This document shows positions 1 to 64,000 of a stretch of 64,000 bases of DNA, piece by piece (the first letter of the stretch is position 1; the number at the start of each line of letters is the position of its first letter). Source of the stretch: a virus. Lineage: Duplodnaviria > Caudoviricetes. The notes below the pieces were generated by a model. That model did no database searches. It saw only the letters and a list, made by a program, of their open reading frames with translations, and had not been told where the DNA came from. The translations under genes were made by a program, and so were the position numbers. Where the stretch lies: IMG/VR virus record IMGVR_UViG_3300028833_000053; one strand, 5' to 3'.

Positions 1-10
1 GATAGTTGCC

Positions 11-661
11 ATGAAGGGCAACAAGCAGCACAGGCTTGAGGAGATTGCCGAGAAGAACGGAGAGGACGAGCTTGAAGACCATTTCAAGAACCTCTCCGAC
101 TGGATGCAGTCCAAGAACATCAAGGTTGTGACAGACACCGATGAAATGAAAGAAATTACCAATGGCACCGTCTTGAAGTTCACCGATGGAATGTCCACCA
201 CCGAGATTGTGGACAAGTTGATTCTTTCCGAGGAAGAGGCTATTGCAGTCTACGAGGACACCATACCCCACACGGAACTTGACTTGAACACGATGCTTTG
301 CGGATTCTTGAAGGACGAGCGAGAGCATCTCAAGGAACTTGTTGATTGCCGCGATGAAATGGGCGGTGGCGACAAGAGTGAAGAGCCAAAGCACAAGATT
401 TACGAGGACAGGGAAATGAGAAGACACAAAGTTGTTCCAAACTACGAGGTGTACAAGGCTATTGACATCGAGTGGGATGTTGACGATGAAGCGGATTTGG
501 CCGATCTTCCAAACGAAATCGAGGTTGAAGTTCCAAGGGATATCATAAGGGATGGCGAGGACGCAGTTGAGGAATATGTTTCCGACGCTATCACCGATGA
601 AACGGGATTCTGCCACAATGGTTTCTACTTGAAGCAGTTTTCCAAACCAGTGAGAAGGTGA
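11..661 (+). CDS. Acidic hypothetical phage protein, probably 5'-truncated by the window edge
   Basis: Frame is open to the left edge (ATA GTT GCC ATG); ends TGA; coding-like composition. Confidence 0.7.
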   Translation: MKGNKQHRLEEIAEKNGEDELEDHFKNLSDWMQSKNIKVVTDTDEMKEITNGTVLKFTDGMSTTEIVDKLILSEEEAIAVYEDTIPHTELDLNTMLCGFLKDEREHLKELVDCRDEMGGGDKSEEPKHKIYEDREMRRHKVVPNYEVYKAIDIEWDVDDEADLADLPNEIEVEVPRDIIRDGEDAVEEYVSDAITDETGFCHNGFYLKQFSKPVRR

Positions 662-662
662 T

Positions 663-1004
663 ATGATTGGATTCGTCAAGATTGCGTTTGCGTCAATGTG
701 CTTGCTCCTTGCATCGGGGTGCATGAACATCTATACAAGGTGGCCGACAACACCAAGGTAGATTGAATCAGTTTACTAGTCAACTGGGGAAATGGCTGGA
801 ATCACGTTGATTGCGTCATTCCCATAGATGATGTCAGACAATGGTTCTCCGGATGGTTTCATCCCCGAGAACCTTATTTCAATCCCATTCCTGGGATTGC
901 CATGTTTGATTGACACTGTTCTTGAAGTCGCGGTTGACACAGTGTGCTTGCCCTATGACTGGCCCGTTTCACATTATAGGAATCGGAAGCGCGAGGGATT
1001 TTGA
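663..1004 (+). CDS. YceK/YidQ-like small lipoprotein, 113 aa, TAG read-through
   Basis: Signal peptide and lipobox (MIGFVKIAFASMCLLLASG-C); C-terminal LIDTVLEVAVDTVCLPYD motif; in-frame TAG at 759, 777, 825; ends TGA. Absent from the ORF track. Confidence 0.7.
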
Positions 1005-1013
1005 AAGCAATTT

Positions 1014-1021
1014 TGTAAATA
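1014..1021 (+). promoter_or_regulatory. Putative late promoter motif TGTAAATA
   Basis: Variant of the recurrent GTAAATA motif upstream of virion-like genes. Confidence 0.45.
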
Positions 1022-1105
1022 ATATTTGAATTGAACATATTCAATGACTAGTCACAGAGGATTGTTCAAGGACGTTAACAAACAACTCTATAGAGGAATA
1101 CTGAA

Positions 1106-1840
1106 ATGAAGAAACTGAACATTACGAAGAAGCAGTACGATGAGAGCAAGTATTTCAACAACAAGTACGGTGCGCTCAAGTTTGTTTCTGAGAGCGGCAA
1201 GCTCTACAAGACCGACAAGGGCGTTGTTCTCGCTCTTGAGGGAACCGAAGAGGAAGTCCCCCCAAAGGAGGTCACCGAGGACGAGGACGAGCCTGGAAAA
1301 GGTGAGGGCGAAGAGGAAGTCACGGTCAAGAAGGAAGACCTGGCTAATGCTCTTCAGGGCGTGATTGATACCGTCAAGGACATCGCCGCCGAAAACGACG
1401 TTGAACTTCCCGAAGAGGAGCAGGACGACGGCGAAGGAGAGGGCGAGGATGACGATGATGAGATCGACCTTGAGTTCGATGAGGGCAACGAGGAAGTCTG
1501 CCCAACCTGCGGTGCTGCCATGAAGAAAGAATGCGGTGGTGTCAAGGAGTGCTCTGGTGCCGGTTGCGTCAAGAAGGAGTGTGGCAAGCCTGGTTTGAAG
1601 GCCGAGTCCGCCCGTATGCGCCGTGCAAAGATGGTGCGTGAGTCCCTGCTCCGCCGTGCCCGTGCGAAGAAGATTCGCGAGTCCATTGAGCGTCGTCGCC
1701 GTGCAAGGAAGGTTCTTGAGTCCATCCGCCGCCGTCGTGCAGCGAAGAAGGTTCTTGAGTCCGCCCGCAAGCGCCGTATTGCCAAGAAGGTGATGGAGTC
1801 ACGCAAGCTTCGCGCCCGCCGCGCCGGCCTGAGAAAGTAA
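1106..1840 (+). CDS. Putative internal head/core protein: acidic middle, Arg/Lys-rich repeated C-terminus
   Basis: SD GAGG; N-terminus shared with 18973 gene; D/E-rich middle; six basic units separated by xxES. Confidence 0.6.
   Translation: MKKLNITKKQYDESKYFNNKYGALKFVSESGKLYKTDKGVVLALEGTEEEVPPKEVTEDEDEPGKGEGEEEVTVKKEDLANALQGVIDTVKDIAAENDVELPEEEQDDGEGEGEDDDDEIDLEFDEGNEEVCPTCGAAMKKECGGVKECSGAGCVKKECGKPGLKAESARMRRAKMVRESLLRRARAKKIRESIERRRRARKVLESIRRRRAAKKVLESARKRRIAKKVMESRKLRARRAGLRK
1601..1837 (+). repeat. Degenerate coding repeats, (R/K)-rich unit plus xxES
   Basis: Recurring cgccgtgc...aag(a)aggttcttgagtcc units. Confidence 0.75.
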
Positions 1841-1866
1841 GTTCAACCCAAATTGAACCGAAAAAT

Positions 1867-1899
1867 AAATGAGGATGCCCTTTACGGACGTCCTCATTT
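1867..1899 (+). terminator. Intrinsic terminator-like hairpin
   Basis: AAATGAGGA...TCCTCATTT inverted repeat after the 1840 stop. Confidence 0.6.
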
Positions 1900-1916
1900 G
1901 CTTTATAATTAACTGT

Positions 1917-2426
1917 ATGGATTATGACGCAGAAACCCAGTTCTTGAAAGACCACAAGTCCTTGATACTTGATGGCATTGAATACATTGACAACAGTGTG
2001 TTCCGACCCAACTTCCTCACGGCAATGGAGGAAATGAAGTGGAAGTGCGTCATCGTTCCAGATAATGAATGGACACCCAGCAAGTGGTTTCCAACGGAGA
2101 CCGACAACTATCGCCGCGAGACAAGGGTGTTGAATTCATATATCGCCAAGAACCCTTCTTTGTTTGGCTACACGGACAAATATGGGTGGGCGTACCATGA
2201 ACTTGTGCATGTTGCCATCTACACTGGACGTATGCCCGAAAGGTACATGAACTTGGAATCTCCGTTTGAATATCCCTTGAACCGTGATGAAATCTATTGC
2301 TATGGCTATCAGATGAAGCACTTGATTGAATTCAAGAAAAACGGAAACTTGATGAGGTTCGCCCTTGGGAAGATTCCCGGACTCAAACCCAAACTTTGCG
2401 TGTTGGCAAATGCTTTATTCAAATAA
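1917..2426 (+). CDS. Zincin-like protein (HExxH)
   Basis: YHELVH plus downstream DEIYCY; ATG 1917 lies after the hairpin. Confidence 0.5.
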   Translation: MDYDAETQFLKDHKSLILDGIEYIDNSVFRPNFLTAMEEMKWKCVIVPDNEWTPSKWFPTETDNYRRETRVLNSYIAKNPSLFGYTDKYGWAYHELVHVAIYTGRMPERYMNLESPFEYPLNRDEIYCYGYQMKHLIEFKKNGNLMRFALGKIPGLKPKLCVLANALFK

Positions 2427-2442
2427 ACAGAAAGAGGAATAA

Positions 2443-3525
2443 ATGATTAGTTCATCAGAATTCGTATCACAAGGACATCCCGACAGGACGTGCGACAGCG
2501 TTGCGTCCTATATCTTGGATGAGTATTTGAGGCATGACCCCAAGACAAGGTTTGCACTTGAAATCCAGATGAAAGACCAGGTGTGCAACTTGGCTGGCGA
2601 GGTTACGTCCAAGTGGCTTCCCGGAAGACTTGAGATTGAGGATATGGTCAGGTGCGCAATCCGCAAGGTTGGCTATACTTCTGAGTATGCGTCAAATTGG
2701 CCCGATGGAGCAACGCTGAACGCAGACAAGGTTGTTGTGAACAACTTCATCGGACAGCAATCTCCCAACATTGCACAGGGCGTTGACCGAGAGGGCTGGG
2801 GCGACCAGGGTTGCTTCATGGGCATGGCCACCAACGAGAAGAAGTTTTTCTGTATGCCAATGGACAAGTACCTTGCCAACAGGATTGGCAAGCATCTTTA
2901 CACCGTTGCGAAATCAGGACTTATGTACATTGGTCTTGACATCAAGGTTCTTGTCTCCATCAAGAATGAAAACGAGGTTGAGCAGGTCATTGTGGCTGCT
3001 CCCATGCTTCCAGAGCATGAAACGGATATGGTGAAGTACATCAAAAACGTTGTCAACAACATTCTTTCGGAGTGTGGCTTGACATGTGATGAAATCATTG
3101 TCAATGGAACTGGCTCTTACGTCATCCATTCCACGGTTGGTGACGCTGGCGTTGTTGGAAGGAAACTGGCAGTTGACTTCTATGGTCTGAATTGCCCTAT
3201 CGGTGGCGGTACTACATGGGGCAAGGACGGTACCAAGGCGGACGTCACGTTGAATCTCGCCGCCAGGTACTACGCCCTGCAGGAGATTTTGAGGAATCCC
3301 GACAACAAGGCAATCTACACCAAGCTTGCCTGCTGCATTGGACAGAGCAAGTGCCTTGTTTCGTTCTTCAACGAAAACCACGAAGTTTACAAGGAGGAGC
3401 AGAAGGACATTCTCCCGTCCGAGATTACTCGCAAGTTTGGACTTGATGGCTCCGTTCCAGGAATGTATTGGTCTCTCTGCCAAAACGGATTGTTCCACTA
3501 CGTTGACGAACTTGCTTTGAAGTGA
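2443..3525 (+). CDS. metK: S-adenosylmethionine synthetase
   Basis: SEFVSQGHPDR, GWGDQG, GDAGVVGRKLAVDFYG and GGGTTWGKD motifs. Confidence 0.93.
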   Translation: MISSSEFVSQGHPDRTCDSVASYILDEYLRHDPKTRFALEIQMKDQVCNLAGEVTSKWLPGRLEIEDMVRCAIRKVGYTSEYASNWPDGATLNADKVVVNNFIGQQSPNIAQGVDREGWGDQGCFMGMATNEKKFFCMPMDKYLANRIGKHLYTVAKSGLMYIGLDIKVLVSIKNENEVEQVIVAAPMLPEHETDMVKYIKNVVNNILSECGLTCDEIIVNGTGSYVIHSTVGDAGVVGRKLAVDFYGLNCPIGGGTTWGKDGTKADVTLNLAARYYALQEILRNPDNKAIYTKLACCIGQSKCLVSFFNENHEVYKEEQKDILPSEITRKFGLDGSVPGMYWSLCQNGLFHYVDELALK

Positions 3526-3547
3526 TAAATGGTAAATACCATTATCA
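3523..3547 (+). promoter_or_regulatory. Late promoter motif GGTAAATA (3531-3538) inside a hairpin reaching the next start codon
   Basis: TGATA-A-ATGGT-AAAT-ACCAT-TATCA; the last A is the A of ATG 3547. Confidence 0.6.
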
Positions 3548-6500
3548 TGAATAGCGCATTGACAAGACCATAGTCCCTACAGGAACTCTACAAGACATAC
3601 TTTTCGTTTGCCAACCGGTTCCAATTCACTTCTTTGCTGAGAAACTACATTCAGAACGAGGAATGGAAGGACCGTTCATAGGAGCCTGTATGGGAGGTCT
3701 TGTCGAAAATTTCTGACGACATTGGTGCCGTGTTGACGGATGACATCGTGAACTACACGCGAAACGTTGTTGATGTCAATACCTGCAAGGTTCCGGAACT
3801 CATTGAACATGCGCAAATGCTTTCCTACAGGCTTGACCACCTGAGGAATTCCTATGAGTTCTTTCCGAAGCGCATACAATGCCTTGTGGATATTTTTTCC
3901 GTGAATCCGGAGTATTTGTTGGGTAATCATCAGAACCACGTTCTTTCCGATACCGTCATAAAGGAAATACTGATTTACATTAGGGAGAACGTCAAGGACA
4001 GAAAGCCGTTCATCAACGACGATGCCATTGACAAGTTGCTGGATGACCCTCATAGTTTGACGGATTCGCAAACCTATTACAATTTCGTGTAGAACTTGTT
4101 TTACGTTTCCTTGGTGGAGGCGTTGTCCGCGCCATATTCTTTGGAAGATGCCCAACCAATTGTGTTCAATCTTCTTTTCAAGGAACGCCAGAACCAACAG
4201 AACGTGCTTTCGCGCATAGAGGAATACAAGTCTTGGATTGACAGATACATTTGGAACGAGATTGAATATCCCTTGAACGACTCGGGCTTGGCGAACACGA
4301 TTTACGGCAACGTTGAAACCATAAAGAATCAGAAGCAGATTTCAGTCAAGTTCAATCCATTCAAGATTGCAGACCACATCTACTTCAACGGATTGAATCC
4401 AAACAACGGGCTTTCGGACGATGAAATGTACTTGGTTGAAATGGTTCTTGACTACCACGCCAAGACGAAGTACGATTACGAAGCGGAACAGTTCGTGGAT
4501 GACCTTTCCACGCAATATGCCTATTACAAGGAGTTGGAGTTCTGTGAATACGTGAAGTTGGTGATGTTCATAGTGAACAACCTCAATCAATTCCATTTGT
4601 CCGGGTTGACATATGACATTTCCAGCAACAAGTTCATGAGCGAAAGCCGCGACGATGCCAATTGCATGAGAGTGGTGAACATCTTCAATGAGGATGGGAA
4701 CATCGTTGAATATCATGGTGGAAGAGTTGCGTTGAACCATGATATTTTGCTGAAAGTGGCGAAGTTTCTAACTGAATACGTGTTTCACATTCAGGGAATA
4801 CGCGAGAACATGAAAACCATTGCGCATAAACACGCGATGAGGGGTTCCGCGGCTTTGCTTGTGCATATTGTGAACGACTATCTCGTGAAGGAGCTGCCGT
4901 TCGTCCGTGACATGATGTATGAAGGGGAAGAGGACACCCCAATGAAGTTCCTTTGGGAGACCGACTCCCAGTTCCGAAACTATGGCAACGTCAAGGTTCT
5001 CGAATACGAGGACGACAACGAGTATTTCAACATCGACCCAGAGAAGGATGTGTTGTTCACGGAAAGAACCAATGACCGCTATTGGGAGCAGCTTGAGAAC
5101 ATGGGGTATGACGATACCTTGGGCGTTCTCACGAAGGGGCAGATAAAGGACTTCTACAGAAACGTTCTTGGAATGGGAAGGTTGCAGCCCTCGAAGTCCA
5201 TGCACTATGACGATGTTGCCGATTTCCTTGTTGACCTTTTCAAGATTGGCGCGAACCCTATTGAATGGGACAAGGGCGAGGAAGAATTCTACAATCCCAT
5301 TGACGACATAGAAAACAAGTCCGAAGAGGACTATGGCTACACCAAGGAAGAGCGTTTGGAGGTTCAGAGGAACACGGAATTGCGCAAGAACCAAGAAAAG
5401 CAATTCAAGGAATACAGTGGAAACGATGACTTGGTTGGGGACAGCATATACGATCTCTTCAACAGCAAGTTGTTCTATTGGAAGAACACGGACTATTCCT
5501 CACACGCGCTTCATCCGTTCATGTACAACTTGAAGTTGTGGAACAAGTTGAACAACATCATCATCAACGGTTACCGCGACTACATTGACAACGACCTCAT
5601 AGACTACTTGTCATCAAAGACGAAGTTTGACGAGATTTTCGGAAAGTTCGGAGAGGGAAGGAAGTTCTGGAAGTACAACGTGGTGGATTTGAGCGGCTAC
5701 ACCACACGTTATGAGGCGGCGGTCAAGGATGAACGCCTTGAAGACGACAAGAACAGCATCAGTGAACTTACTGGATATGATGGTTTGTTCTATCCAGAGG
5801 CGGCTCGGGCTTTCTTGAATTTGTATAATGCACCCAACCAGGACTTTACTCTTACAAATGAGTTCTTCAAGGAAAGTGGAAACAAATTCTATAAGGGCAA
5901 GAATGAATTTGTCGCCGCCATATATTCCATATACTGGCAAGATTAGACAACCGAGTTGTACCAAAAGGATTCGGCTACCGGGATTGAGACAAGCACAAGA
6001 GATGACTCGTTCTACACAAGATGGTATTCACACCTGAACTACACAAGGAGCGAGTACCAGAAGATAGCCCTTCAACTTTGGTATTGGCGCGACAGAATAT
6101 GGGAGTTGATTTCCATTGAATACCCAATGACCAGGTATTGCCTTGACGTTCAGGGAAATTCCTTGATATTGGTTTCCACGTTCCAGGATGGGGATGACGA
6201 AAAGAATCCCTATCTTGTTGACCTTGCCATTGCATAGGAAGATGTTGAACAGAACAGAAACAGAAACAAGAACACAAGTGTTTCGTTTTGCGACAACAAG
6301 TTGAAGCGTCCAAGCGAGTTGTGGATACGTTGGAAGTCAAATCCAATTGCCTTGCCTGCGTTTGATGCGTTGTACGACCACAAGACGGGGGATTATTGGT
6401 TTGACTTTTACCACCGCACCGATGGCAACACCGAAATGGGTCAGCTTACCCACACCAACAGCGATTGCAACGACAATTTCAAGGTTGTTCTGTTGAAGTG

Positions 6501-9500
6501 GATTGCAAAGTACGAAAAGACGATAAAGTGGACGTATTAGGAACCCGGTTCGGATTCCGAAGCCCGTGTTTTGAGTGGAAACAGGCTTCCGGTGTTCTTT
6601 GACATGGAACAGTCGGCCAACGTCCTGGCTCTTGCTTCTTGGTATATGATACCATATATTGACACGGATGGCATAGTCCATGTTGACTCCAATGGCGAGC
6701 AGTTGAACGTGGTGTGCTGCTCCAAGAATCCGATGCACATAATCTCCTTGGAGCGCACAAGCATGAATCCATCGGAGTATTGCTTGGGCGAGTATTCCAG
6801 TGAGACCTCTTTGAACAACACGGACGTCTACCTCAATTGGTTGTTTGACTCCTACCAGTATTGTCAAGCCAATGGCGCGTTGATGATTCCCTTGTATTCA
6901 TTTGACTGCACGGATGAAGAGGGAAGCGATTACCACCAATATGCCAATTTGAGGGTGTTCTTGGTTCCCGCCCAGGAGTTGAAGGGCGACACGCACGTTG
7001 TGAACGACAGGTTGGTTCAGTTGAAGGATATGTGCGTTGACTTGAACCAGCAGGTTGATTTCAACGATACGGACAAGAAATACAGGTTCGACTATCCGAT
7101 AAAGGTTTGCCGCAACACGCGCATGGTGTTCTCTGCCTATGACCGAAACGGCTCAAACAGGATGAAATGCGCGTTCCTTGGCGTGTTTGACGCGAATAAG
7201 GAACATTATCTCGGAAACAACTATGCCAACACTTCTTGCAAGGTAAGTTCTTGCATGGCGAAGACGAGGTACGAGTACGATTCACAGTCAACAGTTGACC
7301 TTGGATTGACGAAGGGAAGATACTACCTGGAAAACATTGATTCAGATCCAAGCCAGTATGGGGATGACAAGGATACGTATCTTGACAAGTATGTTGCCAA
7401 GGAGTGCTTCAATTCCTACGATTCCAACGACAAGTACGTGTTTGTGCTGGATTTCGACCCATCCATAGACCACAAGAGCATGTTTGACATTTCCTGGAAA
7501 ACGGGACTTTCAACATACACCTACAACATATTGGGTGACGCCGGCTACATTCCACATTTTGCCTACCAGTCATTGATACGCTACAGGGCCGATGACAAAG
7601 ACGCCGGAGTTGCATATACTTGGAAGAACTCCTACACCGAAAGCAAAGACCACATGCAGTTTGAGTTGTTGGGACTTGACGACAAGGCACTTCCGTTGAC
7701 ATATGAAGCCATAAGCAAACTTGTGGTTGAGGACTTGACAGACGAATGCAGTACCTTGCTTTGCCCGGCAAAGCTCATGGATGACATCTACCGCATTTGG
7801 TGCGAGACAAGGGACGTTAAAACCAGATTGTATTTCCCCCAGTACGGAGAATACCAAAACCATTTCCACAATGAATTTGTGGACTATCCCAACCCGGAAG
7901 TCAGCTTTGGATTTGACTTGAAAGACGAGATTGAGGAAAATGGTGTCAAGGTAAAACCCTGTGGCAAGGGAATTACGGTCATGGAGGTGGTGAATCCACT
8001 TGACGAAAATTACCAATACAAGGACAAGGGTTGGGGCAGCAAAACCAAGGTCATAGATTGGGATGTTTCTGAGACAGTTGGCTTGCGAGACGATAATGGG
8101 AATCCGGTTTTGCAAAAAGACAGCCGTGGAGAACCGTTGATGTTCAACAAGACCACAGGAAAGATAATCCACAAGGCATCCGGCGAAGACCATTATGAGG
8201 ACGACTTTGGCGTTGCAGTCGATCCAACGGAAGTTGAAAACAACTATGAAACGCGCCCTGTTGACATTGGCTTGTTTGAACTTGACCTGCCCCAAAGCGA
8301 ACAGGGGATAGACGAGGATGATACTCTGACTGCCGCGCAAAAGGCGCAAAGAAAGCTTGACGCTTTCAAGAAGTTGCTTGACGAATACTATGTATACGTT
8401 GTGAGGACCGAAAACGGCAACATATTGAACGAGAAGAGGTACATTCTCCCGCCGACAAGGATTTCGGAGTTCATCTTGGGAATGGGCGACCGCGATGGAT
8501 TCATGAAATGCAGTCTCAGTCCATACCAAACGCCAATCATACAAGACGAGCATTTTGTCAATACACAGGTTGTGTTTGCCGGAACGCCCAATCCGTTCTC
8601 ATACGACTTGAATGGAAACAGGATATACTCGAAGCCGGAGGAGTTGCAATATGGAAATTCCTTGGCTGGAGTTGATTCCATAGAGTTGAAGATTGACATA
8701 GTTGGGTTTGTTGACGAAGAGACGTTGAAGTACGACGACACTGGCAATCCAATTATGACAACGGACAAGGAGCCGTATGAACCAGATTGGCCCGTGTACA
8801 TGACTTCCACGCGCAAGTTCCTCAAGCCAACTTTGCGTTTTGTCAAGAACATGCCAAGCGGTGAAAGGTTGATAGACAAGGTTCAATGGAACACGAACTT
8901 GGTTCCGGATGGGGAAGTCACGGTGATGTTCTCCCACAAGAACCTTGACAACTTGGCGAAGTACCACATAATGAACAGACAGTCAAACCTGTACTTTGAT
9001 GGTTCGTTGCCCAAGAATTCCGAACACAAGAACCAATACAAGTTCTCGGACTTCAAGTACAGCGAATCCGTGATGATATACAAGGAGGGTGACAAGTGGA
9101 AGTCGATTGAGACGGATTCCGAGAACAACCCCATATTGGAGTTTGTGATGGATGACGTTGGTTCGGAAGGTGGAAGTACGTCGGATAACCTTCCTCCATA
9201 CTATGTTGAGGTGGAGAAAGAGACTGGGACGGAGAAGTGGTATATTGAACAGGACAGGCTTGTTCCAGATCAAGTGAAGACGAAGCAATTTAACGGTGGA
9301 ACGTATGTTGAAGATACCGAACACTCTGGAAAAGAGAAGTTTGTGGGCGGCGACAAGCACAAGATAGAATCCATTTGCAATCCAGACCTCAATCCAACTG
9401 ACATGATATGCCATGTTGGTAGAATAGGGAACACCATAATATACGATGTTCCAAAGCCCGGTGATGTCAACAACAACCCGTCCGACCAAGGCAATGAAAC

Positions 9501-12500
9501 AAAATGGGAAGGTGGGTTCCGCTGGGCACATAAGGTGAAGTCGGAGCCCGAGAAGTATCTTGACTACTTCTACATTGCGAACGGTGGCTTGGCGTTCAAG
9601 GTCAGCGAAGAGTCATATTCCTTCGCGGAAGCCATGTCAAGGATACCTCCTTTCTACATTGACTTTGTTACAAGAAACAAGCTCCAGGACTTGAACAACA
9701 TCCAGGTGTTGAAGGAATATTCCACGTTCATCCACCAAAGCGAGAATCCCGACAAGGTGAAGGAATGCGGTAACTTCAATCCCCTGATTGTGGATGCCAT
9801 ATTGAGGTATGGCGTTGAGCAGAGGGAATTGAGCAGACTCAAGAGAGACGGCCAGGGGATTCCGATATTGAACGGAAGTGGGGAATACATATACATTGAC
9901 GATGACAACAACATGGTTAAATATGATGCATCGGGGAACGCCATCAACCCATTGTCTGTGAAGGTCATATGCACGGAACCCTATTCAGGAGATTGGGATC
10001 GGCACATACCGACATATATGCCATACACAGGTTTCTCCAGTGTCAAGCCCGGCACTGTGGCGTCTTCCGTCAATCAAAGGCTCATAGAGTTGAACAACAC
10101 GTCTGGAACAAGCACGTTGCTTCTTCAGTTGGATGATGGCGAGATTGACGACTATCTGAGAATATACACCAACTACGTCAGAGTTGACGATGAATATGGT
10201 GATTACCACTACGACCTGTACTTCAACATACAAAATCTCTTCAATTCTCCGTTCGAGTACATTTCCACCGTGACCGGACAACCCAACGTCCTCATATTGA
10301 AGGATTCCTACCTTTATCTCACGGGTGACAAGTTCACGAAAGTCCAGGACGGGGCCACTGGAACATGGCACAACGAGATAGACGATGACAAGGTTGCCGC
10401 GATAAAGGAAGGTGGGGAACTCACGATCTATGGTCAGGTGAAGACATATTCTGGCGAGAAGTTGAGTGATGTCCAAACCATAAAGTTGTTCACTTACAAG
10501 ATTCACAACATATCCGACGACAAGCCGAAGTTCCTCATAGAGAAGACCTATGACATAACGAAGTCCACGTTGCAAGGGAACGTCACGAAGAACATCAACA
10601 TAGAGTTTTCCGACGTTTTGTGGACGTTGGACGAGGTGGATTTTGAAATAAAGGACAACAAGGACAACAAGTTCAAGGAGTTGAAGAATGACGTAACAGT
10701 TGTACAGCCCGTGAAGTTGCGCTACAACTGGGACAGAGAGGACGACTTCAGGATAAAGTCAATTTCCTTTGACCTCGTGAACGATGTCATAGACTTCAAC
10801 TAGGTTCCGAAGTTGTGTGAATATTGGGTTCAGGACAGGACTTTGCGCGACAAGACAAGTGACGGGAAGAACTACCCATACTATGACCATTGGAGCGACA
10901 AGTACATGAAGTTGGAAGTGGATGACATCACCTAGATTCCAAGAATGACCTTGATGTACGATGAACTCAACGGACACAATTTCGAGACAATCTATCTGAG
11001 GTGGAAACTTCCAGCGGGTTGCCGCATAATGGACACGATTGACCGGCTTGGTGGATATGTGTTCAGTTCCACCGCCGCGAACATAATGGCTGATTGCAAC
11101 AGCAGCAGAACAACGCCAAAGTTCAACGTCACCTTGGGTCATGTTGTTGTTCGCGTACATGAACCATAGAAAGACGGGGAACGTGGAAAGATGTATTTGG
11201 GAATGGAGCATTCCTCCACAAGGAGGCAGAATGGCTATGTATTGAAAGGATTGGCCGAAAGCATTGAAGCCGCGTTCAACCTCAATCCAAATACGTATGG
11301 GGCAGCCGCGAATCCGACCTTTGAGGACGCAAGTGGCACATACAAGGACAGGAACAACTAGACGCACAATGTAAGCACAACGCATGTTGCAGTTCCAGAA
11401 ATAGAGATAGAAGATGCGGTTCTCAGTGCCTCGTCAGGGGAATCCAACAAGCAGCACTCGATTATGCTCAACGCGAATGGCGGAACGATTGGTGGAAAGT
11501 CCCGTGTTGTGAAGGTGTTTGCCCATGGTCAGTTGTTTGGAAACTTTGTGCCTGACACTTGGGGCAGGAACATATTTGATGGATGGTACAACACAAAGGG
11601 AGTTCAAATAACTCCCGAAACGCCAATCAACTCCTCCGATACGTTGTATGCACGTTGGAAGATGGCAGAGTGCATAGTGACGTTCAAGATGAACGTAACC
11701 GGTGACATCACAGACAATGGATATATCAATGGGGACAAGGTTGTTGTTACACAGTCCTTTGACAGTGAAACGGGCGAAATGAAGAAGAAGTACCCTCACG
11801 GAACCAAGGTGGGTGAACTTCCAACGTTCTCCGCGTCTGGCGAGTGGAGTGCCTGCACACCAAATGGCTGGTGGACCGACAGCATCAATGGAGACCAAGT
11901 TGGGTCAGACAAGAGCATTGAGGACGATGTAACGTTCTATGCGCACTTGACTGGGAAGACCACCATCAAGCGCGTGAACAACAGTACTGGAAATAGATAG
12001 GACGTGACAATTGTGCGCGATGGCCGTGAACATTTGATAGCCTCGAACTTTGCACCAAACGTCTATTTGATGTCAACGGACAAACTTGACTTTGCAAAGG
12101 ACTTTGAACTTGTTGTTTGCGGTGTAACGGGTGGAAATATAACCAACAACCAAGAAATCTTTGGTATGACTGACGGCACGGCGCACGGTGGCGTTCCTCC
12201 GTATACGCATTCCGAACTTGAACTTGGCGCATATCAAAACAAGGCTATGTTTGAATTTACGCCTGGTAGAGTTGACACCTATGACGCAATAACGGCAAAT
12301 ACGTTGTATTATTACAAGGTAATCAAGAATGGTGCAAAGCTCTATGGATATCTCAGTAAAGATGGCGTGAATTGGGACTTCCAGAGAGAAGGAACGCCCA
12401 AGACAGTAAATTCCTGGTTTGTTCTTGGTTTTGATTATGATGTCACTTCTGAACAGGAGGACAGTGAATATTGGCGTGGCACGATAGACTTGACGGAATC

Positions 12501-14304
12501 CTACATCAATATTGGCGGTTGCAAGTACGAGTTCATCTTGAACATATTGATGATATTCAACGCCAACACCGGACACTTTGAGGATGGCACCGAAATAATG
12601 CGCGTTGAAAAGGATATGGGAATGTCGTTCAAGTTCCCCAACGCCTACAGGACGGGATACGTGTTGAATGGTTGGTATGACGCTTCCACCGCCGGAACAA
12701 AGATAGGAATACCCGATGGACAGTATATCCCGGACAAGTCACGCACGGTGTTTGCGCATTGGGACCCGATTAGGTACTATGTCAACTACAATGGAAACGG
12801 GAATACATCTGGAACCATGTCGAAGTCCGAGCATTTCTATGACCGTACATTGAACCTTGCGGAAAATGGCTTTGCTAGGACATACACGGTGACGTTCAAC
12901 GCCAATGGCGGTGATTGTTCAACGTCGGAGGTCACGGCAACACGTCCATTCAAGGAATGGAGAACCAATGCCGATGGAACAGGGACGAAGTTGAACAACA
13001 GACATTCTGAAGTTGTCAATTTGACGGCAATCGAAAATGAAACGAAGGAAATCTACGCCCAGTGGAGCAATGCCACAATAACGTTGCCATCCGCTACAAA
13101 GGCAAACCACACATTTTCCGGTTGGTATGATGCATTGACGGAAGGACACAAGATTGGGGACGCTGATGCAACCTATACATATGCGCCAACAGCCAACAGC
13201 ACGTTGTATGCGCATTGGGATATAGTCAAGTATGGCATTACACTCAATGCCAATGGCGGAACCATAAATGGAAAACCCCAGGACGTTGTGCAGTATGGTC
13301 ATGGTTCAGAATTTGGAAATCCATTGCCTGAAAGGGATGGATACGTCTTTGATGGTTGGTATTCAGAAGCCACCGGTGGAACCAGAATAGAGCCTACAAC
13401 AAAGATAACCGAAGCTGGAACGTACTATGCGCATTGGATTGAACAGATAGTTGTGACATTCGACAAGAACACGCCTTACAACGTCTATACGGTAAAGGGT
13501 GATGGAAGTGTCGGAGCATATTATTTCGCAGATGGTATTGTGCCAAAATTGAATGATTGGAACGGCGTTACAAAAGTGATTATGCTAGATGGAATAACCG
13601 AAGTAGGAAGTGGCGCATTTGATTCTTGGCGAAATTATCCGACGCAACCAAAACCAAACTTGCAGGAAGTGGTTTTCCCATCAACACTTAAAATCATCAG
13701 AGAAAATGCTTTCAAGGAATGTGAAAACTTGACAAGTGTGACTATACCGAACAGTGTTACGAGCATCGGGAATTATGCGTTCAGTGGGTGTAAAAAGTTG
13801 ACGAACTTGGTAATTCCTGACAGTGTAACTTATATGGGGGAAGGTGCGTTCAATCTTTGCAGTGGCATTGAAAGTATTACAATAGGCAATGGCATTACCG
13901 AACTTTCCGATCATGTGTTCCATAGTTGTGGCATGATAACCGGAACATTGAACATTCCAGATGGAGTGACTACTATTGGAGTAGCTGCGTTGGCCGGGCT
14001 GGGCGTATCAAGAATAACGTTTGGCAGTGATTTGACAACAATTAAAGATTCGGCGTTTGACTATTGTAGCAATTGCAAGATATTTGATTTTAGAAAGGTG
14101 AAAACTGTTCCGTCCTATCTAAATGAGTCTTGCTTATTCTATAGAATACCAGACGATAAGAAGATTATAGTTCCCGATGAGTTGTATGATTCTTGGAGAA
14201 GTACAGAACCCTGGAACGCAACAACAGATTATTGGGATGGTAAGATACATAATCACCAACAATGCATCGTCAAGGCAAGTGAATCTTCACTTGGGAGTTT
14301 ATAA
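3547..14304 (+). CDS. Giant virion-like protein (3585 aa): baseplate-wedge-like N-terminus, Listeria-Bacteroides (InlB B-type) repeats, C-terminal BspA-type LRR
   Basis: One frame with only TAG interruptions (3571, 3679, 4090, 5944, 6235, 6538, 10801, 10933, 11167, 11359, 11998), ends TAA; NANGG...F.GWY...LYAHW repeats about 11460-13450; VTIPNSVTSIGNYAFSGC LRR about 13590-14200. Confidence 0.85.
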
Positions 14305-14350
14305 CACGCGGTTATTGCAACCGCATTGAAGAAACAAGAGGAAACAAACA

Positions 14351-15301
14351 ATGGAAAAAACAAAAAACATAAACTAGGAGTTGGTTTCAAAGTACAAGGT
14401 TGACAATACCTTGCTTGAATCCTACTTCAAGAACGCGAGGAACCAGGACATCACTGGCGTGGTGTTCCCTCTCCGCGTTGACAACAGACAATACTGCTCT
14501 CCTACGGACTATCAAGCGGACAAGCCATCTTGCTGTGGATATTCCACGGCGCAGATTTTGGAGTCCCTCAACTGGGCCGCAACCGGAAAGGTTGTTCAGT
14601 TTGACGCAGATCAAATCTACGCGAAGTCAAAGGAGACGGACAAGCAAATGGGCATCCAGGGAACTTATCCCGACCTTGCCTTGATGAAGGGGCTTGATCT
14701 CATCCCCAATGGAAACAAGAACTACGTTGTGAAATGCTCAACTTCAAAAGACGTGGCCGAATTGAAGCGCGTGATTCACCAGAACATGTTTGCGTCCGTG
14801 AACCTCATGGTCACTGACGACATCTATGGTTTGGACAGTTCCAATTTCGTGTACCAGGGCACTGGAAAGACTGTTGGCGGACATTCCATGGTGTGTTGTG
14901 GATATGATGAAAACTCCAAGGTGTTCATCATGCAGAACCACTGGGGAACCGAATGGGGATTGAAGGGATTTTTCCTCTGTCCTTATGACGTTTGGGAGAA
15001 ACAGAGCAACATCATTTGTTGGTATGAGAAGGTGGAAGCATCTTCAATCAAGCCAGAAGTCCGTGAGGTTGTGAAGGAGGTTGTAAAGGAAGTGGTGAAG
15101 GAAGTTGTGGTGGAGGCGAAACCAGAGCCAAAGAAGGAAGAGGTGAAGCCGGAACCAAAAAAGTCCGAACCAAAAAAGCCGCTGCACCCAAAGCAGGAGC
15201 CAAAAAAGGAAGAGGTGAAGCCGGAACCCCCAAAGGAAGAGCCAAAAAAAGAAGAACCTCCAAAAGAGGAACTTCCGAAGGAAGAACCGAAGAAGGAGTG
15301 A
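14351..15301 (+). CDS. Papain-like (C1) cysteine peptidase with Pro/Lys/Glu-rich tail
   Basis: Q..PSCCGYS, GGHSMVCCGYD, QNHWGTEWGLKGFF; SD GAGG before ATG 14351; TAG at codon 9 (14375). Confidence 0.85.
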
Positions 15302-15310
15302 TTCACGAAT

Positions 15311-15355
15311 TGCAATGACTGGTTGAATCGTGGGTTCATTCAACCAGTTGTTGCA
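15311..15355 (+). terminator. Long hairpin (terminator or processing site)
   Basis: TGCAATGACTGGTTGAAT / ATTCAACCAGTTGTTGCA. Confidence 0.55.
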
Positions 15356-15374
15356 TGGAAACCGTTGGTGATTT

Positions 15375-15382
15375 AGTAAATA
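15375..15382 (+). promoter_or_regulatory. Putative late promoter motif AGTAAATA
   Basis: Recurrent motif upstream of recoded gene 15421. Confidence 0.45.
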
Positions 15383-15420
15383 GTACTGCAATTTGAATAT
15401 CATACGAAGGTAAAACGAAC

Positions 15421-18400
15421 ATGAGAATAATTATTGACAAGGACATTGCTGAAGTCCAGCTTCTTCAGGAAGCCTACGAGAAGGACATGCCAACCTACAA
15501 AGTGAGGGCTGTCAACCAATATGACAAGTTTGTGTACGCAAAGGACTTGAAGAAAATCAACGAGGCTTGCGATGCCGTGTATGACATCGTGTTTGATCCT
15601 GCGTTTGATGATTGCCAACAGGAAATCGTGGAAGTGTGCGAGGGAAAGGAGCGCATCATCTGGTCATCCGACAACAAGACATTGGTACAGGAATCGGTGT
15701 GGCAGGAAGCTGAGAAAGCCCAGGGTGCTGGAAAGAAAGGTGCGCAACAGAAAAACGCCAAGACCGACTAGAACAAGGGCGGTTTCTGGGACAAGGTGAA
15801 GGGTGCGGCGAAGGCCGTTGGTGGTGCGCTTGGAAAGGCACTTGACGGTCTTAAGAAGGGACTTAACATTGTCGGAGCCATGACAAAGCAGTTCTCCAAG
15901 GACATGCTTACCAAGTGGAGAAACGCAGGTTACTTCAACAAGGAAGGACGCATTACGGGACTTGGTTACAAGGTGATGATTGGCGAGGTTGAGAATACGG
16001 TCCCCGTTGAAACTGAGGACAAGACAAATGACATTACCCAGGCATGGAAGGTTGCACAGTCCAATGTGGTGAATGCCCTTAAGAAGCAGGGCTTTACGAT
16101 AAATGGTGAAGTTCAGGCGATTGTGAAGAACGATAAAGACCCCATTACTCTTTCAGCGGATGTTACCGACAAAGATGGCAATGCCTCTTCAATTGAATTC
16201 AACCAGGATGGAACAATGGTTGATGGCGGCGCGCAGAACGCCCAAAACGCCGATGGTGGAAATGGCGGAGGAAACAATGGAGGCGGTGCCAATGGTGGTG
16301 GCAACGGCGGAGGAAACAATGGCGGAGGAAACAATGGCGGAGGAAACAATGGTGGTGGAAACAATGGTGGAGGTGATGCCGGTGGTGCAGCCAATACCCA
16401 GCAAATAACCCCCGACCAGGCACAGAAGAACCCAAAGGCCGCCCTTGGCAACCTTGCAACCCGTGTGGCAAACCTTGAACAGGCTGTTGGAATAAACGAA
16501 TCCACTTCCTACAATTGGAACTATGACAACCAGGTTAATACGAACCGCCAAGGACTTGAGCGCATGGTCATCAAGAGGTTCTTCAATGACTTGAACGATC
16601 CTGACGTGAAGGAAATCAAGTTTGTTTCAGAATCCGGCAAGGTGAAGGTATATGAAACCGCAAAGGGTTCTGAAGCCTATGCCGAGTTCAAGAAGGACTT
16701 TAGGGAAGCAACCGCAAACGCCACCGGCAAGTTTGCGCAGTACAAGGTGACCGTTGAATCAGGAACGAAGTCAAGGCTCAATGGCTACAAGTTCTCTTCA
16801 TTTGGACTTGACGACGACTTTGATTCCGAAAGCAAGACCATCATATTCAGGGAAAGCGTGAAGAAACTTGTTTCCCCTGATGATACCACTAAAAAAAAAG
16901 TTGAACCAACCAAGGTAAACGAATCCGAAGTCAAGATTCCGGAAGTCCCCAACAACACGGAGACTTGTGGCTTGACTTTGGAGCTTGACAAGAAAGACCC
17001 GCTTGAACAGGTGCAGGCTTTGCTTGCCTCCATGAACAAGTACAATGGAATTGAGAAAAAGACACCCGAGAACTATGACGGAACCATTGACACTGGCGTT
17101 TCCACATATCCAGATGTCCCGACTTTTGAGACACCAAAGAAGCAGGAACCATTGGAGGTTCCCGAACAGAAAACCCCAAAGGTTGAAACTCCGGAAGTTG
17201 TGAAGGAAGCCGAGGGGGACGATGATGGTGGCGGAGACGATGGTGGCGGAGAAGCTGACCCGTTTGGTGGTGGTGACGATGCAGGTGGCGGAGACGACGC
17301 CGGTGGTGGGGATGACCCATTTGGCGGCGGTGCCGATGGGGGTGGTGACGCCGGTGGAGATGCTGGCGGTGACGCAGGGGGAGGAGAAGCTGACCCGTTT
17401 GGGGGTGGTGACGGAGGAGATGCCGGTGGAGACGCAGGCGGAGACATGGGCGGTGACGCAGGTGGTGATGCGGGAGCCGAAGGTGGTGATGAAGCCGCCG
17501 GCGAACCTGCCCCGGAACCAGCCGTGAACACGGACGCACAGGGCAACCCACAGTCCCAATATAACATCAACATTACCGAGCCTTTCAACGCCGAGCAGGA
17601 TTTTACGTTGAACGAGGAAGAGCAAAAGGAGTTCTTTGGGAAGATTGACCAGTTGGTGAAGATTCCAGACATGGACAACTATTCCCTTTACCTCTATCAA
17701 ATAACGCCAGAGAACATGAACCTTGACGATGTTCATTACATCGAGGCTCTTTACCAACTCTCCGTGAAGTTGGGTCTGCTTGAGGACGTTTACGCCGATT
17801 CCAACTTGCTTGAGAAGTACAATTCCTATAAGTATTCCGTTGTGAAGAATGGTGAGGGCGAAGATGCCACGCAGGGTGAGGATGCCTTGACCGTCCAGGA
17901 GCAGAAGACCCCAATTTGGCAGGGCAACAAGGTTCTGTCAGAAGCGAAGGAATCCGAGAAAAAGACCGTCAAGGACGACAACGAAGAGAAGAACAAGGAT
18001 TCCAAGAAAGCGGGAACTTCCGAGAAGGACGATGAACGCCGTGGTGCAAAGGACATGAAACTTGACCTTGACAAGAACGGTGCGCCAAAGCCCGTTGTGA
18101 TTGACACAACGAAGGAAGGTTGGGATTCCCTGAATGGCAAGGAACATGGCAAGTTGGTGGACTCCACGGTTGAGGGCGATTTCCACGGGCTGGGTTGGCT
18201 TGTGACGTTCAAGGCTATGCAATTCGGCTCCCCAAGGTACATGACAATGTACATCAAGAGGAATGGCAACGAAAAGGCCGAGAAGCAGTGCGAAGAATAT
18301 CTCAAGAGACTTTCCTACTCCGAGATTGAGTTTGTGAAGATTGAGGAAATCGACCCATACGAGTACATGTACAGGCAAAGCTGCTCTGGAATGAAGACGC

Positions 18401-18957
18401 CCGAGGAAATCCAACAGGCTTCCGTTGTGAACAAGGACATTCCCTATCTTGAAAGTTCCGAACCGGATTCAGTTCCAAACGACATCAAGAGGGACATCAA
18501 GAAGGTCATAACGAAGCTCAACGCGGAAATCCGCAACACAAAGCAGTTCAACTTCATGAACGAAACTGGCGTGTTCAAGCCGCAGATTGACCCACACGAA
18601 TTCATGATGGGCTACAGGACGGCGAAGGTTGACGAGACCGTTTCGGAAACCACCTACAAGTTCGTGTTCAAGAAGAACGATTCCACGTTCTCCCGCATGT
18701 TCTATTCCAACTTGAAGGAAAAGCTGTTCAAGTACCTTGGCATTTTTGCCCAGAAGTTCGGTCTTGAATGTGGTTGCGAATCTACGCCAAAGGCAATCGT
18801 CATCGACTTCATCAGGTCAGACCTTGGAAATCCTGGATATGACCTTGAAGGAATGGTTGATACTGTGGAGGAACAGCCAGTTGAGACAGACAACAAGGAA
18901 GAGGCGTCCGTTGCGCCAACACTTGACCAGGCTATGGAAATGGCAAAGAAAATTTAA
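15421..18957 (+). CDS. Large low-complexity virion-like protein (1178 aa), TAG read-through at 15769
   Basis: ORFs 15421-15771 and 15796-18957 share a frame separated only by TAG; Gly-rich linkers; xxES/xxEA motifs; internal KFVSESGK motif. Confidence 0.75.
16255..16374 (+). repeat. GGNNG coding repeats (15-nt unit)
   Basis: ggcggaggaaacaat tandem units. Confidence 0.85.
17215..17490 (+). repeat. Gly/Asp coding repeats (GGDA, GEADPFGGG)
   Basis: Visible directly in the translation. Confidence 0.85.
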
Positions 18958-18972
18958 TTGAGGTAAAACCAA

Positions 18973-19857
18973 ATGAAAAAACTTAACATAACGAGAAAAC
19001 ATTACATGGAAAGCAGTTATTTCCAGAGAAAGTACGGAAAGTTGGAGTATGTCTCCGAATCTGGAAAGTTGTTCAAAACAAACAAGGGTAAGGTCTTGAA
19101 GTTCAACGAGTCATCCTATGAAAGCCTGCAGGAGTTCTATGATTGGTTGAATAGAAACACCGAGTTGGACAGCGGAATCCATGTCAGGTATCACGACAAC
19201 GAAGATGGAACTGAATCCCTTGAAATGACGTTTGACGACAGGTTTGCCTGGGGAGACGATGTTGATGATGGAGTCATACCAAAGGAAGAGTCCGAGAATT
19301 ATCAGCATTGGCTTCAAATGTTCAAGTCCAAGGCAAAGGAGAATGGATGGGAATTCAAGAAGGACTATGACGATACCTATGACGAATATGTGCTAATCCT
19401 CATATCTGTTGGTTCACAGAATGATTATGATGAATCAGGTAAGAGGTTTGGCAACAAGTTCGTTGGTGAATCCGATGATGGACGTTGGTCCGAATATGGC
19501 GAGTTCCTGGGTCAGCTTCCAATGGATTGCATCGAGGACTGCTCACACAGTGGCAAGTGCGATTCCGAAGTCGAGTACTGGACAGACCAATTGCAGTTTG
19601 CCGATGGACTTCCCATTGACAAGGCTATTGAGTTCATTGCCGAATATGGCGCGTGGGGCCGTGAGGAACTTTCACAGAAATCCCCAGAGGAAATAGCCCA
19701 AATCGTTCTTTGGATTTTCTGTGGAAACCTGAAGGACGAGGCTTATCAGTTCATGCGCGATGGTGACAGCGAAGACTGGCCCGACCTTGAAGATTGGGAC
19801 GAGAAGGATTGGAGGCGGTTCCAAGAGGAGCAGTGCTTTCTTGGATTGAACAACTGA
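18973..19857 (+). CDS. Acidic hypothetical protein with shared MKKLNIT...SESGK N-terminus
   Basis: First ~42 aa align with the 1106 protein. Confidence 0.75.
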   Translation: MKKLNITRKHYMESSYFQRKYGKLEYVSESGKLFKTNKGKVLKFNESSYESLQEFYDWLNRNTELDSGIHVRYHDNEDGTESLEMTFDDRFAWGDDVDDGVIPKEESENYQHWLQMFKSKAKENGWEFKKDYDDTYDEYVLILISVGSQNDYDESGKRFGNKFVGESDDGRWSEYGEFLGQLPMDCIEDCSHSGKCDSEVEYWTDQLQFADGLPIDKAIEFIAEYGAWGREELSQKSPEEIAQIVLWIFCGNLKDEAYQFMRDGDSEDWPDLEDWDEKDWRRFQEEQCFLGLNN

Positions 19858-19871
19858 CAGGAGGTATTGAC

Positions 19872-20117
19872 ATGACTGAAATCTATACTGTCATTGAGAA
19901 GGACTACACTGGTTTCCTTACATTGGATTCATTCTATACGTTTGATGCAGCCTGCAAATGGTGCGCCAACAAGGTGTGGGATGAATGGGGACGTGAGGAT
20001 GACGAAGAAGCCGTGAAGCAGGAAGTTTGTGAATCCCTTGGTGACACGGGAGAGTACATCGACGAAAGCAACAACCACTATACCATAAAGACTGGCAAGT
20101 TGTATGAGACAAATTGA
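19872..20117 (+). CDS. Hypothetical protein
   Basis: SD GGAGG before ATG 19872. Confidence 0.7.
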   Translation: MTEIYTVIEKDYTGFLTLDSFYTFDAACKWCANKVWDEWGREDDEEAVKQEVCESLGDTGEYIDESNNHYTIKTGKLYETN

Positions 20118-20142
20118 TTCTGCTTTTCAGGAAGCGGATTAA

Positions 20143-20181
20143 AACGCAACCGTGGATGCCACCCAGCACCCACGGTTCGTT
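20143..20181. terminator. Hairpin between convergent genes
   Basis: AACCGTGG...CCACGGTT. Confidence 0.55.
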
Positions 20182-20232
20182 GTTTCTATTTTAGGTAATA
20201 ACAATTATCATTCACTTTTTAGGCATCTGCAA

Positions 20233-21288
20233 TTATACGCCGGAACCGGGAACAAAGTTGATGGTTTTCACTTTTAATAGAAAACCGAACAGTTGAGTTT
20301 CAGCATCAACCGAGTGTTCAATCTTGTAAAGGCGTTCAACCAAATCCATGAGGTCTTCACAGGGGATGTTGTAGTTGTCAACCAGGTGGTTGAAAATCTC
20401 CTCCGCCAAGCCATAGGGGTTGCAGAGTTTCGCAAGGTTGCCGTTGTTGCCAAACGAAATGACCTCGTTGTTGTATGCCTTGCGCATGTTCAACGGTGTG
20501 TCGCTTCCCTTCACCACGTTCAGGAACTGCGTCAAGGCGTTTTTTATGGCTTCCTTGTTGTTTATGGCAATGCTTTCAACGTCTAACTTTCCACCAACGC
20601 ACGCCGCCTGCAACTGTCCCACAACCGAACGCATGTCTGGATAATAGGACTTGATGAGGCTTCCGAGGAACTGCTTGGTCTTTGTTGCCTCGCTCACAAT
20701 CTCTATGTTTTCCTCCCCCATGATGTAGAGAAGGTTGGAAATCATTTCAGAGACGGAAAAACTCAATGTCTTTGGCGGCAGCCTTGAAGGGCAAATCGGA
20801 CCAAGTACGTTCTGTTGCAAGTTTGCCGTCCCAATGAACCTGCAGTCTGGATACGCCTCAATGACGTTGCGCAGTGCCTTTTGGAACGAGTTTGCCTGTG
20901 TTGCGGACGCAGAATCCAACTCGTCCAATATGATGAATTTCCTGCCCCTTGACGCGCTCTGGCAGAAGGGAATGATTTTGGACTGGATGGACTCCACTTT
21001 ACCTTCTCCAGATGCACAGGACACGAACAGGATGTCGGAGTTGGGCGACGAGTTCGCCAATATAAGGGCAAGGGTGGTCTTTCCTATTCCGGGTCCGCCA
21101 ATCAAGCATACGTTTTGGATGTCGTCTTCCTCTATCTGCCTTTGGAACATGGTTTTCAACTTCTCGTCAAGGCAAAAATGCTCCAGGCTCTTGGGGCGGT
21201 ATTTAGTCACCCAGAGTCCAGCTTCCCTAGTTGGGGCAAATTCACCGGAACCGTTGTTTTCAAGTATGTCTTCCTCAAAGTCAATCAT
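20233..21288 (-). CDS. Sliding-clamp loader AAA+ subunit (RFC small / T4 gp44-like)
   Basis: LWVTKYRP, Walker A GGPGIGKTT, Walker B ILDELD, YYPDMR. Confidence 0.9.
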   Translation of the reverse strand: MIDFEEDILENNGSGEFAPTREAGLWVTKYRPKSLEHFCLDEKLKTMFQRQIEEDDIQNVCLIGGPGIGKTTLALILANSSPNSDILFVSCASGEGKVESIQSKIIPFCQSASRGRKFIILDELDSASATQANSFQKALRNVIEAYPDCRFIGTANLQQNVLGPICPSRLPPKTLSFSVSEMISNLLYIMGEENIEIVSEATKTKQFLGSLIKSYYPDMRSVVGQLQAACVGGKLDVESIAINNKEAIKNALTQFLNVVKGSDTPLNMRKAYNNEVISFGNNGNLAKLCNPYGLAEEIFNHLVDNYNIPCEDLMDLVERLYKIEHSVDAETQLFGFLLKVKTINFVPGSGV

Positions 21289-21308
21289 AATGTTCTCCAG
21301 TACTCCAA

Positions 21309-21337
21309 ATTATACCCCAACAAGCCACATTTGTAAA
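21309..21337 (-). promoter_or_regulatory. Sigma-70 promoter for the clamp loader
   Basis: TTTACA-N17-TATAAT on the minus strand. Confidence 0.65.
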
Positions 21338-21351
21338 TATCCAAAACCCCA

Positions 21352-21380
21352 TTGACATTACCATCGGGTTTTGCTATACT
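21352..21380 (+). promoter_or_regulatory. Sigma-70 early promoter
   Basis: TTGACA-N17-TATACT. Confidence 0.8.
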
Positions 21381-21407
21381 GTTCGCTGTCAAGGAGAAGT
21401 AAGGCAA

Positions 21408-22505
21408 ATGAACTACGATTCCACAATTTCGCTGAAAGTCAATTTGTCCCGTGTGTTGGACGAGTTGATAATGGACGGCACTGAGCTGGAAACCATAGTG
21501 CAGTTCCTCAAATCCCATGAGAACGATATACCAGACATCTACGCCCATTCAGCCCTTGTGTATGATCTCTATGACCTTATCGCGCATCCTTTCAGGTTTG
21601 ACTCCTTCCTTTACAAGCACGTCAATGATCTGCCAACGGTGGAGTTTTGCTTTGCCGTGAATTCCCTTGCAACCTTGTGGATTGAGGATGACGTTCATTT
21701 CGGCGACACCCGCGAGTTGCAGAGGCGTTTCCACGGGACGGTTGAACTTGTGCGCTTCATCCGAGCCGGGTGGAATGGCGCGTACAAGGATGGTGAGTTT
21801 CTGGCGTTGACGGGTAAATCCGACCTTGTGGAATACTTGAACAAGCAGGACGAGCGTTCTCTGCGCGACTTTCTTCTCCATTCCTACAATGCCAAGTCCG
21901 CGTTCCAGGCAGGTACTTTCATGCGCTTGAACCCAGGTACGCAGTATATGTTGCTGACCAACGTGGTGCGTTTTTGCTCCGTTGGAAGTGGCATCTACAA
22001 CAGTGCCCGCAGGTTCTCTTCGGAGGAAGTTGCCCGCCAGTGCTATGTGGTGGCAGACCTTGTGCGTTCCTTGATGAAGCAGCTTTTGGCGTTGAACAAC
22101 ACCGAGCTTTTCAACTGGGTTGTGGACGTGTTGGGTTTTGGGCAGGAGAATTCCGACTACATCTACAAGTTTGACCGCCTTGAAAGCAACCTGCGCGATT
22201 CCATTCTTTCCACCATTCCCAAAAGCCTTGTGGAGCGTCTGCCGTCCGCCGACGAATGGGGTTTCCGTCCCGATCCCGAAGGACGTACCACCTATGAGGA
22301 AATAGTGTTTGACATGAACCTCATCGAGACGCAGTTCGAGACCTATGACCTTTTCCTCTACATCTACCTTCTTGACAACTACCTCTTGAAGGGAATGAGG
22401 GACAACTTGGACTTGATGGAGTTCTTCAACCTTCCATTTGATTGGGACGAGTTGAAGAAATTGAAACCAGATTACAAGTTGAAGGTATATGGCGTAAATG
22501 ACTGA
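21408..22505 (+). CDS. Hypothetical protein
   Basis: 365-aa ORF directly after a promoter. Confidence 0.8.
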   Translation: MNYDSTISLKVNLSRVLDELIMDGTELETIVQFLKSHENDIPDIYAHSALVYDLYDLIAHPFRFDSFLYKHVNDLPTVEFCFAVNSLATLWIEDDVHFGDTRELQRRFHGTVELVRFIRAGWNGAYKDGEFLALTGKSDLVEYLNKQDERSLRDFLLHSYNAKSAFQAGTFMRLNPGTQYMLLTNVVRFCSVGSGIYNSARRFSSEEVARQCYVVADLVRSLMKQLLALNNTELFNWVVDVLGFGQENSDYIYKFDRLESNLRDSILSTIPKSLVERLPSADEWGFRPDPEGRTTYEEIVFDMNLIETQFETYDLFLYIYLLDNYLLKGMRDNLDLMEFFNLPFDWDELKKLKPDYKLKVYGVND

Positions 22506-22512
22506 AGGGTAC

Positions 22513-22541
22513 TTGACATTCCGAGCCGTATTTGATATACT
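22513..22541 (+). promoter_or_regulatory. Sigma-70 early promoter
   Basis: TTGACA-N17-TATACT. Confidence 0.8.
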
Positions 22542-22572
22542 GTAGGTGTCAAGAGAAAACAAGGAGCAGAAA

Positions 22573-22884
22573 ATGAAAAAGACCTACATTGTAGACTGGA
22601 CGAACAAGACCCGCCGGGGCTGGCGCGACTACCGCAAGGTGGTTGAGACGGACAACATCGCCGAGTACGTCAAGGAGAAGATGAAGTTGTACTTTGGCGT
22701 GGCTTGGGGAATGGGTATGTTCCGTTCCGCCACTGAGGTTGTCAAGGCCGACAGGTTTGGCTATGCCTGGAAGGAAGTCAAGGGTGGCGAGTATTGGTTC
22801 ACCCGCGACACGAGCATTGTTTCGGGAACCGTCAGCTGGGTGGCAAACTACTTCGACTACAAGTTGAAGGAATGGATGGTTTAA
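22573..22884 (+). CDS. Hypothetical early protein
   Basis: SD AAGGAG; tight operon packing. Confidence 0.75.
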   Translation: MKKTYIVDWTNKTRRGWRDYRKVVETDNIAEYVKEKMKLYFGVAWGMGMFRSATEVVKADRFGYAWKEVKGGEYWFTRDTSIVSGTVSWVANYFDYKLKEWMV

Positions 22885-22895
22885 GGAGAACTGAA

Positions 22896-23093
22896 ATGGG
22901 ACGTTACAGGGTTGAGTGGAAGCCGAAAGGCGAGAATGTTTGGGAGGACACCTTTCAGTACACGGATGACTTGAAGAACGCCACCCGGGTTGCAAAGGCC
23001 TGGAAGATGGGTATGTTCTGCTATGAGAAGCCGGAGGATGCCCGAATTGTGGACACCGTTGAAAACAAGGTCATTGAAGTGGAGGTAAATTGA
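22896..23093 (+). CDS. Hypothetical protein
   Basis: SD AAGGAG before ATG 22896. Confidence 0.7.
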   Translation: MGRYRVEWKPKGENVWEDTFQYTDDLKNATRVAKAWKMGMFCYEKPEDARIVDTVENKVIEVEVN

Positions 23094-23094
23094 A

Positions 23095-23418
23095 ATGGCT
23101 AAATTGGAGAAACGTTGGATTGTGGAAACCACGATAGCAGAGAGCTGGGATGGGAAGAACGGTGCGCCAAACGTGTGCTTTGACACCTACGATGCCACAT
23201 CCCTTGAGGACGCAAGAATGTTTGTCCAGACCAAGATTGGGAAAATTGCCATAGACGGTGACAACAAGCTGGAATGGATAAAGTGGACTACAACGCAGGT
23301 TGAAGTCCGGTTCAACTATCCAAACGAGGGCGCGGGGAGGGTTCACCAAAACTACATCATGGCAATCCTGGAGGTTGACGAGAACGGAATCCTCAAGTAC
23401 GCCGAGATTGGAGATTGA
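23095..23418 (+). CDS. Hypothetical protein
   Basis: SD GGAGG; operon packing. Confidence 0.7.
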   Translation: MAKLEKRWIVETTIAESWDGKNGAPNVCFDTYDATSLEDARMFVQTKIGKIAIDGDNKLEWIKWTTTQVEVRFNYPNEGAGRVHQNYIMAILEVDENGILKYAEIGD

Positions 23419-23420
23419 CG

Positions 23421-23930
23421 ATGCAGGGACAGTTGCCCCAGATTGAACACCGTTCCGTTGATGACCCCGAGTACCGTGGCATCAAGGAGTGTGCCAATAT
23501 GATGTCCTTCGTGGAGTATATGAAAAGCAAGGACATTGAGGAGCTTCGTTTGCCGGTGAACAACCCCGAAGCCTACAACTACCTGCGTTGGCTCAACAAC
23601 TATTTCGTGGATGACAACAACTACCTGAATTACCTTCTCAACCTGTGGGATGAGAACTACGCCGAAAAGCCCGTGCGTCCGCCCACTGCGCGTGAGGTTG
23701 CCATTTTCAATTCCCGCAGGATTGTGGAAATTGCGGATTCTGACGAAATTGACGATAAAGGCATGTATATTGACTCCAACGCCGAGCTTATACGTGACGC
23801 ATACCAATATTGGTGCTACCCCATTTGGATTGCGTCCGGACTTGCTGGATGCATCATAAAGTGGGGGACGTTCGAGGACAACGTGAAGCCGGGTGAAGAA
23901 TTCCTCACATGGGAAGAGTGGAATGCATGA
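23421..23930 (+). CDS. Hypothetical protein
   Basis: SD GGAG; operon packing. Confidence 0.7.
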   Translation: MQGQLPQIEHRSVDDPEYRGIKECANMMSFVEYMKSKDIEELRLPVNNPEAYNYLRWLNNYFVDDNNYLNYLLNLWDENYAEKPVRPPTAREVAIFNSRRIVEIADSDEIDDKGMYIDSNAELIRDAYQYWCYPIWIASGLAGCIIKWGTFEDNVKPGEEFLTWEEWNA

Positions 23931-24370
23931 TGGTCTTTACAGGGGACAAGCCAGGTTGGTACATACGCAGGGAAGATCCAATATGGAGTTGGGTTGGAAG
24001 CCCGTATGTGTCCCTTGAAAAGGAAAAGATGCTTTCGGTGTTGGGTAAGTTGAAGCGCAAGTGCAGCTACATTGTGAGGATATTCAATCTCACCCAGGAA
24101 TGTTGCCGTGATTGGCAGGACCGTGAATACTTTGAATGGTTCGCGGAGGACAAGATGTACGTGTTGCCAAACTACCTTGACATGTTCGTATCCGACCTCC
24201 ACGAATTGTCCTTGACGCACAACATAGTTGGGATGGCTACAACCAACAACTACCGTTATCTGGAAATGGCGTTTGTTGAATCCAATGACCATTCAAGCAA
24301 CATTGACTCTGACATTATCGACTCCATTGTTGGGAAAGTGAAGGGCCGGAAACATGAAACTTCGGAGTGA
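23927..24370 (+). CDS. Paralog family A, member 1
   Basis: LHELSLTH...ESNDHSSNIDSDII. Confidence 0.7.
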   Translation: MMVFTGDKPGWYIRREDPIWSWVGSPYVSLEKEKMLSVLGKLKRKCSYIVRIFNLTQECCRDWQDREYFEWFAEDKMYVLPNYLDMFVSDLHELSLTHNIVGMATTNNYRYLEMAFVESNDHSSNIDSDIIDSIVGKVKGRKHETSE

Positions 24371-24821
24371 TTTTGTGAGCAATTCAAGTTCATCAAGTTT
24401 CAACTTGAAGCCGGGCGAGGTCAACCTGAAGCCGGGCGAGGACGATATGATTTTCAAGATGTCGTCTTCGGAGGTTGACAGAGTTCGCTTGTGGAAGTTC
24501 TTGACGAAGGAGGAGATAATGGATTCAATTTCCAAGTGGAAGTTCAAGGGAAATGTAATCCGGATTATTGACATCCTTTGTCCCGATGGAAGTCCCGAAT
24601 ACAAGAAGACAACCGTATATGGCGTTCCCAACCAGATTGACTTGATTGCGTCAAGGTTGATGGAATTGTCAATGACGCATGGCATATTGCAGTTGGGCGA
24701 GTCCTTGTGTGGAGACAACGCAATTTGGTTTGCGGAAACGGAACACTACACCACGAACATTGACGCCGACGTTATTGAGGGAATCATCGTCCGGTTGAAA
24801 CTGGGAGCCTATTATGTCTGA
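24354..24821 (+). CDS. Paralog family A, member 2 (N-terminal MKLRSDFVSNSSSSSF)
   Basis: LMELSMTH...ETEHYTTNIDADVI. Confidence 0.7.
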   Translation: MKLRSDFVSNSSSSSFNLKPGEVNLKPGEDDMIFKMSSSEVDRVRLWKFLTKEEIMDSISKWKFKGNVIRIIDILCPDGSPEYKKTTVYGVPNQIDLIASRLMELSMTHGILQLGESLCGDNAIWFAETEHYTTNIDADVIEGIIVRLKLGAYYV

Positions 24822-25221
24822 CAAGAAACCTTGGATTTTGGAAGCGGGCAACGCCATTGAGTCTGAGTTGCACAACATGTCAATCGCCCTTGGTGCTTTA
24901 GGGGCGACGGACATTGTTCAGAATGACGGACACTTCACGCTTGATGACATCAAGTGGATGGACCGGTCGGACTTTCCCTTGGTTGTGAAGATTATCTTGT
25001 TTGAGAATGGAAAGCCGAGCCGTTATCTTCCAAAGACCTTTGCGGAATCGGAGCCCGACAAGTTCATTGACTATCTTGCTGGAATATCCTTGACGTACAG
25101 AATCATGTTCGTGAGGAACGGCTACATTTTCGTGACCGAGTCGGAAGACCACCAGACGAACATCAACGATTTGGTCATTGATGAGTTCTTGAAACTATAT
25201 CACAGGAGTTTCACCGACTAA
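24814..25221 (+). CDS. Paralog family A, member 3
   Basis: ISLTY...ESEDHQTNINDLVI. Confidence 0.7.
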   Translation: MSDKKPWILEAGNAIESELHNMSIALGALGATDIVQNDGHFTLDDIKWMDRSDFPLVVKIILFENGKPSRYLPKTFAESEPDKFIDYLAGISLTYRIMFVRNGYIFVTESEDHQTNINDLVIDEFLKLYHRSFTD

Positions 25222-25235
25222 GAAAGGAAGTTGAA

Positions 25236-25748
25236 ATGAATGGTTTTGATGAAAATGAACACGGCGCGTCCGACTACTATATGGCGGAAGACATTATACC
25301 AATGGTAAGGCGTGTGTTTCCAACGGTGGTGAACGCAGACGGAACAATGATGGGGAAATTCCCCCTTTCTGACAACGAAAAGCGCATGTTGTGCGACAAC
25401 AAGTTCTATTCCAAGAAGAGGATGAAGAAGCTCTTCCGTCAATGGAGGCCAAGTGGGCGCAGTGTTGTCATAAACCGCGCCATATACGATGGCGACAAGC
25501 CCATTGAAGTTGAGGTGAGTTCGTTCATGCTTCCGGAGGAAATTGATGGGTTCATGGTGAAGATGGGTGATTGCGCGGACCTTCATGGAATAGTCAAGAT
25601 TACTTCTGGCGGTGTAATGGCGGGTCCTACAATTTGGGTGAAGCCGGCGTCGAATCCCTCCGAGTTGAACATTGACTGCAACATCATGGATAAGATTATC
25701 ACCGAGGTTGTGGAAAGTTGGCGCAAGAAGCACAACAGGAGCAAGTGA
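25236..25748 (+). CDS. Paralog family A, divergent member 4
   Basis: DLHGI...LNIDCNIM; weaker match. Confidence 0.6.
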   Translation: MNGFDENEHGASDYYMAEDIIPMVRRVFPTVVNADGTMMGKFPLSDNEKRMLCDNKFYSKKRMKKLFRQWRPSGRSVVINRAIYDGDKPIEVEVSSFMLPEEIDGFMVKMGDCADLHGIVKITSGGVMAGPTIWVKPASNPSELNIDCNIMDKIITEVVESWRKKHNRSK

Positions 25749-25749
25749 T

Positions 25750-26157
25750 ATGATGGATTTTGAGTACATTGAAAAGGACATGTTTAGGCAAAAGTCCCTG
25801 TTTCCCCTGTTCCCGTACAGAATGGGAGAGGGGTACAAGTTCCTGAAGATGCCTTTTTGGGAAGGAAGCAAGGAATACATATTATGGGGAATCAAGCAGA
25901 ACCCGGGCTACATGGTGAAGATGGTGAATGTGGTCTATTGTGGCGAAGAACCTTGCTGGCAGCAGGAGCGCACATACGTAGCATTACCAGACAGGTTTGA
26001 CAAGTTCCTGCCAGACTTGATGGAGCTTTCCTTGACACACACTATAATTGGCATACGAGGGGAGGCAGTGTTTGTCTCTCAGTCGCTTGATCACAGCACG
26101 AACATTGACCAAGACGTTGTTGCTGCGTTCCAATACCTGTTTCTTGATAAGCATTGA
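25750..26157 (+). CDS. Paralog family A, member 5
   Basis: LMELSLTH...QSLDHSTNIDQDVV. Confidence 0.7.
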   Translation: MMDFEYIEKDMFRQKSLFPLFPYRMGEGYKFLKMPFWEGSKEYILWGIKQNPGYMVKMVNVVYCGEEPCWQQERTYVALPDRFDKFLPDLMELSLTHTIIGIRGEAVFVSQSLDHSTNIDQDVVAAFQYLFLDKH

Positions 26158-26162
26158 GGGAC

Positions 26163-26190
26163 TTGACATTTTTCCAAAAACCTGTATAAT
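26163..26190 (+). promoter_or_regulatory. Sigma-70 promoter
   Basis: TTGACA-N16-TATAAT. Confidence 0.7.
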
Positions 26191-26240
26191 AGGTGTAAAT
26201 AATCAACATACTCATATTCTAGGTATAATGAGAAAACGAA

Positions 26241-28175
26241 ATGAAGACAAACAAGCAAGCAGAAGACTTTGAAGCCATAAGTGGTGTACAACAGATACTT
26301 AAACGTAGTGGTATGTGGCTGGGTAGTATGCAGCCTTTGACGCAAAAGATGTTCATGATTGGACAAGAGGGCGTGGAGTATAAGGAGGTGACGTACATCC
26401 CGGCTTTCCGCAAGATAATGGACGAGGTGCTTGACAACTCTGTGGACGCTTTGGTGAAGTACAATGGCAGCAAGGGCAAGGTGAAGGTTGTCATTGACGA
26501 AGGCTGGGTTTACATTGAGGACAACGGACCGGGCATTCCAGTCATTTGCAAGGAATTAAAGGACATCACTGACAACAGGATGACCGAGGAAGAGAAGAAG
26601 AAGATTTCCGAGACCTACCTGCCCGAGATTGCGTGGACGAGACTTTTCTCCGGCTCCAACTTCAAGGACAGCGATGACAAGACAACGGTGGGTTCACATG
26701 GACTTGGCTCCAAATGCACTTCCATTTTCTCCAAGAAGTTCGTGGGAATATCGGACGATGGCAAGAACCTTTGCAAGGTGGTGGCGAAGAACAACCTTGA
26801 GACTGTTGAGACGGAAGTTTTCCCTTCCAAGGAGCGTGGCGTGAGAATCAAGTTCGTTCCGGACTTCGCCAGGTTTGGCATCGACAAAATAGATTCAGTT
26901 TACGTTGAGTTGATGCGCCAGCGTCTCATCTGCCTTGGAATCACGTTCCCCGGCATAAAGTTCTCCTTGAACGGCAAGCAAGTAAACGTGAACGACAAGA
27001 CGTTTCTCAATCTGTTCAGTGACAACATCACGTTCCAGGTGTTTGACCGCGGCTTCATTGGCGTATATCCAAACGAGTCCGACGAGTTCAATTTCTTCAC
27101 CTACGTTGATGGTCTGGCGTTGAACCGCGGCGGCTCCCACATTGACTACATTGTGGACAAGCTGGTAACGCCCATACGGGAGAAGCTGGCGAAGAAGTAC
27201 AAGACCATCAAGCCAGCCGACATCAAGAACCGTTTGAGCATGGTGGTGTTTCTGCGCGACTTCCCCAATTTGAAGTTCGACTCCCAGACGAAGGAGACCT
27301 TGACAAACCTTCCATCCGAAATCACGAAATACTTTGGGGATTCTGTTGACTGGGACAAGTTGTCAAAGAACATCATCAAGAACGAAAACATACTTGACCC
27401 AATCGTTGAGACGTTCAAGTTGAAGGAGGAAGTCAAGGAGCGCGTTGCGTTGAAGCAGGCCGGAAAGTCCAAGGTGAAGATTTCCGTGGACAAGTACATC
27501 AAGCCCATTGGCGGCAACGACTATTTGATGGTGTGCGAGGGGTTGTCTGCAAGGGGTGGTGTTTCCGCCGCCATTGGACGCGAGGGCTTTGGCTACTACG
27601 CATCCCGTGGCGTTGGCATAAACGCCTATGACGCGACATCAGCGCAGATTCTCAAGAACCAGGAATTTTCGGACATCATCACAATCCTTGGACTTGACAT
27701 CACCAATCCAAAGGAGCAGAACCTGAACTTCAAGAAGTTCGTCATAACGTCAGATGCGGACGCCGATGGCATCCACATTTCCTCAATCTACCTTGGGTGG
27801 TTTATGAAGTTCGCCCCGTGGATGTTTGACAAGGGCATGGTTTGCCGTTTGAGGACGCCGCTTGCCATAGTGTTCAAGGACAAGGGCATGACGAAAATAC
27901 ACAAGATGTTCTTTGACCTTGCCGAGTTCCGGGAATTTGAGAACAGTAACGATATGTCCAAGTTCGCCATACAGTACTACAAGGGACTGGGTTCTTTCCC
28001 CAAGGAAATGTTCATCAAGTTGTTCAAGGAGAATGGTGGCGTTGACCAGTTCATCCAGACGTTCCGCCTTGACGAAGAGGGCAAGGTTTACATCGACAAC
28101 TGGTTGAATGGAAGCAAGTCCGACGAGAGAAAGAAGCTGATTTCGGACTACACGTTTGACATTGACATGATTTGA
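26241..28175 (+). CDS. Type IIA DNA topoisomerase ATPase/TOPRIM subunit (T4 gp39+60 / GyrB-like)
   Basis: DEVLDNSVD, DNGPGIP, GSHGLG, CEGLSA, DADADG, YYKGLG. Confidence 0.93.
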   Translation: MKTNKQAEDFEAISGVQQILKRSGMWLGSMQPLTQKMFMIGQEGVEYKEVTYIPAFRKIMDEVLDNSVDALVKYNGSKGKVKVVIDEGWVYIEDNGPGIPVICKELKDITDNRMTEEEKKKISETYLPEIAWTRLFSGSNFKDSDDKTTVGSHGLGSKCTSIFSKKFVGISDDGKNLCKVVAKNNLETVETEVFPSKERGVRIKFVPDFARFGIDKIDSVYVELMRQRLICLGITFPGIKFSLNGKQVNVNDKTFLNLFSDNITFQVFDRGFIGVYPNESDEFNFFTYVDGLALNRGGSHIDYIVDKLVTPIREKLAKKYKTIKPADIKNRLSMVVFLRDFPNLKFDSQTKETLTNLPSEITKYFGDSVDWDKLSKNIIKNENILDPIVETFKLKEEVKERVALKQAGKSKVKISVDKYIKPIGGNDYLMVCEGLSARGGVSAAIGREGFGYYASRGVGINAYDATSAQILKNQEFSDIITILGLDITNPKEQNLNFKKFVITSDADADGIHISSIYLGWFMKFAPWMFDKGMVCRLRTPLAIVFKDKGMTKIHKMFFDLAEFREFENSNDMSKFAIQYYKGLGSFPKEMFIKLFKENGGVDQFIQTFRLDEEGKVYIDNWLNGSKSDERKKLISDYTFDIDMI

Positions 28176-28188
28176 GGAGACCGGAACA

Positions 28189-28629
28189 ATGACTACAAGA
28201 GAAAAAGCGATTGTGTCTGCGTACACTGGATTTCTAATGTGCGATATGTCAGAAATGCTGAAGTATATGTCGGAAAAACTTGGTTGGCGGATAACAGAGT
28301 CCGAGCTGCTCTCCAAGCACAGTGATTTTGAATTCAATGATGAACTTGACCAGAAGATTCAACCCGACTTTCTTGCATCGTGCGACAGAATGACGACAAG
28401 GGAAAAAGCCATTGTGTCGGCATGGACTAAATGTTTGATAGGCAGCATGGAAGAAATGCTCAAGTATGTGTCTGAAAAGATGGGACGAACAATGTCAGAA
28501 CAGGATTTGAGGAAGTATATGTCTTATGGCGAGTTTCATAAAAAATATGACGCGGCCATTCTTCCCGATTGGCTCTCGCTTTGTGAGGGTGACGCAGAAT
28601 CTACTGACAAGGCATCATGGTGGAGATAA
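28189..28629 (+). CDS. Hypothetical protein with an internal tandem domain duplication
   Basis: MTTREKAIVSA...EMLKY.SEK occurs twice. Confidence 0.75.
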   Translation: MTTREKAIVSAYTGFLMCDMSEMLKYMSEKLGWRITESELLSKHSDFEFNDELDQKIQPDFLASCDRMTTREKAIVSAWTKCLIGSMEEMLKYVSEKMGRTMSEQDLRKYMSYGEFHKKYDAAILPDWLSLCEGDAESTDKASWWR

Positions 28630-28696
28630 TCAAATGAACAAAAGACAGAAACTAATTTCAGACTACACGTTTGACAAGGTATAATGGGGATTGGCT

Positions 28697-29116
28697 ATGA
28701 AGATTTTTATTATGGCAATAATGATGGTTCTTATTTTTGTGGTAAGTGGAAAGCAAGAGGATAATAGAATAGAAGCGACTAGGAATCTCCCAAAAGGGGT
28801 TCATATCACAGAAAGAAACTGTGAAGATTGTTGTGGTTCGGGAAATAAATGGATTGAACATACTGAATATGTGGGTGGTGGTTCAGCTATTATCGAGTAT
28901 AGAGATTCTGATGGGTTTCTATTGAGAAGAAGGTTTAAGAATTACACGAAACGAAAAGTTCATACAAAAGACATGGGCAGGGTGAAAGTCCCATGTAAAA
29001 AATGTAAAGGGACTGGTAAGAGGTTAACTTATGATAAGGATTATAATGACAAGCAAAAACCAGCCCAAGGTGTTACTCAGGGTGCTGGTTGGTACAATGC
29101 AAGGCTAAGAAATTGA
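28697..29116 (+). CDS. AT-rich signal-peptide protein with CxxCxGxG (DnaJ-type) zinc-finger motifs
   Basis: Hydrophobic N-terminus; CEDCCGSG and CKKCKGTG. Confidence 0.6.
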   Translation: MKIFIMAIMMVLIFVVSGKQEDNRIEATRNLPKGVHITERNCEDCCGSGNKWIEHTEYVGGGSAIIEYRDSDGFLLRRRFKNYTKRKVHTKDMGRVKVPCKKCKGTGKRLTYDKDYNDKQKPAQGVTQGAGWYNARLRN

Positions 29117-29126
29117 TGGATTAAGG

Positions 29127-30521
29127 ATGTTGAATAAAATGAACGAAAAGACCGTAACTGATTTCTACAAGGAGGAGGTTCCGTCATATGCCTCCTACGA
29201 CCTCATCCGCAAGTGCAGTTCGTACATTGACGGGTTCAAGAACGCGCACCGCAAGATTATCTGGACGATGTTGGAGTATTTTGGAAACCCCAACACGAGG
29301 ACAAAGACAAGCCAGATGTCCGCCACGGTTTCCTTGAAGTCAATGTACTTGCATGGCGAAACAAACCTTGACGGTTCCCTATGCACGTTGGCGCAGTCAT
29401 TCGTTGGCTCAAACAACTACCCATTGGTGACAGGGCATGGTAACTTCGGCACAAGGTTCTCTCCGGAGCCCGCCGCTTCACGTTATACCTTTGTTTCAAT
29501 TTCACCATTGGTCGGCAAGCTGTACGACAAGGACAGGCCGTTGTGCAAGGGTCAGGAATTTGAAGGCAACGTGATTGAACCTGCCTATTACGTTCCCGTG
29601 TTTCCAACTCTGTTCCTCAATGGCTCAGATGGAATTTCAACGGGATATGCGCAGAAGATTTATCCAAGGAACCCGAAGGACATACTCAAGTACATTCGCG
29701 CCAAGTTGAATGGAACCGCGGAACCCCACGTTGAAAACGCCTTGCCTTGGTTCAGGGGGTTTGCTGGCGAGACAAAGCTGGTGAAGGAGAAGGACGCCGA
29801 CGGAAAGACCGTAAAGAAGGTCGTGAACTATGGCGTGGTGGAGAAAGTCAATTCCAACACCCTGCACATTTCCGAAATTCCCATCACCTACACCTACGCC
29901 TCCTACATCAAGGTTCTGGATGGACTTGTGGAGAAGGGAACTATCGAGGACTACGAGGACTTGTCCGATCCAAAGACCGACAGGTTTGAGTTCACGATAA
30001 AGGTCAAGCGCGTGTTCTTTGAGAGCAACGCCGACGAGGCAAGTTGGATTAAGGTGTTTGGACTTGCCAAGCCCCTGAACGAGCAGTTGAACTGCATTGA
30101 CGAGAACAACCGCATACGCGAGTTCAACGACATCAAGGAAATCTTGGATGCTTTTATCAAAATACGTTTGGAATACTACAAGAAGCGTAAGGACTACCTC
30201 TTGAAGAAGTATATGGAGGAAATCCAACTTGACGTTTCCAAGTACGTTTGGTGCAAGGGTGTTATCGACGAGACCATCTACATCAAGAACAAGAAGAAGG
30301 ATGACATCGTAAAGCAGCTTGAAAAGACCGAAAAGATTATCCAAAAAGACGGCTCCTTCAACTACCTCCTGAACATGCCAATGTCCTCAATCACGAAGGA
30401 GAAGATGGCTGAACTTACGGAGAAGATAAAGAGCCTCAAGGAACTTATCAAGACAACCCAGAGCCAGACCATAGAGCAGATGTGGCTTGCGGACCTTGAA
30501 GAGATTGAACGCGAATTCTGA
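29127..30521 (+). CDS. Type IIA DNA topoisomerase DNA-breakage subunit (T4 gp52 / GyrA-like)
   Basis: IDGFKNAHRK, YLHGE, GNFG, catalytic AASRY, NGSDGISTG. Confidence 0.93.
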   Translation: MLNKMNEKTVTDFYKEEVPSYASYDLIRKCSSYIDGFKNAHRKIIWTMLEYFGNPNTRTKTSQMSATVSLKSMYLHGETNLDGSLCTLAQSFVGSNNYPLVTGHGNFGTRFSPEPAASRYTFVSISPLVGKLYDKDRPLCKGQEFEGNVIEPAYYVPVFPTLFLNGSDGISTGYAQKIYPRNPKDILKYIRAKLNGTAEPHVENALPWFRGFAGETKLVKEKDADGKTVKKVVNYGVVEKVNSNTLHISEIPITYTYASYIKVLDGLVEKGTIEDYEDLSDPKTDRFEFTIKVKRVFFESNADEASWIKVFGLAKPLNEQLNCIDENNRIREFNDIKEILDAFIKIRLEYYKKRKDYLLKKYMEEIQLDVSKYVWCKGVIDETIYIKNKKKDDIVKQLEKTEKIIQKDGSFNYLLNMPMSSITKEKMAELTEKIKSLKELIKTTQSQTIEQMWLADLEEIEREF

Positions 30522-30539
30522 TTCGCGAAAGGAGTTCTG

Positions 30540-30773
30540 ATGATTGAACTTATTGAAACCATCTTGTCTTTCCCAACGCAGGGGCATTATGGCTATCCAA
30601 TCAGGATAGACGTGTTTGATGACAAAAAGGAATGGGAATGTGGAGTTTGGTCTGACAAGGATTCCGCCATTTCCTTTTTGTTTGATAAATGCGAGTTGTT
30701 CGACTATGTATTGTATGAATGGTACAGAGCGAAGGATGAGTTGTACATAGTGTTGGGGAGAAAGGAGTTCTAA
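30540..30773 (+). CDS. Hypothetical protein
   Basis: SD AGGAG. Confidence 0.65.
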   Translation: MIELIETILSFPTQGHYGYPIRIDVFDDKKEWECGVWSDKDSAISFLFDKCELFDYVLYEWYRAKDELYIVLGRKEF

Positions 30774-31441
30774 TGCCGAGGATTGAACTGTTCAATGGCA
30801 ATTGCCTTGATCTTTTGATGAAATTGGAACCGGAATCTGTTGATCTTCTTGTCACCGATCCACCATACAAGACCATTACGGGAGGGGATTCGGGAAACAG
30901 ACCAAAGGGCATGCTTTCCGGAAACAGAAAGTTGTTTGATCATCAAAACGACGTTGAGATTTACCAATGGATGCCTCTGGTCTACCGGGCATTGAAGGAC
31001 AATACACATGCATACGTGTTCACGAATTTTCTCAACTTGCACGAAATGCTGTATGAAGCCACACACGCGGGCTTCAAGTTGCACAATCTTCTTGTGTGGG
31101 AGAAGAACAACTGCACACCTTCCCAGTTCTACATGAAGAACTGCGAGTACGTGTTGTTTATGCGCAAGGGAAAGGCGAAATGGATTAACAACATTGGCGC
31201 AAGCAAGACCGTACACCAGTTTAACAACTTATTGGGAAATAAGACGCATCCCACAGAGAAGCCAGTTGACTTGCTTAAGTTCTACATTGAGAATTCAAGC
31301 AAGGAGGGTGACGTTGTGCTTGACCCGTTCATGGGTACGGGCTCTTGTGGAGATGCCTGCAGGCAGACAAACAGGAATTTTCTTGGAATTGAACTTGACG
31401 AAAACTATTTCAACATTGCAAAGAATAGACTGGATGTATAA
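30773..31441 (+). CDS. DNA amino-methyltransferase (N6A/N4C, beta class)
   Basis: TDPPY ... HPTEKP ... LDPFMGTGS. Confidence 0.92.
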   Translation: MPRIELFNGNCLDLLMKLEPESVDLLVTDPPYKTITGGDSGNRPKGMLSGNRKLFDHQNDVEIYQWMPLVYRALKDNTHAYVFTNFLNLHEMLYEATHAGFKLHNLLVWEKNNCTPSQFYMKNCEYVLFMRKGKAKWINNIGASKTVHQFNNLLGNKTHPTEKPVDLLKFYIENSSKEGDVVLDPFMGTGSCGDACRQTNRNFLGIELDENYFNIAKNRLDV

Positions 31442-31469
31442 TTCATATGGGGGAAGAAAGGACTAAATC

Positions 31470-31649
31470 ATGAATGGAAAACAGATTAGGGTGAAGAAAA
31501 CAGGCAAAGTTGGAGTGCTTGACCACACTCAGACGATAAATGGAAAGACATTCTACCTTGTGTGCTTTGATGAAAGCAACAAAAACATTGAAAATGGTGG
31601 AACGTTGAATTTGGTTCTATATAAAGAAGACGCGATAGAGTTCATTTGA
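31470..31649 (+). CDS. Small hypothetical protein (59 aa)
   Basis: SD AAGGA; fills the gap between the MTases. Confidence 0.55.
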   Translation: MNGKQIRVKKTGKVGVLDHTQTINGKTFYLVCFDESNKNIENGGTLNLVLYKEDAIEFI

Positions 31650-31651
31650 CA

Positions 31652-32524
31652 ATGGGATTCCAATTGTACAATGACAATTGCTTGAAAATCATGCCGACTA
31701 TTCCAGATGGCTCAATAGACATGATATTGACTGATCTTCCTTATGGCGTGACGAACAAGGAAAGCGAAGCCGGAAAGTGGGACACACCGATTGCGATGGA
31801 GCCGTTGTGGGAGAATTTCTGGAGGGTGTTGAAGCCAAACGGCGCTTGCGTTCTTTTCGCCCAGGGCATGTTCACGGCCCAGCTTATGATGTCCCAACCC
31901 AAGAACTGGCGTTACAATCTCATTTGGGACAAGTGCCGGGCGTCAGGTTTCTTGAATTCAAAGAGAATGCCTTTGCGCCGACACGAGGACATTTGCGTGT
32001 TTTACCGTTCCTTGCCAACCTACAACGTGCAGCTTGAAGACCTTGATGGGCGGGAGCCAACGCATTCACAGGGGAATGGGGAACACAAGGACACCAACCG
32101 CTGCTATGGGAAGATAAACAGGAAGTTCCGCCATCCCGAAGAGGGGGCAACGGAAGTGAACCGCTGCTATGGGACAGTAAAGAGGTTTACAACCTATGGC
32201 GTGGAGGGCAAGAAATACCCAGGTTCCATATTGAAGTTCCAACGTCCTCATTGTTCCGGCAACCACCCAACCGAGAAGTCCGTTGACCTTTGCCGCTGGC
32301 TTGTGAGAACATACACCAATCCGGGAGAGACCGTGCTTGACGCGACAATGGGCTCCGGTACAACCATAGTAGCCGCAGCCTTGGAAGGACGCAACGCCAT
32401 TGGAATTGAACTTGAGCCTAAATACTACAATGTTGCGGTTCAAAGGACTTCCGGCTTTACAAATTCATTCATAGAACCTATAATTAAACAGGAAGAACAG
32501 GAGACCCAAGATGACAGTAAATGA
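31652..32524 (+). CDS. DNA amino-methyltransferase (beta class)
   Basis: TDLPY ... HPTEKS ... LDATMGSGTT. Confidence 0.9.
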   Translation: MGFQLYNDNCLKIMPTIPDGSIDMILTDLPYGVTNKESEAGKWDTPIAMEPLWENFWRVLKPNGACVLFAQGMFTAQLMMSQPKNWRYNLIWDKCRASGFLNSKRMPLRRHEDICVFYRSLPTYNVQLEDLDGREPTHSQGNGEHKDTNRCYGKINRKFRHPEEGATEVNRCYGTVKRFTTYGVEGKKYPGSILKFQRPHCSGNHPTEKSVDLCRWLVRTYTNPGETVLDATMGSGTTIVAAALEGRNAIGIELEPKYYNVAVQRTSGFTNSFIEPIIKQEEQETQDDSK

Positions 32525-32855
32525 ACTCATTGAGAAACTGAAGGAATACGGTGACGAAAAGACCCGTGACCTGGCAACTGTGAGGATTCTCAACCGCGAT
32601 GGTGGGGTAATCGACGATCACATTGACGCATTTGACGTGAAGTTTGGAATCAAGAGCGTTGACATTCCCCTTGACGTGTAGACCTACACGCCGGCGGAAG
32701 TGGATTGTGGCGATGACTGGTCCGCATGGGACGAGGATTATGACGGGTATTATGACGAGGACTGGGAAGAGTATGACGATGAAGAGGAAGAGGAAGCGGG
32801 CGAAGATGAAGAGGACTATGGCTGGGGCGACGATGAAGAATCATGGAAACCATAA
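32511..32855 (+). CDS. Small protein with a TAG-gated highly acidic tail (114 aa)
   Basis: SD AGGAG; MTVNELIEKLKEY start; TAG at 32679; D/E/W/Y-rich tail ending TAA 32853. Confidence 0.7.
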
Positions 32856-32887
32856 TTGAATTTCTTTCATGTGTTGACGCAACAAAT

Positions 32888-32912
32888 GCCACCTTTCAAC
32901 GGGTGGCTTTTT
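32888..32912 (+). terminator. Intrinsic terminator
   Basis: GCCACC...GGTGGC followed by a T-run. Confidence 0.75.
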
Positions 32913-32926
32913 CTTTGCAAGGGGTA

Positions 32927-32955
32927 TTGACTTTACACGTCCAATATGATATACT
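32927..32955 (+). promoter_or_regulatory. Sigma-70 early promoter
   Basis: TTGACT-N17-TATACT. Confidence 0.75.
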
Positions 32956-32982
32956 GACAGTGAACAAAGGAGAACTGTTTCT

Positions 32983-33747
32983 ATGAAAAGCGTTATCGAG
33001 GTGTATTCTGACATAGCCGCCGCCAATCCCCCGTGGACTGACGCGGAGGAGAAGGCTTTTATCCAAAGTTGTCTTACGCGCACTGGCAAGTGGAAGCGCA
33101 AGGAACATTTTGTGACCGAAGCCATGAAGCACAATCTTGGACTTGTGTTCAAGTACGTGAACAAGTTGTCGTTCAAGAAGGACGAGGACGTTGTTCAACG
33201 CGCAGTCATTGCAATGGTTGAGGCGTTGCGCAAGTTCGACCCGTCCAAGGGTCACAAAATCTCAACGTGGATAACCAATCCAATCCGCTGGTCAATTTTC
33301 CATTCGCAACATGCCTATTCCAAGGAAGGGGACATTGCCGACGAAATTTCCGCGCTCAACCACAAGTATGGCTTGAAGATGAGCATCGTTTCCATTGACG
33401 CGGAGCTGGGAACAAACTCCGACGAGGACTCCGAGACTTTGGGCAATATCATTTCAACTGGAAACGTCAATCCCGACTATGTTCTTGCCCGTGGCATCAA
33501 GACCATTGAAGAGGAAAAGCAGGAGGCCGACTTGAAGAATGGCGTTGAGAACATGCTTGCCCAGCTTCCGAAGTATCTCAACAAGAAGGAAATGGTTGTG
33601 ATACGCGGACTTCTTGGGGGAAACACCATGACCGAGATTTCTGTGAAGATGAAGCTGAGCCGTATGCGCATCTCGCAAATCTCCGCGAACGCCTTTGAGA
33701 AGATTCGCCGTTCGCCAATGGCACGTCAACTCAGGAAACTCATCTGA
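32983..33747 (+). CDS. Sigma-70 family RNA polymerase sigma factor
   Basis: Region 2 (HNLGLV...KFDPSKGHKISTW..IR) and region 4 HTH (TMTEISVKMKLSRMRISQI). Confidence 0.88.
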   Translation: MKSVIEVYSDIAAANPPWTDAEEKAFIQSCLTRTGKWKRKEHFVTEAMKHNLGLVFKYVNKLSFKKDEDVVQRAVIAMVEALRKFDPSKGHKISTWITNPIRWSIFHSQHAYSKEGDIADEISALNHKYGLKMSIVSIDAELGTNSDEDSETLGNIISTGNVNPDYVLARGIKTIEEEKQEADLKNGVENMLAQLPKYLNKKEMVVIRGLLGGNTMTEISVKMKLSRMRISQISANAFEKIRRSPMARQLRKLI

Positions 33748-34625
33748 TGAGCAAGAACAAATTTGACCTCAAGTATCTTGGCAAACTCCGAAACCGGGTT
33801 CCTTTCCGTCCCGAAGAGGGCGAGGATGGAATTGGTGGCATCCCCATTGACTGGTATGAATTCAATTTGCTTTACCACAGCAGGCGGCCGGTCATTGTGG
33901 AATGTCCCTATTACTGCTGGGGTTTGGGCGACAATCTCATGTCCCTCTATGGGGCGTTGAGGATGTCCCTTGAATGGAGGACGTTGGGTGTTTTCGCCGC
34001 TTCCGCGGACGCCTATGGCTTGCTTTCCGACAAACTGTACAACTTCCTTGTTGCGAAATCCAAGTGGCGTCCGAAGGGCAAGCGAATGGCGTTGGTGAGG
34101 AAGCGCGAGGAATTCAACGTTGCCATGGCCGATGATTGGGTTTTCTACGTCAACTTCTCCGACACGTTCAACTATCCCGGACTTGAGGACTTGCCATCCT
34201 CGACCCTTGCCACTCTGACCTTGATGAACGAGACGAATGGCTTCAAGGACTGGCAAGGCGCGATTGCAAGGGAAATGCGGTGGTATGGAGACACCGTTCC
34301 AAACATGCACAAGATTGTGGTTCTTTGGGATAACAAGTATCCCGAGAAGTTGAATGAAATCAAGCAGAGGTATGGAAAGCAGTTCGTGTTCATAGAGTAT
34401 GGCAAGGAAAAGGCTTTCGTCAATGATTGGTTCAAGGAGAACGATACCATGCTTGACCCGTTGTTCGACATCCGCTTGATGGAGCCTGGAATGGATATGA
34501 GGAAAGTCCTGCTTTACGCAGCCACCAACTACCTCTACAAGTTCCGCGAGTGGGCAAGAATCAATCCCGAACTTCTTGAAAAGTCTTTCAGAAAAGACGA
34601 GATAAAGGACTTGATGGGAAAGTGA
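33747..34625 (+). CDS. Hypothetical protein (GLGDNL motif, weakly glycosyltransferase-like)
   Basis: 292-aa coupled ORF; function tentative. Confidence 0.6.
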   Translation: MSKNKFDLKYLGKLRNRVPFRPEEGEDGIGGIPIDWYEFNLLYHSRRPVIVECPYYCWGLGDNLMSLYGALRMSLEWRTLGVFAASADAYGLLSDKLYNFLVAKSKWRPKGKRMALVRKREEFNVAMADDWVFYVNFSDTFNYPGLEDLPSSTLATLTLMNETNGFKDWQGAIAREMRWYGDTVPNMHKIVVLWDNKYPEKLNEIKQRYGKQFVFIEYGKEKAFVNDWFKENDTMLDPLFDIRLMEPGMDMRKVLLYAATNYLYKFREWARINPELLEKSFRKDEIKDLMGK

Positions 34626-34996
34626 GAATACCAGTTCCAAAGTACCTCTACCATAGGACTTCCAACGAGGCTTATGGTTTGATATTGCGCGATGGCAGGA
34701 TAAAGTCAACCGGAACGCCGGCGTCTTGCACCAGATACCAGGAATGGAAGTTTGACAAGAAGGGAAACGACAAGTGGCATTGCGTTTTCCTTGGCGATTC
34801 CGTGGACTTCACAACGGGAATGACGTGGGGTGGGGATGTTGTGTTGAAGATTCGCACAAAGAACTTGAAGGGGAAGAAGTTGGACATGGATCACAACGTC
34901 AGCAAGTGGGACTATGGGCGCAGTTTCAGCTACTATGGCGACATCCCGATTTCCGAAATCGTTGAAACCATCATTGACAAATGGCATTACTTGTGA
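34622..34996 (+). CDS. ADP-ribosyltransferase-fold (KptA/DUF952-like) protein
   Basis: LYHRT....ILRDG, VFL, VVLKI, Y.GDIP pattern. Confidence 0.55.
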   Translation: MRIPVPKYLYHRTSNEAYGLILRDGRIKSTGTPASCTRYQEWKFDKKGNDKWHCVFLGDSVDFTTGMTWGGDVVLKIRTKNLKGKKLDMDHNVSKWDYGRSFSYYGDIPISEIVETIIDKWHYL

Positions 34997-35010
34997 TATA
35001 CTGGTAAATA
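34974..35010 (+). promoter_or_regulatory. Tandem sigma-70 promoter and GGTAAATA motif
   Basis: TTGACA-N17-TATACT immediately followed by GGTAAATA. Confidence 0.65.
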
Positions 35011-35015
35011 GAGTT

Positions 35016-35543
35016 ATGAAAATTGAAGTGTACAGCTTGAACAAGATTCTCAAGGTCGCGGACCGTGAGAAGGGGTGCAACATTCTCTCAATCAGAGATC
35101 CCTATGCAGGGGACGATGGCACGACGGACGCGAAACATGCGTGTCTTGACAGGAGAATCGCAAGGAATGGAATCAACGCCAAGATTGTCTATTTCGACGA
35201 CATAGACCCGTACCGTTTCTATCATGACATGGAGCATCCTTTCATCAAGGCGAAGTTCGTGGATGGAACGCATCAGCCCACGTTTTTCAACGCGCAGATT
35301 GCCGGCGAGATAATGCACTGGGTGATGGACTTGTGGAAGAAAGACCACAACTGCACCATCAAGATTCATTGTTGGGCGGGCCGTTCTCGGTCGCAGGCCG
35401 TTGGCTATTGGCTGAACATGTACTTTAACCTCATGTTGGAGCGCAACATTGAGGACTACATGGCGAACAACGCCGTCAACGTGACGGAGAAGATTCACTT
35501 CAATTGCGAGGTGCTGCGCGTGTTCACGTCAACTTTTGGATGA
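35016..35543 (+). CDS. Protein-tyrosine/dual-specificity phosphatase-like protein
   Basis: P-loop IHCWAGRSRS; FDD motif. Confidence 0.8.
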   Translation: MKIEVYSLNKILKVADREKGCNILSIRDPYAGDDGTTDAKHACLDRRIARNGINAKIVYFDDIDPYRFYHDMEHPFIKAKFVDGTHQPTFFNAQIAGEIMHWVMDLWKKDHNCTIKIHCWAGRSRSQAVGYWLNMYFNLMLERNIEDYMANNAVNVTEKIHFNCEVLRVFTSTFG

Positions 35544-38225
35544 CGAGCCGCTTGAGCTGGAGGACGATGAGGAACTTCCCCCGCCACCTTCCTGCCCTCC
35601 CGTTCCAAATTTCATCATGCTCTCGAAGTTTGCAAGGGACTTAACCAACTTGTCAAACTTGTTGCAGGCGCACTTCACCGGTATGCACTTCGGCTCAACG
35701 TGGTTCTCGGAAAGGGACAGGTGATTCCAAGGCTTGAGTTCCGTTATGTCAATGCCGCCTTGGCAAAGTTCAGCGGCAAGGCAAGTTTCATTTGCTTCCG
35801 ACTGTACGCTTGAACCCATGTTCATTTGGTCTTCGTTGGAATACTTGTTTGGTTGAAGTTCGTGCAAGGCAATCTCCTCATCGTACTCCTTCTTGTTCTT
35901 CATGTTGTTCACGTCGGAATAGATGCCATACGCCTCTTCAACCTTCTTGAGCAGTTTGTGGTTCTTCTCGCGCAGTTCGTTTATCTCGCATAGTTGGGCA
36001 TCGTTACAGCAGTTTCCATTCAACGATGGGTCTGCCATGACCGCTGAAATGGCAGCTTGCTTTATTCCAATTGCTTCAACCGCCGCGCACATCCACTGGC
36101 AAAGTTCCTTCACGAAAGGTCTGTAGTTCTCCGAGAGGAACGCTATGTTCTCCACCTTGTAGCACACGCAAATGGGCTTTAGCAGGTCGCAAAGGTGTCC
36201 GGGGCAGGTGAAGTGACCTATCAAGTCGCATGTGTCGAAGTTGTACGAGTCATAGCCGGTGCTTGCTGCCGTTTCACTGATAAGGGTTTGGTCAACAACA
36301 ACTGGACTCCAAGGCGAACAAGAACTCATTACAATAGCACCCATTGGGATTTGGTGGGTGTGGTCGTGTTCCGTTGTCACCGGAACTTCCTGCAAACGCC
36401 ACCAGTTGTCCGGGCAACTTATGATCCCATCCGTTCCACCGCCATGGTGTTCAACCTCTATTCTCCACAGTCTTGTCAAGAACTCCCTTTCCCAACAGTC
36501 ATACACTTCCGTCCATGCGTCCAACATGGAATCCTCAAATGCGTTTATGCTGTCAATTGCCATTTGACACCAAGTTGGAAGTTCTATTGTCGGGCCTTTT
36601 TCTCCGTACTCCCAAAGTTGGTTGAACATAGAGTCAAGAATGTTCTTTCCTTTCTTCGGCAACAGAGCCTGGTTCACCATTACGTCCATCACGCCCTGTT
36701 GGATTACGCACTTGAAGGCCGTTATGTGCTTCTTGAGTTTCTTCGGGCACATTCTTGTGTGGGTGATGGAACAGTGCCACCCTGGGTTCTCGTGGTCGCC
36801 TTTCTAGTCCTCTATGAGTTCGTTCATTATGTCCAACGCGCCATAGACCGGATTGGCAAGAGTGTCTATGTTGCACCATATCAAGGGGAACGGTCCAGGC
36901 CCGGAAGGGCATACGCATCTGCATTGCTTCATCGTGTCAAGGGACTTTTCCCTCAATTCTTGGAACAGCTTTTTCACGCAACTCAACTTGTTCGTAAGGG
37001 TGAATTTCTCAACGGCATCCTCCTTTGGCGCAATATACGTTGTACCTTCCTTCTTGTGGTTTTCCACACCCGTGTCGGTTACGCCAAGTTTCTTTCCCAT
37101 TTGGGAGTCTATTATCTTGGAAGTGAAAATCTTTTCCTTGTCTTGAGCCGCGTCTTGCTCTATCGTTTCCTTCACGTTGAGGAACTTTGAGATTGTCTGT
37201 GACACCGCGTCCTTGTTCATCAACCTGTCAATCACGCCCTCCAGCAAATCCACTTTGCGAATCATCGTCTCGATTGCGATTGGCTGCATGGGGAATTCGC
37301 AATAGGTTCCGAGTTTCATCATTTCAACCATTTCGCCCGTGAGACCGGGAACCCAATAGTCCTTGCAGTAGCGTTTGGTGCAAGAGTCCGGTCCGCGCTT
37401 GATGAACCAGTTGTTCGCCCAATCCTTCAATGCACGTCCAGTCCAAAACACGTTTGTTTGGAACGTCTCTTTGCAATCTTGGTTGGGGATGGAAAGAAGT
37501 TTGTCGTAGGAGTTGTTGTCAACCACAGTGTAGAGGTGTTCCATTCGCAGGATGTTTGCCTTGTACTGGTCAAGCGCCGCAAGCACCACGTTCTTGTCCT
37601 TTTCGTAGTGTTGCACCCAGCCTTCCGGGGCGAAGAACCTTGGATTGGTTGTTTCGGGATCGTAGATCTTCCCTTCAAGTTTTAGGAAGTCACGGCACGT
37701 CTTCTCCATCGTGATGAGATCGTCCTGTGGGGTGAACTGATCTGCAACGTTGTCGCGTTGCGTGATGGGGCAAGAGCTCTGTTTTGGAATGGCACGATAC
37801 ACGGTGAATATCTTTTTGCACATGGAGTTGACGGAATCATCAACGTCCTGCATTCCAACTTCACCAAGATCGGTGTCGGGATTTGTTCCACCCGGATATT
37901 CAGCTGCACTGTCCCCATTGGCAGAGCCGCCGCCGCAACTGCCGCCTTTTTTCTTTTGTTGTTCCTCTTCTTTGTCCTTGCCGTCTTCACCACTGCTTTC
38001 AGTCATTTGGGACAACTGGTCGAGTATGGCATCCTCTGCCTTGTCCCCTGCCCAAGAACCTACTTTTTCCCCGATATATCCTCCAACCATGCTTCCTATC
38101 GGACCGCCATATGCCGCACCAATGGATTCACCTGCCGCTTTTCCAGCTTTACCCCCTATTTGTGAACCCATCTGCCCTCTTTCAACTGGCGTGTTTTCAA
38201 TGAGATTTTCTTTCAATTCTTCCAT
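35529..38225 (-). CDS. Cys-rich virion-like protein with N-terminal glycine zipper (898 aa), TAG read-through at 36804
   Basis: Two same-frame ORFs separated only by TAG; ends TGA; GGTAAATA upstream. Confidence 0.75.
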
Positions 38226-38249
38226 CGTTAAACGTTCCTTCCATTGTGG

Positions 38250-38280
38250 TATTTACCATTTATCCCAAATATGGTATACT
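38250..38280. promoter_or_regulatory. Overlapping divergent promoters: leftward GGTAAATA and rightward TTTACC-N17-TATACT
   Basis: TATTTACC at 38250-38257; TATACT at 38275-38280. Confidence 0.55.
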
Positions 38281-38291
38281 GTATATGAGCC

Positions 38292-39413
38292 ATGAAAAGC
38301 GAACGATACGGCATAGAGCATAGATACATAGATTCAATTCAATGTCCGGTGGACTTGGATGCCCTCGTAATGTCGAAGGACTGCACGCCGAAGTTCATTG
38401 AGGAGAACTTGAACATAGGCGACGACATAATGTGGGATGCCATTCGCCTTTCAACATGCAACTATTGGCTTTTGAAGTTGGACGTGTTGAAGGAGTTTTC
38501 GCCAAGGTTCCGGAAGCGCATATACAAGTCGTTGCCGGCGTTCAGTCGGATGATTCGCGTGTACTTCTATATCCAGGCTATGACGAGCAACGAAAAGGAG
38601 TTGAAGGACGAGCTGCTGGATTGGGAGAACGAACATGGCATCACCGATTCCAACTTGAACCTGTACAACCCCTTGAACAACTTGAGCAACAACTTGAAGG
38701 TGTGGGACTTGAAGGTGTTGGCCGGGCAGTTGACCTTGCGCAAGTACCTTCTTGACCGCATAAAGGCGTTTCTTGACAAGAACGACAAGTCTCAGGTTGA
38801 TTTCAGCAGTTCGCTGTATTTGACCGAGTTGTTGAATCCAAAGTTCTTCAGCCAGTTGTCGGAGGCAGAGCACATAGTCCTTCTTGGCAACCTTGAAAAC
38901 TACTTCACCGTTGTTGAGAAGTTCGCAAAGAAGGGCTTGACTTTGCGTACAACCTACAGTCCGCATCATGAGTTCAATCCACCGCAGCATTTGTTGAAGC
39001 ACGTTCTATCTGGGGAGTTCCCCTACACCAACCGCGTGAAGATGATTGCTTGGAGGCAGTTGTGCAAGGAAGTTGACAGGCAGATGAACGCCTTTACAAC
39101 GTCCTCTGGTGTGTTCAAGATATTCAACGGCGACAAGATGGAGAAGCAGTTTGAGCCGATGTTGAAGCGGTTGAACGATGCCGGCTACAGTTATGTCAAT
39201 CTGGCGGAGTGGCTGGACAACGCCGAGGGGGTGTTTGAGTCATTTGAACTTGACTGCACTTTGCACAACCTTTCGGCGACCGACTACATTCTTCCGATAT
39301 TGTCAAAAAAGGACTACTACAAGATGGCGGATGGTTTGGTGAATTTTCAGGATGATGAAACAAGGAATATGCTGTTCAAGGAAGTCTCCGAAAGTATGGA
39401 ATCTTTCCGATGA
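38292..39413 (+). CDS. Hypothetical protein
   Basis: 373-aa ORF. Confidence 0.8.
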   Translation: MKSERYGIEHRYIDSIQCPVDLDALVMSKDCTPKFIEENLNIGDDIMWDAIRLSTCNYWLLKLDVLKEFSPRFRKRIYKSLPAFSRMIRVYFYIQAMTSNEKELKDELLDWENEHGITDSNLNLYNPLNNLSNNLKVWDLKVLAGQLTLRKYLLDRIKAFLDKNDKSQVDFSSSLYLTELLNPKFFSQLSEAEHIVLLGNLENYFTVVEKFAKKGLTLRTTYSPHHEFNPPQHLLKHVLSGEFPYTNRVKMIAWRQLCKEVDRQMNAFTTSSGVFKIFNGDKMEKQFEPMLKRLNDAGYSYVNLAEWLDNAEGVFESFELDCTLHNLSATDYILPILSKKDYYKMADGLVNFQDDETRNMLFKEVSESMESFR

Positions 39414-39451
39414 TGGTAAATAGAGAATGACAATTGAAGGTGAGTAAAAAC

Positions 39452-40042
39452 ATGAGCAAGTATTTTGACAAACTGTTGAAGATGAACGAGAGCCTTGACA
39501 AGGAACTCAAGAACAAGGGATTGGTAAAGGAAGGAGATGATGATGCCCAGGTTCCAGTTCCTGCAGATTCATTGACGGATGACCAAAAGAAGGGCATTTT
39601 GTCCGACACGTTGAAGGACGCGGGCTTGGAAGTTGACCAGAAGGTTGTGGATGAGTTGGTCAAGAACCCAGAGGAAATGGCTGGCGTTCAGAAGATTTTG
39701 GGGGATGAGCAGAAGAACGAAAGTGCCGAAGAGTTGGGGGATATTTCCGAGGAAGTTGTGATTCGCATGGATGACGATGACCTTGACATGCACGGCTATG
39801 TTTCCACTAGGGGTGGAAAGGAACTTGTACTTACGGACAACATGGAAGAGGCGCAGAAGTTTCAACATGAAGAACTTGGTCAAAACCGGATTGAAGCCAT
39901 CTGCAACAAGTTCCATTACGATCCAAGCACGTTCAAGACGGTATCGGTTGATCCAAGGGCGGATGAGCCTTATGAAGACGACGAATCCGAGCAATGGATA
40001 AGTCTGAATCCCCTTGACCCTACTGCCACCACCATTGGATAA
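39452..40042 (+). CDS. Acidic putative head-associated protein
   Basis: GGTAAATA at 39415-39422; KMNES, LVKEG, KNES motifs. Confidence 0.65.
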   Translation: MSKYFDKLLKMNESLDKELKNKGLVKEGDDDAQVPVPADSLTDDQKKGILSDTLKDAGLEVDQKVVDELVKNPEEMAGVQKILGDEQKNESAEELGDISEEVVIRMDDDDLDMHGYVSTRGGKELVLTDNMEEAQKFQHEELGQNRIEAICNKFHYDPSTFKTVSVDPRADEPYEDDESEQWISLNPLDPTATTIG

Positions 40043-40060
40043 ACCGTTGAGATAACAATG

Positions 40061-40095
40061 CAAAATTGCGGCATCCGTGAGGGTGCCGTTTTTGC
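40061..40095 (+). terminator. Intrinsic terminator
   Basis: GCGGCATCC-GTGA-GGGTGCCGT followed by a T-run. Confidence 0.7.
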
Positions 40096-40121
40096 TATAT
40101 ATGGAACTGTCCTCAAAAAAT

Positions 40122-40129
40122 GGTAAATA
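40122..40129 (+). promoter_or_regulatory. Putative late promoter GGTAAATA
   Basis: Recurrent motif upstream of a recoded gene. Confidence 0.6.
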
Positions 40130-40154
40130 GCAGCATAACTGAAAATGTGACATA

Positions 40155-43100
40155 ATGGCTCAACCAAGGACACAAGATAACCAAAAGGTATTTCAATCGG
40201 CGACATAGAACTTCAAGTCCTTTGTCGGTGCGGTTGACAATGTGTCGTCGTCAAAGAACATCAGTGAAATCTACGACAACATGACAAAGTTGTTTGACGT
40301 TTTCACCCAAGGTGCTTTGACGGGTCAGGGCGCAAACTCCGAGATTTTGCTGCGAACTGTCTACCGTTCCTTGTCGGATGACTTCCTGAAGATAATCCAG
40401 GACACGGACGCCGTTGAAAAGATAGTGGAACTCATAAAGAGCAAGCAGGAAAGCATAGACCCTGAGCAGGTTGACCAGGCTATGGTTTCCGAGACCACGA
40501 AGAAGGTTGTCACGAAGACGCTTGACCCATACGAGTGCGATCCAATGTCCGTGGTGTTGGATTTCGTTGACGAGCTTCAAACGGCAATTCTTCAAGTCAA
40601 GCTCAACCTCTCGCGTGAATACGAGAGGAAGAAGCTGGCTTATGCGAAATCCTATGAGGGACAACAGGAAGATCTTGACCGCCTCAATCAGGAATACACC
40701 GAGCAGGACGAGGCTATGGTGGAAGTCCTTGAACAGATGTCCGAGGACGAGGAGACTTGGAAAGAGGATTCGCTTGAGAAGTTGGAGAAGTTGCTTGAGA
40801 CGTTCAATGAGATTGGCAAGGGCAAGGATTCCAACTATGAGTTGTTGCAGGGTGTTGACAAAACCCTGTCCACCGACAAGCAGATTCAGCAATTCTTGAA
40901 GGAGAAGCCACCGAAGTTCTCTCCGAAGAAAACGCTTGATGCCATAAAGGGTGTTGGGCAGTTGAAGAGCAAGCCGGACGTCACAACCGTTGAGAGCAAG
41001 ACCCAAACCAAGACCGTTGTGAAGTCCACGCAAACGGAAATCAAGAACACGGTTGTGGTGAAGGAAAAGGCGAAGAAAGACGGAAAGAAAGTTCCATAGC
41101 CGAAGGTTCCTGAAAAACCAGTTGCGAAGGACGAGAAGAAAAAGGAAACGCCTGTAAAGGAAAAGACACCCGAAACGCCGACTCCGGTGAAGAAGGATGA
41201 GGCAAAGACGCAGACCCCACAGGTTCCGGAGAAAACTCCAGAACCCATTGGCAAGAAGGGTCCGCCACCAATCCAGCAGGAAAAGATAAAGGTTGCTCCG
41301 CCTCCACCATTGCCGGTAGTTCCACCTCAAATCGAGAAAGAAGAAAAGCCGAACGAGGATGAAAAGGCTAAAAAGCCCATTATGGAAAAACCCATAATGG
41401 AGAAGCCCATTATTCAAAAGCCGGTAATGGGAAAGCCGATAATAGAAAAGGCGGTTGACGAAAAACCCAAGGTTGAGAAACCAACTCTGGAAAAGGCAAC
41501 GAAGGAAAAGCCGACAATTGAGAAACCAAAGGTTGAACCAGTATAGGTATAGAAGCCAACCTTGGAGAAGCCAATGGTCGAGAAGCCGACGGTTGAAAAG
41601 CCCGTCGAGCAAAAGCCAATTGTTGAAAAGCCTGTAGTTGAAAAACCCAAAGAGGGAAAGACCACGGTTGAGAAGCCCAAGGTTGAAAAACCTAAAGTTG
41701 AGAAGCCAATTACAGAAAAACCCGTTGTTGCCAAGCCAATTGTTGAAAAGCCAAAGGTTGAGAAGCCGACATTTGAGAAGCCAAAGGACGAGAAGCCTGT
41801 AGTTGAGAAGCCCGTTCAACAAAAGCCGAAAGTCGAGAAGCCTCTTGTTGCGAAGCCGGTGGAGAAGAAGCCTTTGATAGGCAAGCCGTTGGTGAAGAAG
41901 CCCATTTTGGAAAAGCCGACGGAAGGGAAGCCCATTGTCCAAAAGCCATTGGTCAGGAAGCCTCTCATACAAAAGCCTGTTCTGTCAAAACCAGTTCTTG
42001 GAAAGCCGACAATGGGGAAGCCCATTTTCCAGAAGCCAATCACGCAAAAGCCCCTTCTTCAGAAGCCAATAGTTGAGAAGCCCATAAAGAAGAAGCCGTT
42101 GTTGGAAAAGCCGAAGGTTGAAAAGGCGAAGGTGGCGAAGCCGAAAATTGAAAAGGTCAAGTCAAAGGCCGCAAAAAAGGCTCCTGCCAAAATAGTCAAA
42201 AAGGCTGCAAATGCCGTTCCAAAGTCCCCAATGGGGAAAAAGACGCCCGACCCGAAATTGGCGCAAAAGAACTTTGCAAAGGAGTTGGACAAGACCTTGA
42301 ACGCCGGAAAAGTTCAAGAGCAGAAGTACACCAAGCAGTTGGATGTAATAGAGAAGTTTTTGGCAAAGGACGAGAAAGACGATAAGCAAAAGCACGCCGA
42401 GGATGCAAAGCAGCACAAAGAAGATGACATCATCTTCAAGAAGATGCAGGAGAAGGAAAAGAAGGTAAATGCTGCGAAGGACAAGGCCGAAAAAGAAAAG
42501 CGGGACGAGGAGAGGAAAAAGCAAGCCGCAAAGAAGAAGGAGGCGCCGAAGGCCGTCAAGGCGCAACCCAAACCCGCGTCGGCTCTTGGAAAGAAACCCG
42601 CTCCAGAGAAGCCAAAGGACACCAAGCTCAAGGTGAAGCCCAATGCGGGAATGTGTACGTGCCCGATATGCGGTTCGCAACACCTTCCTGGAATGCACTC
42701 ACATGGCGGGAAGAAAAAGGGTGCAATGCCAATGCCGATTCCCGTTCCAATGGGGAAGGGAAAGCAGGGCAAGTTGGCGCAACCCGCAATTCCATTGAAT
42801 CCACTTGGAGGTGACTAGTCCGAGGGTGGAATTCCACAGGACAAGATTGTGTCCACCCTTGGCACAATCCACGACAACTTGGGCAAGACGATGAACAACA
42901 AGAAGTTCAAGAACTCCTTCATGCTCAACTACAAGCCGATTCAAAAGGGCGTGAAGAAGCAACTTGACAAGGTTGGTTCGGACGAGAAAACCATCAGCCA
43001 GGACTTGGCGGAAACAGAGAAGGGCATCAAGAAGTTGAAGAACAAGAAGAAGGGCAGCTTCCTTTCGAGGTTGATGAACGGCGGCATAACCGGACTCATA

Positions 43101-46100
43101 TTCAAGGTCATAGGTGGATTGATTCTCATTGCCCTTGCAAGAATCGCGTTGAAGAAGTGGAAGGAGGCGTATATGCCTCCGACCGACGGCTCCACGATGA
43201 CCATATTCGGATTCCAGATTCCCGGATGGGACACCATAAAGGCAATTGGAATAGGCATATACAATTTCGTCACCGTGGGATTGATGAACCACTATGACAG
43301 ACTCAAGTTGTTCTTTGGAAACCTTCACAACCAACTTTTCGGCAAGAAGGGGGCAATACGAAGCATGGCGCAGGTTCGCCACATATTGCGCAGAATAGTT
43401 TGGGCGTGGATTATCGGACAGACGAAGAAGGCCGCGCGCGGCCTTTGCGACTGGCTGCTTGACATCTTGGCAGTCCCCTTGAACGCCTTGGCTCCTGGCG
43501 CGGGGCTTGTGTTGAAGTTCCTCATCAAGCTCCTCCCGGAAATATACTCGTTCATCACCACCCAGATAATGCTCTTGTGGAGCAAGAACAAGCGCGATGC
43601 GGAAGAGGCCGAAACCGCGGAAGCCGAAAGCATTGGAATGGCCGTCAATTCGGGAACAACCACGGCGATGAGCATGATAAGTTCCCAGCTCAAGGGTTTG
43701 TCCTCTGGGGTGAAGCCATTCAAGAACCAGGCGGCGAACCTACCCGGTCTTGAAACTCAAAAGGGTCCGAAAGGAAGGGGCCCGAAGAAGATGGCCATAA
43801 TGCGCCGCTTCCCAATCAAGTATTACAAGTCCTTTGACAAGGCGAAGAAGATGCAGAACAAGAAGTTTGAGTCTGACATGGAGGAGAACAAGCAGAAGGA
43901 CGAGAAGCGCATAAACGGCGGGGACGTTCTCATCAGCCAGATCGTCGAGGACACGTCAAAGATAAACCAGGCGGTTGACGAATTTACTGGAAGTATTGGA
44001 ACGTGGATCCATAGTTGGGACAATGAGAAAGTTGCGAAAATAAGGAAGTATGCCCCGAAAGAATATGAAGATGCAGACAATCGGGTGTTGGCAGATAAGT
44101 GGAAATGGGATAAAGAATTCAAATAGAAGGTAATTCATAATTACACGTCGTCGATTAGTCAGGAGATATACAAGAGAACCATAGTGGTGGAGCTGAACAA
44201 GGTTTCCGCGTACATGAACGCGCTTGGAAAGTCCTAGAGATTCAAGAACGTGAAAGGTCCGCTGTATGATCCAGTCAAAGGGTGGAATCCTGGATACAGG
44301 GTGTATGCCTCCGATTTGAAGACGGCGATTCCATTCAATCCGCTTGAAAAGATACACAGCAAGGCCGACATTCCAATTGGCGAGCCTGCGAAGGCCGAAG
44401 CCGATTCAATTGGTTGGATGCCCTTCAAGTGGATTTCCAATGGAGTTCCCGTGAACGTGCATCCTATAAACTGGGAATTGGCTAGGGCGAACGCCATATG
44501 GAACTTGTATAACTGGTTGATGAAGAACCGTTTTCAGAACAATTTGAACAATTGGAACACAACCAACATTGAAGATTTCAAGAAAGCCATTCTTCCAGAC
44601 GTGTTTGCCGACTGGAGAAGCTGGAACCAGCCTGTTGGTGATCACAGAAGCGAAGCCACATGGGGCAAGGCATATCCGCCAGAGACATATCAATATGGCG
44701 ATCAATTCGTACGGTTCATAAATGCTTTCCGCGCTGGCAAGATAGATCATGGGAACAACAATCTTGACACCGCGATGAAATTGAGAGACCCGACGTATCT
44801 TGAAAAAATGTTCGACAAGATGCACAAGAAGTTGGGCGACTATGGCACTGCGGCGGTTTCCGGCGCTGCCATAGGTGGTGCTGTCGGTGGTGCGGTTGGA
44901 GCCGTTGCTGGTGCGGCAATAGGTACCGCAGCGGTTGGTGTGTACAAGGGCGCAAAGTGGGTTGGACAGAAGATGGACGACTTGCAACGCGCTTTGTCCT
45001 ACGACCAAGATCCAGACGGAGAGGAGGAAGAATAGACGGAAGAAGTGGAGGAAGAGCAAAGCAGCGTTCCTCTCATAGGTTGGTTGATAAACGGCGTCAA
45101 GAAAGTTGTCAAGGTCATCAAGAAAATCGTCAAGAAGGTGAGCCGCAAGGTCGCAGCCCTCAACCGAATCAAGGAATGGCGCGGCAAGACCTATTTTGGG
45201 GTTAACTATGGTGACATCCGCGATTTCATGATTGACACTGGCGTTTTGCAGTTGTTCAGTCAGGGATAGATCATCAAGCCAGTCCAAAAGACGATTCCTC
45301 TTCTGGACAAGCTCATTGACATGAAGGTGATAGGGAAGGGGTCAAGCGTGGAGGATGGCAACTCGATGCATTCTCTCATGGAGGCTTTCTTCGCATACAA
45401 CCGCATTGAGGGATATGACTGGAAGAAAATGCAAAATGACGAGAGGGCGCAGGCTGCTTTCGCCCAGTCCCTTTTGGAATATCTCGCCTTGAAGGTCATT
45501 CCTCAGTGGAACATAGTTGAAAAGCTCCTTTCAAACGACGTTACGAAGAAAACCGACGAAACCAAAAAGGCGATGGATGAAGGTGTGCAGGTTCTTGCAA
45601 ACTTGCTTTCATTCAAGGGCATAATGGAACACCTTTCAAAGCATCTCCGATTCCCCAACATGAAGGTCAAGGTCATAGACTTCTCCAATGCAAGGGACGA
45701 TCACGACAGGGAGTTGCTTGAACAGTTCAGAAAAGACCAGGGAATTCCCAACAGCGATGAAAAGAACCAAATACTTGCACAGTGGCAAGGCGTTTGGTCG
45801 AAGATTCCAAGCATGAACGATGAGGAGCTTCAAGGCAGCTTGGATAACTTGAAGAAACTCATTGGGGTTGCGGCATTTGAAGCGAAGTACACCGGAGAGT
45901 TCACTTACGAGAAGCAGTTGCGCAAGTTCTACACCGCCATGATAAAGGAGAAGGACGAGCGTTTGAAAGCACAGGCCGCAGGTGACAAGATTGTTCAGAA
46001 GCCGGGTGGGATAGAGCGCGTCATGGAAGGTCCGCCGCCGAAGACCATGTTGGAAATGGAGGAAGAACGCAAGGCAAAGGAAGCCGAGGAAGCAAGAAAA

Positions 46101-46598
46101 GCGGCGGAAGAAGAAGAGAAGCGCAAAGCCGAAGAGGAAAAGAGGCTGCAAGAGGAGGCGAAACGCCAAGAGGAATTGAAAATTGCCCAGGCGAAGATTG
46201 CCGCCATGGAAGCCATCAAGAAGCAGGAGCAGAACTACGAGAACATCTTGGAGAAGATGGTGCAAGACCCATCAACGGTGACTGATGAGGAATTGAAGTC
46301 ACTTGGTGAAGACGTGAAGAACTTGAAGCAGGAAGCAGAAAACAGGATTGCACAACTGCCAAGAGAGGAAAGGGAAATGAAGCTGGCGTTGATTCGCGGC
46401 GACAAGCTTTCTGAAAAGACCTTCGCCGAGTTGAAGGAAACCGCAGTGGGGTTGAGTGGAAGTCTACAAGCCTACATCTAGGAAGTGAACCAAATTCCAG
46501 TTGGCTCTATAATGGCAATATAGGAAACGCCAGGAACGCCAACAGAAAGCAAGATATAGTTGCAAGACTCCGACAATGTGGATATGGGCGACGAATAA
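40155..46598 (+). CDS. Giant tape-measure/baseplate-hub-like protein (2147 aa) with a KPxxE repeat tract
   Basis: One frame interrupted only by 12 TAGs (40206, 41097, 41544, 41550, 42816, 44124, 44235, 45033, 45267, 46479, 46521, 46557), ends TAA; coiled-coil-like and hydrophobic segments, glycine zipper. Confidence 0.8.
41373..42152 (+). repeat. About 52 tandem KPxx(E/Q) pentapeptides (15-nt period)
   Basis: Register is kept across the two TAG codons. Confidence 0.9.
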
Positions 46599-46629
46599 AA
46601 AGACTTGGTTGGATAAGCCAAGTCTTTTT
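46597..46629. terminator. Bidirectional-type terminator hairpin
   Basis: AAAAAGACTTGG...CCAAGTCTTTTT; TATAAT follows at 46632. Confidence 0.75.
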
Positions 46630-46654
46630 AGTATAATTGAATGTGACGATTTAA

Positions 46655-46685
46655 TGCCCTATAGTGTAACAGCAGCACAGGGCAA
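46655..46685 (+). pseudogene. tRNA remnant: acceptor stem and D-arm only
   Basis: TGCCCT...AGGGCA stem enclosing GTGT-AACAGCA-GCAC. Confidence 0.5.
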
Positions 46686-46691
46686 ATTGAA

Positions 46692-46781
46692 TGAGCAGTG
46701 GTGTACGGCTTGCACAGACGGTCTCTAAAACCGTGGCTTCTGAAGCGAACGGACTGGGTTCGACTCCCAGCTGCTCAACCA
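46692..46781 (+). tRNA. Amber suppressor tRNA (anticodon CUA), long variable region
   Basis: Acceptor TGAGCAG/CTGCTCA + A + CCA; D-stem GTGT/GCAC; anticodon arm ACGGT-CTCTAAA-ACCGT (CTA at 46725-46727); T-arm CTGGG-TTCGACT-CCCAG. Confidence 0.92.
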
Positions 46782-46795
46782 ATTTGGAGACTGAC

Positions 46796-47083
46796 ATGGA
46801 AAAGAAAATTGACTTTGAGTTATTGACTGTAATTGACGAATCCATTGGTGATTCGGCAAGTTATGTTGATGCACTGGACAAGGTTATCAAGTGGGAGAAG
46901 GAGAATCGTGGATTGAAGGGATTCCATGTTTCCGCGCCTCTTGACGTGATGTGCGGAACAAGGAAAGTGGAAGACCCCGAAAAGGAAGCCGAGGAAATGG
47001 CGAGGGGTGTTCTGTTGATGCATCGCGCAGGGGCGTTGGGGAAATGGAAGGAAATCTCAGGTGACGAATTGGAGAGGATGTAA
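46796..47083 (+). CDS. Hypothetical protein
   Basis: SD GGAG after the tRNA; likely start 46796. Confidence 0.7.
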   Translation: MEKKIDFELLTVIDESIGDSASYVDALDKVIKWEKENRGLKGFHVSAPLDVMCGTRKVEDPEKEAEEMARGVLLMHRAGALGKWKEISGDELERM

Positions 47084-47085
47084 AA

Positions 47086-47334
47086 ATGTTTAATTTGTTC
47101 TATTGGGGTTTGTTTGGAAGTCATTTGGAAGAGGAATGGGAGCGCGAACATCCTGAGGAATCCGCGGAGCAGAAATACATTGAACAGCGTTGGGAACTTC
47201 AGGCGCAGTTGAGGAAATACCCAAATGCCAGAACCACAATCCGGATGCTTGACAAAGAGAACTACCGCACGTATGTTAGGCGAATGCTGGAGATTGGCGG
47301 TTCAAGGTCGATAAAGCAGTTTGAGGATATTTGA
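47086..47334 (+). CDS. Hypothetical protein
   Basis: Operon packing. Confidence 0.65.
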   Translation: MFNLFYWGLFGSHLEEEWEREHPEESAEQKYIEQRWELQAQLRKYPNARTTIRMLDKENYRTYVRRMLEIGGSRSIKQFEDI

Positions 47335-47337
47335 GAT

Positions 47338-47406
47338 ATGAGACGTGTGTTTGTAATAAGAAAGGATTTGCATCTGAAGCCCGGCAAGATGGGCGCGATG
47401 GATTGA
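47338..47406 (+). pseudogene. Orphaned 5' end of pth2 (MRRVFVIRKDLHLKPGKMGAMD*)
   Basis: Closely matches the N-terminus of the 48665 gene. Confidence 0.8.
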
Positions 47407-47427
47407 TTTTGTAGTAAAAACTACACA

Positions 47428-47487
47428 GGACAGATTGACTCTAATCAATTTTGGCTAGGTTTGCATAACGCCTAGCCATTACTGTTT
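47428..47487 (+). ncRNA. Putative three-way-junction regulatory RNA (C4/CI-like)
   Basis: P1 GGACAG/CTGTTT, P2 ATTGA/TCAAT, P3 TGGCTAGG/CCTAGCCA; loops complementary to downstream sites. Confidence 0.5.
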
Positions 47488-47554
47488 TAGACTAAAATGG
47501 TAAATACTTATAAACTTGTTAGAGCAAGGTTATAAAAATAAAGGTAATTAAGTT

Positions 47555-48655
47555 ATGCATCGTTATACTCAAGAAGAATTATAGTCTATATTTTAGGACT
47601 AGAAATTGGGTGAGGAAATAATTCCTCATATTAAAAACAATAAGATAGATATTGTTTTGTGGAATCAACGATATAAGCAACAATGGAAATAGATTTAGAG
47701 ACAGATGAAGAAGGGTTTATTGTGTCCGGTTTGTGGCACAATACTATTTAAGTTTTATGAGAAACATTTAGCACAGCATAATCTTACTGTAAAATAGTTA
47801 TATGATTAGGTATATGGTATAACTGAATCACCCAAATGCCCTGTGTGTGGAGAAGCAACAGAGTTTGTTAAGAACAAATGGTTTTATCGTAAATTTTGTT
47901 GTAATGCTCATTAGTGCAGAATTATAAATGAGACTGACGGATTGAGGAACGGATGGACTATTGAAGATATTAGAAATCATAATTCCATGATAATAGAACG
48001 TGGAAGAAAAGTATGCGATATAGTCAATAAAAAATATGGAAGTCAGTTTTCAATAAAATTAACTGATGAATAGCGTCTTAATAGAGGGTTAATAAATGAT
48101 GATGACTATTAGGAGTGGCAGACATAGTAGAAGTTAAAAAAATCAGAAGCCGGAAAACTTGGAGGGAAAAAATATTCTTCGTTATATGGATATAAATTAT
48201 TGAAGACATGGGGTTACAAAACGAAAATATTTTTGACTGAAAATAAATGGTTCATGCTTGAATCTTAGTAGGAATTGTTTCATTTATTGAAACGTGTATT
48301 TATCGACGGAGATAAGATTGAAACTATGAGTAATGCAATATTTTTAGAGAATACGACTAATTTATTTTCTGGAACAAGTGCTTTTACGGATTTGGTTATA
48401 GATAATAATGGAATAAAAACAAATTATGAAGTTCATTGTATAGATGATGAAGACACTATAAAAAGAAAACGATATTGTTCTGAATTAAATGGATATGAAT
48501 TTGTATTGGAAGATATTACTTTATACACATATCCGAATGGAAAATACATTGACCAATTAAGATAGTTTATAAATGTAGATGAAATTTATGAAAAGTTGAA
48601 ATATGAAAATAAATGTGGTAATGTATTTGTATTGAACTTATATGATTATGTATAA
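47555..48655 (+). CDS. Zinc-finger plus PD-(D/E)xK-like putative endonuclease (366 aa, 15 TAG codons)
   Basis: Two CPVCG motifs, KFCC; C-terminal ES..E...FTDLVI...YEVH; GGTAAATA at 47499-47506; ends TAA. Confidence 0.7.
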
Positions 48656-48664
48656 TTATTCAAT

Positions 48665-49243
48665 ATGAGAAGGGTTATCATAATACGTAAAGATTTACAC
48701 CTCAAAGCTGGTAAATTAGCTGCTATGTGTATGCACTGTGCAGAGGCATATTGGACTAACTTGATGAAGTCATCCGTTGTCATTGACAACGAGTTCATGA
48801 CTTTGCCCGCATGGGAGAACTATGGAAATGGAAAAGTGGGACCGGCCCTCTACAAGCACCCAGGACTTTACAAGTTGTCTGAAGAGGCTTACAACCGTGG
48901 GGAGAAGTCCTTCACCACAACGAGGGAAAACGCCCGTAAGTCCGTGACGGTCACGATGGAGATTCCAAAGGACATTTGGGAAGGGTATGTAAACGACATC
49001 TTCACAAAGACAATTTGCGAAGCACGCAACTTGAACAACTTGAAAACGAAGATTGAGCCGGTTGTGCAGGAACTTGGATTGGTTGAGGGGATTGATTGGG
49101 GCTACATCAACGATTGCTGCAAGACGGACTTGACGCCCGAGAACGAGGATGGCACTTGCACGATTGGTGCGTGGTTCAAGCCATTGCCTGACGAAGACGC
49201 ATTCAAGATTAGCAAGAAGTTCAAGCTTTACAGGGATGATTGA
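48665..49243 (+). CDS. pth2: Peptidyl-tRNA hydrolase type 2
   Basis: IIIRKDL..AGKLAAMCMH, FTKTIC, IND..KTD, TCT.G..KP. Confidence 0.75.
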   Translation: MRRVIIIRKDLHLKAGKLAAMCMHCAEAYWTNLMKSSVVIDNEFMTLPAWENYGNGKVGPALYKHPGLYKLSEEAYNRGEKSFTTTRENARKSVTVTMEIPKDIWEGYVNDIFTKTICEARNLNNLKTKIEPVVQELGLVEGIDWGYINDCCKTDLTPENEDGTCTIGAWFKPLPDEDAFKISKKFKLYRDD

Positions 49244-49264
49244 TTCCTGTATAATTGGACTATT

Positions 49265-49585
49265 ATGAAAAATATTCTTTTAGTTGCCGCCATTATGTTT
49301 CTTGGAATGGTCAAGGCGGAGACCAACATAAAGCCATCGGACACCAATGACCTTCATGTTATCATGGTGTCGAAATCCCAGTGGACAGACATCAAGAACA
49401 ACGTTGACACGAATGGGTTCTGCAGAATTCCAGACCAACATGCGGCCATCGTGATTACAAATGGTCTGCCTGATGTTGAACTGGTTGTGCCGATGCTGCG
49501 TCCAATTGGAAGGGGAGCGGATAGAAATCCCTACTACAACTATCGGAAACAGGAACCACTTCCATATGTGGGTCAATTATATTGA
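49265..49585 (+). CDS. Hypothetical protein with signal peptide
   Basis: MKNILLVAAIMFLGMVKA. Confidence 0.65.
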   Translation: MKNILLVAAIMFLGMVKAETNIKPSDTNDLHVIMVSKSQWTDIKNNVDTNGFCRIPDQHAAIVITNGLPDVELVVPMLRPIGRGADRNPYYNYRKQEPLPYVGQLY

Positions 49586-49602
49586 TGTAATGGAGAGAAT
49601 AA

Positions 49603-50244
49603 ATGAAAAAATTGGTATACATTGTTTTTGCATTCTTTGCGCTGGTATTTGATGCAAATGCCATCAGTTTGAACTGTATGAAAATGCGTAGTATAAATTC
49701 TGGCGGTAGCTCTAATCAGAAGGGAATTTTCAAGGATTGTTTTTCAAGGCACTTTTACGAAATCAAAATTTCCAATGTCTCCCCAGAGGAATCTCAAAAA
49801 ACATATTCGTTGCGTGTTCTTCCATTCCTTAAGGTGTGTAAAGGTGGTTTTGCATTTCCATATTTTCCTGGGATAGTTGAATACACAGATATAAAATTTG
49901 ATTCAAAGAAAAGTTTTACGTGTGTTTATTATTCGCCTTTGACTAAATGGACAAAGGATACTTGGCCCGGAGTTTCTGGGGACTGGTCTAAAGGTCTTGT
50001 CAACTACACAATTGCAGTGGAACTCATTGAATCTGACAAAGACACTCCAGTTAGGTTTTGGACAAATAGTGGAATGTCGTTTATTAGAGGGGCGAAGTCC
50101 TTTGAAGATGGCAAGTCCAAATTAAAGAGAAAATACATTGAGTGGCTTGAAAATGAAATTGATTCAAAAGTCAAGGAGTCTTCATATTGGGATGAGGATG
50201 CCAGAATAGAAGCGGGTGATTGGAAGTCCAAGAATGCAGAATAA
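49603..50244 (+). CDS. Hypothetical protein with signal peptide (AT-rich)
   Basis: MKKLVYIVFAFFALVFDANA. Confidence 0.7.
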   Translation: MKKLVYIVFAFFALVFDANAISLNCMKMRSINSGGSSNQKGIFKDCFSRHFYEIKISNVSPEESQKTYSLRVLPFLKVCKGGFAFPYFPGIVEYTDIKFDSKKSFTCVYYSPLTKWTKDTWPGVSGDWSKGLVNYTIAVELIESDKDTPVRFWTNSGMSFIRGAKSFEDGKSKLKRKYIEWLENEIDSKVKESSYWDEDARIEAGDWKSKNAE

Positions 50245-50348
50245 ACTACATTCAGATTCCGAAAATGAATCACCGTGATTGGTTGAAGTGGGGATTGGGG
50301 CTGAAGAAATTGTAAATATTTTTTCAGTTGCTTGGAGGATATTGTGAA

Positions 50349-50987
50349 ATGCGCATTGGAATCATGAAGAAAATAGTTACGGCTCTGCTATGCTTCGCTT
50401 TCCTCAGTGGAAGCGGGGATGTATTATTGTGGACAGTCGATGGAGATGCAACAGTTGATGGGGGGGGGGAATCATCTGTATATGCCCTTTTGTCGCCTGT
50501 ACCTGACGATGATTTGCATAATCCAGCAGCAAGGGTAAAGATAAGCGGTGGCGGTTTATCTTCTCCGATATATCTTGACAACTATTCTTTTCCAGATGAA
50601 GATGCAGATACAATGGAATTGGATGTTGGTGGTGGAGAATTTGGTGTTTGGGTAGGAGACATAGGTGGCTATTATGGTGTAAAGCTTCAACAATCTCATG
50701 TTCCAACTGAACTTGCGATGGAAGTATTATATTCAATTGAACTTGGTAGAATGGATTGGGATGACGATACATATATGTCTGGGGCGTTTCAAGTTTTGGC
50801 TGAATCTGACAAATATACATATGAACAAGTTAGGCAGCATATGTATCCAACGTTTGATTTGTATCCACCAGTTACTGACTGGAAGCCAATGAGGTATTAT
50901 ACTACGCCAGAACCTTCATCCGCCCTTCTTTGTATAATTGGTTTTGGAATGTTAATGCTTAAAAGGAAATCACATGAAGCCCGATGA
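50349..50987 (+). CDS. PEP-CTERM sorting-domain surface protein
   Basis: Signal peptide; C-terminal TPEPSSALLCIIGFGMLMLKRK. Confidence 0.85.
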   Translation: MRIGIMKKIVTALLCFAFLSGSGDVLLWTVDGDATVDGGGESSVYALLSPVPDDDLHNPAARVKISGGGLSSPIYLDNYSFPDEDADTMELDVGGGEFGVWVGDIGGYYGVKLQQSHVPTELAMEVLYSIELGRMDWDDDTYMSGAFQVLAESDKYTYEQVRQHMYPTFDLYPPVTDWKPMRYYTTPEPSSALLCIIGFGMLMLKRKSHEAR

Positions 50988-51128
50988 CAAGTTGAATTGG
51001 AAGCCGATTGACAACGGCAAGACGGAAGAGCCCGTGAATGAGAAATATGAAGAAGAGGATGACGAGTTCATTCCCTCCACGAACAAACGTGATTGGGTTG
51101 CCGTGGACAATATTTGAGGGAGATTTCC

Positions 51129-51323
51129 ATGGGCAGAATAAAGTTCAGGTACAATGACGAGAACAAGATGGAACAGGTCATCGAGTACAACACCAACAGC
51201 GTGATGGATGCGTTGAAGAAGTTTGAGAATGACTTTTACGAGGACAAGGCATATCCGCCAAACTCCGACTCTCCAATGATAACGCACATGGACGTGCTTG
51301 ACAAGAACTGCAAGATTTCATGA
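51129..51323 (+). CDS. Hypothetical protein
   Basis: SD GGAG. Confidence 0.6.
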   Translation: MGRIKFRYNDENKMEQVIEYNTNSVMDALKKFENDFYEDKAYPPNSDSPMITHMDVLDKNCKIS

Positions 51324-51718
51324 AACTGTACACGTCATATTTCGCAAAGGTAAAGCCCTTGCAAGAAGCGGGACACAACAACTTGGTTTGCGTTGCAGGA
51401 TATGCCCCAAAGTTCTTCTATGACACGCCACACGCCAAGTTTTATCCCGACCTTGCCCCCAAAAGGTGCTGGTGGAGAGTATGGCACGACAAGTTCAAGG
51501 ACAACCCAAGTTCCCCGGAGTCTATTGAGTGGTACACGAAAATGTACGTCGAGACCGTGCTTTCCAAATTGAATCCAACAAACGTGGTTGGGGAATTGGG
51601 TGATGGCGCAGTCATGCTTTGCTACGAGAAACCTGGTGATTTTTGCCACCGCCACATCATAGCGAGGTGGCTATCCCAAAACCTTGGCATATCTGTTGAA
51701 GAAGTCAATTTCAGTTGA
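51320..51718 (+). CDS. DUF488-like protein
   Basis: LYTSYF, LAP, LCYEKPGDFCHRHIIA.WL. Confidence 0.75.
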   Translation: MKLYTSYFAKVKPLQEAGHNNLVCVAGYAPKFFYDTPHAKFYPDLAPKRCWWRVWHDKFKDNPSSPESIEWYTKMYVETVLSKLNPTNVVGELGDGAVMLCYEKPGDFCHRHIIARWLSQNLGISVEEVNFS

Positions 51719-51760
51719 TTTTTCTTTAATTATAAACTTCTGTAATTTCATCAAACCCCA

Positions 51761-51790
51761 TTGACATACGATGGGGGTTTGTGCTATACT
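51761..51790 (+). promoter_or_regulatory. Sigma-70 promoter within an inverted repeat
   Basis: TTGACA-N18-TATACT; AAACCCCAT...ATGGGGGTTT. Confidence 0.7.
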
Positions 51791-51799
51791 GTATGCGTG

Positions 51800-52213
51800 A
51801 TGAAGAAAAAGGCTTTTACAAATCCGAGGGGCATACCCTACTCCAACGATGTTGCTTGCAACCCAGCTCTGTTACATTGGCACAAGAGCGGCTACAAGAA
51901 CATCTATTCGGTGCATATCAAGTACCGCATCCCAAGAACGGACGTTGATGGCATAACGACATTCAAGGACAAGGTTTTCAAGCTGGACTATGGGAAGCAT
52001 CATCTTGCCATGCTCCGCTACAACATAGAGTCAAGCACTTCCACAACTCCGCAGAAGTGGTTGCTTGACGAGATTCAGATTTTGGTGCAGACCTACCACA
52101 ACACCAAGATGGTGCATGAGGAATCCCTTTGCCGTAGGGGCTTTGGAACTCAGGCAAGGTGGGAGGGAAAGTATCCGAGGAACCGAGTGGCGGAGGAACT
52201 GGACGATGAGTAA
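51800..52213 (+). CDS. Hypothetical protein
   Basis: Starts just after the promoter. Confidence 0.65.
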   Translation: MKKKAFTNPRGIPYSNDVACNPALLHWHKSGYKNIYSVHIKYRIPRTDVDGITTFKDKVFKLDYGKHHLAMLRYNIESSTSTTPQKWLLDEIQILVQTYHNTKMVHEESLCRRGFGTQARWEGKYPRNRVAEELDDE

Positions 52214-53147
52214 GAAGAGCAAGAAGCGCAATGGCGAGAAGTACATCAAGTGCGTCGAGACCATACCCCCGGAGGAATATGAGAAGATTCCCATTTTCCA
52301 GAGCATCATGCAGCTCTACCATGAATACAAGCCCCAACATTGCAAGGGCGATGACTTGAACTTCGTGTTCCAATTTGGCAATGACGTGAAGGAGCATGAG
52401 TTCCGCGAGATTTGCTGCAGTCCAAATGTTTTCAAGGACAGTTGGAGTTATGCCACCGTCTTGATGGGGGTGAAGTTGATTTACTCCGATGGGACGTGGG
52501 AGTATGGCTTCAAGTATTGGAAAGAGAGGGGCATTGTCCAACGCAAGAATTCCGTCCTTCGTTCCCTGTACACCCTCTCAGGTGTCATAAACGAGGAAAG
52601 AAAGGTCTTGGAGGACTGCATGGGATATGACGGCGACACCAGGATTCCTGCGTGGATTCAAGCCATGATTCCCATGTACAACGAGCGCATACGCGATGGT
52701 GTGCAGAACAAGGACAAGTCCATTGAGACGGATGACTACACCCTTTCAGATTTCGCCAAACTGTGCGACACAATTGATTCAAGTTTCGTCACCGAGAACG
52801 CGAAGTACCAGGAAGTTGAGTTGAAAACGGGCAATGTGAAGATGCCCATTGGTCTGTCCTTCAACAAGCAGGACTGGTGGGTTCCGCTCACAACAACTTG
52901 GAAGGACAAGATTTGCATCAACGAATGGGGGGAGGCTTCCACTATGATTGACCATACGCAGGTTATGGTGAACGCCTACCGCTACCTTAAGTCAATTTAC
53001 GTTGACCGCGAGACGCATCGGCGAGTCTATAGCGTGTTTCCCCTGTCGGACCTTTTTTCCATCAGGAAGCGCATTTGGGGAGAAAAGGGGCGCGAGTTTG
53101 AGGAAGTTTGGAACAACCTTGACCAGGCCGTAGCGGGGAATCTGTGA
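52206..53147 (+). CDS. Paralog family B, member 1
   Basis: YSDGTWEY, RYLKSIY, EVWNNLD. Confidence 0.75.
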   Translation: MSKKSKKRNGEKYIKCVETIPPEEYEKIPIFQSIMQLYHEYKPQHCKGDDLNFVFQFGNDVKEHEFREICCSPNVFKDSWSYATVLMGVKLIYSDGTWEYGFKYWKERGIVQRKNSVLRSLYTLSGVINEERKVLEDCMGYDGDTRIPAWIQAMIPMYNERIRDGVQNKDKSIETDDYTLSDFAKLCDTIDSSFVTENAKYQEVELKTGNVKMPIGLSFNKQDWWVPLTTTWKDKICINEWGEASTMIDHTQVMVNAYRYLKSIYVDRETHRRVYSVFPLSDLFSIRKRIWGEKGREFEEVWNNLDQAVAGNL

Positions 53148-54028
53148 TGGCGAAGTTCAAATCCATAGCGCATATCAAGGACATAGACCTTGGGCATGAG
53201 TTCAAGTCGCCCTTGATGAACAGCATCGTCGAGAAGGTTGGCTGCCGGGACAATGCAACTCAATTCACTTTCCGTTTCATGGAGGATGGAGAGTTCGTGG
53301 AGCGGGTGGTACGCAGTTTCCACACCTATCCTCAGTATCTCCCATGGGCTACCAGACGTTTTGGAACTTGCGATATGATGTCTCCCGTCATAATCCAATA
53401 CAAGGATGGCACCGAGGAATACGCCTTGAAGGAAACCTACAAGCGGAAAATCTACAAAAAGCCCAAGTTGGTGTCTGCATACATACACGATGGTCTGTGG
53501 AACGGCATGATGAATAAGTGGGTGAATCCACAGTCTGTTTATTGCGACTCATATCCTGTTCCAGAGGTTATGGAGAAAATGTCGCGTTGGAATGAGAGGG
53601 TTGAACGTGCCATGGTAAGTGGGGATGACCCAGCCATAGAGGGACGTACTGGCTGCTCTTATGAATTGCTCAAAACCATGAGCTGGTGGATGCTGGCGGA
53701 TTCCCGTGGCAGGGGAACGGGATGCATTGAGTATGACACGAAGAACCCCGATCCATTTTGTAAAGTACGGGTTGAAAGGCGCAGATACCTCGGCGCTCCG
53801 AAGGAAAACCACCTTTGGGACGGTTACCCTCCCGTGTTCACGACGATGATACGGAGACGTTATTTGAAGTCATTTTACAGGGAGGTTGTGGAGGAGAAGC
53901 AGGCTATTAGGCTTCACCACATAGACGATCTTCTGAACGTGGAGATTGGTGGACGCTATCAGGAGGAGGAACCGCTGGAGGTCTGGAATTCCCTTGATGC
54001 CACCATACACGAGGGTGTTTACGAATGA
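53144..54028 (+). CDS. Paralog family B, member 2
   Basis: YKDGTEEY, RYLKSFY, EVWNSLD. Confidence 0.75.
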   Translation: MMAKFKSIAHIKDIDLGHEFKSPLMNSIVEKVGCRDNATQFTFRFMEDGEFVERVVRSFHTYPQYLPWATRRFGTCDMMSPVIIQYKDGTEEYALKETYKRKIYKKPKLVSAYIHDGLWNGMMNKWVNPQSVYCDSYPVPEVMEKMSRWNERVERAMVSGDDPAIEGRTGCSYELLKTMSWWMLADSRGRGTGCIEYDTKNPDPFCKVRVERRRYLGAPKENHLWDGYPPVFTTMIRRRYLKSFYREVVEEKQAIRLHHIDDLLNVEIGGRYQEEEPLEVWNSLDATIHEGVYE

Positions 54029-54080
54029 GCCAAAAACTGGTATACTGTATTGGATAAACCATCAAGGAGAAAGAAAAGGC

Positions 54081-54533
54081 ATGAAATTGTTTGACGAGTT
54101 CAAGGTTCAGAAGCCGGAAAGCCAATCCGAACACTACGAACTGTACGTGGAGGGTGATTGGAACGATGCCGACTACGTGAACAGGAAGGAGAGAATCGAG
54201 AAGGATGTCCTTGAGAACGATGACTACCTTCTCTACTTCATTTCCTACATTTCCACATGGAGTGGGTGCAGGTGGGGCGCAGAGGACAAGAGGTTCAACG
54301 AGACGGATGACTGGAAGAAGTTCTTCGAGGATTCCGACATCGGATGGGATTACCTGCCAAGCGGATATGATTGCTCCATCCACACGGTGACCAAGGTGAA
54401 ACTTGAATTCGTCTCCGGAACAACCCGCTACCCGGTCAGCGTCCCAAGTTGGGGTTGTTTGTTCAAGGGCAAGGACGACAAGGAAAAGAAAGTGCTTGAA
54501 GCGAAAGAGAAGGACGAAAATGGAGAATACTGA
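54081..54533 (+). CDS. Hypothetical phage protein (GDWNDADY motif)
   Basis: TATACT at about 54041 and SD upstream. Confidence 0.7.
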   Translation: MKLFDEFKVQKPESQSEHYELYVEGDWNDADYVNRKERIEKDVLENDDYLLYFISYISTWSGCRWGAEDKRFNETDDWKKFFEDSDIGWDYLPSGYDCSIHTVTKVKLEFVSGTTRYPVSVPSWGCLFKGKDDKEKKVLEAKEKDENGEY

Positions 54534-54762
54534 AATGGAAGACGAGAAGATAACTTCTCCCATCAAGGCTATACGAGCCAAGTGTCTGGATTGTTGCTGC
54601 GACCAGCGCGATGAGGTGAAACTTTGCCCCGCAACAACGTGTCCCCTGTGGCCGTTCCGAATGGGCAAGAACCCCAACCGTTCGCGCAACATGACGGACG
54701 AGCAGCGTCAGGCCGCCAAGGAGCGTCTGGCAAAGGCAAGGGCCGCCAAGAAAAATTCTTGA
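54520..54762 (+). CDS. Small Cys-rich protein
   Basis: AIRAKCLDCC...C....CPLWPFRMG. Confidence 0.7.
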   Translation: MENTEMEDEKITSPIKAIRAKCLDCCCDQRDEVKLCPATTCPLWPFRMGKNPNRSRNMTDEQRQAAKERLAKARAAKKNS

Positions 54763-54769
54763 TACCCTC

Positions 54770-54798
54770 TTGACATCCGAACCAAGGTTTGATATACT
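54770..54798 (+). promoter_or_regulatory. Sigma-70 early promoter
   Basis: TTGACA-N17-TATACT. Confidence 0.8.
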
Positions 54799-54829
54799 GA
54801 TTGCGTTTTGAAAAACAACCAATAGGAGA

Positions 54830-56265
54830 ATGAAACCAATGGACGAAATCTGGAAATCCGCACCAGTCCTGTGCGAGTTGAAGCGGAGTTCAACTCCGCG
54901 AATCAGCAAAGTGCCGTGCGACAAGGCAACAGCTCTTGTTGAGAAGTGCTTTGACTACAAGTTCACCGGCGAGTCAAAGGTGTTTCCCTTTGAGGTTCCG
55001 AAGGAGTTGCTTGACCTGGATGTGAACATCATCCAAATCTACGGTCCCTCCGGCGCTGGCAAGTCCACTTTCCTCACTGCCTTCCAGAAGGCCGGCTGGC
55101 ATTTCCCCAAGAGGGAGTATGACAATTCCAAGTCAATCATTTCCAACTTCATTGAGAATCCCAAGGCCGGGTCGAGGGCGTTCAACGCAGTTGGTCTGCG
55201 TTCCAAGCCGCTTTGGTGCAAGCCGCGCAACGTCTTGTCCACCGGCGAGGGCTTCCGCGCCGACATGGCGTTGAACCTTGAATCAAACGTCATGATTGAC
55301 GAGTACACCTCCGTTATCAACCGCGAGGTTGCCAAGTCCGCTTCCTTCAGCATTGGGAAGCACGTCCGCAAGATGGGGTACAAGAACGTCATCCTTTGTG
55401 GTTGCCACAAGGACATTGTGGAGTACCTGAAGCCCGACATCCTTGTTGACCTTGAGACCGAGAAAGTCTATGACTTGCGAGGGTTCAGCCTGGGAAAAAC
55501 ATCGACCTCTCCTTCGAGCAAATTGAGGGCGCGGAGCGGAAGCGAGAGGTCTGGAAAATTTTTGCTCCGCATCACTATTTGAGCCACGGAATCAACCTTG
55601 GCGCGGATTGCTGGGTGTTGAAATGGGGTGATGCCCTTGTTGGGTTCTGTGCGGTCCGCGTCCACCCTTCGGGAACCATGAACTTCGCACGTTCCATCCA
55701 CAGGCTTGTCATTCTCCCCGACTTCCAGGGGCTGGGCGTTGGAACCCGTTTCCTTGAGGAGATTTGCAAGATCTACGTCAACCGTGGAATCAAGGTGCAT
55801 ATCCGCACGGCGCACGAAAGCCTGGGCATCCACATGGGACACACTCCCACATGGAGGGCAACGGGCAGGAATGGAAAGCAGGGCGCGATTTCCAATGGCA
55901 AGATCAACGGCAAGAACCAGAACATGTACATCGTGAACTCCACAAGGTATTCATACGAGTACATGGGCGAGGATTGGGCGTTGCCCCACAAGGAAATTGT
56001 TGTGGATTCGCTTTCCAACATCGACATCAACGAGATGCGCAAGATGCTTGTGGAGTTGAAGAAGCACAACTACGTCACGGTGGTGCATAGCCGTGTGCGT
56101 GAAACCACAGCGTTGAACAAGCTGTGTTGCGAACTTGGAATCCGCACCGAGCTGCTTTACCTCAACAACCACGAGAAATCCGTGTTGAATGGAAAGCACC
56201 GTGGGAAGATGAAGCTTGTTTCGCTGAAGCCTGGGCATAAGCCCGTCTACAGGAAGGTGGCGTGA
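54830..56265 (+). CDS. ABC-type ATPase / GNAT acetyltransferase fusion via -1 frameshift at 55492-55498
   Basis: Walker A GPSGAGKST, signature LSTGE, Walker B MIDE, GCH; the -1 frame gives W..F..HHYL and RLVILPDFQGLGVG. Confidence 0.8.
55492..55551 (+). other. Programmed -1 ribosomal frameshift signal
   Basis: G_GGA_AAA heptamer, 5-nt spacer, stem GACCTCTC-CTTC / GAAG-C-GAGAGGTC. Confidence 0.75.
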
Positions 56266-56449
56266 TGCCATGCAGGTGTGGGAATTAACTGCCGACCTTA
56301 CACATCATCCATTGACTGAACCAGGAAAGAACTTCAGTGGGAAAACCGAGGTGAAAGTCGTTGTTGGGGAAAATGACTTGCCGATTGTCGAGTCAAAGTA
56401 TTCTCCCGAAAATGACACGTTGTATTTGATAGCAAAGGTGGTGTAAAAG

Positions 56450-56740
56450 ATGATGACCATAAAAGACGCAAAGAAAATTCTTGACGAGTTCGACGACAAC
56501 TACAACATGCCCGTACTGGGCAGGTTGTTTGAGGACTACAACCCCTATCTTGTGTCGGACGATTTCTACCTCTTCATGCGGGACATGAACTCCAAGGACT
56601 TAACCCTTGCGGAAATTTATGGTCATCTTGCCAACCTTGGTGACACGCAGGACGATCTTGGTCCGCATTTCATCCACAACCTTTGGGTGTTGATTGAGGC
56701 TCTGCAGAAACTTGATGAGAGGAAAGGAGACAGCAAATGA
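56450..56740 (+). CDS. Hypothetical protein
   Basis: Operon packing. Confidence 0.65.
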   Translation: MMTIKDAKKILDEFDDNYNMPVLGRLFEDYNPYLVSDDFYLFMRDMNSKDLTLAEIYGHLANLGDTQDDLGPHFIHNLWVLIEALQKLDERKGDSK

Positions 56741-56887
56741 CATTGGCCGCAGTTATCGTTTGGACAATTGGCGATATACTCGCTTTGGGCATTCTTGCCG
56801 TAATTGCGTTGCTCCTGGTTTGCTGCCTTGTCAAGGAACTTGCTTGCAGTGCGTGGAACAAGATAAAGGGAATGTTTGGGAGGGACA

Positions 56888-57376
56888 ATGAAAGTTCTGT
56901 TTCTTGACATAGACGGGGTTCTCAATTGCATGTGTCCTGCGCCTTTGCAGGACAACAACGATTGGATTGACCTTGACGAGTGGCGTTACGGGTTCAATCC
57001 AGATCTTGTGGCGAGGCTCCGCTATGTCATTGCGAACACGGACTGCAAGATTGTCATATCCTCATCGTGGAGACACCACGTCAACTATGCCCCATACCGG
57101 CCCGACATGAACTGGCGTGACGTGTTGGCTGAAAAGTTGAGGCGCACAAGGGATGAAATCATCGTCGGCGAGACCCCATCCGATCCAAAGGGTCAGAGGG
57201 GAAGGGAAATAGCGGAGTGGCTCAAGACGCATGAGGTTGAAACGTTTTGCGTTGTTGACGATGAAGTGGTTGACATTCTTCCATACATTGAAAATGCCAA
57301 TGTTGTCAAGACGGACATGACAATCGGCTTGACAATTGAGGATGCAAGGCGTATAATAAATGTGTTGAACAGATAA
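56888..57376 (+). CDS. HAD-family phosphatase (RNA-repair-associated type)
   Basis: FLDIDGVLN, ISSSWR, RGREI..WL, VVDD. Confidence 0.82.
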   Translation: MKVLFLDIDGVLNCMCPAPLQDNNDWIDLDEWRYGFNPDLVARLRYVIANTDCKIVISSSWRHHVNYAPYRPDMNWRDVLAEKLRRTRDEIIVGETPSDPKGQRGREIAEWLKTHEVETFCVVDDEVVDILPYIENANVVKTDMTIGLTIEDARRIINVLNR

Positions 57377-57397
57377 GAAAGACAAAGGAGACACAGA

Positions 57398-57667
57398 ATG
57401 AAAACTGAATTGCCGAAGGTTGAGAGAATGACAGACCGCGAGAAGAAGGTGGTTGAATGGGCGTTCAACTTCGCACATTCCATTGTGGCGGGCGACTTCG
57501 GTCTGCCCAGTCCCATGTGCTATACCATGAACAACCTACAGGACGCCGTACATGCCTTGGCGGACGAACGTGGAATGACTGTTGAAGATGGATGCTCCAC
57601 GGACTACCTTGCGTTCAACCGAGGGTATTGGGATGGTGTTGAGGAAAGGTTGAGGGGAAAGAAATGA
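57398..57667 (+). CDS. Hypothetical protein
   Basis: SD AAGGAG. Confidence 0.65.
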   Translation: MKTELPKVERMTDREKKVVEWAFNFAHSIVAGDFGLPSPMCYTMNNLQDAVHALADERGMTVEDGCSTDYLAFNRGYWDGVEERLRGKK

Positions 57668-57978
57668 AACTCTATCACGTCACCAATCCAGAGAACGTAG
57701 ATTCCATTTTGAAGAATGGTTTGTTGCGTTGCCATGGGGATCATAAATCCTCTTTCATCTGCTTGTCGGAAGATCCAGACAGTTGGATTCACGAAGGGCT
57801 TGTCTTACTGGAGGTTGACGTTGATGGGTTGAAATGCAGAATGACAACTTGGAAGTATGATCAAGAGTACCCGATTGACGAGGTTTGTGTTTGGGGTGAC
57901 ATTCTCCCGGAGAGAATAAAGGCAGTGAATTTGGAGAACAAAAATGACAAGACAGGAAGCGAACAGGCAGATAGTTGA
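57664..57978 (+). CDS. ADP-ribosyltransferase-fold (KptA/DUF952-like) protein
   Basis: LYHVT...SILKNGL, ICLS, VLLEVD, I.PE.I. Confidence 0.6.
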   Translation: MKLYHVTNPENVDSILKNGLLRCHGDHKSSFICLSEDPDSWIHEGLVLLEVDVDGLKCRMTTWKYDQEYPIDEVCVWGDILPERIKAVNLENKNDKTGSEQADS

Positions 57979-58122
57979 GGCTATCAAGGACATGGTTGAA
58001 CTTTATCCCGACATGAGGTTTCACCAACTTCTTCAGAACATGGGGGTTGAGCAACCTGTGATTGACCAGTGGTACGAGGAATCGGATGAGACTTTGTGCA
58101 ACATGAAGAAAGGGATGAAGCT

Positions 58123-58473
58123 ATGAGCGAGAAAATTGAACTGGAAAAGACGATAGTGAGAATGGGTGCGTCCCCGTGTTTTGGCATCATCCACTATAAC
58201 GAGGACAATGACACCAATGAATACTTCGCGGGGTTTTTCAATGAAGTGGAGTGCATTGGGACGGAGGAAGAGTGCCAGTGCTGGGAAATGGAGGAATGGG
58301 TGGACAACCAGGACGTCGCCCTTTTCTTCTCCACGCCAGACGAGGCAAAGGCATGGCTTGCGAACATTGATGAGGAAAAGCAGCCCAACTGCAAAATCAT
58401 GTTGTATGGGTATTGCGAAAAGCCAGGATTTGACGGTTGCCACTATTTTCCGTTGAAGGAGTTCAAGGTATGA
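58123..58473 (+). CDS. Hypothetical protein
   Basis: Coupled ATGA overlap. Confidence 0.6.
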   Translation: MSEKIELEKTIVRMGASPCFGIIHYNEDNDTNEYFAGFFNEVECIGTEEECQCWEMEEWVDNQDVALFFSTPDEAKAWLANIDEEKQPNCKIMLYGYCEKPGFDGCHYFPLKEFKV

Positions 58474-58787
58474 CGAATTTTCAGCCATTCAAGGACAAGA
58501 TTTGGGAGACCGCCCGTGATGGGGACAAGTCCGAGTTTGACCGTGCCTGCGAAGACCTAATGAAGAAGGCCGTTGAAGATTTATTCAGAGTTGGGTGGAA
58601 CATCTATCCCCAGAAGATTGAGGATGTCTATGAACTTCTGGACAACGTGGCCGAGTGGTCTCACGAAAGGTGGAAAGAAGCCATGGAGTGCGGTGACGCT
58701 CCCTATGAGGACGTTTCACCCGGTGAGGGGTTTCTGCTAGTCAAGAAGGTGATTCAGGAAGCCATCGGTGGCAAGAAAGAGGAATGA
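58470..58787 (+). CDS. Hypothetical protein
   Basis: Coupled ATGA overlap. Confidence 0.6.
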   Translation: MTNFQPFKDKIWETARDGDKSEFDRACEDLMKKAVEDLFRVGWNIYPQKIEDVYELLDNVAEWSHERWKEAMECGDAPYEDVSPGEGFLLVKKVIQEAIGGKKEE

Positions 58788-59425
58788 GCAGGTTTTGGGT
58801 ATATTTCAAGCGGATATTCAACATCCAGATTCAGGAGAACCAGGGCTTTCTCCTGTTTTCTTCTGCAATTTCCGGTTTGATATACACCTATTCCAATCCA
58901 CCCATAGTCAAGGAAATCATATCCAAGCTGCCGGCCCAGTACATTTCGTTTGAGGGTGCGTGGTTCTGCATGTCCGCTCTCGTCATTGGCGCGATATGGA
59001 AGAACAAGACAAGGGAATTCGCCATGAAGTTCTTTACATGGCTTGCATTGACGGAATCCCTTGGAAGTTTTCTTCTTTCAATCTACCTTGTGTTCGTCAG
59101 CTACAACGTGTGGGTGTTTGCAATTTTGACTTTGCTTTACGCCAGCATTGTCACCACGTTCATCGGCAAGTGCATAATGATGTTCCAGTCAAAGTTGTGG
59201 AACGGCAAGGAGAGGGAAATGTACGACAACACCGCGTCCATATTCAGAAACGGTGTTGCGATGGTTGGATTTGCCCTTGCCATAATAGCCATGCCATCCT
59301 TGAACAATGCGATTCTGCTATGGGGAATTGGATGCGTGTTCGACGACATCGGGTGGATAATAGTGTATAATAGAACTAGGGAGAGATTGATTGAACTGGG
59401 AGTGAATGAAGATGAGTCAGCTTAA
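58784..59425 (+). CDS. Multi-pass membrane protein (half-MFS-like)
   Basis: About 6 hydrophobic segments. Confidence 0.7.
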   Translation: MSRFWVYFKRIFNIQIQENQGFLLFSSAISGLIYTYSNPPIVKEIISKLPAQYISFEGAWFCMSALVIGAIWKNKTREFAMKFFTWLALTESLGSFLLSIYLVFVSYNVWVFAILTLLYASIVTTFIGKCIMMFQSKLWNGKEREMYDNTASIFRNGVAMVGFALAIIAMPSLNNAILLWGIGCVFDDIGWIIVYNRTRERLIELGVNEDESA

Positions 59426-59834
59426 GATTAAAGACGGGATTTTGTGCGTCAAGGATTTCAACAAGACCAACAAGAAAATGGAAACGGGTGACGATGGAAT
59501 AGTCTACTGCAACTACATTCCAATGACGCTTTCGGAAGAGGAATGGAAGAAGCGAGAGAGGGAGTTCCGAGCCAACAAGACCTATGCGAAGGTTTCCTTG
59601 CAGCACCCAAATCCCAGATACCGTGGGAAGCGCGGAATCATCTGGGAGACATACTTTCTCAATGGGAACGAGCAGTGTCTGCTTGAAATCGAGACGGTGA
59701 ACACAGTTAGCGAAGATGGATTTTCCACCTTGGTTGGTGTAGTGTATCCAAATGGCTACAACAAGATTTGGTTCCCGAAAGCCATACTGGAGAATTTCGA
59801 GAAGTACGATGAAAATGGAGACTTGGTGAAATGA
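59406..59834 (+). CDS. Hypothetical protein
   Basis: Operon packing. Confidence 0.6.
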   Translation: MKMSQLKIKDGILCVKDFNKTNKKMETGDDGIVYCNYIPMTLSEEEWKKREREFRANKTYAKVSLQHPNPRYRGKRGIIWETYFLNGNEQCLLEIETVNTVSEDGFSTLVGVVYPNGYNKIWFPKAILENFEKYDENGDLVK

Positions 59835-60064
59835 ACGTAGGTGAATTGAAAGAGGCGTTGAAGGTCGCGCCCGACGATATGCTTGTCAAGGTGTGCGTGA
59901 ACACTCCAGCGGGCTGGATTTGTCCAGATGGGTGCGCGATTGGCGTAAAGGCCGTCCATCATGGAATTGACTGGCATACGCACGAAATTTTGATTGTACC
60001 TGAATTCATGCTGGACATCCACGATGTTGAGGCTTGGGGAAAACCCGTGAAGGAGGAAGGTTGA
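59831..60064 (+). CDS. Hypothetical protein (MNVGELKEAL start)
   Basis: Coupled overlap. Confidence 0.6.
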   Translation: MNVGELKEALKVAPDDMLVKVCVNTPAGWICPDGCAIGVKAVHHGIDWHTHEILIVPEFMLDIHDVEAWGKPVKEEG

Positions 60065-60066
60065 AC

Positions 60067-60375
60067 ATGGAAACGGACTATGCGTACTACCAGGTCATGC
60101 GAAGCAGGAACAACGGTGACTTTTGGTCTAACTTGACTTCCGGGCAGGAATTGGATTGGGATGCGGCCAATTACTTTATGGACAAGGAACGGGAGAAGCA
60201 TCCATCCGACTGGTTGAGGTTGGTGAAGGTTCAAGCGACAACCATCAGGGACTACACGGGCAACGAGAAGAAGAAAAAGGACGTGTTCATGAATGGCATG
60301 ACCGCAGAGGAATACATCCGGAAAATCGAGGAAGCCCACGAAATCTCAAAGGGAAGCCAGTTGCGCTTTAAGTAA
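60067..60375 (+). CDS. Hypothetical protein
   Basis: SD upstream. Confidence 0.6.
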   Translation: METDYAYYQVMRSRNNGDFWSNLTSGQELDWDAANYFMDKEREKHPSDWLRLVKVQATTIRDYTGNEKKKKDVFMNGMTAEEYIRKIEEAHEISKGSQLRFK

Positions 60376-60389
60376 GAAAGGAAACTGAA

Positions 60390-60710
60390 ATGAATATTGA
60401 ATGGAAAGACGTTAAGGGAATCGTGTACGATCAGATGATTGAGTACATGAAGATGTTTTTGTATGAACAGAATTGCCCTGAGACTTGGAACCAGATAAGC
60501 GCGGGCTTGCATTGCATTGTTGCGACCTACAAGAAGAATGGAATCATTGCCGACTATATCGTGAAGTGCGATGACACGATTAACACCAATGAGGTGATTG
60601 ACAACAACGAGTTCCATTGCGTTTTGGGGTGGAAGGTCAATGCCACCGACGAGTTCACTCTTGTGAATTTTGTACTTTCCCCTGGTGGAATTTACGTAAA
60701 CGTCATTTGA
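60390..60710 (+). CDS. Stand-alone tail-sheath C-terminal-domain-like protein
   Basis: FLYEQN...TW..I...GII.DY.VKCD.TINT.EVIDNNEF. Confidence 0.65.
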   Translation: MNIEWKDVKGIVYDQMIEYMKMFLYEQNCPETWNQISAGLHCIVATYKKNGIIADYIVKCDDTINTNEVIDNNEFHCVLGWKVNATDEFTLVNFVLSPGGIYVNVI

Positions 60711-60720
60711 GGTTCAGAAC

Positions 60721-60945
60721 ATGACAATGTGTCTTTGGGCATTGGGGTCCGTTCTATACGTTGCTGTCGCAGTGATGTGCTTCAGGTTCTTGCGTAAGAC
60801 GAAGCAGCACATTTCGGAGAGCAAGCATTATCGCCGTCATCCCGAACAAATGGAGGAATTTGGTGGAACAATCACCGACGTGGTTGTTTCCGCCCTCTGG
60901 CCGCTTCAGGTAATCGGCTTTTTGTTCTATGGAATGAAGGGGTGA
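60721..60945 (+). CDS. Small membrane protein
   Basis: Two hydrophobic segments; LWP motif. Confidence 0.6.
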   Translation: MTMCLWALGSVLYVAVAVMCFRFLRKTKQHISESKHYRRHPEQMEEFGGTITDVVVSALWPLQVIGFLFYGMKG

Positions 60946-61000
60946 ACCCTGTACAAATTTGGGCGAAACTGGTATAATATGGGTGGAGAACATTTAAGAC

Positions 61001-62125
61001 ATGACTATTATCAGCAAGTACATTGACCCAGGGACAAAGAACCTTGCGATTGGCGAGGAAGATTGGACGGCGCTGAACGCGCAGTACGACAAGGATTTCA
61101 TAAAGGCTCAGATGATTGAGGAAATCCTTGGTGGCAACGTCAGGTTTCCCCACAACGACATAACCATTGAGGACGCCGCTGATGCGTTCCGCAAGTTGAT
61201 TGACTACAAGTGCCGGGATTTCCAAATCGGTCAGGTTATGACAAGGTACGAGTACCGCTATCCAATCGGCGACAAGTTCCTTGTTGACAGCACGGTTGGA
61301 AACGATGCCTCAAACTTCTTCCAGCAGGAGGCGCGTTCTTGGGCAAGTGGCCACGGAGACCCTTGTCCTCAGGACGTGTGGAAAAGCGAGAGGTACTTGA
61401 ACTCCGCCTTGAAGCCATTGTGGACGTTGAAGATGAAGAAGATAAACATGCACTCGTTCCATTCGGCGATTGCATTGAGAAGGTATTGGGCATCCCAGTT
61501 CCGTCCCGCTATGGCGAAGTCAATCTACGAGAAGTTCAACGCGGTTGACGTGCTTGACTTCAGCAGCGGTTGGGGTGACAGGCTTTGTGGATTTTACTCT
61601 TGCCAGAACACGCGCTCCTACATTGGCATCGACCCAAACAAGGCGGTCTATGACCAGTACTTCAAGCAGGTTGACTTGTACAAGACCATAATGCCCAACA
61701 AGACAACGACTTTCTACAATGCGCCCGCCGAGGAAGTCATACTTGAACCCGAAATCGTGGACACAGTTTTCACCTCACCGCCGTATTTCTGCGCCGAGAC
61801 CTATACTCAGGACGACACTCAGTCTTGGGTGAGATACAAGGAGCGCAACGATTGGCTCAAGGGCTTCATGTTCCCTACGTTGAACAACGTGTGGCGGGCG
61901 TTGAAGCCGGGTGGACATCTCATAGTGAACATTTCGGACGTCCACCGCAAGGGCAAGGTTCAACAGATTTGCGACCCGATGAACGAATACATCCGCGTCA
62001 TTCTCCACGGAACTCTGGTGGATTCGTTTGGGATGAAACTTGGTCAACGTCCGGCGTCTGGCGCGTACAAGGGAAAGACCGGCACTTGCGTGGAGCCGAT
62101 TTGGGCGTGGAGGAAAGAGGCTTGA
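61001..62125 (+). CDS. DNA amino-methyltransferase (SAM motif before SPPY)
   Basis: VLDFSSGWGDRL, GIDPN, FTSPPYF, LKPGG. Confidence 0.88.
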   Translation: MTIISKYIDPGTKNLAIGEEDWTALNAQYDKDFIKAQMIEEILGGNVRFPHNDITIEDAADAFRKLIDYKCRDFQIGQVMTRYEYRYPIGDKFLVDSTVGNDASNFFQQEARSWASGHGDPCPQDVWKSERYLNSALKPLWTLKMKKINMHSFHSAIALRRYWASQFRPAMAKSIYEKFNAVDVLDFSSGWGDRLCGFYSCQNTRSYIGIDPNKAVYDQYFKQVDLYKTIMPNKTTTFYNAPAEEVILEPEIVDTVFTSPPYFCAETYTQDDTQSWVRYKERNDWLKGFMFPTLNNVWRALKPGGHLIVNISDVHRKGKVQQICDPMNEYIRVILHGTLVDSFGMKLGQRPASGAYKGKTGTCVEPIWAWRKEA

Positions 62126-62126
62126 T

Positions 62127-63554
62127 ATGACATATTTGGAACAACACAGAGACGAGATATTCAAGAAGTACGACAAGGAAACCTTGCTACGGGACGTTTG
62201 GAACTACAAGAACGGCAAGGGAAGGTTGACGAAGTTCATCAACCAGTTCTTTGAGGAGTGCATATTCAACTGCAAGGACAACCGATGCAAGTTGACGCCG
62301 ATGGAGGCTTTGCAGAACGATGAGGTGATGGCGAAAATCATTGGCGCGTTTGCGAAGAACCCAAAGCTCTACTATGGGACGGAAGTTGCGAACGTGAAGA
62401 AGTCGTTGTCTGTTTCAGGAATCGGTGCAAGGAAAGTTGCGAACTTCTGCCCAAGGAACGCAAGGACAATCTACAATAAATACTTTGACGATATACGTGG
62501 ATTGAACATCCTTGACACTTCAAGCGGCTTTGGAAGCAGAATGCTCGCCGCCACGTTGAATGGCGCAAACTACTTTGGATTCGATCCCAATCCCGAACTT
62601 CACGAAAAGTTGAAGGAGTGTTACAGCTTCTTGGTGGAGAACAAGGAAGTGCCAGAGGGTCAGGTGTGCAAGTTGTATTGCAAGGGAAGCGAGGAACATG
62701 TTCCCGAACTTGACGGCAAGATGGACTTGTCCTTCACCAGCCCCCCGTATTTCAACCATGAGACCTATGCTTCTGATTCCGGAACTTCCACAACCAACTA
62801 CAACAACTATGATGGTTGGCTGTATGAATTCGTTGTTCCAACATTGTTGAACACCTACAAGTACCTCAAGATTGGGGGACTTGCGATGATCAACATCAAG
62901 AACATGGTGTCAAGGGGAAAGAAGCCGCTTTACGATGACTTCATGCGCGTGTTCCAGATGATAGAGGGATTCGAGTACGTTGAAACCTTCACGATGGAAC
63001 ATCAGCACAAGAGGACGCTCAAAGAGGGCATGAACTACGTTGGATTCCAGGAACCAGTGATGGTTTACAAGAAGGTTGCTGAGTGCGAGAACGATCCCAA
63101 CAAGATTGTGGAAATGTTGAAGTCTGGCATACAAGGCGTTGTGCGAATGAAGAAAGAGGATACGCCAAAGGAGCTTCACGTTGTCTCAGTTTGGCGGGAG
63201 GATGCAACCCCAGCGCCCCAGCCAAAGGTTGAAGTTGTGGAAACACCCGTAGAAGTGAAGGAAAATGAGCCACCCAAGCCAAAATATGAAATTATCGTGG
63301 ATTCCCTTGACAACATAGACCCAAGGGCGTTTGCGAAGTTGATGCTTGAATTGAAGGACAAGGTGGATTTGTCAATAGTTCATGGGGACAATTCCACGGA
63401 TGACGTTGTGGTGAAGCTGTGCAATGGACTTGGATTCAAGTTGAAGGAGCTTTACAATTCCGACGAAAAACTCTATACTGAATATGTAGGAAAGAAGAAA
63501 CTGGTGAGTTGCCAAGCTGGGCAGAAGCCGGTGTTTGAAGTCATAGAGGTATAA
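62127..63554 (+). CDS. DNA amino-methyltransferase with an extra C-terminal domain
   Basis: ILDTSSGFGSRM, GFDPN, FTSPPYF; C-terminal domain shared with the GNAT. Confidence 0.88.
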   Translation: MTYLEQHRDEIFKKYDKETLLRDVWNYKNGKGRLTKFINQFFEECIFNCKDNRCKLTPMEALQNDEVMAKIIGAFAKNPKLYYGTEVANVKKSLSVSGIGARKVANFCPRNARTIYNKYFDDIRGLNILDTSSGFGSRMLAATLNGANYFGFDPNPELHEKLKECYSFLVENKEVPEGQVCKLYCKGSEEHVPELDGKMDLSFTSPPYFNHETYASDSGTSTTNYNNYDGWLYEFVVPTLLNTYKYLKIGGLAMINIKNMVSRGKKPLYDDFMRVFQMIEGFEYVETFTMEHQHKRTLKEGMNYVGFQEPVMVYKKVAECENDPNKIVEMLKSGIQGVVRMKKEDTPKELHVVSVWREDATPAPQPKVEVVETPVEVKENEPPKPKYEIIVDSLDNIDPRAFAKLMLELKDKVDLSIVHGDNSTDDVVVKLCNGLGFKLKELYNSDEKLYTEYVGKKKLVSCQAGQKPVFEVIEV

Positions 63555-63555
63555 G

Positions 63556-64000
63556 ATGGAGTCTAACGTAGAAGGTAGCAACTTTGGTGAGAAGTCAACG
63601 TTTGTGGACTTGCCCGAGAACGACATTGGAAGTTCCGATCAGTTCATTGGAAACTTCCTTGCCGAGCCCGGTGATTTGTCCAACATCGTCAAGAGCAAGA
63701 TTTGGGTGACGTCCGACACCCATTTCCACCACAGGAACATTCTCATCTACGAGGCCGCTTCCCGTCCTTGGTCGGACCGTGACCAAATGGACAGAGCCAT
63801 GATTCAGCGTTGGAACGAGAGGGTTGGACCGAATGACGTTGTTTTCCATCTTGGGGACTTTTCGTTCGGGTCAAAGGGACGTGTGCGTGACATCGTGTCG
63901 AAATTGAAAGGAAAGATTTTCCTTCTTCTTGGAAACCATGACAGGGAGCAATGGGATTGGAATTGGCTTGACCTTGGCTTTGACCGTGTGTTCAAGCATC
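63556..64000 (+). CDS. Calcineurin-like metallophosphoesterase (3'-truncated)
   Basis: SDTHF.H, HLGDF, GNHD. Confidence 0.88.
   Translation, partial: MESNVEGSNFGEKSTFVDLPENDIGSSDQFIGNFLAEPGDLSNIVKSKIWVTSDTHFHHRNILIYEAASRPWSDRDQMDRAMIQRWNERVGPNDVVFHLGDFSFGSKGRVRDIVSKLKGKIFLLLGNHDREQWDWNWLDLGFDRVFKH

Follow-up and report, generated by a model that had tools for sequence, protein, structure and literature searches.

Evidence that TAG is read as glutamine in a very large T4-like phage with an unusual tRNA(CUA)

TAG-bearing genes of the window

The window, i.e. the whole 64,000-nt stretch of phage DNA that was analysed, contains 45 in-frame TAG codons, which are spread over 8 of its 64 genes. These genes, a suppressor tRNA gene and the associated promoter-like motifs are located as follows.

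663..1004, + strand: lipoprotein-like ORF of 113 aa; signal peptide with lipobox LLASGC; 3 TAGs (759, 777, 825)
3529..14304, + strand: giant ORF of 3591 aa; 11 TAGs; the true start is probably ATG 3547
14351..15301, + strand: papain-like cysteine peptidase (Pfam Peptidase_C1, 2.5e-9; PHROG peptidase); 1 TAG, at codon 9
15421..18957, + strand: low-complexity-rich protein of 1178 aa; 1 TAG (15769); TAGTAAATA upstream
32511..32855, + strand: ORF of 114 aa whose tail is acidic; 1 TAG (32679)
35529..38225, - strand: 898-aa protein; 1 TAG (36806); TGGTAAATA upstream at 38250-38257
40155..46598, + strand: protein of 2147 aa that has a coiled coil, membrane-like segments and a KP repeat; 12 TAGs; TGGTAAATA upstream at 40122-40129
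46609..46637, + strand: sigma70-like promoter TTGGAT-17-TATAAT for the tRNA(CUA), read from the sequence
46692..46781, + strand: suppressor tRNA(CUA) of 90 nt (ARAGORN), between the two most TAG-rich genes
47499..47506, + strand: late-promoter-like motif GGTAAATA, upstream of the 47555 gene
47555..48655, + strand: zinc-ribbon and PD-(D/E)xK-like nuclease candidate of 366 aa; 15 TAGs (4.1% of codons); in an island of 29% GC
3531, 35003, 39415 and 40122, and 38250-38257 on the minus strand: further copies of the GGTAAATA motif

A recount of the codons agreed exactly with the sequence-only reading, which had claimed 45 TAGs in eight genes and no internal TAA or TGA. All eight frames are free of internal TAA and TGA and end with one of these two codons; the + strand contains 393 TAA, 267 TAG and 1717 TGA trinucleotides. 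Random decay cannot yield 45 in-frame TAGs without any in-frame TAA or TGA. In the two giant ORFs and in the 15421 and 32511 ORFs the codon-usage signal keeps to the fused frame in all TAG-bounded segments of at least 30 codons; it is weak in the 663 ORF and in a few very short segments. None of the 64 called genes needs TAG as a terminator, as had been stated before. The 63 genes found by a codon-score caller end with TGA (43) or TAA (20) and never with TAG, and the ends of two hand-added ORFs are TGA and TAA. When TAG is treated as sense instead of as in code 11, the coding density rises from 88.1% to 90.2% with the codon-score caller and from 91.0% to 95.6% with a longest-ORF caller, a modest gain of 2-5 points. 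The ORFs at 22498 and 51990, with one TAG each, were considered as further TAG genes and rejected, because a promoter and homologs place the starts downstream of the TAG; the number of TAG genes therefore remains eight.

The homologs of the 663 ORF in two related phages, G004 and G005, span all three TAG sites; the second TAG is matched by CAA in both and the third by CAG in both. The giant 3529 ORF has 218 homologs, and the long ones among them (P0023-P0025, 2156-2429 aa) are continuous at the TAG sites. Most TAGs of this gene occupy variable positions and are paired there with Q, K, E, S, R or H. Its product is likely a surface or host-binding protein, judging from its C-terminal Listeria-Bacteroides repeats and BspA-type LRRs. 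ATG 14351 of the peptidase gene is preceded by a good ribosome-binding site. The 15421 ORF has a weak match to a PHROG 'virion structural protein'; a weak PHROG match also makes the N-terminus of the 35529 gene product tape-measure or tail-lysin-like, and the TAG of this gene is matched by CAA in the L012 homolog.

In the 40155 gene the residue ahead of KP in the repeat is E 25 times, Q 8 times, G 5 times, K 4 times and TAG once, in line with the earlier remark that a TAG occupies the E/Q position. A conserved C-terminal motif lies downstream of the last three TAGs of this gene, and in L012 a gp25 baseplate gene is situated 9 kb downstream of its relative. No relatives of the two giant genes were found among GenBank phage records. 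The six homologs of the 47555 gene are TAG-recoded without exception. These homologs sit on contigs of 26-34% GC; the gene is missing from two relatives, and the fold of its product gives weak matches to TnsA, R2 endonuclease, Bax1 and RecU. The site at 32679 in the 32511 ORF, an ORF placed among early-type genes, is the least certain read-through site. The coding score is high both before and after this TAG, which aligns to Cys or Leu within a linker; the G004 homolog is continuous and the G005 homolog has a TGA next to the TAG site.

The amino acid at TAG

The amino acid at TAG was estimated with TAG masked as X and with only real codons counted as partners in the relatives (true CAA or CAG for Gln). 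All relatives used in this test are TAG-recoded phages themselves and none has the standard code, so that the test depends on their CAA and CAG codons. Q was the commonest partner, with 22 of 75 pairs for the TAGs of the window and 118 of 353 for all TAGs; K and E came next, while W, Y, L and S were rare. The lead of a Q substitution model over the next-best one was 62 bits for the TAGs of the window and 372 bits when all TAGs were used.

The clearest columns are in the family of the 47555 gene, where columns 48, 50, 174, 193 and 244 are invariant and contain only TAG, CAA or CAG. CAA differs from TAG by two mutations. In a five-way codon alignment of the 40155 gene with L012, L013, L031 and L032, column 1795 is TAG/CAG/CAG/CAA/TAG and column 2224 is TAG/AAC/GAG/CAA/CAA. 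The homologs of the 3529 (long ones), 40155 and 663 genes are unbroken over the TAG sites. On all these data, TAG is read through in eight genes and is never terminal, and in conserved columns it alternates with CAA and CAG only. This strongly supports the view that TAG is a sense codon and that it stands for Gln, which the sequence-only reading had considered probable; homologs split at the TAG positions, or columns without a consistent residue, were looked for and not found among the homologs and conserved columns aligned here. We know of no bacterium that reads TAG as Gln.

The tRNA(CUA) gene

In the consensus fold of the tRNA(CUA) the acceptor stem has 7 bp and the T stem 5 bp, with covariation; compensatory changes occur in 9 of 23 pairs. 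It has U1:A72, G2:C71, A73, an encoded CCA, a short D loop, U35, G10 and a variable region of 19 nt, which contains UUCUGAA. The molecule is structurally odd, and its sole match in Rfam is tRNA-Sec with 33.6 bits. ARAGORN calls tRNAs of the same type in seven IMG/VR phage contigs and in the gut contig L009; interrupted copies are present in two further contigs. In G004 and L009 the gene is found at the same locus and is preceded by a homologous promoter and leader. The promoter in the window overlaps the terminator hairpin of the 40155 gene.

Several identities were considered and rejected. The match to tRNA-Sec is under the gathering score of 47 for RF01852, and the anticodon is CUA, not UCA. 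A tRNA-Pyl has a 3-nt variable loop in place of the 19 nt, and no Pyl genes were present among the window proteins scanned; the 'Pyl' label given by ARAGORN reflects the anticodon alone. Allo-tRNAs have acceptor/T stems of 8/4 or 9/3 and Ser, Leu or Ala identity, and some are nonsense suppressors (Mukai et al., PMC5389517). The window tRNA resembles these and tRNA-Sec-like molecules in its long variable region and compact D arm, but its acceptor branch is 7/5 and its codon aligns to Gln.

Read from the sequence alone, the Gln-type identity features, namely a weak 1:72 pair, G2:C71, U35 and G10, are all present; of the features in the E. coli rule, G3:C70 and G73 are missing from the window copy. 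The tRNA matches the tRNA-Gln(UUG) of G004 in the acceptor features U1:A72, G2:C71, A73 and CCA, at positions 8-14 and along the 3' strand of the D stem. Two amber suppressors of E. coli are charged with glutamine, supE tRNA-Gln(CUA) and su7 tRNA-Trp(CUA), which has C35U. The window tRNA is like both in having anticodon CUA with U35, the weak U1:A72 and G2:C71, and its anticodon loop CUCUAAA is one change away from the phage tRNA-Trp loop, i.e. this loop with C35U, as in su7. It is unlike them in having A73 instead of G73 (most of its relatives have G73) and a compact D loop, and neither supE nor su7 has the 19-nt variable region. Glutaminylation of TAG suppressors is also cited by Borges et al. 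(bioRxiv 10.1101/2021.08.26.457843). A synthetase of the Gln/Glu type is absent from the complete relative G004, where no release factor was seen either. Further TAG decoders may be located elsewhere in the phage genome.

We tentatively suggest, as one possibility, that the tRNA(CUA) keeps its Gln identity via a decoy second anticodon loop in the 19-nt variable region. The invariant YUCUGAA of this region equals the anticodon loop of the phage tRNA-Gln(CUG) at 6 of 7 positions, and the decoy could present G36, which is absent from a CUA anticodon, to the Gln-charging enzyme of the host. We found no paper describing such a design. If true, it would explain how a phage reads TAG as Gln without a synthetase of its own.

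Two other readings of TAG have to be weighed against these data. TAG could still be a stop, with the fused frames being decayed pseudogenes or same-frame runs of small genes. When the window is read in code 11, a potential start codon follows shortly after the TAG in many fragments (e.g. TTG 4096, GTG 12004), and many database homologs are short fragments. However, no TAA or TGA accompanies the 45 in-frame TAGs, even though the TGA trinucleotide is 6 times commoner, and in the two giant genes 11 and 12 successive junctions hold one frame. The long homologs are continuous, conserved sequence extends beyond the last TAGs, TAG terminates none of the 56 TAG-free genes, and the window encodes a tRNA(CUA). 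For practical purposes this reading is refuted, and its chance is negligible. TAG could also be sense for another residue (Ser, Leu, Tyr, Trp, Lys/Pyl or Glu) or be decoded ambiguously. The long variable region suggests Ser, Leu or Tyr, and the tRNA-Trp-like loop with C35U suggests Trp; the weak match to the tRNA-Sec model only and the rank of K and E among the partners also speak for a residue other than Gln. Against this stand the Q model, which is ahead of A, E, K, S and T by at least 62 bits, the invariant columns without any TCN, TTG, TAY, TGG, AAG or GAG, and the rarity of W, Y, L and S. Moreover, no Pyl or Sec machinery was present among the window proteins scanned, and the 7/5 cloverleaf is not allo-tRNA-like. 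A residue other than Gln is thus quite improbable; a minor share of another residue at TAG would be compatible with the alignment.

Partition of TAG and comparison with other recoded phages

The 56 TAG-free genes comprise 11,079 codons, in which about 26 TAGs are expected (P about 1e-12). TAG usage across genes is bimodal; the native TAG genes use TAG for only 9% of their Gln codons. The TAG-free genes include those named in the sequence-only reading, i.e. the topoisomerase II subunits, clamp loader, N6 and N4 methylases, sigma70-family factor and MetK, and the proposed depletion of TAG in replication and early-type genes is real. The first TAG occurs within 21 codons in four of the eight TAG genes; in the family of the 40155 gene, four of five genes have an early first TAG, at differing codons. 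One tentative idea is that TAGs placed in the first 20 codons might serve as deliberate locks on translation.

The GGTAAATA motif was seen 6 times, with 0.86 matches expected. All 11 copies of GTAAATA lie at or just upstream of an ORF start and in the orientation of that ORF. They precede five of the eight TAG genes versus 6 of the 56 TAG-free genes (Fisher P = 0.003); the TAG genes without the motif are 663, 14351 and 32511. Strong sigma70-like promoters number 8 (0.06 expected); they are situated before TAG-free genes or within one, and none of the 8 lies ahead of a TAG gene. The earlier label 'late/virion' for the TAG genes has moderate support, to which GTAAATA and the gp25 synteny in a relative contribute; the PHROG matches are weak, and so are the assignments of function and timing to the genes. 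The label 'mobile' for the 47555 gene draws on the 29% GC island, the nuclease-like fold and the absence from two relatives. A timed code switch during infection, which we infer, is complicated by the early-type sigma70-like promoter of the tRNA(CUA); late timing does not follow from this promoter alone.

The best explanation, which we hold to be very probable, is a very large T4-like phage in which TAG stands for Gln, decoded by a host-charged tRNA(CUA), with TAG-free early genes and TAG-tolerant late or accessory genes. The host enzyme would charge the tRNA with glutamine, as the features in common with the tRNA-Gln(UUG) of G004 and the lack of a synthetase in G004 suggest. At UAG, the tRNA(CUA) would then be in competition with release factor 1 of the host. 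Genes needed at once in an unmodified cell (replication, methylation, sigma factor, MetK) would avoid TAG and have sigma70-type promoters. Large virion-type and accessory genes, several of them behind the T4-late-like GTAAATA, would tolerate or exploit TAG, and full-length products of TAG genes would appear only after the suppressor tRNA has built up.

The same distribution could have arisen by drift, without a code switch during infection, if TAG enters long, fast-evolving or horizontally acquired genes and is purged from short, conserved and constrained ones. The early-type promoter of the tRNA(CUA), the variable positions of the TAGs in the 3529 gene, their low share of Gln codons in native TAG genes and the late-like motif ahead of TAG-free genes too are consistent with drift, as is the position of the most TAG-rich gene in a foreign-looking island with relatives on low-GC contigs. 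However, the absence of TAG from 11,079 codons is far under the drift expectation and no strong sigma70-like promoter lies ahead of a TAG gene. The early first TAGs, at differing codons in the 40155 family, look like a selected early block, and a similar bias towards late genes is reported for recoded phages (Borges et al., bioRxiv 10.1101/2021.08.26.457843). We consider drift the less likely account, though a possible one.

Gut phages with code 15 were reportedly described by Ivanova in 2014 and by Devoto in 2019. The code-15 (TAG to Gln) gut phages include the crAss-like, Lak, Garnet, Topaz and Agate phages and other clades (bioRxiv 10.1101/2021.08.26.457843; Peters et al., PMC9523058). Since recoding of this kind is already known from them, the window is a new, well-supported example and not a new phenomenon. 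In-frame TAG opposite Gln and a phage tRNA(CUA) are common to both. In code-15 gut phages the recoded codons are mostly in structural or late genes while replication-type genes keep the standard code, and the pattern in the window may be alike. A phage Gln synthetase is absent in both (looked for here in G004), so that charging by the host is assumed. The differences are that the lineage of the window is T4-like (topoisomerase II and clamp loader; for the complete 418-kb G004, a gp23 capsid), that its GC content of 47% contrasts with the low GC at which recoding begins in the published route, and that recoding is sparse, with 8 of 64 genes and a density gain of 2-5 points. The 19-nt variable region of the suppressor tRNA and the two giant genes without relatives in GenBank phage records also set the window apart.

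In code-15 jumbo phages, TAG recoding affects hallmark genes, for instance the T4-type portal; suppressor tRNAs of the CTA type are present, and RF2 occurs in some (PMC13037316). No release factor was found in G004. The jumbo survey (Anim Microbiome 2026, PMC13037316) scores a phage as recoded only when coding density rises by 10%; with its smaller gain the window would be scored as standard code.

As an example of TAG-to-Gln recoding the window is clean and well controlled; the phage is T4-like, ~400 kb in size and of moderate GC, and the Gln identity at TAG comes here from codon-level alignments and not from an assumption. Screens that require a 10% density gain (PMC13037316) would miss such genomes and fragment their largest genes. 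With an early-type tRNA promoter, TAG-free genes behind sigma70-like promoters and TAG genes behind T4-late-like motifs, the window is a compact system in which the proposed gating can be tested, and the odd tRNA family may reveal how hosts come to charge an amber suppressor with glutamine.

Reading frames that run through TAG

A recount from the sequence gave exactly the figures of the sequence-only reading, i.e. 45 in-frame TAG codons distributed over eight frames. All eight are free of internal TAA and TGA, and every one of them terminates with TAA or TGA.

Frames with in-frame TAG codons (coordinates, strand, number of TAGs)
663-1004, plus strand, 3 TAGs
3529/3547-14304, plus strand, 11 TAGs
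14351-15301, plus strand, 1 TAG
15421-18957, plus strand, 1 TAG
32511-32855, plus strand, 1 TAG
38225-35529, minus strand, 1 TAG
40155-46598, plus strand, 12 TAGs
47555-48655, plus strand, 15 TAGs

Random decay of these frames is ruled out, because the 45 in-frame TAGs are accompanied by zero in-frame TGA or TAA even though TGA is more than six times commoner on the plus strand (1717 TGA versus 267 TAG trinucleotides). Codon usage was scored after training on long stretches free of TAG. For all TAG-bounded segments of at least 30 codons in the two giant ORFs and in the 15421 and 32511 ORFs, the fused frame alone scored positive, the other two frames being negative. The score was weak in the 663 ORF and in a few very short segments.

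The view that no gene needs TAG as its stop was confirmed. With TAG taken as a sense codon, the 63 genes found by the codon-score caller terminate with TGA (43) or TAA (20). Calling under code 11, in which TAG is a stop, produced 19 apparent TAG stops; all of these belong to the fused frames or to two ORFs which truly start after a TAG. Reading TAG as sense increased the coding density, albeit modestly, from 88.1% to 90.2% with the codon-score caller and from 91.0% to 95.6% with a longest-ORF caller. Two ORFs were considered as further TAG genes and rejected: a promoter at 22513 places the start of the 22498 ORF downstream of its TAG, and the 51990 ORF starts after its TAG, since the alignment to its homologs begins no earlier than residue 63 or 83. 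Of all the sites, 32679 is the least secure; it has Cys and Leu as partner residues, and a TGA adjoins it in one relative.

The amino acid read at TAG

A tRNA with the anticodon CUA was detected by ARAGORN at 46692-46781 (plus strand). Glutamine was not presumed at the outset, because this 90-nt suppressor tRNA has a variable region of 19 nt, and its sole Rfam match, to tRNA-Sec, is weak and below the gathering score (33.6 bits). The long variable arm initially raised the suspicion of Ser, Leu or Tyr decoding. Among GenBank phages there was no match to either giant protein, and the topoisomerases were only about 33% identical; a search for related loci with the MetK protein alone returned one weak relative only.

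The 47555 gene has six full-length homologs. Their database translations all used TAG=Q, so the Q residues were not taken at face value and the codons were aligned from the DNA. In this alignment the invariant columns 48, 50, 174, 193 and 244 contain only TAG, CAA or CAG; column 174, for example, reads TAG CAA CAA TAG TAG CAA TAG. Mutational proximity does not explain these columns, since CAA is two substitutions away from TAG.

The same trend is seen in the native 40155 gene, for which relatives occur in L012 (a 219-kb ENA contig), L013 (a gut contig) and two IMG/VR contigs, G004 (= L031; 418,068 bp with terminal repeats) and G005 (= L032). Many TAGs in these relatives stand opposite CAA or CAG of the window. 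The five-way codon alignment shows TAG/CAG/CAG/CAA/TAG in column 1795 and TAG/AAC/GAG/CAA/CAA in column 2224. The sole TAG of the 35529 gene is aligned to CAA, and two of the three TAGs in orf663 are opposite CAA/CAA and CAG/CAG in G004 and G005. The N-terminal 1150 residues of the 3529 protein have 218 homologs; its TAG sites are variable positions with the polar partners Q, K, E, S, R and H. Neither of the two outcomes that would have refuted the sequence-only reading was seen: homologs are not split at these places, as the long ones (2156-2429 aa) continue unbroken across the TAG sites, and a consistent residue is found at conserved columns in the form of the Gln codons CAA and CAG.

For a quantitative comparison TAG was masked as X, the sequences were realigned, and only real sense codons were counted as partners. 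The partner distribution was then scored under the substitution profile that each amino acid shows in these same alignments. The Gln model led by 62 bits over the 75 pairs that involve TAGs of the window and by 372 bits when all TAGs were included (353 pairs); the runners-up were Ala, Glu, Lys, Ser and Thr. On the strength of the codon alignments, Ser, Leu and Tyr were rejected. Together, the invariant TAG/CAA/CAG columns and the lead of the Gln model support the reading of TAG as Gln in the window, and they bear out the assignment which had been proposed as probable.

The suppressor tRNA

Outside the window, ARAGORN found tRNAs(CUA) that share this anticodon arm and variable region in the gut contig L009 and in seven IMG/VR contigs of phages, 7.8-193 kb in length. 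The consensus fold of this family is a 7/5 cloverleaf in which 9 of 23 pairs show compensatory changes. The window tRNA has U1:A72, G2:C71, A73 and an encoded CCA. It has in common with the tRNA-Gln(UUG) of G004 positions 8-14 (UGGUGUA), the 3' strand of the D-stem, A73 and CCA. Its anticodon loop, CUCUAAA, is that of a phage tRNA-Trp with the exchange C35U; the same exchange turns E. coli su7 into an amber suppressor that inserts Gln. An invariant YUCUGAA in the variable region (46735-46753) matches the anticodon loop of a phage tRNA-Gln(CUG), CUCUGAC, in six of seven positions; it is possibly a decoy Gln anticodon loop. Just two invariant pairs close this loop, and another possible hairpin lacks conservation; of the two candidate hairpins in the region, one is without covariation and the other is mismatched in one subgroup.

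The tRNA is preceded by a promoter, read from the sequence:
46609-46637, plus strand, sigma70-like promoter TTGGAT-17-TATAAT

At the same locus, directly after its 40155-gene homolog, G004 carries a conventional 77-nt tRNA(CUA) (L031 9648-9724) with an unpaired 1:72 position and G73; its promoter and leader are homologous to those of the window (46609-46781). Lineages have therefore swapped the body of the suppressor tRNA but retained its position and promoter. The gene order in L009 is the C-terminus of the 40155 homolog, the long-arm tRNA(CUA), TGGTAAATA and the 47555 homolog. The 140-190 kb phages which share the tRNA type lack the Gp23 family; hence they belong to a different lineage. The P0003 protein had no match in the tRNA-sharing phages G001-G003. 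Neither a Gln/Glu-type synthetase nor a release factor was found in the complete genome of G004; given the lack of the synthetase, charging of the tRNA by a host enzyme is the simplest inference.

Two IMG/VR phage contigs (L020 at ~480-580 and L029 at ~1820-1925) contain the 3' half of this tRNA(CUA) from A36, immediately preceded by unrelated sequence ending in G. A group I intron after anticodon U35 would be expected to look like this.

Distribution of TAG among gene classes and promoters

The eight TAG genes hold their 45 TAGs in 8,723 codons. The 56 TAG-free genes have zero in 11,079 codons, where ~26 are expected (P about 1e-12) from the TAG share of Gln codons in native TAG genes (9%). 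A sequence check confirmed that the topoisomerase II subunits, the clamp loader, MetK, the methylases and the sigma factor are without TAG.

Products of TAG-free genes and regions
2443-3525, MetK
30773-32524 and 61001-63554, four N6/N4 methylase genes in two adjacent pairs
56876-57376, HAD domain of the 'Swiss Army Knife' RNA-repair type (1.7e-29), in a TAG-free region
Further TAG-free genes: topoisomerase II subunits, clamp loader, a sigma70-family factor, a GNAT, PTH2 (peptidyl-tRNA hydrolase)

The methylase pairs together with MetK suggest that the phage DNA is heavily methylated.

Promoter-like motifs follow the same division. The sigma70-like pattern (TTGACW, 15-19 nt, TATAMT) occurs eight times in the window versus 0.06 expected, at 21352, 22513, 26163, 32927, 34974, 51761, 54770 and 57329, most copies ending in TATACT. 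No TAG gene has one in front of it: seven stand directly ahead of TAG-free genes, and the eighth falls within a TAG-free ORF. Right after the copy at 34974 comes GGTAAATA (35003), which has six occurrences versus 0.86 expected. All 11 copies of GTAAATA, a motif which resembles the T4 late promoter TATAAATA, stand at an ORF start or shortly before one and share the orientation of that ORF. GTAAATA is found ahead of five of the eight TAG genes versus six of the 56 TAG-free genes (Fisher P = 0.003). Copies of TGGTAAATA at 3529-3547 and 39415-39434 are only 9-11 nt ahead of the likely start codon, and the one at 3529 overlaps an upstream ATG; these would give leaderless or nearly leaderless transcripts, or the motif would have another role there.

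Of the proposed late/virion bias, the partition itself holds and the motifs agree with it; the evidence for virion identity is modest. In Pfam and PHROGs five of the eight TAG genes have no family or only weak matches driven by low complexity. PHROG gave weak matches to a tape-measure or tail-lysin and to a virion protein, the 3529 protein ends in BspA-type LRR and Listeria-Bacteroides repeats, and in L012 the 40155 homolog is followed, 9 kb downstream, by a gp25 baseplate gene. The 113-aa ORF at 663-1004, with a lipoprotein signal and the lipobox LLASGC, adjoins the preceding gene (stop ending at 661) and is present in G004 and G005; its product is a candidate outer-membrane lipoprotein, possibly lysis-related (spanin-like).

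It is plausible that the 47555 gene is a mobile nuclease gene. It has 4.1% TAG codons and lies in an island of 29% GC, against 47% for the genome, its relatives are on contigs of 26-34% GC, and the protein is absent from G004 and G005. A structural model (pLDDT 75) gave weak but one-sided matches to the PD-(D/E)xK nucleases TnsA, R2 endonuclease, Bax1 and RecU. The gene is flanked by:
47338-47405, upstream, short ORF copying the first ~22 codons of PTH2
48665-49243, just downstream, full PTH2 gene

The same layout of PTH2 fragment, nuclease-like gene and PTH2 is found in the contigs L007, L008 and L011, and the duplicate looks like the scar of a nuclease-gene insertion.

The data support an early/late-type partition of the genes; a timed switch of the code, as well as the genetic code of the host, we infer. 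Four of the eight TAG genes already have a TAG among their first 21 codons. In the 40155 family this holds for four of five genes (those of the window, L012, L013 and L031), at different codons (7, 8, 10, 18, 21). This is suggestive, though not statistically strong, of a translational lock, and it hints that translation may be under selection to be blocked early.

Phages that recode TAG to Gln and encode suppressor tRNAs have been described, the recoding being biased towards late or lysis genes and phage-borne synthetases or release factors being rare (Borges et al., 10.1101/2021.08.26.457843). For crAss-like phages it was validated by mass spectrometry (PMC9523058). In jumbo phages recoding is reported to include T4-type portal genes; that survey uses a 10% density rule, and the gain in the window falls below it (PMC13037316). 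The window is a further instance of this known TAG-to-Gln recoding in phages, and it is notable for a T4-like lineage of about 400 kb, moderate GC, sparse recoding and an oddly built tRNA.

Follow-up and report, generated by a model that had tools for sequence, protein, structure and literature searches.

A long amber suppressor tRNA from a very large phage presents a second anticodon loop, for glutamine, in its variable region

Phages that use genetic code 15, among them crAss-like phages, Lak phages and phAss-1, carry suppressor tRNAs with the anticodon CUA and translate TAG as glutamine. The authors who described these phages left open how the suppressors are charged, and neither paper mentions an enlarged variable arm or a spare anticodon loop (10.1101/2021.08.26.457843; PMC10607447). 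When phage tRNAs were assayed in E. coli extract, 28 of 29 tRNA-CUA inserted glutamine with E. coli enzymes alone and 13 of 13 tRNA-UCA inserted tryptophan; an extra arm is not mentioned in that report (bioRxiv 10.1101/2025.10.30.685624). Phage amber suppressors and the recoding of TAG to glutamine are already known. The new element described here is a spare anticodon arm, a design of which we found no description in the literature searched.

Other known systems share parts of this design. The E. coli suppressor su+7 (supU) is a tRNA-Trp with the anticodon CUA that is charged mainly by GlnRS. Class II tRNAs (Ser, Leu, bacterial Tyr and Sec) resemble the tRNA studied here in their five-way junction, extra hairpin and similar total length; in those for Ser, Leu and Tyr the arm abuts the T stem, the D stem has 3 bp and the D loop is large. 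Look-alikes of an anticodon that serve outside decoding and are presumed to be bound by a synthetase occur in the E. coli thrS operator and in an element of the yeast HisRS mRNA (PMC6542539), but these lie in mRNA and regulate translation, whereas the look-alike described below lies in a tRNA and would putatively serve its own charging.

We analyzed a 64-kb stretch of viral DNA, referred to as the window. As in the code-15 phages, a CUA tRNA and in-frame TAG codons occur in the same genome, the TAGs fill late or structural genes and they appear to stand for glutamine. The tRNA has direct relatives within that group, in cr113_1 and phAss-1.

TAG codons and their amino acid

Reading TAG as a sense codon joins open reading frames of the same frame into three long genes of 3591, 2147 and 366 aa (Table 1), while the genes for topoisomerase II subunits, DNA methyltransferases and a sigma-factor-like protein in the window are free of TAG. 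The codons that face TAG were read from two close relatives, L126 and L128, which have about 92% amino-acid identity to the window and together cover about 30 kb of it. Between the window and these relatives, real genes contain 18 sites that pair TAG with a sense codon, and the partner is CAG at 11 of them, CAA at 3, and GAG, GGG, TAT and CCC at 1 each; glutamine codons thus make up 14 of the 18. Pairs of TAG with AAG that came from plus-strand shadow frames across 35529-38252 are false, and the final count is that of the real genes. Scored with the substitution frequencies of those same alignments, glutamine leads the runner-up by 12 log10 units, and serine, leucine and tyrosine lie more than 17 log10 units below it. 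The CAG and CAA partners and this lead together indicate that TAG means glutamine in this phage lineage.

Comparison over larger distances was less informative. In a tail-fibre-like protein the TAGs sit at variable positions (N/A/H/G/K), so the amino acid could not be taken from distant homologues, and the TAG partners in L129, a relative with 57% identity, are mixed. No conserved family from PHROGs or Pfam covers a TAG site, and no relatives of the gene with 15 TAGs were found in viral contigs.

Two of the frames have features of their own. The 2147-aa protein (40155-46598, plus strand) contains hydrophobic segments and a long tract of KPxxE-type pentapeptide repeats, its Pfam matches to Extensin and HC2 being spurious; within the repeat, TAG occupies a position where the other copies mostly have E or Q. 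A 907-aa frame on the minus strand (35529-38252) has a single in-frame TAG and no Pfam match, and the genes around it are on the plus strand.

Homologues of the window lie on contigs of 417-437 kb, and the phage is therefore very large. A megablast search with the 12 kb around the tRNA gave no match among GenBank phages. The tRNA is preceded by a terminator-like hairpin and by a promoter of its own (Table 1). The hairpin is absent from the list of a simple terminator scan, probably because its 9-nt loop exceeds the limit of that scan. The promoter box GTATAATTGAATGTGACGA recurs ahead of the syntenic tRNA in the distant relative L129, where the -10 box and the bases that follow it are conserved.

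The syntenic tRNA itself (L129:13984-14060, plus strand, in a 417-kb relative) is a short CUA tRNA of 77 nt with an A1.A72 mismatch, G73, a 6-bp D stem and no extra arm; the arm was therefore gained or lost within this phage lineage. The window also encodes a PTH2-like peptidyl-tRNA hydrolase, free of TAG, 1.9 kb downstream of its tRNA (48665-49243, plus strand; PF01981, E = 2.4e-10), and L129 has a PTH2-like gene at the matching place (L129:15966-16544).

Table 1 Features of the window around the suppressor tRNA and the TAG-containing genes.
Feature	Position	Strand	Basis
3591-aa gene with 11 in-frame TAG; C-terminal Listeria-Bacteroides repeats and BspA-type LRR	3529-14304	+	TAG facing CAG/CAA in relative L126
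2147-aa gene with 12 in-frame TAG, its end 93 nt upstream of the tRNA	40155-46598	+	TAG facing CAG/CAA in relative L128
Terminator-like hairpin AAGACTTGG / CCAAGTCTT followed by TTTT, ending the upstream 2147-aa gene	46600-46630	+	Sequence reading; drawn in weak Rfam alignment
Sigma-70-like promoter TGGATA-16-TATAAT, 54 nt upstream of the tRNA	46610-46637	+	10 of 12 matches
Amber suppressor tRNA(CUA), 90 nt	46692-46781	+	ARAGORN; 84.2 bits against family covariance model; family covariation
Decoding anticodon arm ACGGT-CTCTAAA-ACCGT, anticodon CUA at 46725-46727	46718-46734	+	Sequence reading, ARAGORN, fold
Extra arm GC-[UUCUGAA]-GC, glutamine anticodon CUG at 46740-46742	46736-46746	+	Family comparison and control
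Linker GAACGGA, 7 nt, extra arm to T stem	46747-46753	+	Sequence reading
366-aa gene with 15 in-frame TAG, downstream of the tRNA	47555-48655	+	Reading of TAG as sense

The 90-nt tRNA and its relatives

ARAGORN calls only one tRNA in the 64-kb window, of 90 nt with the anticodon CTA, at exactly the position (46692-46781, plus strand) given by an initial annotation of this DNA. Direct reading recovers every part listed there, namely U1:A72, G2:C71, A73, an encoded CCA, one base too many between the D and anticodon stems and a variable region of 19 nt. The acceptor stem is TGAGCAG/CTGCTCA, with A3:U70 as its third pair, and U8 and G9 lead into the D arm GTGT-ACGGCTT-GCAC, which has a 4-bp stem and a 7-nt loop. 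Two bases (AG), where one is usual, separate the D stem from the anticodon stem. The variable region reads GGCTTCTGAAGCGAACGGA, the T arm is CTGGG-TTCGACT-CCCAG, and the discriminator A73 at 46778 is followed by the CCA at 46779-46781. Apart from the variable region, these are the parts of a bacterial-type elongator tRNA: a 7-bp acceptor stem, a D arm, an anticodon arm of 5 bp and 7 nt with U33 and a purine at position 37, and a T loop of the GTTCRA type.

The minimum free energy fold gives the cloverleaf together with a GCUU-CUG-AAGC hairpin, and the folding energy is unremarkable (z = -0.79). On this sequence the general tRNA model of Rfam (RF00005) stays below its gathering score, owing to the odd D arm and the extra arm; the best match among Rfam models, a weak one, is to tRNA-Sec with 33.6 bits against a cut-off of 47. 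With the Rfam miss and an ordinary folding energy, status as a tRNA therefore rests on comparison with relatives.

Some candidate identities and folds were rejected. tRNA-Sec has an 8/5 or 9/4 acceptor/T branch, a 6-bp D stem and the anticodon UCA; the window tRNA has 7/5 stems and CUA, and its Sec score is below the cut-off. The label 'Pyl' given by ARAGORN reflects the CTA anticodon only, as tRNA-Pyl has a 3-nt variable loop in place of 19 nt, a 6-bp anticodon stem and a tiny D loop. A centroid fold that pairs the 3' strand of the anticodon stem (CCGU) with a downstream ACGG was discarded since the anticodon stem covaries in two relatives, L014 and L028, and the ACGG does not follow.

A BLAST search with the 90 nt found relatives among GenBank phages in the crAss-like cr113_1, where a tRNA of 91 nt is annotated as tRNA-Gln, and in phAss-1, where the annotation is tRNA-Sup-CTA and CUA tRNAs of 75 and 91 nt stand side by side. 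IMG/VR was scanned twice. The first scan, from which half of the family first came, required the shared motif TCTGAAG; the second was unbiased, in that just the anticodon arm and the beginning of the T arm were prescribed, with 12-32 free bases between them. Together they yielded 77 distinct long CUA tRNAs of two kinds, 18 with ordinary Ser- or Leu-like bodies and 59, including that of the window, with a compact D arm and the spare loop described below. The spare-loop family thus has at least 59 members.

Aligned across these 59 relatives, 93.3% of cloverleaf cells are paired, compared with 72.4% in shuffles and 38.7-51.3% when the partners are slid, and changes on both sides occur at 18 of 23 pairs; the alignment was built with a covariance model and made to fit the structure, and the counts carry no correction for common descent. 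The window sequence scores 84.2 bits against the family model. Its nearest relatives by sequence (L006, L014, L017, L027, L028 and L036) share the D, extra and T arms with it and differ in their acceptor stems. On this comparative evidence, 46692-46781 is judged to be a real suppressor tRNA. Within the family, the 1:72 pair is weak or mismatched in 51 of 59 members, and position 73 is G in 42, A in 10 (as in the window) and U in 7.

In phAss-1-like phages (L002:3897-4065, also L004, L020, L026, L032, L040 and L041), two CUA tRNAs lie 3 nt apart directly after a tRNA-Leu(UAA): a 75-nt, Gln-type CUA tRNA with U1.C72 and G73, and a 91-nt CUA tRNA with the spare arm.

A glutamine anticodon loop in the extra arm

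Each of the 59 extra arms can fold into a hairpin whose 7-nt loop reads N-U-(C/U)-U-G-A-N, which in the window gives the fold listed in Table 1. The central triplet is always one of the two glutamine anticodons, CUG in 48 members and UUG in the other 11. A U like U33 is found in 57 of 59 loops and an A like A37 in 55 of 59, although neither base was fixed by the search; the commonest loops are CUCUGAA (32), CUUUGAA (7), UUCUGAG (5) and UUCUGAA (5, among them the window). The closing pair of the hairpin forms in 58 of 59 members, as does the second pair, which is C:G in 30, G:C in 21 and U:A in 5. When ancestry is ignored, the covariance-model alignment has the spare helix 100% paired, and each of its two pairs shows two-sided changes. 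Between the 3' end of the loop and the T stem lie 9 nt in 49 of 59 members, including that of the window, roughly what a normal anticodon stem strand and a short variable loop would occupy.

Other long tRNAs served as a control. A 7-nt hairpin loop centred on YUG is present in 59 of 77 long CUA tRNAs as against 5 of 53 long UCA tRNAs and 4 of 149 long sense tRNAs from the same loci, and a long arm was found in none of 26 phage tRNA-Gln with sense anticodons. The conservation and the control together indicate that selection maintains a copy of the glutamine anticodon loop in the extra arm.

The window tRNA is an ordinary, rather minimal member of this family. It displays the anticodon of the amino acid it would insert in a 7-nt loop closed by 2 bp, a stem length that it shares with others (16 of 59 members in all), and two other pairings, GCUU-CUG-AAGC and UCUG/CGGA, compete with this fold. 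The former hairpin had been put forward in the initial annotation. It does form in the window's minimum free energy fold, but it is specific to this copy, in which a U at loop position 1 makes it possible; most relatives have C there and cannot form it, and it is not the fold of the family.

The extra arm also differs from that of class II tRNAs, contrary to the reading of the body as a chimera of Gln and class II types. The tRNA has a compact D arm (4-bp stem, 7-nt loop), the extra arm is set off from the T stem by 7 nt, and the loop is fixed as a copy of an anticodon loop; what had looked like a Ser/Leu/Tyr-type arm is a hairpin showing the glutamine anticodon.

A similar arrangement is found with UGA. 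An unbiased scan for UCA tRNAs with a long arm gave 53 distinct sequences, which split into tRNA-Sec-like bodies and a class that has a tryptophan loop in the extra arm. The loop CUCCAAA or GUCCAAA occurs in 31 of the 53 and often sits on a full 5-bp stem, for example CGGGT-CTCCAAA-ACCCG. The spare loop therefore follows the inserted amino acid, glutamine with CUA and tryptophan with UCA. A survey of these phages reports TAG to glutamine and UGA to tryptophan as the only two reassignments. One CUA tRNA (L125:7800-7893, plus strand) has a spare loop of the tryptophan type, GAGGT-GTCCAAA-GCCTC, and may be a member of the UCA family with a switched anticodon or belong to a phage that reads TAG as tryptophan.

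Identity marks, charging and competing explanations

The decoding arm of the window tRNA is of the tryptophan type rather than the glutamine type. It shares 16 of 17 positions with ACGGT-CTCCAAA-ACCGT, the arm most often found in phage tRNA-Trp, the sole change being C35 to U, whereas phage tRNA-Gln arms read NNNGA-CUYUGAC-UCNNN. When the extra arm is removed, the nearest isotype of the body is tRNA-Trp (0.71) and tRNA-Gln is outside the top three; the similarity to any isotype is nevertheless weak (mean of 0.66 for Trp and 0.65 for Ile), so that only the anticodon arm is clearly Trp-like. Descent from tRNA-Gln was rejected on these grounds.

These features recall su+7, which likewise has a tryptophan arm with C35 changed to U and a weak 1:72 pair and inserts glutamine. 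In contrast to the window tRNA with its CUG hairpin and A73, su+7 is a class I tRNA of 76 nt with G73 and no extra arm.

Substrates of E. coli GlnRS are marked by a weak 1:72 pair, G2:C71, G3:C70, G10, G73 and a YUG anticodon with A37. Judged by these rules, which may not be those of the host, the window tRNA has U1:A72, G2:C71 and G10, and differs in A:U at 3:70, in A73 and in its anticodon CUA. Acceptor marks of the glutamine type are present alongside a variable region of class II size in this atypical amber suppressor, as had been noted, and TAG is a sense codon in its genome. The use of U1:A72 as a mark of tRNA-Gln does not hold in this setting, because phage tRNA-Trp has A1:U72 and G73; the family, moreover, is rich in weak and mismatched 1:72 pairs. 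YUG followed by an A37-like base is found in the spare loop of the window tRNA and nowhere else in it.

A dedicated phage synthetase had been suggested as the charging enzyme. Neither a Glu/Gln-synthetase nor a release factor was found among the window ORFs scanned. The search for a Glu/Gln-synthetase catalytic domain and a release-factor domain was also negative in five other phage genomes that carry family tRNAs, four of them complete (97-100%) and one 78% complete, while all control genomes gave matches. Given the four complete genomes without a synthetase and the published E. coli extract results, in which E. coli enzymes sufficed for nearly all tRNA-CUA, the enzyme that charges the spare-loop family is probably that of the host. 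Family members come both from crAss-like phages of Bacteroidota and from phAss-1, for which a Firmicute is the predicted host; the reader could therefore be GlnRS or GluRS with GatCAB.

We propose the following reading, to which we give a probability of about 60%. Expressed from its own sigma-70-like promoter and with an encoded CCA, the tRNA would act as the phage's own amber suppressor in the translation of the TAG-rich giant genes around it and insert glutamine at UAG. On the ribosome, its ordinary 5-bp arm and 7-nt loop would present CUA to UAG. G36 is the base read most strongly by glutamine-specific enzymes, and we suggest that the spare hairpin lies between the anticodon and T arms because CUA lacks it. 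A host enzyme, either GlnRS or, in hosts without it, a non-discriminating GluRS followed by GatCAB, would read the spare CUG loop in place of the missing anticodon signal, together with the weak U1:A72, G2:C71 and G10, and glutamine would be attached. Either arm may perhaps be able to stack on the D arm. It is this contact between the host synthetase and the spare loop that we infer, beyond the tRNA, its family, the selection on its loop and the meaning of TAG.

Several observations count against charging through the spare loop. The arm of the window is minimal, with 2 bp and competing pairings, and its A73 departs from the G73 of 42 of 59 members. The arm is also dispensable in some phages, as the 77-nt tRNA of L129 has none and phAss-1-like phages keep a short and a long version. 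Furthermore, we know of no structure that explains how a synthetase spanning from acceptor to anticodon would reach a loop on a side arm.

If it is correct, the proposal would add a new kind of tRNA identity element. A spare loop that tracks the amino acid offers a concrete hypothesis for charging without a phage synthetase. Extended to UGA, it would mean that stop-codon suppressors split identity from decoding, one arm serving the stop codon and a spare arm (Gln for UAG, Trp for UGA) the host synthetase; we consider this wider statement an even bet. Such a split would be a natural and general answer to the charging of viral stop-codon tRNAs by host enzymes and a ready-made design for engineered suppressors, with these tRNAs as a natural template for efficient suppression in genetic-code engineering. 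There is also a gain for annotation: because spare-arm tRNAs fail the general tRNA model of Rfam, they may be misread as Ser-, Sec- or Pyl-like genes.

The main rival holds that the tRNA inserts glutamine and that the extra arm is a drifted relic of a tandem duplication of the anticodon arm, kept without function, with charging through U35, the weak 1:72 pair and G2:C71 as in su7 and supE. The spare loop is the decoding loop CUCUAAA with G at position 36 (CUCUGAA), a single-base difference, and is unlike the CUYUGAC of phage tRNA-Gln, which has C rather than A at position 38 and a different stem; it thus resembles the tRNA's own loop more closely. A duplication would also give the exact copy of the Trp arm seen in the UCA family, and the armless CUA tRNAs of related phages and the 2-bp stem of the window fit a relic as well. 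A relic, however, should decay. In 59 sequences the bases like U33, U35, G36 and A37 are kept while the stem beneath them compensates, the one variable position of the triplet is limited to C or U so that it stays a glutamine anticodon, and the same design arose for tryptophan with UGA. This pattern of conservation argues against neutrality, and we regard the relic as unlikely, though better placed than the explanations that follow.

Less probable still is a role for the spare loop other than charging, as a decoy or shield against anticodon nucleases, as a site for a modification enzyme, or as a second conformer in which the CUG arm decodes CAG. Sequence analysis does not specify which protein reads the conserved loop, and the 9-nt distance to the T stem, being that of a normal arm, might let either arm stack on the D arm. 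Against this, the pairing of a glutamine loop with CUA and of a tryptophan loop with UCA follows the inserted amino acid and points to charging, many members have a stem too short to serve as an anticodon arm on the ribosome, and we know of no glutamine-specific nuclease in phage defence.

A true class II identity, in which the long arm and A73 would make the tRNA a substrate of TyrRS, LeuRS or SerRS and UAG would stand for Tyr, Leu or Ser, is very improbable: the long variable region, A73 as the Tyr and Leu discriminator, the U35 and A36 that CUA shares with the Tyr anticodon and the existence of true Ser/Leu-like CUA tRNAs in other phages (L075, L062, L110) speak for it, but TAG faces a Tyr codon once and no Leu or Ser codon in real genes, both the scores and the arm geometry given above disagree with it, and the Ser/Leu-like CUA tRNAs stand apart as a group that lacks the YUG loop.

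That group, with ordinary Ser/Leu-like class II bodies and no spare glutamine loop, also includes tRNAs of L067, L056, L088 and L093, and raises the possibility that TAG stands for Ser or Leu in some phages. Finally, a tmRNA with the tag DNNYFDSHMAA or a similar one lies within the tRNA clusters of some phages that carry spare-arm tRNAs (L046:1001-1345, L049:5009-5354 and L054:3167-3510).

What the first reader, a model, noticed from the sequence alone, without database searches (positions are those of the whole stretch)
47338..48727. Recoding-dependent endonuclease element that invades pth2 and rebuilds its N-terminus
Seen: an orphan pth2 start (MRRVFVIRKDLHLKPGKMGAM), then an AT-rich cassette with a 366-aa zinc-finger/PD-(D/E)xK-like ORF holding 15 TAGs (including TAG-TAG pairs). 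A TATAAT and a re-coded AT-rich pth2 start (MRRVIIIRKDLHLKAGKLAAM) follow. Inference: intronless homing in which the replaced 5' sequence confers immunity to cutting, with a nuclease translatable only in recoding phages.
Basis: partly seen in the sequence, partly recalled or inferred. Interest (0 to 1): 0.7.

Follow-up and report, generated by a model that had tools for sequence, protein, structure and literature searches.

The report
Homing nuclease cassette rebuilding phage pth2
A selfish nuclease gene has inserted into the start of a giant phage's peptidyl-tRNA hydrolase gene. It carries a spare copy of that gene's first 25 codons so the gene still works, and a small RNA module that probably keeps the nuclease silent until late in infection.

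Summary
Window 47401-48739 is an AT-rich cassette (GC 0.23-0.33, flanks about 0.48) inserted after codon 21 of pth2.

- **Contents:** a 366-aa nuclease ORF with 15 in-frame TAGs, a TATAAT box, and a re-coded pth2 start. The native 63-nt start is left as an orphan.
- **Empty alleles:** two related phage contigs carry uninterrupted pth2; one is syntenic on both sides.
- **Same architecture elsewhere:** at least three other metagenome contigs show it.
- **Mobility:** between two of those contigs the cassette, including the new 5' segment, is 90-96% identical while the flanks are 60-65% identical with very different GC. The unit has moved between phages.
- **Nuclease:** two invariant zinc fingers plus a TnsA-like PD-(D/E)xK fold, with no Pfam family. 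All close homologs need TAG=Gln.
- **Leader (new here):** a roughly 140-nt leader is shared by GIY-YIG, HNH and PD-(D/E)xK homing-nuclease cassettes of such phages. It holds a Y-shaped RNA whose two loops covary with the 5'-UTR hairpin loop and with the start codon, and a GTAAATA late-type promoter box.
- **Gene-end replacement:** sister cassettes carry replacement 3' gene ends.

Cleavage and immunity remain inferred. The scan had already noted the RNA and the promoter motif on this genome.

The parts
47338..47400 (+). Orphan native pth2 start: 21 codons, terminated by GAT TGA at 47401-47406.
   Evidence: It is 83% identical to the L002 empty allele, against 65% for the new copy. Its GC is 0.48, like the host flanks.
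47401..48739 (+). The inserted cassette as a whole. Its 1339 nt replace 12 nt of the empty allele.
   Evidence: Pairwise alignment to L002, the GC trough, and the conserved cassette with diverged flanks in L005 versus L010.
47425..47488 (+). Y-shaped three-way-junction RNA. Loop A is CTCTAA at 47439-47444. Loop B is TGCATAAC at 47462-47469.
   Evidence: 94% of cells are paired, and 20 of 32 pairs show compensatory changes across 21 loci. Folding z-score is -3.7. Both loops covary with their targets.
47500..47506 (+). GTAAATA late-promoter-like box between the Y RNA and the 5'-UTR hairpin.
   Evidence: The window has 11 copies against 3.2 expected; 9 of them, the cassette's included, lie 16-85 nt upstream of a gene start and point at it. 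GTAAAT is present in 20 of 20 leaders, ending 47-53 nt before the ATG.
47511..47533 (+). 5'-UTR hairpin. Its apical loop TTAGAG (47519-47524) is complementary to loop A.
   Evidence: 6 of 9 stem pairs show compensatory changes. Loop-loop complementarity of 6-9 nt holds in 20 of 20 leaders, across 12 loop variants.
47540..47559 (+). Translation start region: AAAGG box, ATG at 47555, and GTTATGCA (47552-47559) complementary to loop B.
   Evidence: Complementarity of 7-9 nt across the start codon holds in 18 of 20 leaders, with 16 loop variants.
47555..48655 (+). Nuclease gene, 366 aa, with 15 TAG=Gln codons. Two zinc fingers are followed by a TnsA-like PD-(D/E)xK domain.
48652..48657 (+). TATAAT box, 7 nt upstream of the rebuilt pth2 start.
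   Evidence: It is read directly in the sequence. A TATAAT lies between the nuclease stop and the pth2 ATG in 5 of 6 cassettes. Promoter function is inferred.
48665..48739 (+). Cassette-borne replacement pth2 codons 1-25, AT-rich and re-coded.
   Evidence: It is 65% identical to the L002 allele over the first 63 nt, with GC 0.35. The equivalent tract is 93% identical between L005 and L010, whose flanks are 60-65% identical.
48740..49243 (+). Native remainder of pth2. Together with 48665-48739 it forms the 192-aa open gene.
   Evidence: It is 81% identical to L002. Pfam PTH2 E 2.4e-10.
46692..46781 (+). Context, not part of the cassette: the phage tRNA with a CUA anticodon needed to read the nuclease's TAG codons.
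   Evidence: ARAGORN. Rfam tRNA clan, 33.6 bits.

Best explanation
The region is a free-standing homing-endonuclease cassette that spreads among TAG-recoded jumbo phages by 'intronless homing' into the most conserved block of pth2.

**Proposed route of spread (inferred).** The nuclease (two zinc fingers for DNA recognition plus a TnsA-like PD-(D/E)xK catalytic domain) would cut an unoccupied pth2 near codons 21-25 during co-infection. Repair would use the occupied genome as template. Left homology would end at native codon 21 and right homology would begin near codon 26. Everything between is copied: leader, nuclease gene, a -10-like box and a foreign copy of pth2 codons 1-25.

**Consequences.** pth2 stays intact, because the cassette supplies a new start and expression signal. 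The old 63-nt start is stranded as an orphan. Neither copy keeps the original sequence across the codon 21/22 junction, which would protect the occupied genome from its own nuclease.

**Three stacked controls on expression.**
1. A Y-shaped RNA at the 5' end of the cassette has two loops. One pairs with the apical loop of the 5'-UTR hairpin and the other with the start codon. This would block translation on read-through transcripts, and perhaps in trans.
2. A GTAAATA late-type promoter sits between that RNA and the start region, so late transcripts lack the cis-repressor.
3. The 15 TAG codons need the phage's suppressor tRNA.

**Shown here:** anatomy, empty alleles, horizontal transfer of the unit, nuclease fold, RNA covariation.

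**Inferred:** cleavage, its position, immunity, promoter use, and repression by the RNA.
For: - **Empty alleles and precise insertion:** uninterrupted, collinear alleles in L001 and L002. The cassette's 1339 nt replace 12 nt of the L002 allele.
- **Recurrence:** the same orphan / leader / nuclease / new-start architecture occurs in L004, L005 and L010. The junction is at codon 21 in window, L005 and L010, and at codon 17 in L004. L006 shows the orphan's tail at the start of its contig.
- **Transfer signature, L005 versus L010:** leader 96%, nuclease 90%, spacer plus new 63 nt 93% identical. The orphan is 60% and pth2 nt 76-200 are 65% identical. Flank GC is 0.25-0.44 against 0.57-0.65.
- **Native versus foreign copy:** the window's orphan is native-like and its new copy foreign-like.
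- **Target specificity:** all six loci of close nuclease homologs that have downstream sequence are followed by pth2.
- **Nuclease fold and motifs:** AF2 model pLDDT 83; TnsA top by Foldseek and VIA-align; E240, D279 and E292 are invariant. H294 is nearly so: one distant homolog, P0012, has Arg there. In the zinc fingers C57, C60, H71, C95 and C98 are invariant; H75 and C115 are nearly invariant; H119 is invariant among the seven close homologs only.
- **TAG reads as Gln:** TAG alternates with CAA/CAG at invariant Gln columns.
- **RNA module:**
- **Promoter box:**
- **Sister cassettes:** those with the same leader carry replacement 3' gene ends and leave native orphans (L039, L070, L085).
- **Precedents:** T4 homing-nuclease genes are silenced by an RNA structure that late-promoter transcripts lack (PMC2988022, section 12). 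Recoded stop codons were proposed to delay an intron nuclease in Agate phages (bioRxiv 10.1101/2021.08.26.457843).
Against: - There is no biochemical evidence for cleavage, and the target site is unknown.
- The canonical Lys of D...(D/E)xK is His, or Arg in one distant homolog.
- No sequence family is matched in Pfam, PHROGs or PDB.
- T4 free-standing nucleases often cut hundreds of bases from their insertion site (PMC2988022, section 7), so the cut need not lie at the junction.
- In AT-rich L005 the orphan and the new copy are 81% identical, so re-coding of the left half alone may not give protection.
- The window's nuclease is only 59% identical to its nearest sampled relative, so nothing shows a recent transfer of this particular copy.
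- Most supporting loci are short metagenome contigs. One of them, L009, could be an assembly chimera formed through the shared leader.
Confidence: 0.8

Rival explanations
1. The cassette is mobile, but the duplicated 5' end is only a repair of the gene it split. The nuclease cuts somewhere else, for example further into pth2 or in a neighbouring gene. Protection then comes from differences at that site, not from the rebuilt start.
For: T4 seg and mob enzymes cut far from their own genes (PMC2988022, section 7). The L005 orphan and new copy are 81% identical.
Against: The junction is at the same codon in three diverged hosts. The foreign tract extends four codons past the duplication and changes the residues there. 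Sister cassettes also carry diverged replacement ends directly beside their insertion points.
Confidence: 0.15
2. The nuclease has been domesticated. It no longer moves and serves the phage, for example by excluding related co-infecting phages or in DNA metabolism.
For: The window copy is only 59% identical to its nearest relative. The ORF is intact with all conserved residues.
Against: The L005/L010 pair shows recent transfer of the unit between very different genomes. The locus is polymorphic among relatives. Exclusion by cutting competitors is the same chemistry as homing, so this reading is not truly exclusive.
Confidence: 0.1
3. The region is a self-splicing intron or other spliced element. 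The orphan is exon 1, joined to codon 22 after RNA splicing.
For: Joining the orphan's 21 codons to codon 22 of the new copy would give an in-frame pth2.
Against: No group I or group II intron, or any other Rfam family, matches at E up to 1 on either strand of 46500-49500. A full second start with its own TATAAT makes splicing unnecessary. L007 and L008 lack the orphan yet keep pth2.
Confidence: 0.02
4. The region is a TnsA-type cut-and-paste transposon or an assembly artefact.
For: TnsA is the closest fold.
Against: There are no terminal inverted repeats, no target-site duplication and no transposase partner. The same architecture appears in at least four independent assemblies.
Confidence: 0.02

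Closest known systems
Mobile endonuclease ORFs of fungal mitochondria that carry a foreign gene end (Allomyces macrogynus atp6; Glomus sp. atp6, atp9, cox2, nad3; PMC3630166)
   Same: A free-standing endonuclease gene sits inside a protein-coding gene near one terminus. It brings a diverged, functional copy of that terminus. The native terminus is left as an unexpressed orphan, and transfer between lineages is inferred.
   Different: Those are mitochondrial, replace the 3' (C-terminal) end, and use LAGLIDADG or GIY-YIG enzymes. Here the host is a phage and the 5' end is replaced, so the cassette must also supply a start codon and an expression signal. The enzyme is a zinc-finger PD-(D/E)xK protein and the gene is stop-codon recoded. 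Sister cassettes in these phages do replace 3' ends.
T4 seg/mob free-standing homing endonucleases ('intronless homing'; PMC2988022)
   Same: Phage-borne nuclease genes without an intron or intein, polymorphic among relatives. They are silenced on early transcripts by an RNA structure that late-promoter transcripts lack.
   Different: The T4 genes mostly lie between genes, or split a gene into two polypeptides (mobE in Aeh1 nrdA, mobA in gene 60). None is described there as rebuilding a gene end. T4 uses a simple hairpin over the ribosome-binding site, not a separate two-loop RNA.
TnsA of Tn7 (PDB 1t0f, 1f1z)
   Same: It is the best structural match to residues 158-366. The acidic residues sit at equivalent places: a helix Glu, a strand-start Asp and an ExH strand.
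   Different: Sequence identity is 12-14%, there is no Pfam TnsA match, and His replaces the Lys. There is no TnsB-like partner and there are no transposon ends. This is likeness of fold, not membership.
PD-(D/E)xK and Vsr-like homing endonucleases (I-Ssp6803I, from my own knowledge; I-Bth0305I, PDB 3r3p)
   Same: They are homing enzymes built on the restriction-endonuclease fold. I-Bth0305I is from a phage and appears in the fold list (Z 5.2).
   Different: There is no detectable sequence relation. The DNA-binding modules differ, and here they are two zinc fingers.
c4 antisense RNA of phages P1 and P7 (PMC12197685, section 7)
   Same: A small structured RNA whose loop sequences are complementary to sites around the ribosome-binding site of a downstream message and block its translation.
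   Different: Here the RNA is attached to homing-nuclease cassettes of several enzyme classes. One of its targets is the start codon itself, and a late promoter lies between the RNA and its target. Trans action has not been shown.
Recoded intron endonuclease of Agate phages (bioRxiv 10.1101/2021.08.26.457843)
   Same: In-frame reassigned stop codons were proposed to hold back homing-nuclease synthesis until the code switch late in infection.
   Different: That case uses TGA=Trp, lies in a group I intron, and is a different enzyme.

Membership tests
Free-standing homing endonuclease gene (intronless homing) | Presence/absence polymorphism at one precise site among related genomes | tested here: met
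   L001 and L002 are empty. Window, L005 and L010 are occupied at codon 21 and L004 at codon 17.
Free-standing homing endonuclease gene (intronless homing) | The element is more conserved than its flanks between hosts (horizontal spread) | tested here: met
   Between L005 and L010 the cassette is 90-96% identical and the flanks 60-65%.
Free-standing homing endonuclease gene (intronless homing) | Not embedded in an intron or intein | tested here: met
   No Rfam family matches at E up to 1. The nuclease ORF has its own start, is not in frame with pth2 and follows a stop codon.
Free-standing homing endonuclease gene (intronless homing) | The enzyme cleaves the empty allele and spares the occupied one | not testable with these tools
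   This needs a cleavage assay.
PD-(D/E)xK nuclease superfamily (TnsA-like branch) | Restriction-endonuclease core fold | tested here: met
   Foldseek TnsA probability 0.98, E 0.02. VIA-align Z 8.0, rmsd 3.7 over 153 residues, followed by Vsr, Hjc, I-Bth0305I and others.
PD-(D/E)xK nuclease superfamily (TnsA-like branch) | Catalytic D...(D/E)xK motif on strands 2 and 3 plus a helix Glu | tested here: inconclusive
   E240, D279 and E292 are invariant, but the Lys position is His, or Arg in one distant homolog. Placement on the secondary structure fits. No residue-level superposition was available.
PD-(D/E)xK nuclease superfamily (TnsA-like branch) | Match to the Pfam Tn7_TnsA-like_N model or another nuclease model | tested here: not met
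   No nuclease family matched the protein or its 10 relatives at E up to 1. The PDB profile search also found none.
Gene-end-replacing mobile endonuclease ORFs (Allomyces atp6 type) | The endonuclease ORF carries a diverged functional copy of the host gene's terminus and leaves the native terminus as an orphan | tested here: met
   It is the mirror image of the fungal cases, replacing the 5' end. The 3' version occurs in L039, L070 and L085.
Gene-end-replacing mobile endonuclease ORFs (Allomyces atp6 type) | Mitochondrial LAGLIDADG or GIY-YIG element | tested here: not met
   The host is a phage and the enzyme is a zinc-finger PD-(D/E)xK protein. It is therefore an analogue, not a member.
Group I intron with homing endonuclease | Ribozyme core flanking the ORF; exons contiguous after removal, without duplication | tested here: not met
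   No intron model matched. A 63-nt duplicated gene start is present.
c4-type two-loop antisense RNA | A structured RNA with two loops, each complementary to a site in the target's translation start region | tested here: met
   Loop A pairs with the hairpin loop over 6-9 nt in 20 of 20 leaders. Loop B pairs with the start codon over 7-9 nt in 18 of 20. Non-cognate pairings average 4.2 and 5.0 nt.
c4-type two-loop antisense RNA | The RNA accumulates and represses translation | not testable with these tools
   This needs RNA mapping and reporter assays.

The most novel reading that the evidence does not exclude
TAG-recoded jumbo phages of gut and rumen carry a whole population of homing-nuclease cassettes built on one portable chassis. 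The chassis has two parts.

1. A self-matched two-loop antisense RNA plus a late promoter. Together they make any nuclease class (GIY-YIG, HNH, PD-(D/E)xK) safe to carry.
2. A spare gene end, 5' or 3', that lets the cassette invade the inside of essential coding sequences without needing an intron or an intein.

The pth2 element would be the first described 5'-end-replacing member. The leader would be a new RNA class whose loops are re-tuned each time the nuclease ORF is swapped.
Probability: 0.5. Interest if true: 0.85.

Novelty: new variant of a known kind. Interest (0 to 1): 0.7.

Why it matters
**A third way into coding DNA.** Homing endonucleases are thought to need an intron or an intein to live inside coding sequence. 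Otherwise they must stay between genes or split their host gene. This cassette shows another solution in phages: it brings a spare gene end. Until now this was described only for the 3' ends of fungal mitochondrial genes. Here it is done at a 5' end, which also requires importing a start codon and a promoter.

**Layered control of a dangerous enzyme.** Expression appears to be held back by an antisense RNA, a late promoter and the genetic code itself.

**A shared leader.** The same leader precedes unrelated nuclease classes, which points to a modular, exchangeable regulatory unit.

**Practical consequences.**
- It explains fragmented and duplicated gene calls in recoded phage genomes.
- It marks a likely source of assembly chimeras.
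- It offers an uncharacterised zinc-finger nuclease family with a defined candidate target.

Tried and rejected
**Sequence-family searches for the nuclease.** Pfam and PHROGs gave only sub-threshold matches, mostly to small zinc-ribbon models; the PDB search gave none. Profile searches against PDB and Pfam gave no nuclease family.

**Collection scans.**
- Protein-pattern scans of IMG/VR and of JGI metagenome contigs found no relatives of the nuclease. This probably reflects TAG stops breaking the tblastn confirmation.
- A DNA pattern taken from the leader succeeded instead.
- tblastn of the nuclease and blastn of the leader against 50,697 GenBank phage records found nothing.

- No whole genome is held for this window.

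**Structural and signal checks.**
- Rfam found nothing in 46500-49500 except the tRNA, so the intron reading was dropped.
- There are no terminal inverted repeats or target-site duplications, so the transposon reading was dropped.
- The sigma-70 and terminator scan was no better than shuffles and did not list the TATAAT at 48652. Its promoter role rests only on its conservation in 5 of 6 cassettes.

**Method notes.**
- DNA-level alignment did not recover the L098 3' duplication, which is visible only at the protein level.
Full report
**1. What is in the window**

- An ATG at 47338 opens 21 codons of a pth2-type gene. After codon 21 the frame reads GAT TGA.
- GC then drops from about 0.48 to 0.23-0.33 until about 48720. 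This is the only such trough in the 64-kb window.
- Inside the trough, 47555-48655 is open for 366 codons only if TAG is sense. It has 15 TAGs, two of them as TAG-TAG pairs, and no TAA or TGA. Shuffles of the same bases give a mean of 27 such stops per frame, so the chance of none is about 5e-13.
- The stop codon overlaps a TATAAT at 48652-48657.
- At 48665 a complete TAG-free 192-aa gene starts. It matches Pfam PTH2 at E 2.4e-10.
- The host is a phage that reads TAG as sense. Its neighbouring 2147-aa and 3591-aa ORFs need 12 and 11 TAGs, and a tRNA with a CUA anticodon lies at 46692-46781.
- The cassette uses TAG about ten times more densely than those genes: 4.1% of codons against 0.3-0.6%.

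**2. Empty sites and the exact insertion**

A scan of IMG/VR with the pth2 protein returned three loci. L001 and L002 (85-86% identical protein) carry an uninterrupted gene.

L002 comes from a 418-kb contig and is collinear with the window on both sides:
- window 47083-47400 aligns to L002 3746-4063;
- window 48740-49276 aligns to L002 4076-4612.

So 1339 nt (47401-48739) stand in place of 12 nt of the empty allele. The duplication is 63 nt, but the foreign tract runs four codons further. Codons 22-25 read LAHL in the empty alleles and CMHC in the window. The orphan is 83% identical to L002, like the flanks at 76-81%. The new copy is 65% identical, with GC 0.35.

**3. The same element elsewhere, and proof that it moves**

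The nuclease has seven relatives in the 5.8-billion-protein collection. Six span its whole length at 51-58% identity (about 365-370 aa) and the seventh, P0009, covers under half of it. All are on short metagenome contigs, and every one translates only with TAG=Q.
- TAG alternates with CAA/CAG at invariant Gln columns, so Gln is the reading.
- In every locus with downstream sequence the next gene is pth2 (L004, L005, L006, L007, L008, L010).
- L005 and L010 have a 21-codon orphan ending at the same ATG as the window.
- L004 has a 17-codon orphan.
- L006 begins inside the orphan.
- L007 and L008 have lost the orphan.

The decisive comparison is L005 against L010:

| Segment | Identity |
|---|---|
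| Leader | 96% |
| Nuclease | 90% |
| Spacer plus new 63 nt | 93% |
| Orphan | 60% |
| pth2 nt 76-200 | 65% |

Flank GC is 0.25-0.44 in L005 and 0.57-0.65 in L010. The unit bounded by the orphan junction on the left and by about codon 25 on the right has therefore crossed between very different phage genomes. The rebuilt gene start travels with it.

More distant relatives of the nuclease sit at other loci. One lies beside a radical-SAM gene (L109, with the same leader). One lies after an RNA-polymerase subunit gene and needs no TAG (L110).

**4. The protein**

An AF2 model built on 11 sequences has mean pLDDT 83.
- **N-terminal half:** it holds two zinc-finger motifs. Finger 1 uses C57, C60, H71 and H75. 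Finger 2 uses C95, C98, C115 and H119. Five of these residues are invariant across all 11 sequences, H75 and C115 are nearly so, and H119 is invariant among the seven close homologs. The same finger module recurs in metagenome proteins, two of which carry weak matches to other nuclease domains in their C-terminal part (P0016, P0022).
- **C-terminal half:** residues 158-366 match TnsA best. Foldseek gives probability 0.98 and E 0.02. VIA-align gives Z 8.0, rmsd 3.7 over 153 residues. A long list of PD-(D/E)xK enzymes follows: Vsr, Hjc, McrC, Bax1 and I-Bth0305I.
- **Candidate catalytic residues:** E240 on the first helix, D279 at the start of a strand, and E292-x-H294 on the next strand sit where that superfamily keeps them. 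His, or Arg in one relative, replaces the usual Lys.
- **Sequence families:** none is matched.

So the fold supports a nuclease, but membership of any named family is not established and activity is untested.

**5. The leader: a shared regulatory chassis**

The 140 nt upstream of the nuclease ATG are conserved among the pth2 cassettes and fold into a three-way junction plus a second hairpin.

A covariance model (R1) found the same leader at 75-142 bits in about 20 further loci, which I had pulled from IMG/VR and metagenome contigs with a short DNA pattern. There it precedes quite different TAG-containing nuclease genes, recognised by their signature motifs:
- GIY-YIG types: L063, L092, L098, L046, L039, L085, L051, L090;
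- HNH types: L022, L070;
- another zinc-finger type: L103;
- others: L043, L077.

On 21 sequences 94% of cells pair, against 74% in shuffles and 30-44% when the partner is slid. 20 of 32 pairs show compensatory changes, and all 11 pairs of the long arm covary.

- Loop A is complementary over 6-9 nt to the apical loop of the downstream hairpin in 20 of 20 leaders, with 12 sequence variants.
- Loop B is complementary over 7-9 nt to the stretch across the start codon in 18 of 20, with 16 variants.
- Non-cognate combinations average 4.2 and 5.0 nt.

Between the Y RNA and the hairpin every leader has GTAAAT, ending 47-53 nt before the ATG. GTAAATA is enriched in the window (11 copies against 3.2 expected). 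Nine of the 11 copies, the cassette's included, lie 16-85 nt upstream of a gene start and point at it. Other notes of this scan call it a late-promoter candidate.

The arrangement parallels T4. There, an RNA structure blocks translation of I-TevI, segB and mobE on early transcripts, and a late promoter placed inside the structure frees the start site (PMC2988022, section 12). In its two-loop design it also parallels the c4 RNA of P1 and P7 (PMC12197685). Rfam has no model for this leader, and GenBank phage records hold no copy.

**6. Gene-end replacement is general in this cassette population**

Sister cassettes inserted near the 3' end of a gene show the mirror image. An AT-rich copy of the last codons lies directly upstream of the leader. 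The GC-richer native copy is stranded just after the nuclease stop. Examples:
- L039: 74 nt;
- L070: 80 nt, GC 0.29 against 0.40;
- L085: 41 nt;
- L098: visible at the protein level only.

This is the arrangement described for mobile endonuclease ORFs in fungal mitochondria (Allomyces atp6; Glomus atp6, atp9, cox2, nad3; PMC3630166). The pth2 element is its 5' counterpart. It additionally needs a start codon and an expression signal, and a TATAAT is kept in 5 of 6 cassettes.

**7. Mechanism, with shown and inferred steps marked**

*Shown by comparison:* a discrete unit is present or absent at one codon of pth2. It is transferred between phages. It carries the gene's new start and encodes a protein with a nuclease fold. 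It is preceded by an RNA whose loops covary with its own start region.

*Inferred:*
- The nuclease cuts empty pth2 near codons 21-25.
- Repair copies the cassette.
- The occupied genome is protected because neither copy keeps the original sequence across the junction.
- GTAAATA is used late.
- The Y RNA represses translation.
- The TAG codons add a third delay. This idea has already been published for an intron nuclease of Agate phages (bioRxiv 10.1101/2021.08.26.457843).

The target lies in the N-terminal block that Pfam's PTH2 profile aligns (residues 3-79). From my own knowledge of the family this is its most conserved motif, which is the kind of site homing enzymes favour.

**8. Rivals**

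- **Intron:** excluded as far as Rfam and the anatomy allow.
- **Transposon:** the ends and the partner protein are missing.
- **Assembly artefact:** ruled out by four or more independent assemblies.
- **Live alternative:** the cut lies elsewhere, and the rebuilt start only repairs the gene. A cleavage map would settle this.

**9. Verdict**

This is a real, well-delimited mobile element. As a kind it is a new variant of known things: intronless homing combined with gene-end replacement. Three features are undescribed as far as I could find:
- 5'-end replacement in a phage;
- a zinc-finger, TnsA-like enzyme family that occurs almost only in TAG-recoded form;
- a portable two-loop antisense leader shared by several nuclease classes.

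Noticed in passing
window 47420-47560; also L004, L005, L007-L010, L022, L039, L043, L046, L051, L057, L063, L070, L077, L085, L090, L092, L098, L103, L109: The cassette's roughly 140-nt leader is shared by homing-nuclease genes of several classes (GIY-YIG, HNH, zinc-finger PD-(D/E)xK). It comprises a Y-shaped RNA, a GTAAATA box, a hairpin and an AAAGG box. The two loops of the Y RNA covary with the hairpin loop and with the start codon. There is no Rfam family and no copy in GenBank phage records.
   Followed up: yes
L039 1007-1080 and 2192-2265; L070 2482-2561 and 3879-3958; L085 2127-2167 and 3078-3118; L098 (protein level): Sister cassettes inserted near 3' ends of genes carry an AT-rich replacement of the last codons upstream of the leader. 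The native 3' end is left as an orphan after the nuclease gene. This mirrors the pth2 case.
   Followed up: partly
L063 about 560-1816; L009 about 200-440; L002 about 1990-3190; compare window 46692-46800: The spot just downstream of the CUA-anticodon tRNA is a hot spot for nuclease cassettes in relatives. L063 has a GIY-YIG gene with the leader. L009 has the pth2-type nuclease. L002 has a 325-aa zinc-finger ORF behind a weak leader-like match. In the window this spot is empty. L009 may instead be an assembly chimera formed through the shared leader.
   Followed up: partly
window 46692-46781: The suppressor tRNA (anticodon CUA) is 90 nt long with a long extra arm and a 3-bp D stem. ARAGORN labels it Pyl, and Rfam scores it best, below threshold, as tRNA-Sec. 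The codon alignment nevertheless says that TAG reads as Gln.
   Followed up: partly
window 1015, 3532, 15376, 21333, 26195, 35004, 38250(-), 39416, 40123, 47500, 50312: GTAAATA, often as ATGGTAAATA, is three times over-represented. Nine of the 11 copies, the cassette's included, lie 16-85 nt upstream of a gene start and point at it. The cassette carries the same box, so it appears to plug into the phage's own late-type transcription.
   Followed up: partly
window 48650-48667 and 49248-49267: TGTATAAT lies 7-9 nt upstream of the ATG both at the rebuilt pth2 and at the next gene (49265). This suggests very short or absent mRNA leaders for these TAG-free genes.
   Followed up: no
L006 1333-1739: In this occupied locus the pth2 copy has an in-frame TGA at codon 3 and a frameshift further on. 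The cause is either gene decay or errors in a low-coverage assembly.
   Followed up: no
L011 8-1069 (protein P0009): A 353-aa TAG-containing ORF matches the nuclease over only 46% of its length and carries a weak DUF4097 hit. It may be a recombinant or a chimeric contig.
   Followed up: no
L005 554-566, L010 110-123, L070 about 2553-2562: In several cassettes the left junction itself forms a second GTAAATA box. The last G of the host codon is followed by TAAATA, 8-9 nt upstream of the Y RNA. The RNA might therefore also be made as a separate small transcript. The window's copy has a degenerate version (GTAAAAA at 47413).
   Followed up: partly

Follow-up and report, generated by a model that had tools for sequence, protein, structure and literature searches.

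What do two short loop-target complementarities, placed just ahead of a nuclease-like gene, do for the expression of that gene? In the window, the whole stretch of 64,000 nucleotides that was analysed, a structured region precedes the open reading frame P0001 (Table 1). The initial annotation described it as a C4/CI-like RNA that locks a toxic nuclease and is bypassed by late-promoter transcripts. To judge from its reading frames, the window looks like part of a large phage in which TAG serves as a sense codon; the source phage is a giant, lytic-looking phage of the rumen. The stretch 47425-47559 is best read as the 5' leader of a free-standing homing-endonuclease cassette.

The cassette, 1.3 kb in size, sits inside the gene of the peptidyl-tRNA hydrolase PTH2. 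An intact PTH2 (48665-49243) is the next gene after the 366-aa reading frame and, used as a tblastn query, matches 47338-47424, its first 21 codons recurring in diverged form at 47338-47400. In L002, a complete 418-kb IMG/VR phage, PTH2 is uninterrupted and both flanks are collinear with the window, the collinearity ending at 47400 and restarting at 48740; 47401 to about 48739 is therefore an inserted cassette. The empty site is also seen in a bovine-metagenome contig (run X6), which continues past 47400 as intact PTH2, and the break after Met21 is common to the window, L028, L029 and L030. Presence or absence of a cassette at one site in a conserved host gene is the mark of a free-standing homing endonuclease gene. 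A group I intron is rejected because no Rfam intron family matches at E <= 10 and because the downstream PTH2 has its own start codon, its own N-terminus and a TGTATAAT motif, a sigma-70-like sequence found seven times against 0.84 expected.

Read in the standard code from its ATG, P0001 runs for nine codons and then stops; its frame is open to the TAA at 48656 only with TAG as a sense codon. Elsewhere in the window, the long plus-strand frames ending in TAG all continue, in the same frame, into the next one. Homologues of P0001 were collected by an exhaustive HMMER search and a word search, and their contigs were then examined. Each homologue carries 7-17 TAG codons, and glutamine is six-fold enriched opposite the TAG columns, so that from the alignment TAG in P0001 is best read as Gln. 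No Pfam or PHROGs family matches P0001, and a search of IMG/VR for P0001-related loci returned none. An AlphaFold (AF2) model built from 11 homologues reaches a pLDDT of 82. Foldseek places this model beside TnsA (probability 0.99, E 0.013), and VIA-align gives middling scores to TnsA (Z 8.0, 132 aligned, rmsd 3.2), Vsr (Z 6.0) and the homing endonuclease I-Bth0305I (Z 5.3), with all VIA-align matches lying within the C-terminal residues 194-366. Across the 11 homologues, E240 and K305 never vary and D279 and E292 hardly do, at positions presumed to belong to the active site. On this model, P0001 may reasonably be read as a mobile endonuclease with a PD-(D/E)XK-like fold. The nuclease proposed at the outset thus agrees with the fold, with the conserved acidic and lysine residues and with the presence or absence of the cassette.

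Table 1 Features of the cassette and its surroundings, in positions of the window.
Feature	Position	Strand	Remarks
tRNA, anticodon CUA	46692-46781		Upstream of the cassette
PTH2 remnant	47338-47406	+	21 codons, then Asp and TGA; cassette joined after 47400
Hairpin 1, TGTAGT AAAA ACTACA	47410-47425	+	Left end of the cassette; predicted fold
P1 5' strand, ACAG	47425-47428	+	Pairs with 47482-47485; compensatory changes
Invariant junction GACAG	47429-47433	+	Directly after the P1 5' strand
P2 hairpin	47434-47449	+	Stem ATTGA/TCAAT; loop a CTCTAA at 47439-47444; covariation
P3 hairpin	47453-47477	+	Stem GGCTAGG/CCTAGCC; loop b 47460-47470; anti-start TGCATAAC at 47462-47469
Hairpin 4 ('alternative stem')	47479-47503	+	Clade-specific; overlaps P1 3' strand and promoter-like motif
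P1 3' strand, CTGT	47482-47485	+	U-run next; covariation
Promoter-like motif ATGGTAAATA	47497-47506	+	Core GTAAATA 47500-47506; between lock and targets
P5 leader hairpin	47508-47535	+	Apex a* TTAGAG 47519-47524; fold and covariation
Shine-Dalgarno-like AAAGG	47540-47544	+	10 nt before ATG, between a* and b*
b* GTTATGCA over the start codon	47552-47559	+	ATG 47555-47557; exact complement of TGCATAAC
Mobile endonuclease-like protein gene P0001, 366 aa	47555-48658	+	15 in-frame TAG; stop TAA at 48656

The two complementarities can be read directly off the sequence of the window: CTCTAA and TTAGAG are exact complements. At the RNA level, loop a (CUCUAA) faces the P5 apex (UUAGAG), and loop b (UGCAUAAC) faces GUUAUGCA across the AUG. 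The minimum-free-energy fold of 47405-47565 consists of five successive hairpins (-37.5 kcal/mol, z-score -2.8), with CTCTAA looped in the second (5-7 bp, 47432-47451), TGCATAAC looped in the third and TTAGAG at the apex of the fifth (47508-47535). A variant in run X4, 47514 A>C, mends an A.G mismatch in P5. The three-way junction is absent from this fold because the stem at 47479-47503 outcompetes the short P1. This stem, introduced in the initial annotation as a competitor of P1 that overlaps the promoter, does beat P1 in the predicted fold and does overlap the promoter motif, but it is not conserved; it is stable only in the window (-6.0 kcal/mol), L009 (-6.4) and L031 (-5.5), and falls to between -0.5 and -2.4 in six other leaders. 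RNAduplex, applied to lock and target, returned long imperfect duplexes and was uninformative. An 8-mer complementary to the start region arises in 61 of 3000 dinucleotide shuffles (2%) of the upstream 147 nt, and inside a predicted hairpin loop in 8 of 3000 (0.3%); at these frequencies, the window by itself is only suggestive.

The decisive evidence comes from comparison across 13 leaders, carried by gut and rumen phage contigs: the window, L004 (= L005), L007, L027, L009, L031, L028, L029, L011, L032, L090, L085 and L119. Leaders beyond the first came from the contigs of the P0001 homologues, and others were added by a metagenome pattern scan and a covariance model, R1, applied to the 418-kb phage and to IMG/VR candidates. 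Only L108, L090, L085 and L119 among 98 IMG/VR candidates pass the covariance model, and none of the 120 contig candidates listed does. L008 and L013-L026, found by loose DNA patterns and mostly chance matches, were dropped after inspection. A blastn search against 50,697 phage records gave no match, the exact 25-mer of P3 was sought in IMG/VR without a hit, and the region upstream of the distant homologue P0007 (L012) is without such a leader.

In all 13 leaders, inspection finds the exact reverse complement of the leader's own loop a 58-126 nt downstream, in the apical loop of the leader hairpin. Loop a and apex together fall into seven specificity classes (Table 2), each an exact complement of 6-7 nt, and among the 10 leaders compared in this respect non-cognate pairs between classes reach just 2-4 nt. 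The duplex between loop b and the AUG is likewise present in 13 of 13, spanning 6-12 bp, with CAT always opposite ATG. Loop b occurs in at least nine variants, which track changes at positions -1 to -3 and at +4, where the second codon gives ATGCA or ATGAA; in L029, b/b* includes a G.U pair, as would suit partners that meet as RNA. The Shine-Dalgarno core AAGG is kept throughout (13/13).

Table 2 Loop sequences of the leaders and the targets that they face.
Pairing	Loop	Target	Remarks
Loop a with P5 apex	CTCTAA(C)	(G)TTAGAG	
Loop a with P5 apex	CTTCCGA	TCGGAAG	
Loop a with P5 apex	GTGCTAA	TTAGCAC	
Loop a with P5 apex	CTCGTAA	TTACGAG	
Loop a with P5 apex	ATACCAA	TTGGTAT	
Loop a with P5 apex	GTACCAA	TTGGTAC	
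Loop a with P5 apex	TCCCTAG	CTAGGGA	
Loop b with start region	TGCATAAC	GTTATGCA	
Loop b with start region	TGCATAAT	ATTATGCA	
Loop b with start region	TGCATAGT	ACTATGCA	
Loop b with start region	TGCATAGA	TTTATGCA	One G.U
Loop b with start region	TTCATCTT	AAGATGAA	
Loop b with start region	TTCATATG	CATATGAA	
Loop b with start region	ATTCATGT	ACATGAAT	
Loop b with start region	TTGCATGAT	ATCATGCAA	
Loop b with start region	ATTTCATATGTA	TACATATGAAAT	

These correspondences hold in statistical form. In a MAFFT alignment of 10 leaders with both pseudoknots included in the structure, 96.7% of the pairs are standard, compared with 81.3% after shuffling (0/500 shuffles), 16 pairs are changed on both sides, and the covariation score is 0.409 versus 0.127. 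When the partners are slid against each other, 28-43% of the cells pair. With all 13 leaders, compensatory change is found at every one of the seven pairs of the kissing helix (7/7). The stems P1, P2, P3 and P5 covary too, with an overall 95-97% paired against 81-83% shuffled (0/500). The closing pair of P2 appears as A-U, G-C, U-G, U-A and C-G, and a P3 stem, nearly always free of mismatches, forms in each leader even though its sequence bears no relation to that of the others. The pair counts of the tool are slightly conservative, since MAFFT puts single gaps in the wrong place within the 6-nt loops and in L011. P1 changes from ACAG/CTGT to GCAG/CTGC in L085 and L119, and in L011 to GTAG/CTAC, where the helix gains five more pairs. 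These changes establish the three-way junction as real, although it is displaced by a few bases from the 47428-47487 first assigned to it, since ACAG at 47425-47428 pairs with CTGT at 47482-47485. The covariation between loops and targets, whose absence was to have counted against the whole idea, is strong for both pairings: the match of 47439-47444 to 47519-47524 at the P5 apex is exact and covaries, and that of 47462-47469 to 47552-47559 over the ATG is exact and tracks the start region. Read from the alignment, both long-range pairings are under selection and the motif is conserved.

Between the lock and the leader hairpin lies a promoter-like element. Where 3.2 copies of its core, GTAAATA, would be expected, the window has 11 (0/100 shuffles), and 10 of these directly precede a gene in its coding direction, giant structural-looking ORFs being among the genes concerned. 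Extended on the basis of these copies, the consensus reads aaATGGTAAATA, to which the copy at 47497-47506 conforms; it resembles the T4 late promoter, TATAAATA. GTAAATA is found between lock and leader hairpin in 12 of the 13 leaders, L119 having no internal copy; in 10 leaders the gap from its end to the hairpin was measured, at 2-9 nt. The site called a late promoter at the outset is thus a real motif, enriched upstream of genes; that its promoters are late is suggested solely by the kinds of gene they precede. L004, L027, L028 and L029 have another GTAAATA, 5-7 nt before P1, and hairpin 1 of the window contains GTAAAAA, a degenerate copy. With both promoters of one class, a simple early-versus-late bypass would not explain the design. 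An RNA-library contig spans 47327-47878 without a difference; it may derive from library DNA, and contigs cannot reveal starts. If it is RNA, it is compatible with the existence of transcripts that hold both lock and start codon. A further contig, starting at 47524 (run X5), carries no weight, as assembled contigs cannot show transcript ends.

The genes behind the leader are of several types. The P0001 family follows eight of the 13 leaders, a GIY-YIG type (phrog_314) follows those of L009 and L119, an HNH type (phrog_655) that of L032, and phrog_3339, 'homing endonuclease', those of L090 and L085. One leader stands before at least four unrelated endonuclease types, so that different mobile endonucleases have this regulatory module in common. 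In L009 and L031, the leader begins 7 nt after the 3' end of a suppressor tRNA-CUA; with the lock right after a strongly represented tRNA-CUA, heavy read-through would be expected. In L030, L033 and L002 (2098-2218), P1-P3 are absent and an intrinsic terminator is found instead, before the same promoter motif, leader hairpin and Shine-Dalgarno sequence. The replacement of the lock by a terminator suggests that what is selected for is insulation of the gene from transcription that comes from upstream. The idea of a guide RNA whose loops would pair with a DNA target is rejected because the same PTH2 site goes with different a loops (window, L027, L028/L029) and because loop b always tracks its own start codon.

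With a confidence slightly above even, the leader is proposed to lock translation initiation in cis, the lock being bypassed by transcripts from the internal promoter. In an RNA with both halves, the three-way junction of P1, P2 and P3 would present the two loops, loop a kissing the apex of P5 and loop b pairing across the AUG, with the Shine-Dalgarno sequence enclosed between the two targets. With the start codon held in a duplex, the 30S subunit could not initiate, and the nuclease would not be made. Such locked RNAs would arise by read-through from the upstream operon of tRNA-CUA and small genes, or from a promoter just upstream of P1. Transcripts from the internal ATGGTAAATA promoter, expected to start near 47512-47515, would be without P1-P3 and translatable. 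The 15 in-frame UAG codons would add a second dependence, on the suppressor tRNA of the phage. Initiation requires the duplex over the AUG to open, and repression is the simplest role for such a duplex; whether in cis or in trans the outcome would be repression of translation. Repression, toxicity of the nuclease, promoter timing and the choice between cis and trans action are inferred here.

Action in trans is possible, though rather doubtful. P1-P3 would then exist as a separate RNA some 60-65 nt long, whether transcribed from a GTAAATA promoter of its own, processed at a tRNA 3' end or cleaved out of read-through RNA, and ending at the U-run after P1. It would act on nuclease mRNAs from the internal promoter, the 7-nt kissing loops pairing first and the AUG afterwards; the nuclease would be held down, and the loop classes would give each cassette its specificity, as in C4 of P1/P7. 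The GTAAATA copy close before P1 in four leaders and the tRNA 3' end 7 nt before P1 in two would supply such an RNA, and the domain is closed by P1, which brings its 5' and 3' ends together and is followed by Us. In six of the seven classes, loop a has the anticodon-loop-like form N-U-NNN-R-N on a 5-bp stem, a pattern typical of fast antisense recognition loops, and its division into seven classes between almost invariant flanks suggests selection for specificity. Against this, P1 has just 4-6 bp in most leaders and makes a poor terminator stem, the motif upstream of P1 is degenerate in the window, and the lock is in every case next to its target on the same strand, which kinetically favours intramolecular pairing.

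It is quite unlikely that the pairings serve RNA processing, stability or termination, either through attenuation of the P4 CI type or through a compact fold that protects the 5' end. P4 CI RNA works via premature termination, and some leaders of this module do have an intrinsic terminator where the lock would be. However, no terminator-like hairpin with a U-run follows the targets, and one target is always the AUG, tracked by loop b through the second codon and positions -1 to -3, as occlusion of the start codon predicts.

A sensor of the suppressor tRNA would couple the lock to recoding. The apex a* (UUAGAG) displays UAG, and the anticodon loop of tRNA-CUA (CUCUAAA), once the tRNA is abundant, could displace loop a and open the lock just when UAG becomes decodable; six of the seven bases in the anticodon loop of the tRNA at 46692-46781 are identical to loop a, and they can form the same 6 bp with a*. 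The gene needs 15 UAG read-throughs, and in L009 and L031 the leader directly follows tRNA-CUA. If true, translation of a UAG-rich nuclease would be coupled to the genetic-code switch of the phage by a T-box-like sensor acting on initiation. The other six classes, however, display GGA, AGC, ACG, GGU or AGG, though their genes carry 3-12 TAG, and the idea is for this reason judged very unlikely. The likeness was also noticed post hoc, and opening a/a* alone would not free the AUG.

That the complementarity is a functionless accident of an AT-rich spacer, as matches of 6 and 8 nt and the 2% of shuffles with a start-complementary 8-mer might suggest, is refuted by the comparison, in which exact complements persist through seven loop-a sequences and at least nine loop-b variants and 0/500 shuffles reach the observed covariation.

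How far the proposed lock resembles known systems can be stated feature by feature. C4 is a stable, RNase P-processed RNA of about 77 nt that acts in trans; further details are reportedly to be found in work by Citron and Schuster from 1990. Like C4 (P1/P7, RF01695) and P4 CI, the leader has a small structured RNA that shares strand and transcription unit with the target it precedes, and two short separate sequences that pair at two sites around the ribosome-binding site of the next gene and differ between related elements. In contrast to C4, one target is the apical loop of a hairpin and the other the AUG itself, and the regulated gene is a homing endonuclease in a lytic-looking giant phage instead of an icd/ant antirepressor operon; icd, ant or repressor genes were not seen, the downstream genes being homing-endonuclease types. 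The Rfam search proposed as a check on the original idea found no family: with cmscan at gathering score, run on the whole window, no model matched the element, RF01695 included, and at E <= 10 over 46550-48800 nothing fell within 47400-47560, so that RF01695 is unmatched even at this threshold. The description 'C4/CI-like' is apt for the way of working but not for family membership. The element is classed as a new RNA family whose logic is of a familiar kind. The C4 antisense RNA of P1/P7 is treated in PMC8198154.

A parallel in function is the control of T-even endonucleases. For T4 I-TevI, I-TevII, I-TevIII and segB and for Aeh1 mobE, RNA structure hides the ribosome-binding site on long transcripts, and a late promoter close upstream of the ORF yields transcripts without the inhibitory strand; T4 I-TevI has been shown to work in this way, and the same is proposed for its relatives (PMC2988022). 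The leader shares the placement of a structure over the translation start on long transcripts, with loop b pairing from -3 to +5 and probably occluding it. The promoter-like ATGGTAAATA that lies past the lock in 12 of 13 leaders may be the counterpart of the T-even late promoter. The T-even controls are simple local hairpins that enclose the ribosome-binding site, whereas here a three-way junction 60-130 nt upstream reaches its targets by two long-range loop pairings, and the whole module, unlike theirs, is common to at least four endonuclease types. To our knowledge, phage controls of homing endonucleases have so far been simple hairpins in T-even phages, and a literature search found no description of this leader. 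In ColE1 RNA I/RNA II, R1 CopA/CopT and hok/sok, fully complementary loops of about 7 nt on short stems, U-turn-like in form, make the first contact. The leader shares these loop dimensions and the U-turn-like pattern, but the partners of those systems come from opposite strands, so that complementarity is free; here both lie on one strand, and compensatory mutation is needed to keep it.

For the phages concerned, the finding means that giant phages of gut and rumen, the majority of them with TAG as a sense codon, share a portable leader that has a fold of its own and accompanies four or more unrelated types of endonuclease. As a new RNA family with clear pseudoknot covariation, it is suited to an Rfam-style model, and its seven or more mutually non-complementary specificities are natural orthogonal kissing-loop locks of interest for riboregulator design. 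The leader is also a clean test case for cis versus trans action of tandemly encoded antisense elements, and it offers a handle on the timing of mobile nucleases in phages that change their genetic code during infection.

On the plus strand of the window, every long frame terminated by TAG runs on, in frame, into the next, and TAG appears to encode Gln throughout the phage. Readthrough yields long open frames on both strands. TAG accounts for about 0.1-0.6% of codons in the phage, whereas the endonuclease gene reaches 4%. The window also carries an amber-suppressor tRNA with a CUA anticodon; its variable arm is long, U1 pairs with A72, and the CCA is encoded. This tRNA is preceded by the promoter-like sequence TATAATTGAATGTGACGA and receives only a weak tRNA-Sec-like score in Rfam (33.6 bits). 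In an RNA library, its contig depth is 90-146, compared with about 8 for its flanking neighbours. In L002, the syntenic phage, the same promoter sequence lies upstream of a different tRNA-CUA, 77 nt long.

Six of the seven bases in the anticodon loop of this tRNA (CUCUAAA) match loop a of the lock in the window (CUCUAA, 47439-47444) exactly, and the target of loop a displays UAG. Of the 7 loop-a classes, 6 show the N-U-NNN-R-N pattern of anticodon loops, carried by a 5-bp stem.

An alternative front end of endonuclease-like genes is found at three loci, where the P1-P3 lock is absent and an intrinsic terminator comes first. The terminator is followed by GTAAATA (with or without a preceding TGTATAAT), the leader hairpin GGAGTCA..TGACTTC and an AAAGG Shine-Dalgarno sequence; in L002, the gene downstream combines a phage endonuclease I domain with a C2H2 zinc finger. 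In the L119 leader, which lacks an internal GTAAATA, P1 and the leader hairpin are just 13 nt apart, and the GIY-YIG-type ORF downstream contains no TAG. This leader is either a decayed copy or one unlocked in another way.

Coordinates of features in the window and in the compared loci
Feature	Locus	Position	Strand	Details
ORF, TAG read as sense	window	3529-14304	+	3591 aa, 11 TAG
ORF, TAG read as sense	window	35529-38225	-	898 aa, 1 TAG
ORF, TAG read as sense	window	40155-46598	+	2147 aa, 12 TAG
Amber-suppressor tRNA (CUA)	window	46692-46781		90 nt
TGTATAAT and PTH2 start	window	48649-48667		ATG 48665
TGTATAAT and start of gene after PTH2	window	49248-49267		ATG 49265
Lock-less front end	L030	110-194		
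Lock-less front end	L002	2098-2218		
Lock-less front end	L033 (in G001)	231422-231560	-	
Leader without internal GTAAATA	L119	6342-6460	-	

The 46600-48800 region is nearly complete in public sheep-gut metagenome runs, from which it may derive, and partially covered in bovine and goat gut runs; a sheep-gut metatranscriptome library contains 69% of the words sampled from it. Across 47401-51000, the G+C content falls from about 48% to 33-41%. The intact PTH2 of the window is about 68% identical to that of L002 over the first 75 nt and 81% identical beyond, as expected if the cassette brought the donor's PTH2 5' end along by co-conversion.

At PTH2 and at the following gene, TGTATAAT lies 8-9 nt upstream of the ATG, and no Shine-Dalgarno sequence precedes either start codon. 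Both mRNAs look leaderless. The TGTATAAT of PTH2 sits within the 3' end of the endonuclease ORF, an arrangement resembling that of T4, in which promoters are embedded in the seg and mob genes.

Follow-up and report, generated by a model that had tools for sequence, protein, structure and literature searches.

Two overlapping reading frames in a phage genome, the first encoding an ABC-type ATPase and the second, offset by -1, a GNAT acetyltransferase, raise the question of whether they are two genes or a single gene whose translation changes frame. The window (the whole stretch of DNA that was analysed, 64,000 nt long) comes from IMG/VR record IMGVR_UViG_3300028833_000053, and the gene is ascribed to a giant phage. 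To our knowledge, phages and bacteria have few conserved frameshift genes other than those of the tail chaperones, the transposases and dnaX. A sequence-only reading of this locus had proposed that a programmed -1 frameshift joins the two domains. This proposal is supported by the conservation of the heptamer, the hairpin and the -1 layout, by naturally fused homologs that define the junction and by structure models, in which the GNAT fold sets in at the slip site. It is therefore considered probable (roughly 0.8) that the locus is a single gene expressed by programmed -1 ribosomal frameshifting, which would give rise to an ATPase of 247 or 250 aa and an ATPase-GNAT fusion of 475 or 478 aa. 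In the literature on recoding (a 2016 review (PMC5009743), the PRFect paper, a 2025 preprint and full-text searches), no frameshift was found to be described for the ABC-ATPase-GNAT family.

Gene layout and the domains on either side of the break

The features of the locus are collected in Table 1. The 0-frame product ends in a 27-aa tail that is read through the overlap, and the -1 frame is open from 55474 through the TGA at 56263-56265, its translation including the peptide NIDLSFEQIEGAER. The opening of this frame after the TGA at 55471 and the absence of an ATG before its W..F..HHYL motif, both part of the sequence-only reading, were borne out and extend to the other common start codons: neither ATG, GTG nor TTG occurs in the -1 frame ahead of HHYL in the window or in the relatives L005, L006, L007, L168 and L170. 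Start-like codons are present there at some other loci, at positions that are not conserved, and the first one in the window is TTG 55579, the Leu codon of HHYL itself. The product sizes first proposed, 250 aa for the ATPase and about 478 aa for the fusion, were reproduced for translation from ATG 54830, with 223 residues contributed by the 0 frame and 255 by the -1 frame. ATG 54839, from which the products would have 247 and 475 aa, is probably the true start, because the AGGAGA at 54824-54829 stands 9 nt ahead of it and the N-termini of relatives begin at the equivalent residue.

Table 1. Features of the ATPase-GNAT locus, with positions in the window.
Feature	Coordinates	Strand	Basis
Sigma-70-like promoter, TTGACA-17-TATACT with TG extension	54770..54798	+	11/12 consensus matches; match to consensus only
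Shine-Dalgarno-like AGGAGA (54824-54829) and candidate starts ATG 54830, ATG 54839	54824..54841	+	sequence
0-frame ORF1, ABC-type P-loop ATPase, 250 aa	54830..55582	+	phrog_11143 positions 7-191
TGA shutting the -1 frame upstream, within conserved TAT GAC (Tyr-Asp) codons	55471..55473	+	sequence
Slippery heptamer G_GGA_AAA, 0-frame register	55492..55498	+	sequence and conservation
Spacer, 5 nt	55499..55503	+	fold prediction
Candidate stimulatory hairpin, 8 bp + 1-nt bulge + 4 bp, large variable loop	55504..55551	+	-20.3 kcal/mol
Post-slip -1 coding region, 255 codons + TGA: GNAT domain and C-terminal domain	55498..56265	+	
GNAT acetyltransferase fold, post-slip residues 2-157, acetyl-CoA motif QGLGVG	55501..55968	+	Acetyltransf_1 9.8e-9; 1y9k Z 14.2
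0-frame stop TGA within HHYL codons	55580..55582	+	sequence
C-terminal domain, ~90 aa, common to a DNA methylase ORF of the same window	55984..56262	+	41% identity

The 0-frame product is an ABC-type P-loop ATPase with weak Pfam matches to AAA_23 and ABC_tran and with its Walker A (GPSGAGKST), signature (LSTGEGFR), Walker B (VMIDEY) and H-loop (CGCH) motifs all intact. The -1 product is a GNAT acetyltransferase that matches Pfam Acetyltransf_1 (9.8e-9) and, further, Acetyltransf_7/10. Both the ABC motifs and the acetyl-CoA motif of the GNAT domain are invariant in family alignments. The two halves fall on a single PHROG family, phrog_11143 (357 positions), the ATPase on positions 7-191 (2.1e-41) and the GNAT domain on positions 211-352 (2.3e-29), which indicates that the homologs are one protein and places the junction between profile positions 191 and 211.

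When a natural fused homolog was modelled with AlphaFold2 (pLDDT 74), an ABC nucleotide-binding domain was followed by a lower-confidence linker at residues ~221-240 and a GNAT domain, and a Foldseek search with this model returned ABC nucleotide-binding domains of the Wzt type as well as the GNATs 1y9k, RimI and Naa50. The model of the window's own post-slip product (pLDDT 82.5) opens with a strand (residues 4-9) and then a helix (residues 12-22), both with pLDDT ~85, and solved GNATs align with it from model residue 1-4 to ~157 (1y9k, Z 14.2; RimI 5isv, Z 13.8). In this model the GNAT fold begins at the slip site, its first strand and helix being encoded by 55498-55578, ahead of any possible start codon. 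The matches listed for the post-slip model fell on the GNAT domain, not on the C-terminal domain. The last ~90 residues of the fusion share 41% identity (E = 6e-19) with the C-terminus of the product of an ORF at 62040-63554 (match at 63279-63551), a 504-aa protein that matches N6_N4_Mtase. On the GNAT side, this common module is made only after the shift. The methylase ORF overlaps the ORF at 61001-62125 by 86 nt in a different frame, and each of the two matches the start of the N6_N4_Mtase profile.

A search with the ATPase returned 147 protein relatives, of which the best 120 clusters (90% identity) were inspected and sorted into short and fused forms by their length and C-terminus. About 95 among these best 120 of 147 are short forms that end like the window's ATPase, drawn from many independent ENA, Logan and JGI assemblies, with tails that follow ...LGK (57 clusters), ...LKK (19) or ...LGE (17), and about 25 are fused forms of 386-416 aa with GNAT Pfam domains. 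The fused homologs read ...VYDTRGLPKRKFELQIYE..(R/K)(E/D)VWKIF..HHYLS, and the window reads ...VYDLRGFSLGK in frame 0 and then NIDLSFEQIEGAERKREVWKIFAPHHYLS in frame -1 (NIDLSFEQIEG...WKIFAPHHYL). Since the alignment with the fused homologs spans first frame 0 and then frame -1, the change of frame falls within FSLGKN, that is, at the heptamer. A blastn search of cultured phages gave no match, and a scan of metagenome contigs found no relative above ~49% identity.

The slip signal and its conservation

The codons read in the 0 frame at the slip site are CTG GGA AAA ACA (CTG GGA AAA = 55490-55498), which places a canonical X_XXY_YYZ heptamer in register. The G_GGA_AAA that had been pointed out at 55492-55498 was thus confirmed, as were the 5-nt spacer and the 12-bp bulged stem that had been placed at 55504-55551, which fold at -20.3 kcal/mol. 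In this stem GACCUCUC-C-UUC (from 55504) pairs with GAAG-C-GAGAGGUC (to 55551), giving 12 bp with a one-base bulge. The predicted hairpin begins 5 nt after the heptamer, where programmed frameshift signals have a stable structure ~5-9 nt downstream. Other properties of such signals are found here as well, namely a heptamer in register, a -1 ORF without a start codon that codes for conserved protein from the slip site onwards, and the retention of the signal in diverged relatives. However, G_GGA_AAA by itself is nothing unusual, with 13 copies in the 64-kb window against 19.5 expected, and the local fold z-score at the window's hairpin (-1.4 to -2.1) is modest against shuffles. RNAfold with longer context also favours a competing hairpin over the stem at 55504-55551. 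The case therefore rests on comparison, that is, on the register of the heptamer, its position at the domain linker and its conservation.

At the DNA level the window's clade consists of the window and seven further loci, L005-L007 (IMG/VR contigs of giant phages, 200-418 kb) and L167-L170 (ENA and Logan), whose proteins are 57-73% identical. Each of the eight has retained the hairpin and a canonical heptamer along with the -1 layout. The conservation of the slippery site, which had been suggested as a check on the frameshift reading, spoke in its favour: the heptamer is G_GGA_AAA in four of the loci and is replaced by A_AAA_AAA in the other four. The Leu codon just ahead of the heptamer covaries with this replacement at its third base, which is free to vary: it is G before GGA and A before AAA, and it matches the heptamer in 11/11 loci when three loci of a sister clade are added to the eight. 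The arms of the hairpin are invariant at synonymous sites across the clade and the loop varies, with indels. In L168 the outermost G-C pair of the stem has become A-U by changes on both sides (a compensatory replacement) and the bulge is gone. Within the window's clade, the codons of invariant residues are identical at 7/13 positions in codons 216-251 vs 20/156 elsewhere (Fisher p = 0.0011).

Two other candidate elements were rejected. A G-rich Shine-Dalgarno-like motif (GAGG/GGGG/GGAG) lies 8-10 nt before the heptamer at 16/17 sites (55479-55483 in the window) and was considered as an upstream stimulator, but it was not accepted as evidence, since it lies over conserved Arg-Gly codons and fused homologs have it too. 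The 0-frame TGA within HHYL was likewise discarded as a conserved feature, the same triplet being present in that frame of fused genes, and the TGA at 55580-55582 looks incidental.

According to the frameshift reading, ribosomes translating the ATPase would reach G_GGA_AAA (55492-55498) in the linker past the ATPase domain, where the hairpin at 55504-55551, which begins 5 nt further on, would make them pause. Some of them, in a proportion that would represent the efficiency of the shift, would then slip back by one base in a tandem slippage, in which tRNA-Gly moves from GGA to GGG and tRNA-Lys from AAA to AAA. Ribosomes that do not shift would stop at TGA 55580, releasing the 247/250-aa ATPase with its short tail, and those that do would continue as ...LGK-NIDLSFEQ... 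into the 475/478-aa fusion of ATPase, GNAT and C-terminal domain. The two products may work jointly, for example as an ABC-type dimer carrying one or two acetyltransferase modules, in an ATP-dependent acylation, possibly of DNA.

Alternative accounts of the break

The alternative that survives best, though improbable, is that of two separate genes, with no fusion and with the GNAT translated alone, either by termination-reinitiation at the UUGA overlap (TTG 55579/TGA 55580) or from a non-canonical start. Two genes are what the annotations of cultured phages call, as in Lactococcus P335 (Orf24/Orf25), Oenococcus Vinitor-27, Streptococcus Javan464 and Thomasclavelia TR-TP1, and a -1 offset is typical of coupled genes, being the commonest one for ordinary overlapping gene pairs (ATGA). 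A genuine two-gene version also exists within the family: in L174 (1026-1047) the GNAT starts from a separate ATG that forms part of an ATGA overlap, together with a Shine-Dalgarno-like motif, which indicates that the two domains can work as separate chains. However, the codon equivalent to TTG 55579 is CTG in 6/7 of the window's clade relatives, and the ~27 codons of the -1 frame upstream of it are conserved as protein without a start codon. Initiation at TTG 55579 would moreover cost the GNAT its conserved and well-modelled first strand and helix and so delete part of the fold, since these are encoded at 55498-55578. A pair of separate genes also leaves the heptamer, the covarying Leu codon and the hairpin unexplained.

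A transcriptional shift is less probable still. It would require RNA polymerase to slip on the A run and add one A to some of the mRNAs, from which the fusion would be made by ordinary translation. Homopolymers do occur at the same linker in other lineages of the family, as T9 or A7. The T9 loci are without a hairpin (median fold z +0.5) and the in-frame relatives of their clade have T10, so that slippage at the level of RNA or DNA is plausible in those lineages. In the window, by contrast, the A run is only A5, and in the closest relatives it is A4 followed by G. Runs of 4-5 bases are too short for efficient slippage of RNA polymerase, which makes transcriptional slippage unlikely in the window's clade. 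The register of the heptamer is conserved too, and so is a hairpin with a 5-nt spacer, a hallmark of ribosomal signals for which polymerase slippage has no need.

An artefact or decay is hardly credible, whether the assembly of the A run was wrong by one base or the gene was inactivated recently. One extra A would restore a single ORF, and homopolymer-length variants occur in the family (G7 vs G5 in L173; T10 vs T9 loci). However, the same break recurs in ~95 of the best 120 of 147 protein relatives, which stem from many ENA, Logan and JGI assemblies that are independent of one another, and in eight DNA loci down to ~57% identity. Both halves of the gene are under purifying selection and, as the relatives have A4-G, an error would have to recur. 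With the break conserved in independent assemblies, an assembly error is ruled out.

Recoding across the family and its possible function

The family as a whole was represented by 175 loci, sorted by the frames in which profile HMMs of each half match. They comprise 123 single fused ORFs, 47 loci with a -1 offset, one with a +1 offset and four that are cut off, and a same-frame stop is found in none of the 175. Recoding is accordingly widespread, at ~28% of the 171 classifiable loci, although the loci are related to one another and the 47:1 bias towards the -1 frame therefore does not count as independent evidence. In all -1 lineages the same domain linker carries an in-register motif prone to slippage, namely G_GGA_AAA, A_AAA_AAA, A_AAT_TTT, G_GGG_GA(A/G) or a run of T9 (23 loci), with less clear T5/C5 runs at the linker in Lactococcus P335, streptococcal and Oenococcus phages. 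In the lineages with a canonical heptamer or G5, a hairpin of 9-14 bp is found 3-6 nt downstream, with arm sequences that differ by lineage, and the hairpins of L012 and L097 differ by a compensatory pair. RNAalifold found no consensus structure in a MAFFT alignment of 13 sites. As the 3' arms of the lineages do not lie in homologous columns, single-sequence folds with the fused loci as controls were used, which gave a median fold z of -2.16 in the 23 non-T9 -1 loci vs -0.27 in the same region of the 123 fused loci (Mann-Whitney p = 1.8e-9).

A FastTree phylogeny of the family contains three shifted clades and at least about five changes between the fused and the shifted state. At this one linker the recoding has originated or been reshaped several times, with different slip signals, and the family therefore offers a natural series for the evolution of frameshift signals. 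The sole +1 locus, L173, has G7 (1842-1848) where its relatives have G5, which is probably a tract-length variant or a miscall. L019 and L065 have T10 (near 2090) and are in frame inside the T9 clade, so the slip in that clade may be transcriptional or even occur at the DNA level. These loci suggest tract-length instability or miscalls in the homopolymer lineages. In Streptococcus, Oenococcus and Lactococcus phages (L002, L003, L004 and L176; temperate Firmicute phages), a split ABC/GNAT gene with overlapping ORFs stands after a DNA methylase/ParB-like gene and ahead of the terminase genes, and its candidate slip site is a conserved GGTTTTTC and/or CCCCCA, with weak structure. The distribution of recoding bears on annotation: where many phage records have a 'hypothetical protein' after an 'ABC transporter ATP-binding protein', the two are most likely halves of a single recoded enzyme. 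Among the records affected are those of Lactococcus P335, streptococcal prophages, Oenococcus phages and Thomasclavelia phages.

Two well-known systems invite comparison with the proposed shift. The tail-assembly chaperone gpG/gpGT of phage lambda reportedly depends on a -1 frameshift at G_GGA_AAG, described by Levin et al. in 1993. Many phage analogues of the lambda frameshift are known (PMC10885494). The present gene resembles gpG/gpGT in being phage-encoded, in its near-identical heptamer (G_GGA_AAA here), in its predicted pair of a short and a C-terminally extended product and in an arrangement that is conserved while the sequence diverges. It differs in that it encodes an enzyme and not a structural chaperone, in that the extension is a complete catalytic domain and in its strong downstream hairpin. 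Most homologs are plain fusions, and the shift is therefore lineage-specific, unlike that of gpG/gpGT. In E. coli dnaX, the tau and gamma forms result from -1 ribosomal frameshifting at A_AAA_AAG, a heptamer that is preceded by a Shine-Dalgarno-like element and followed by a hairpin, and in Thermus dnaX from transcriptional slippage on an A run (PMC5009743). Shared with dnaX are a heptamer with a hairpin ~5-6 nt downstream, two predicted forms of an ATPase-containing protein and a G-rich Shine-Dalgarno-like element ~8-10 nt upstream, although the element overlaps Arg-Gly codons here and is also present in fused homologs. The ABC-ATPase-GNAT family is further like dnaX in that solutions of the ribosomal and of the homopolymer type are both found in it. 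In dnaX shifting gives the short product, whereas here it would give the long fusion.

As to function, the Mom protein of phage Mu is a GNAT-superfamily DNA adenine acyltransferase that works without an ABC ATPase. The GNAT superfamily and a proposed DNA-modifying role are common to Mom and the present enzyme. No Mom structure or profile was among the listed Pfam and structure matches, the GNAT matches being generic (Acetyltransf_1/7/10), and the nearest GNAT structures are protein and small-molecule acetyltransferases. The gene also resembles the ABC-ATPase-GNAT fusions of phrog_11143, which are found in phages and prokaryotes, carry the JGI label 'ABC-type ATPase with predicted acetyltransferase domain' and share with the window's gene the order of the domains, homology in both halves and, in models, the ABC and GNAT folds. 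The window's gene differs from them in needing a -1 shift and in its extra ~90-aa C-terminal domain. In section 3.4.7 of PMC7824862, which cites Iyer et al. 2013, this family is predicted to acyl-modify a DNA base in an as yet uncharacterised reaction, in agreement with what the sequence-only reading had stated of such fusions.

A DNA-modifying role of the ATPase-GNAT fusion is a plausible prediction, and some support is lent to it by the C-terminus shared with the methylase and by the gene neighbours in other phages, which include DNA methylase, ParB-like, DNA polymerase, helicase, ligase or terminase genes. Frameshifting would set the ratio of short to long product, a ratio that may be relevant to the function of this uncharacterised, predicted DNA-modifying enzyme. 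A more elaborate proposal is speculative and rather doubtful as a whole: the frameshift would serve as a stoichiometry device for an asymmetric enzyme, one short ATPase and one fusion would form an ABC-type dimer for ATP-dependent base acylation of phage DNA (an uncharacterised hypermodification), the C-terminal domain would dock this dimer with the DNA methylase in a single modification complex, and the lineages would have reached this two-product solution independently with slip signals of different kinds (heptamer plus hairpin, T9, A7 and G5).

Two further observations concern individual genes. In Tenacibaculum phage pT24 (L175), the example phage cited in PMC7824862, the ABC-GNAT gene is in one frame with an in-frame stop inside the GNAT domain (...WNGVPV*INVISP..., ~1594-1596), and it is annotated as two 'ABC transporter' CDS. 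In the window, a gene encoding a HAD_SAK_2 domain (1.7e-29) is located just downstream of the ATPase-GNAT locus, at 56876-57376, and a homolog occupies the same position in the L005 and P0004 contigs.
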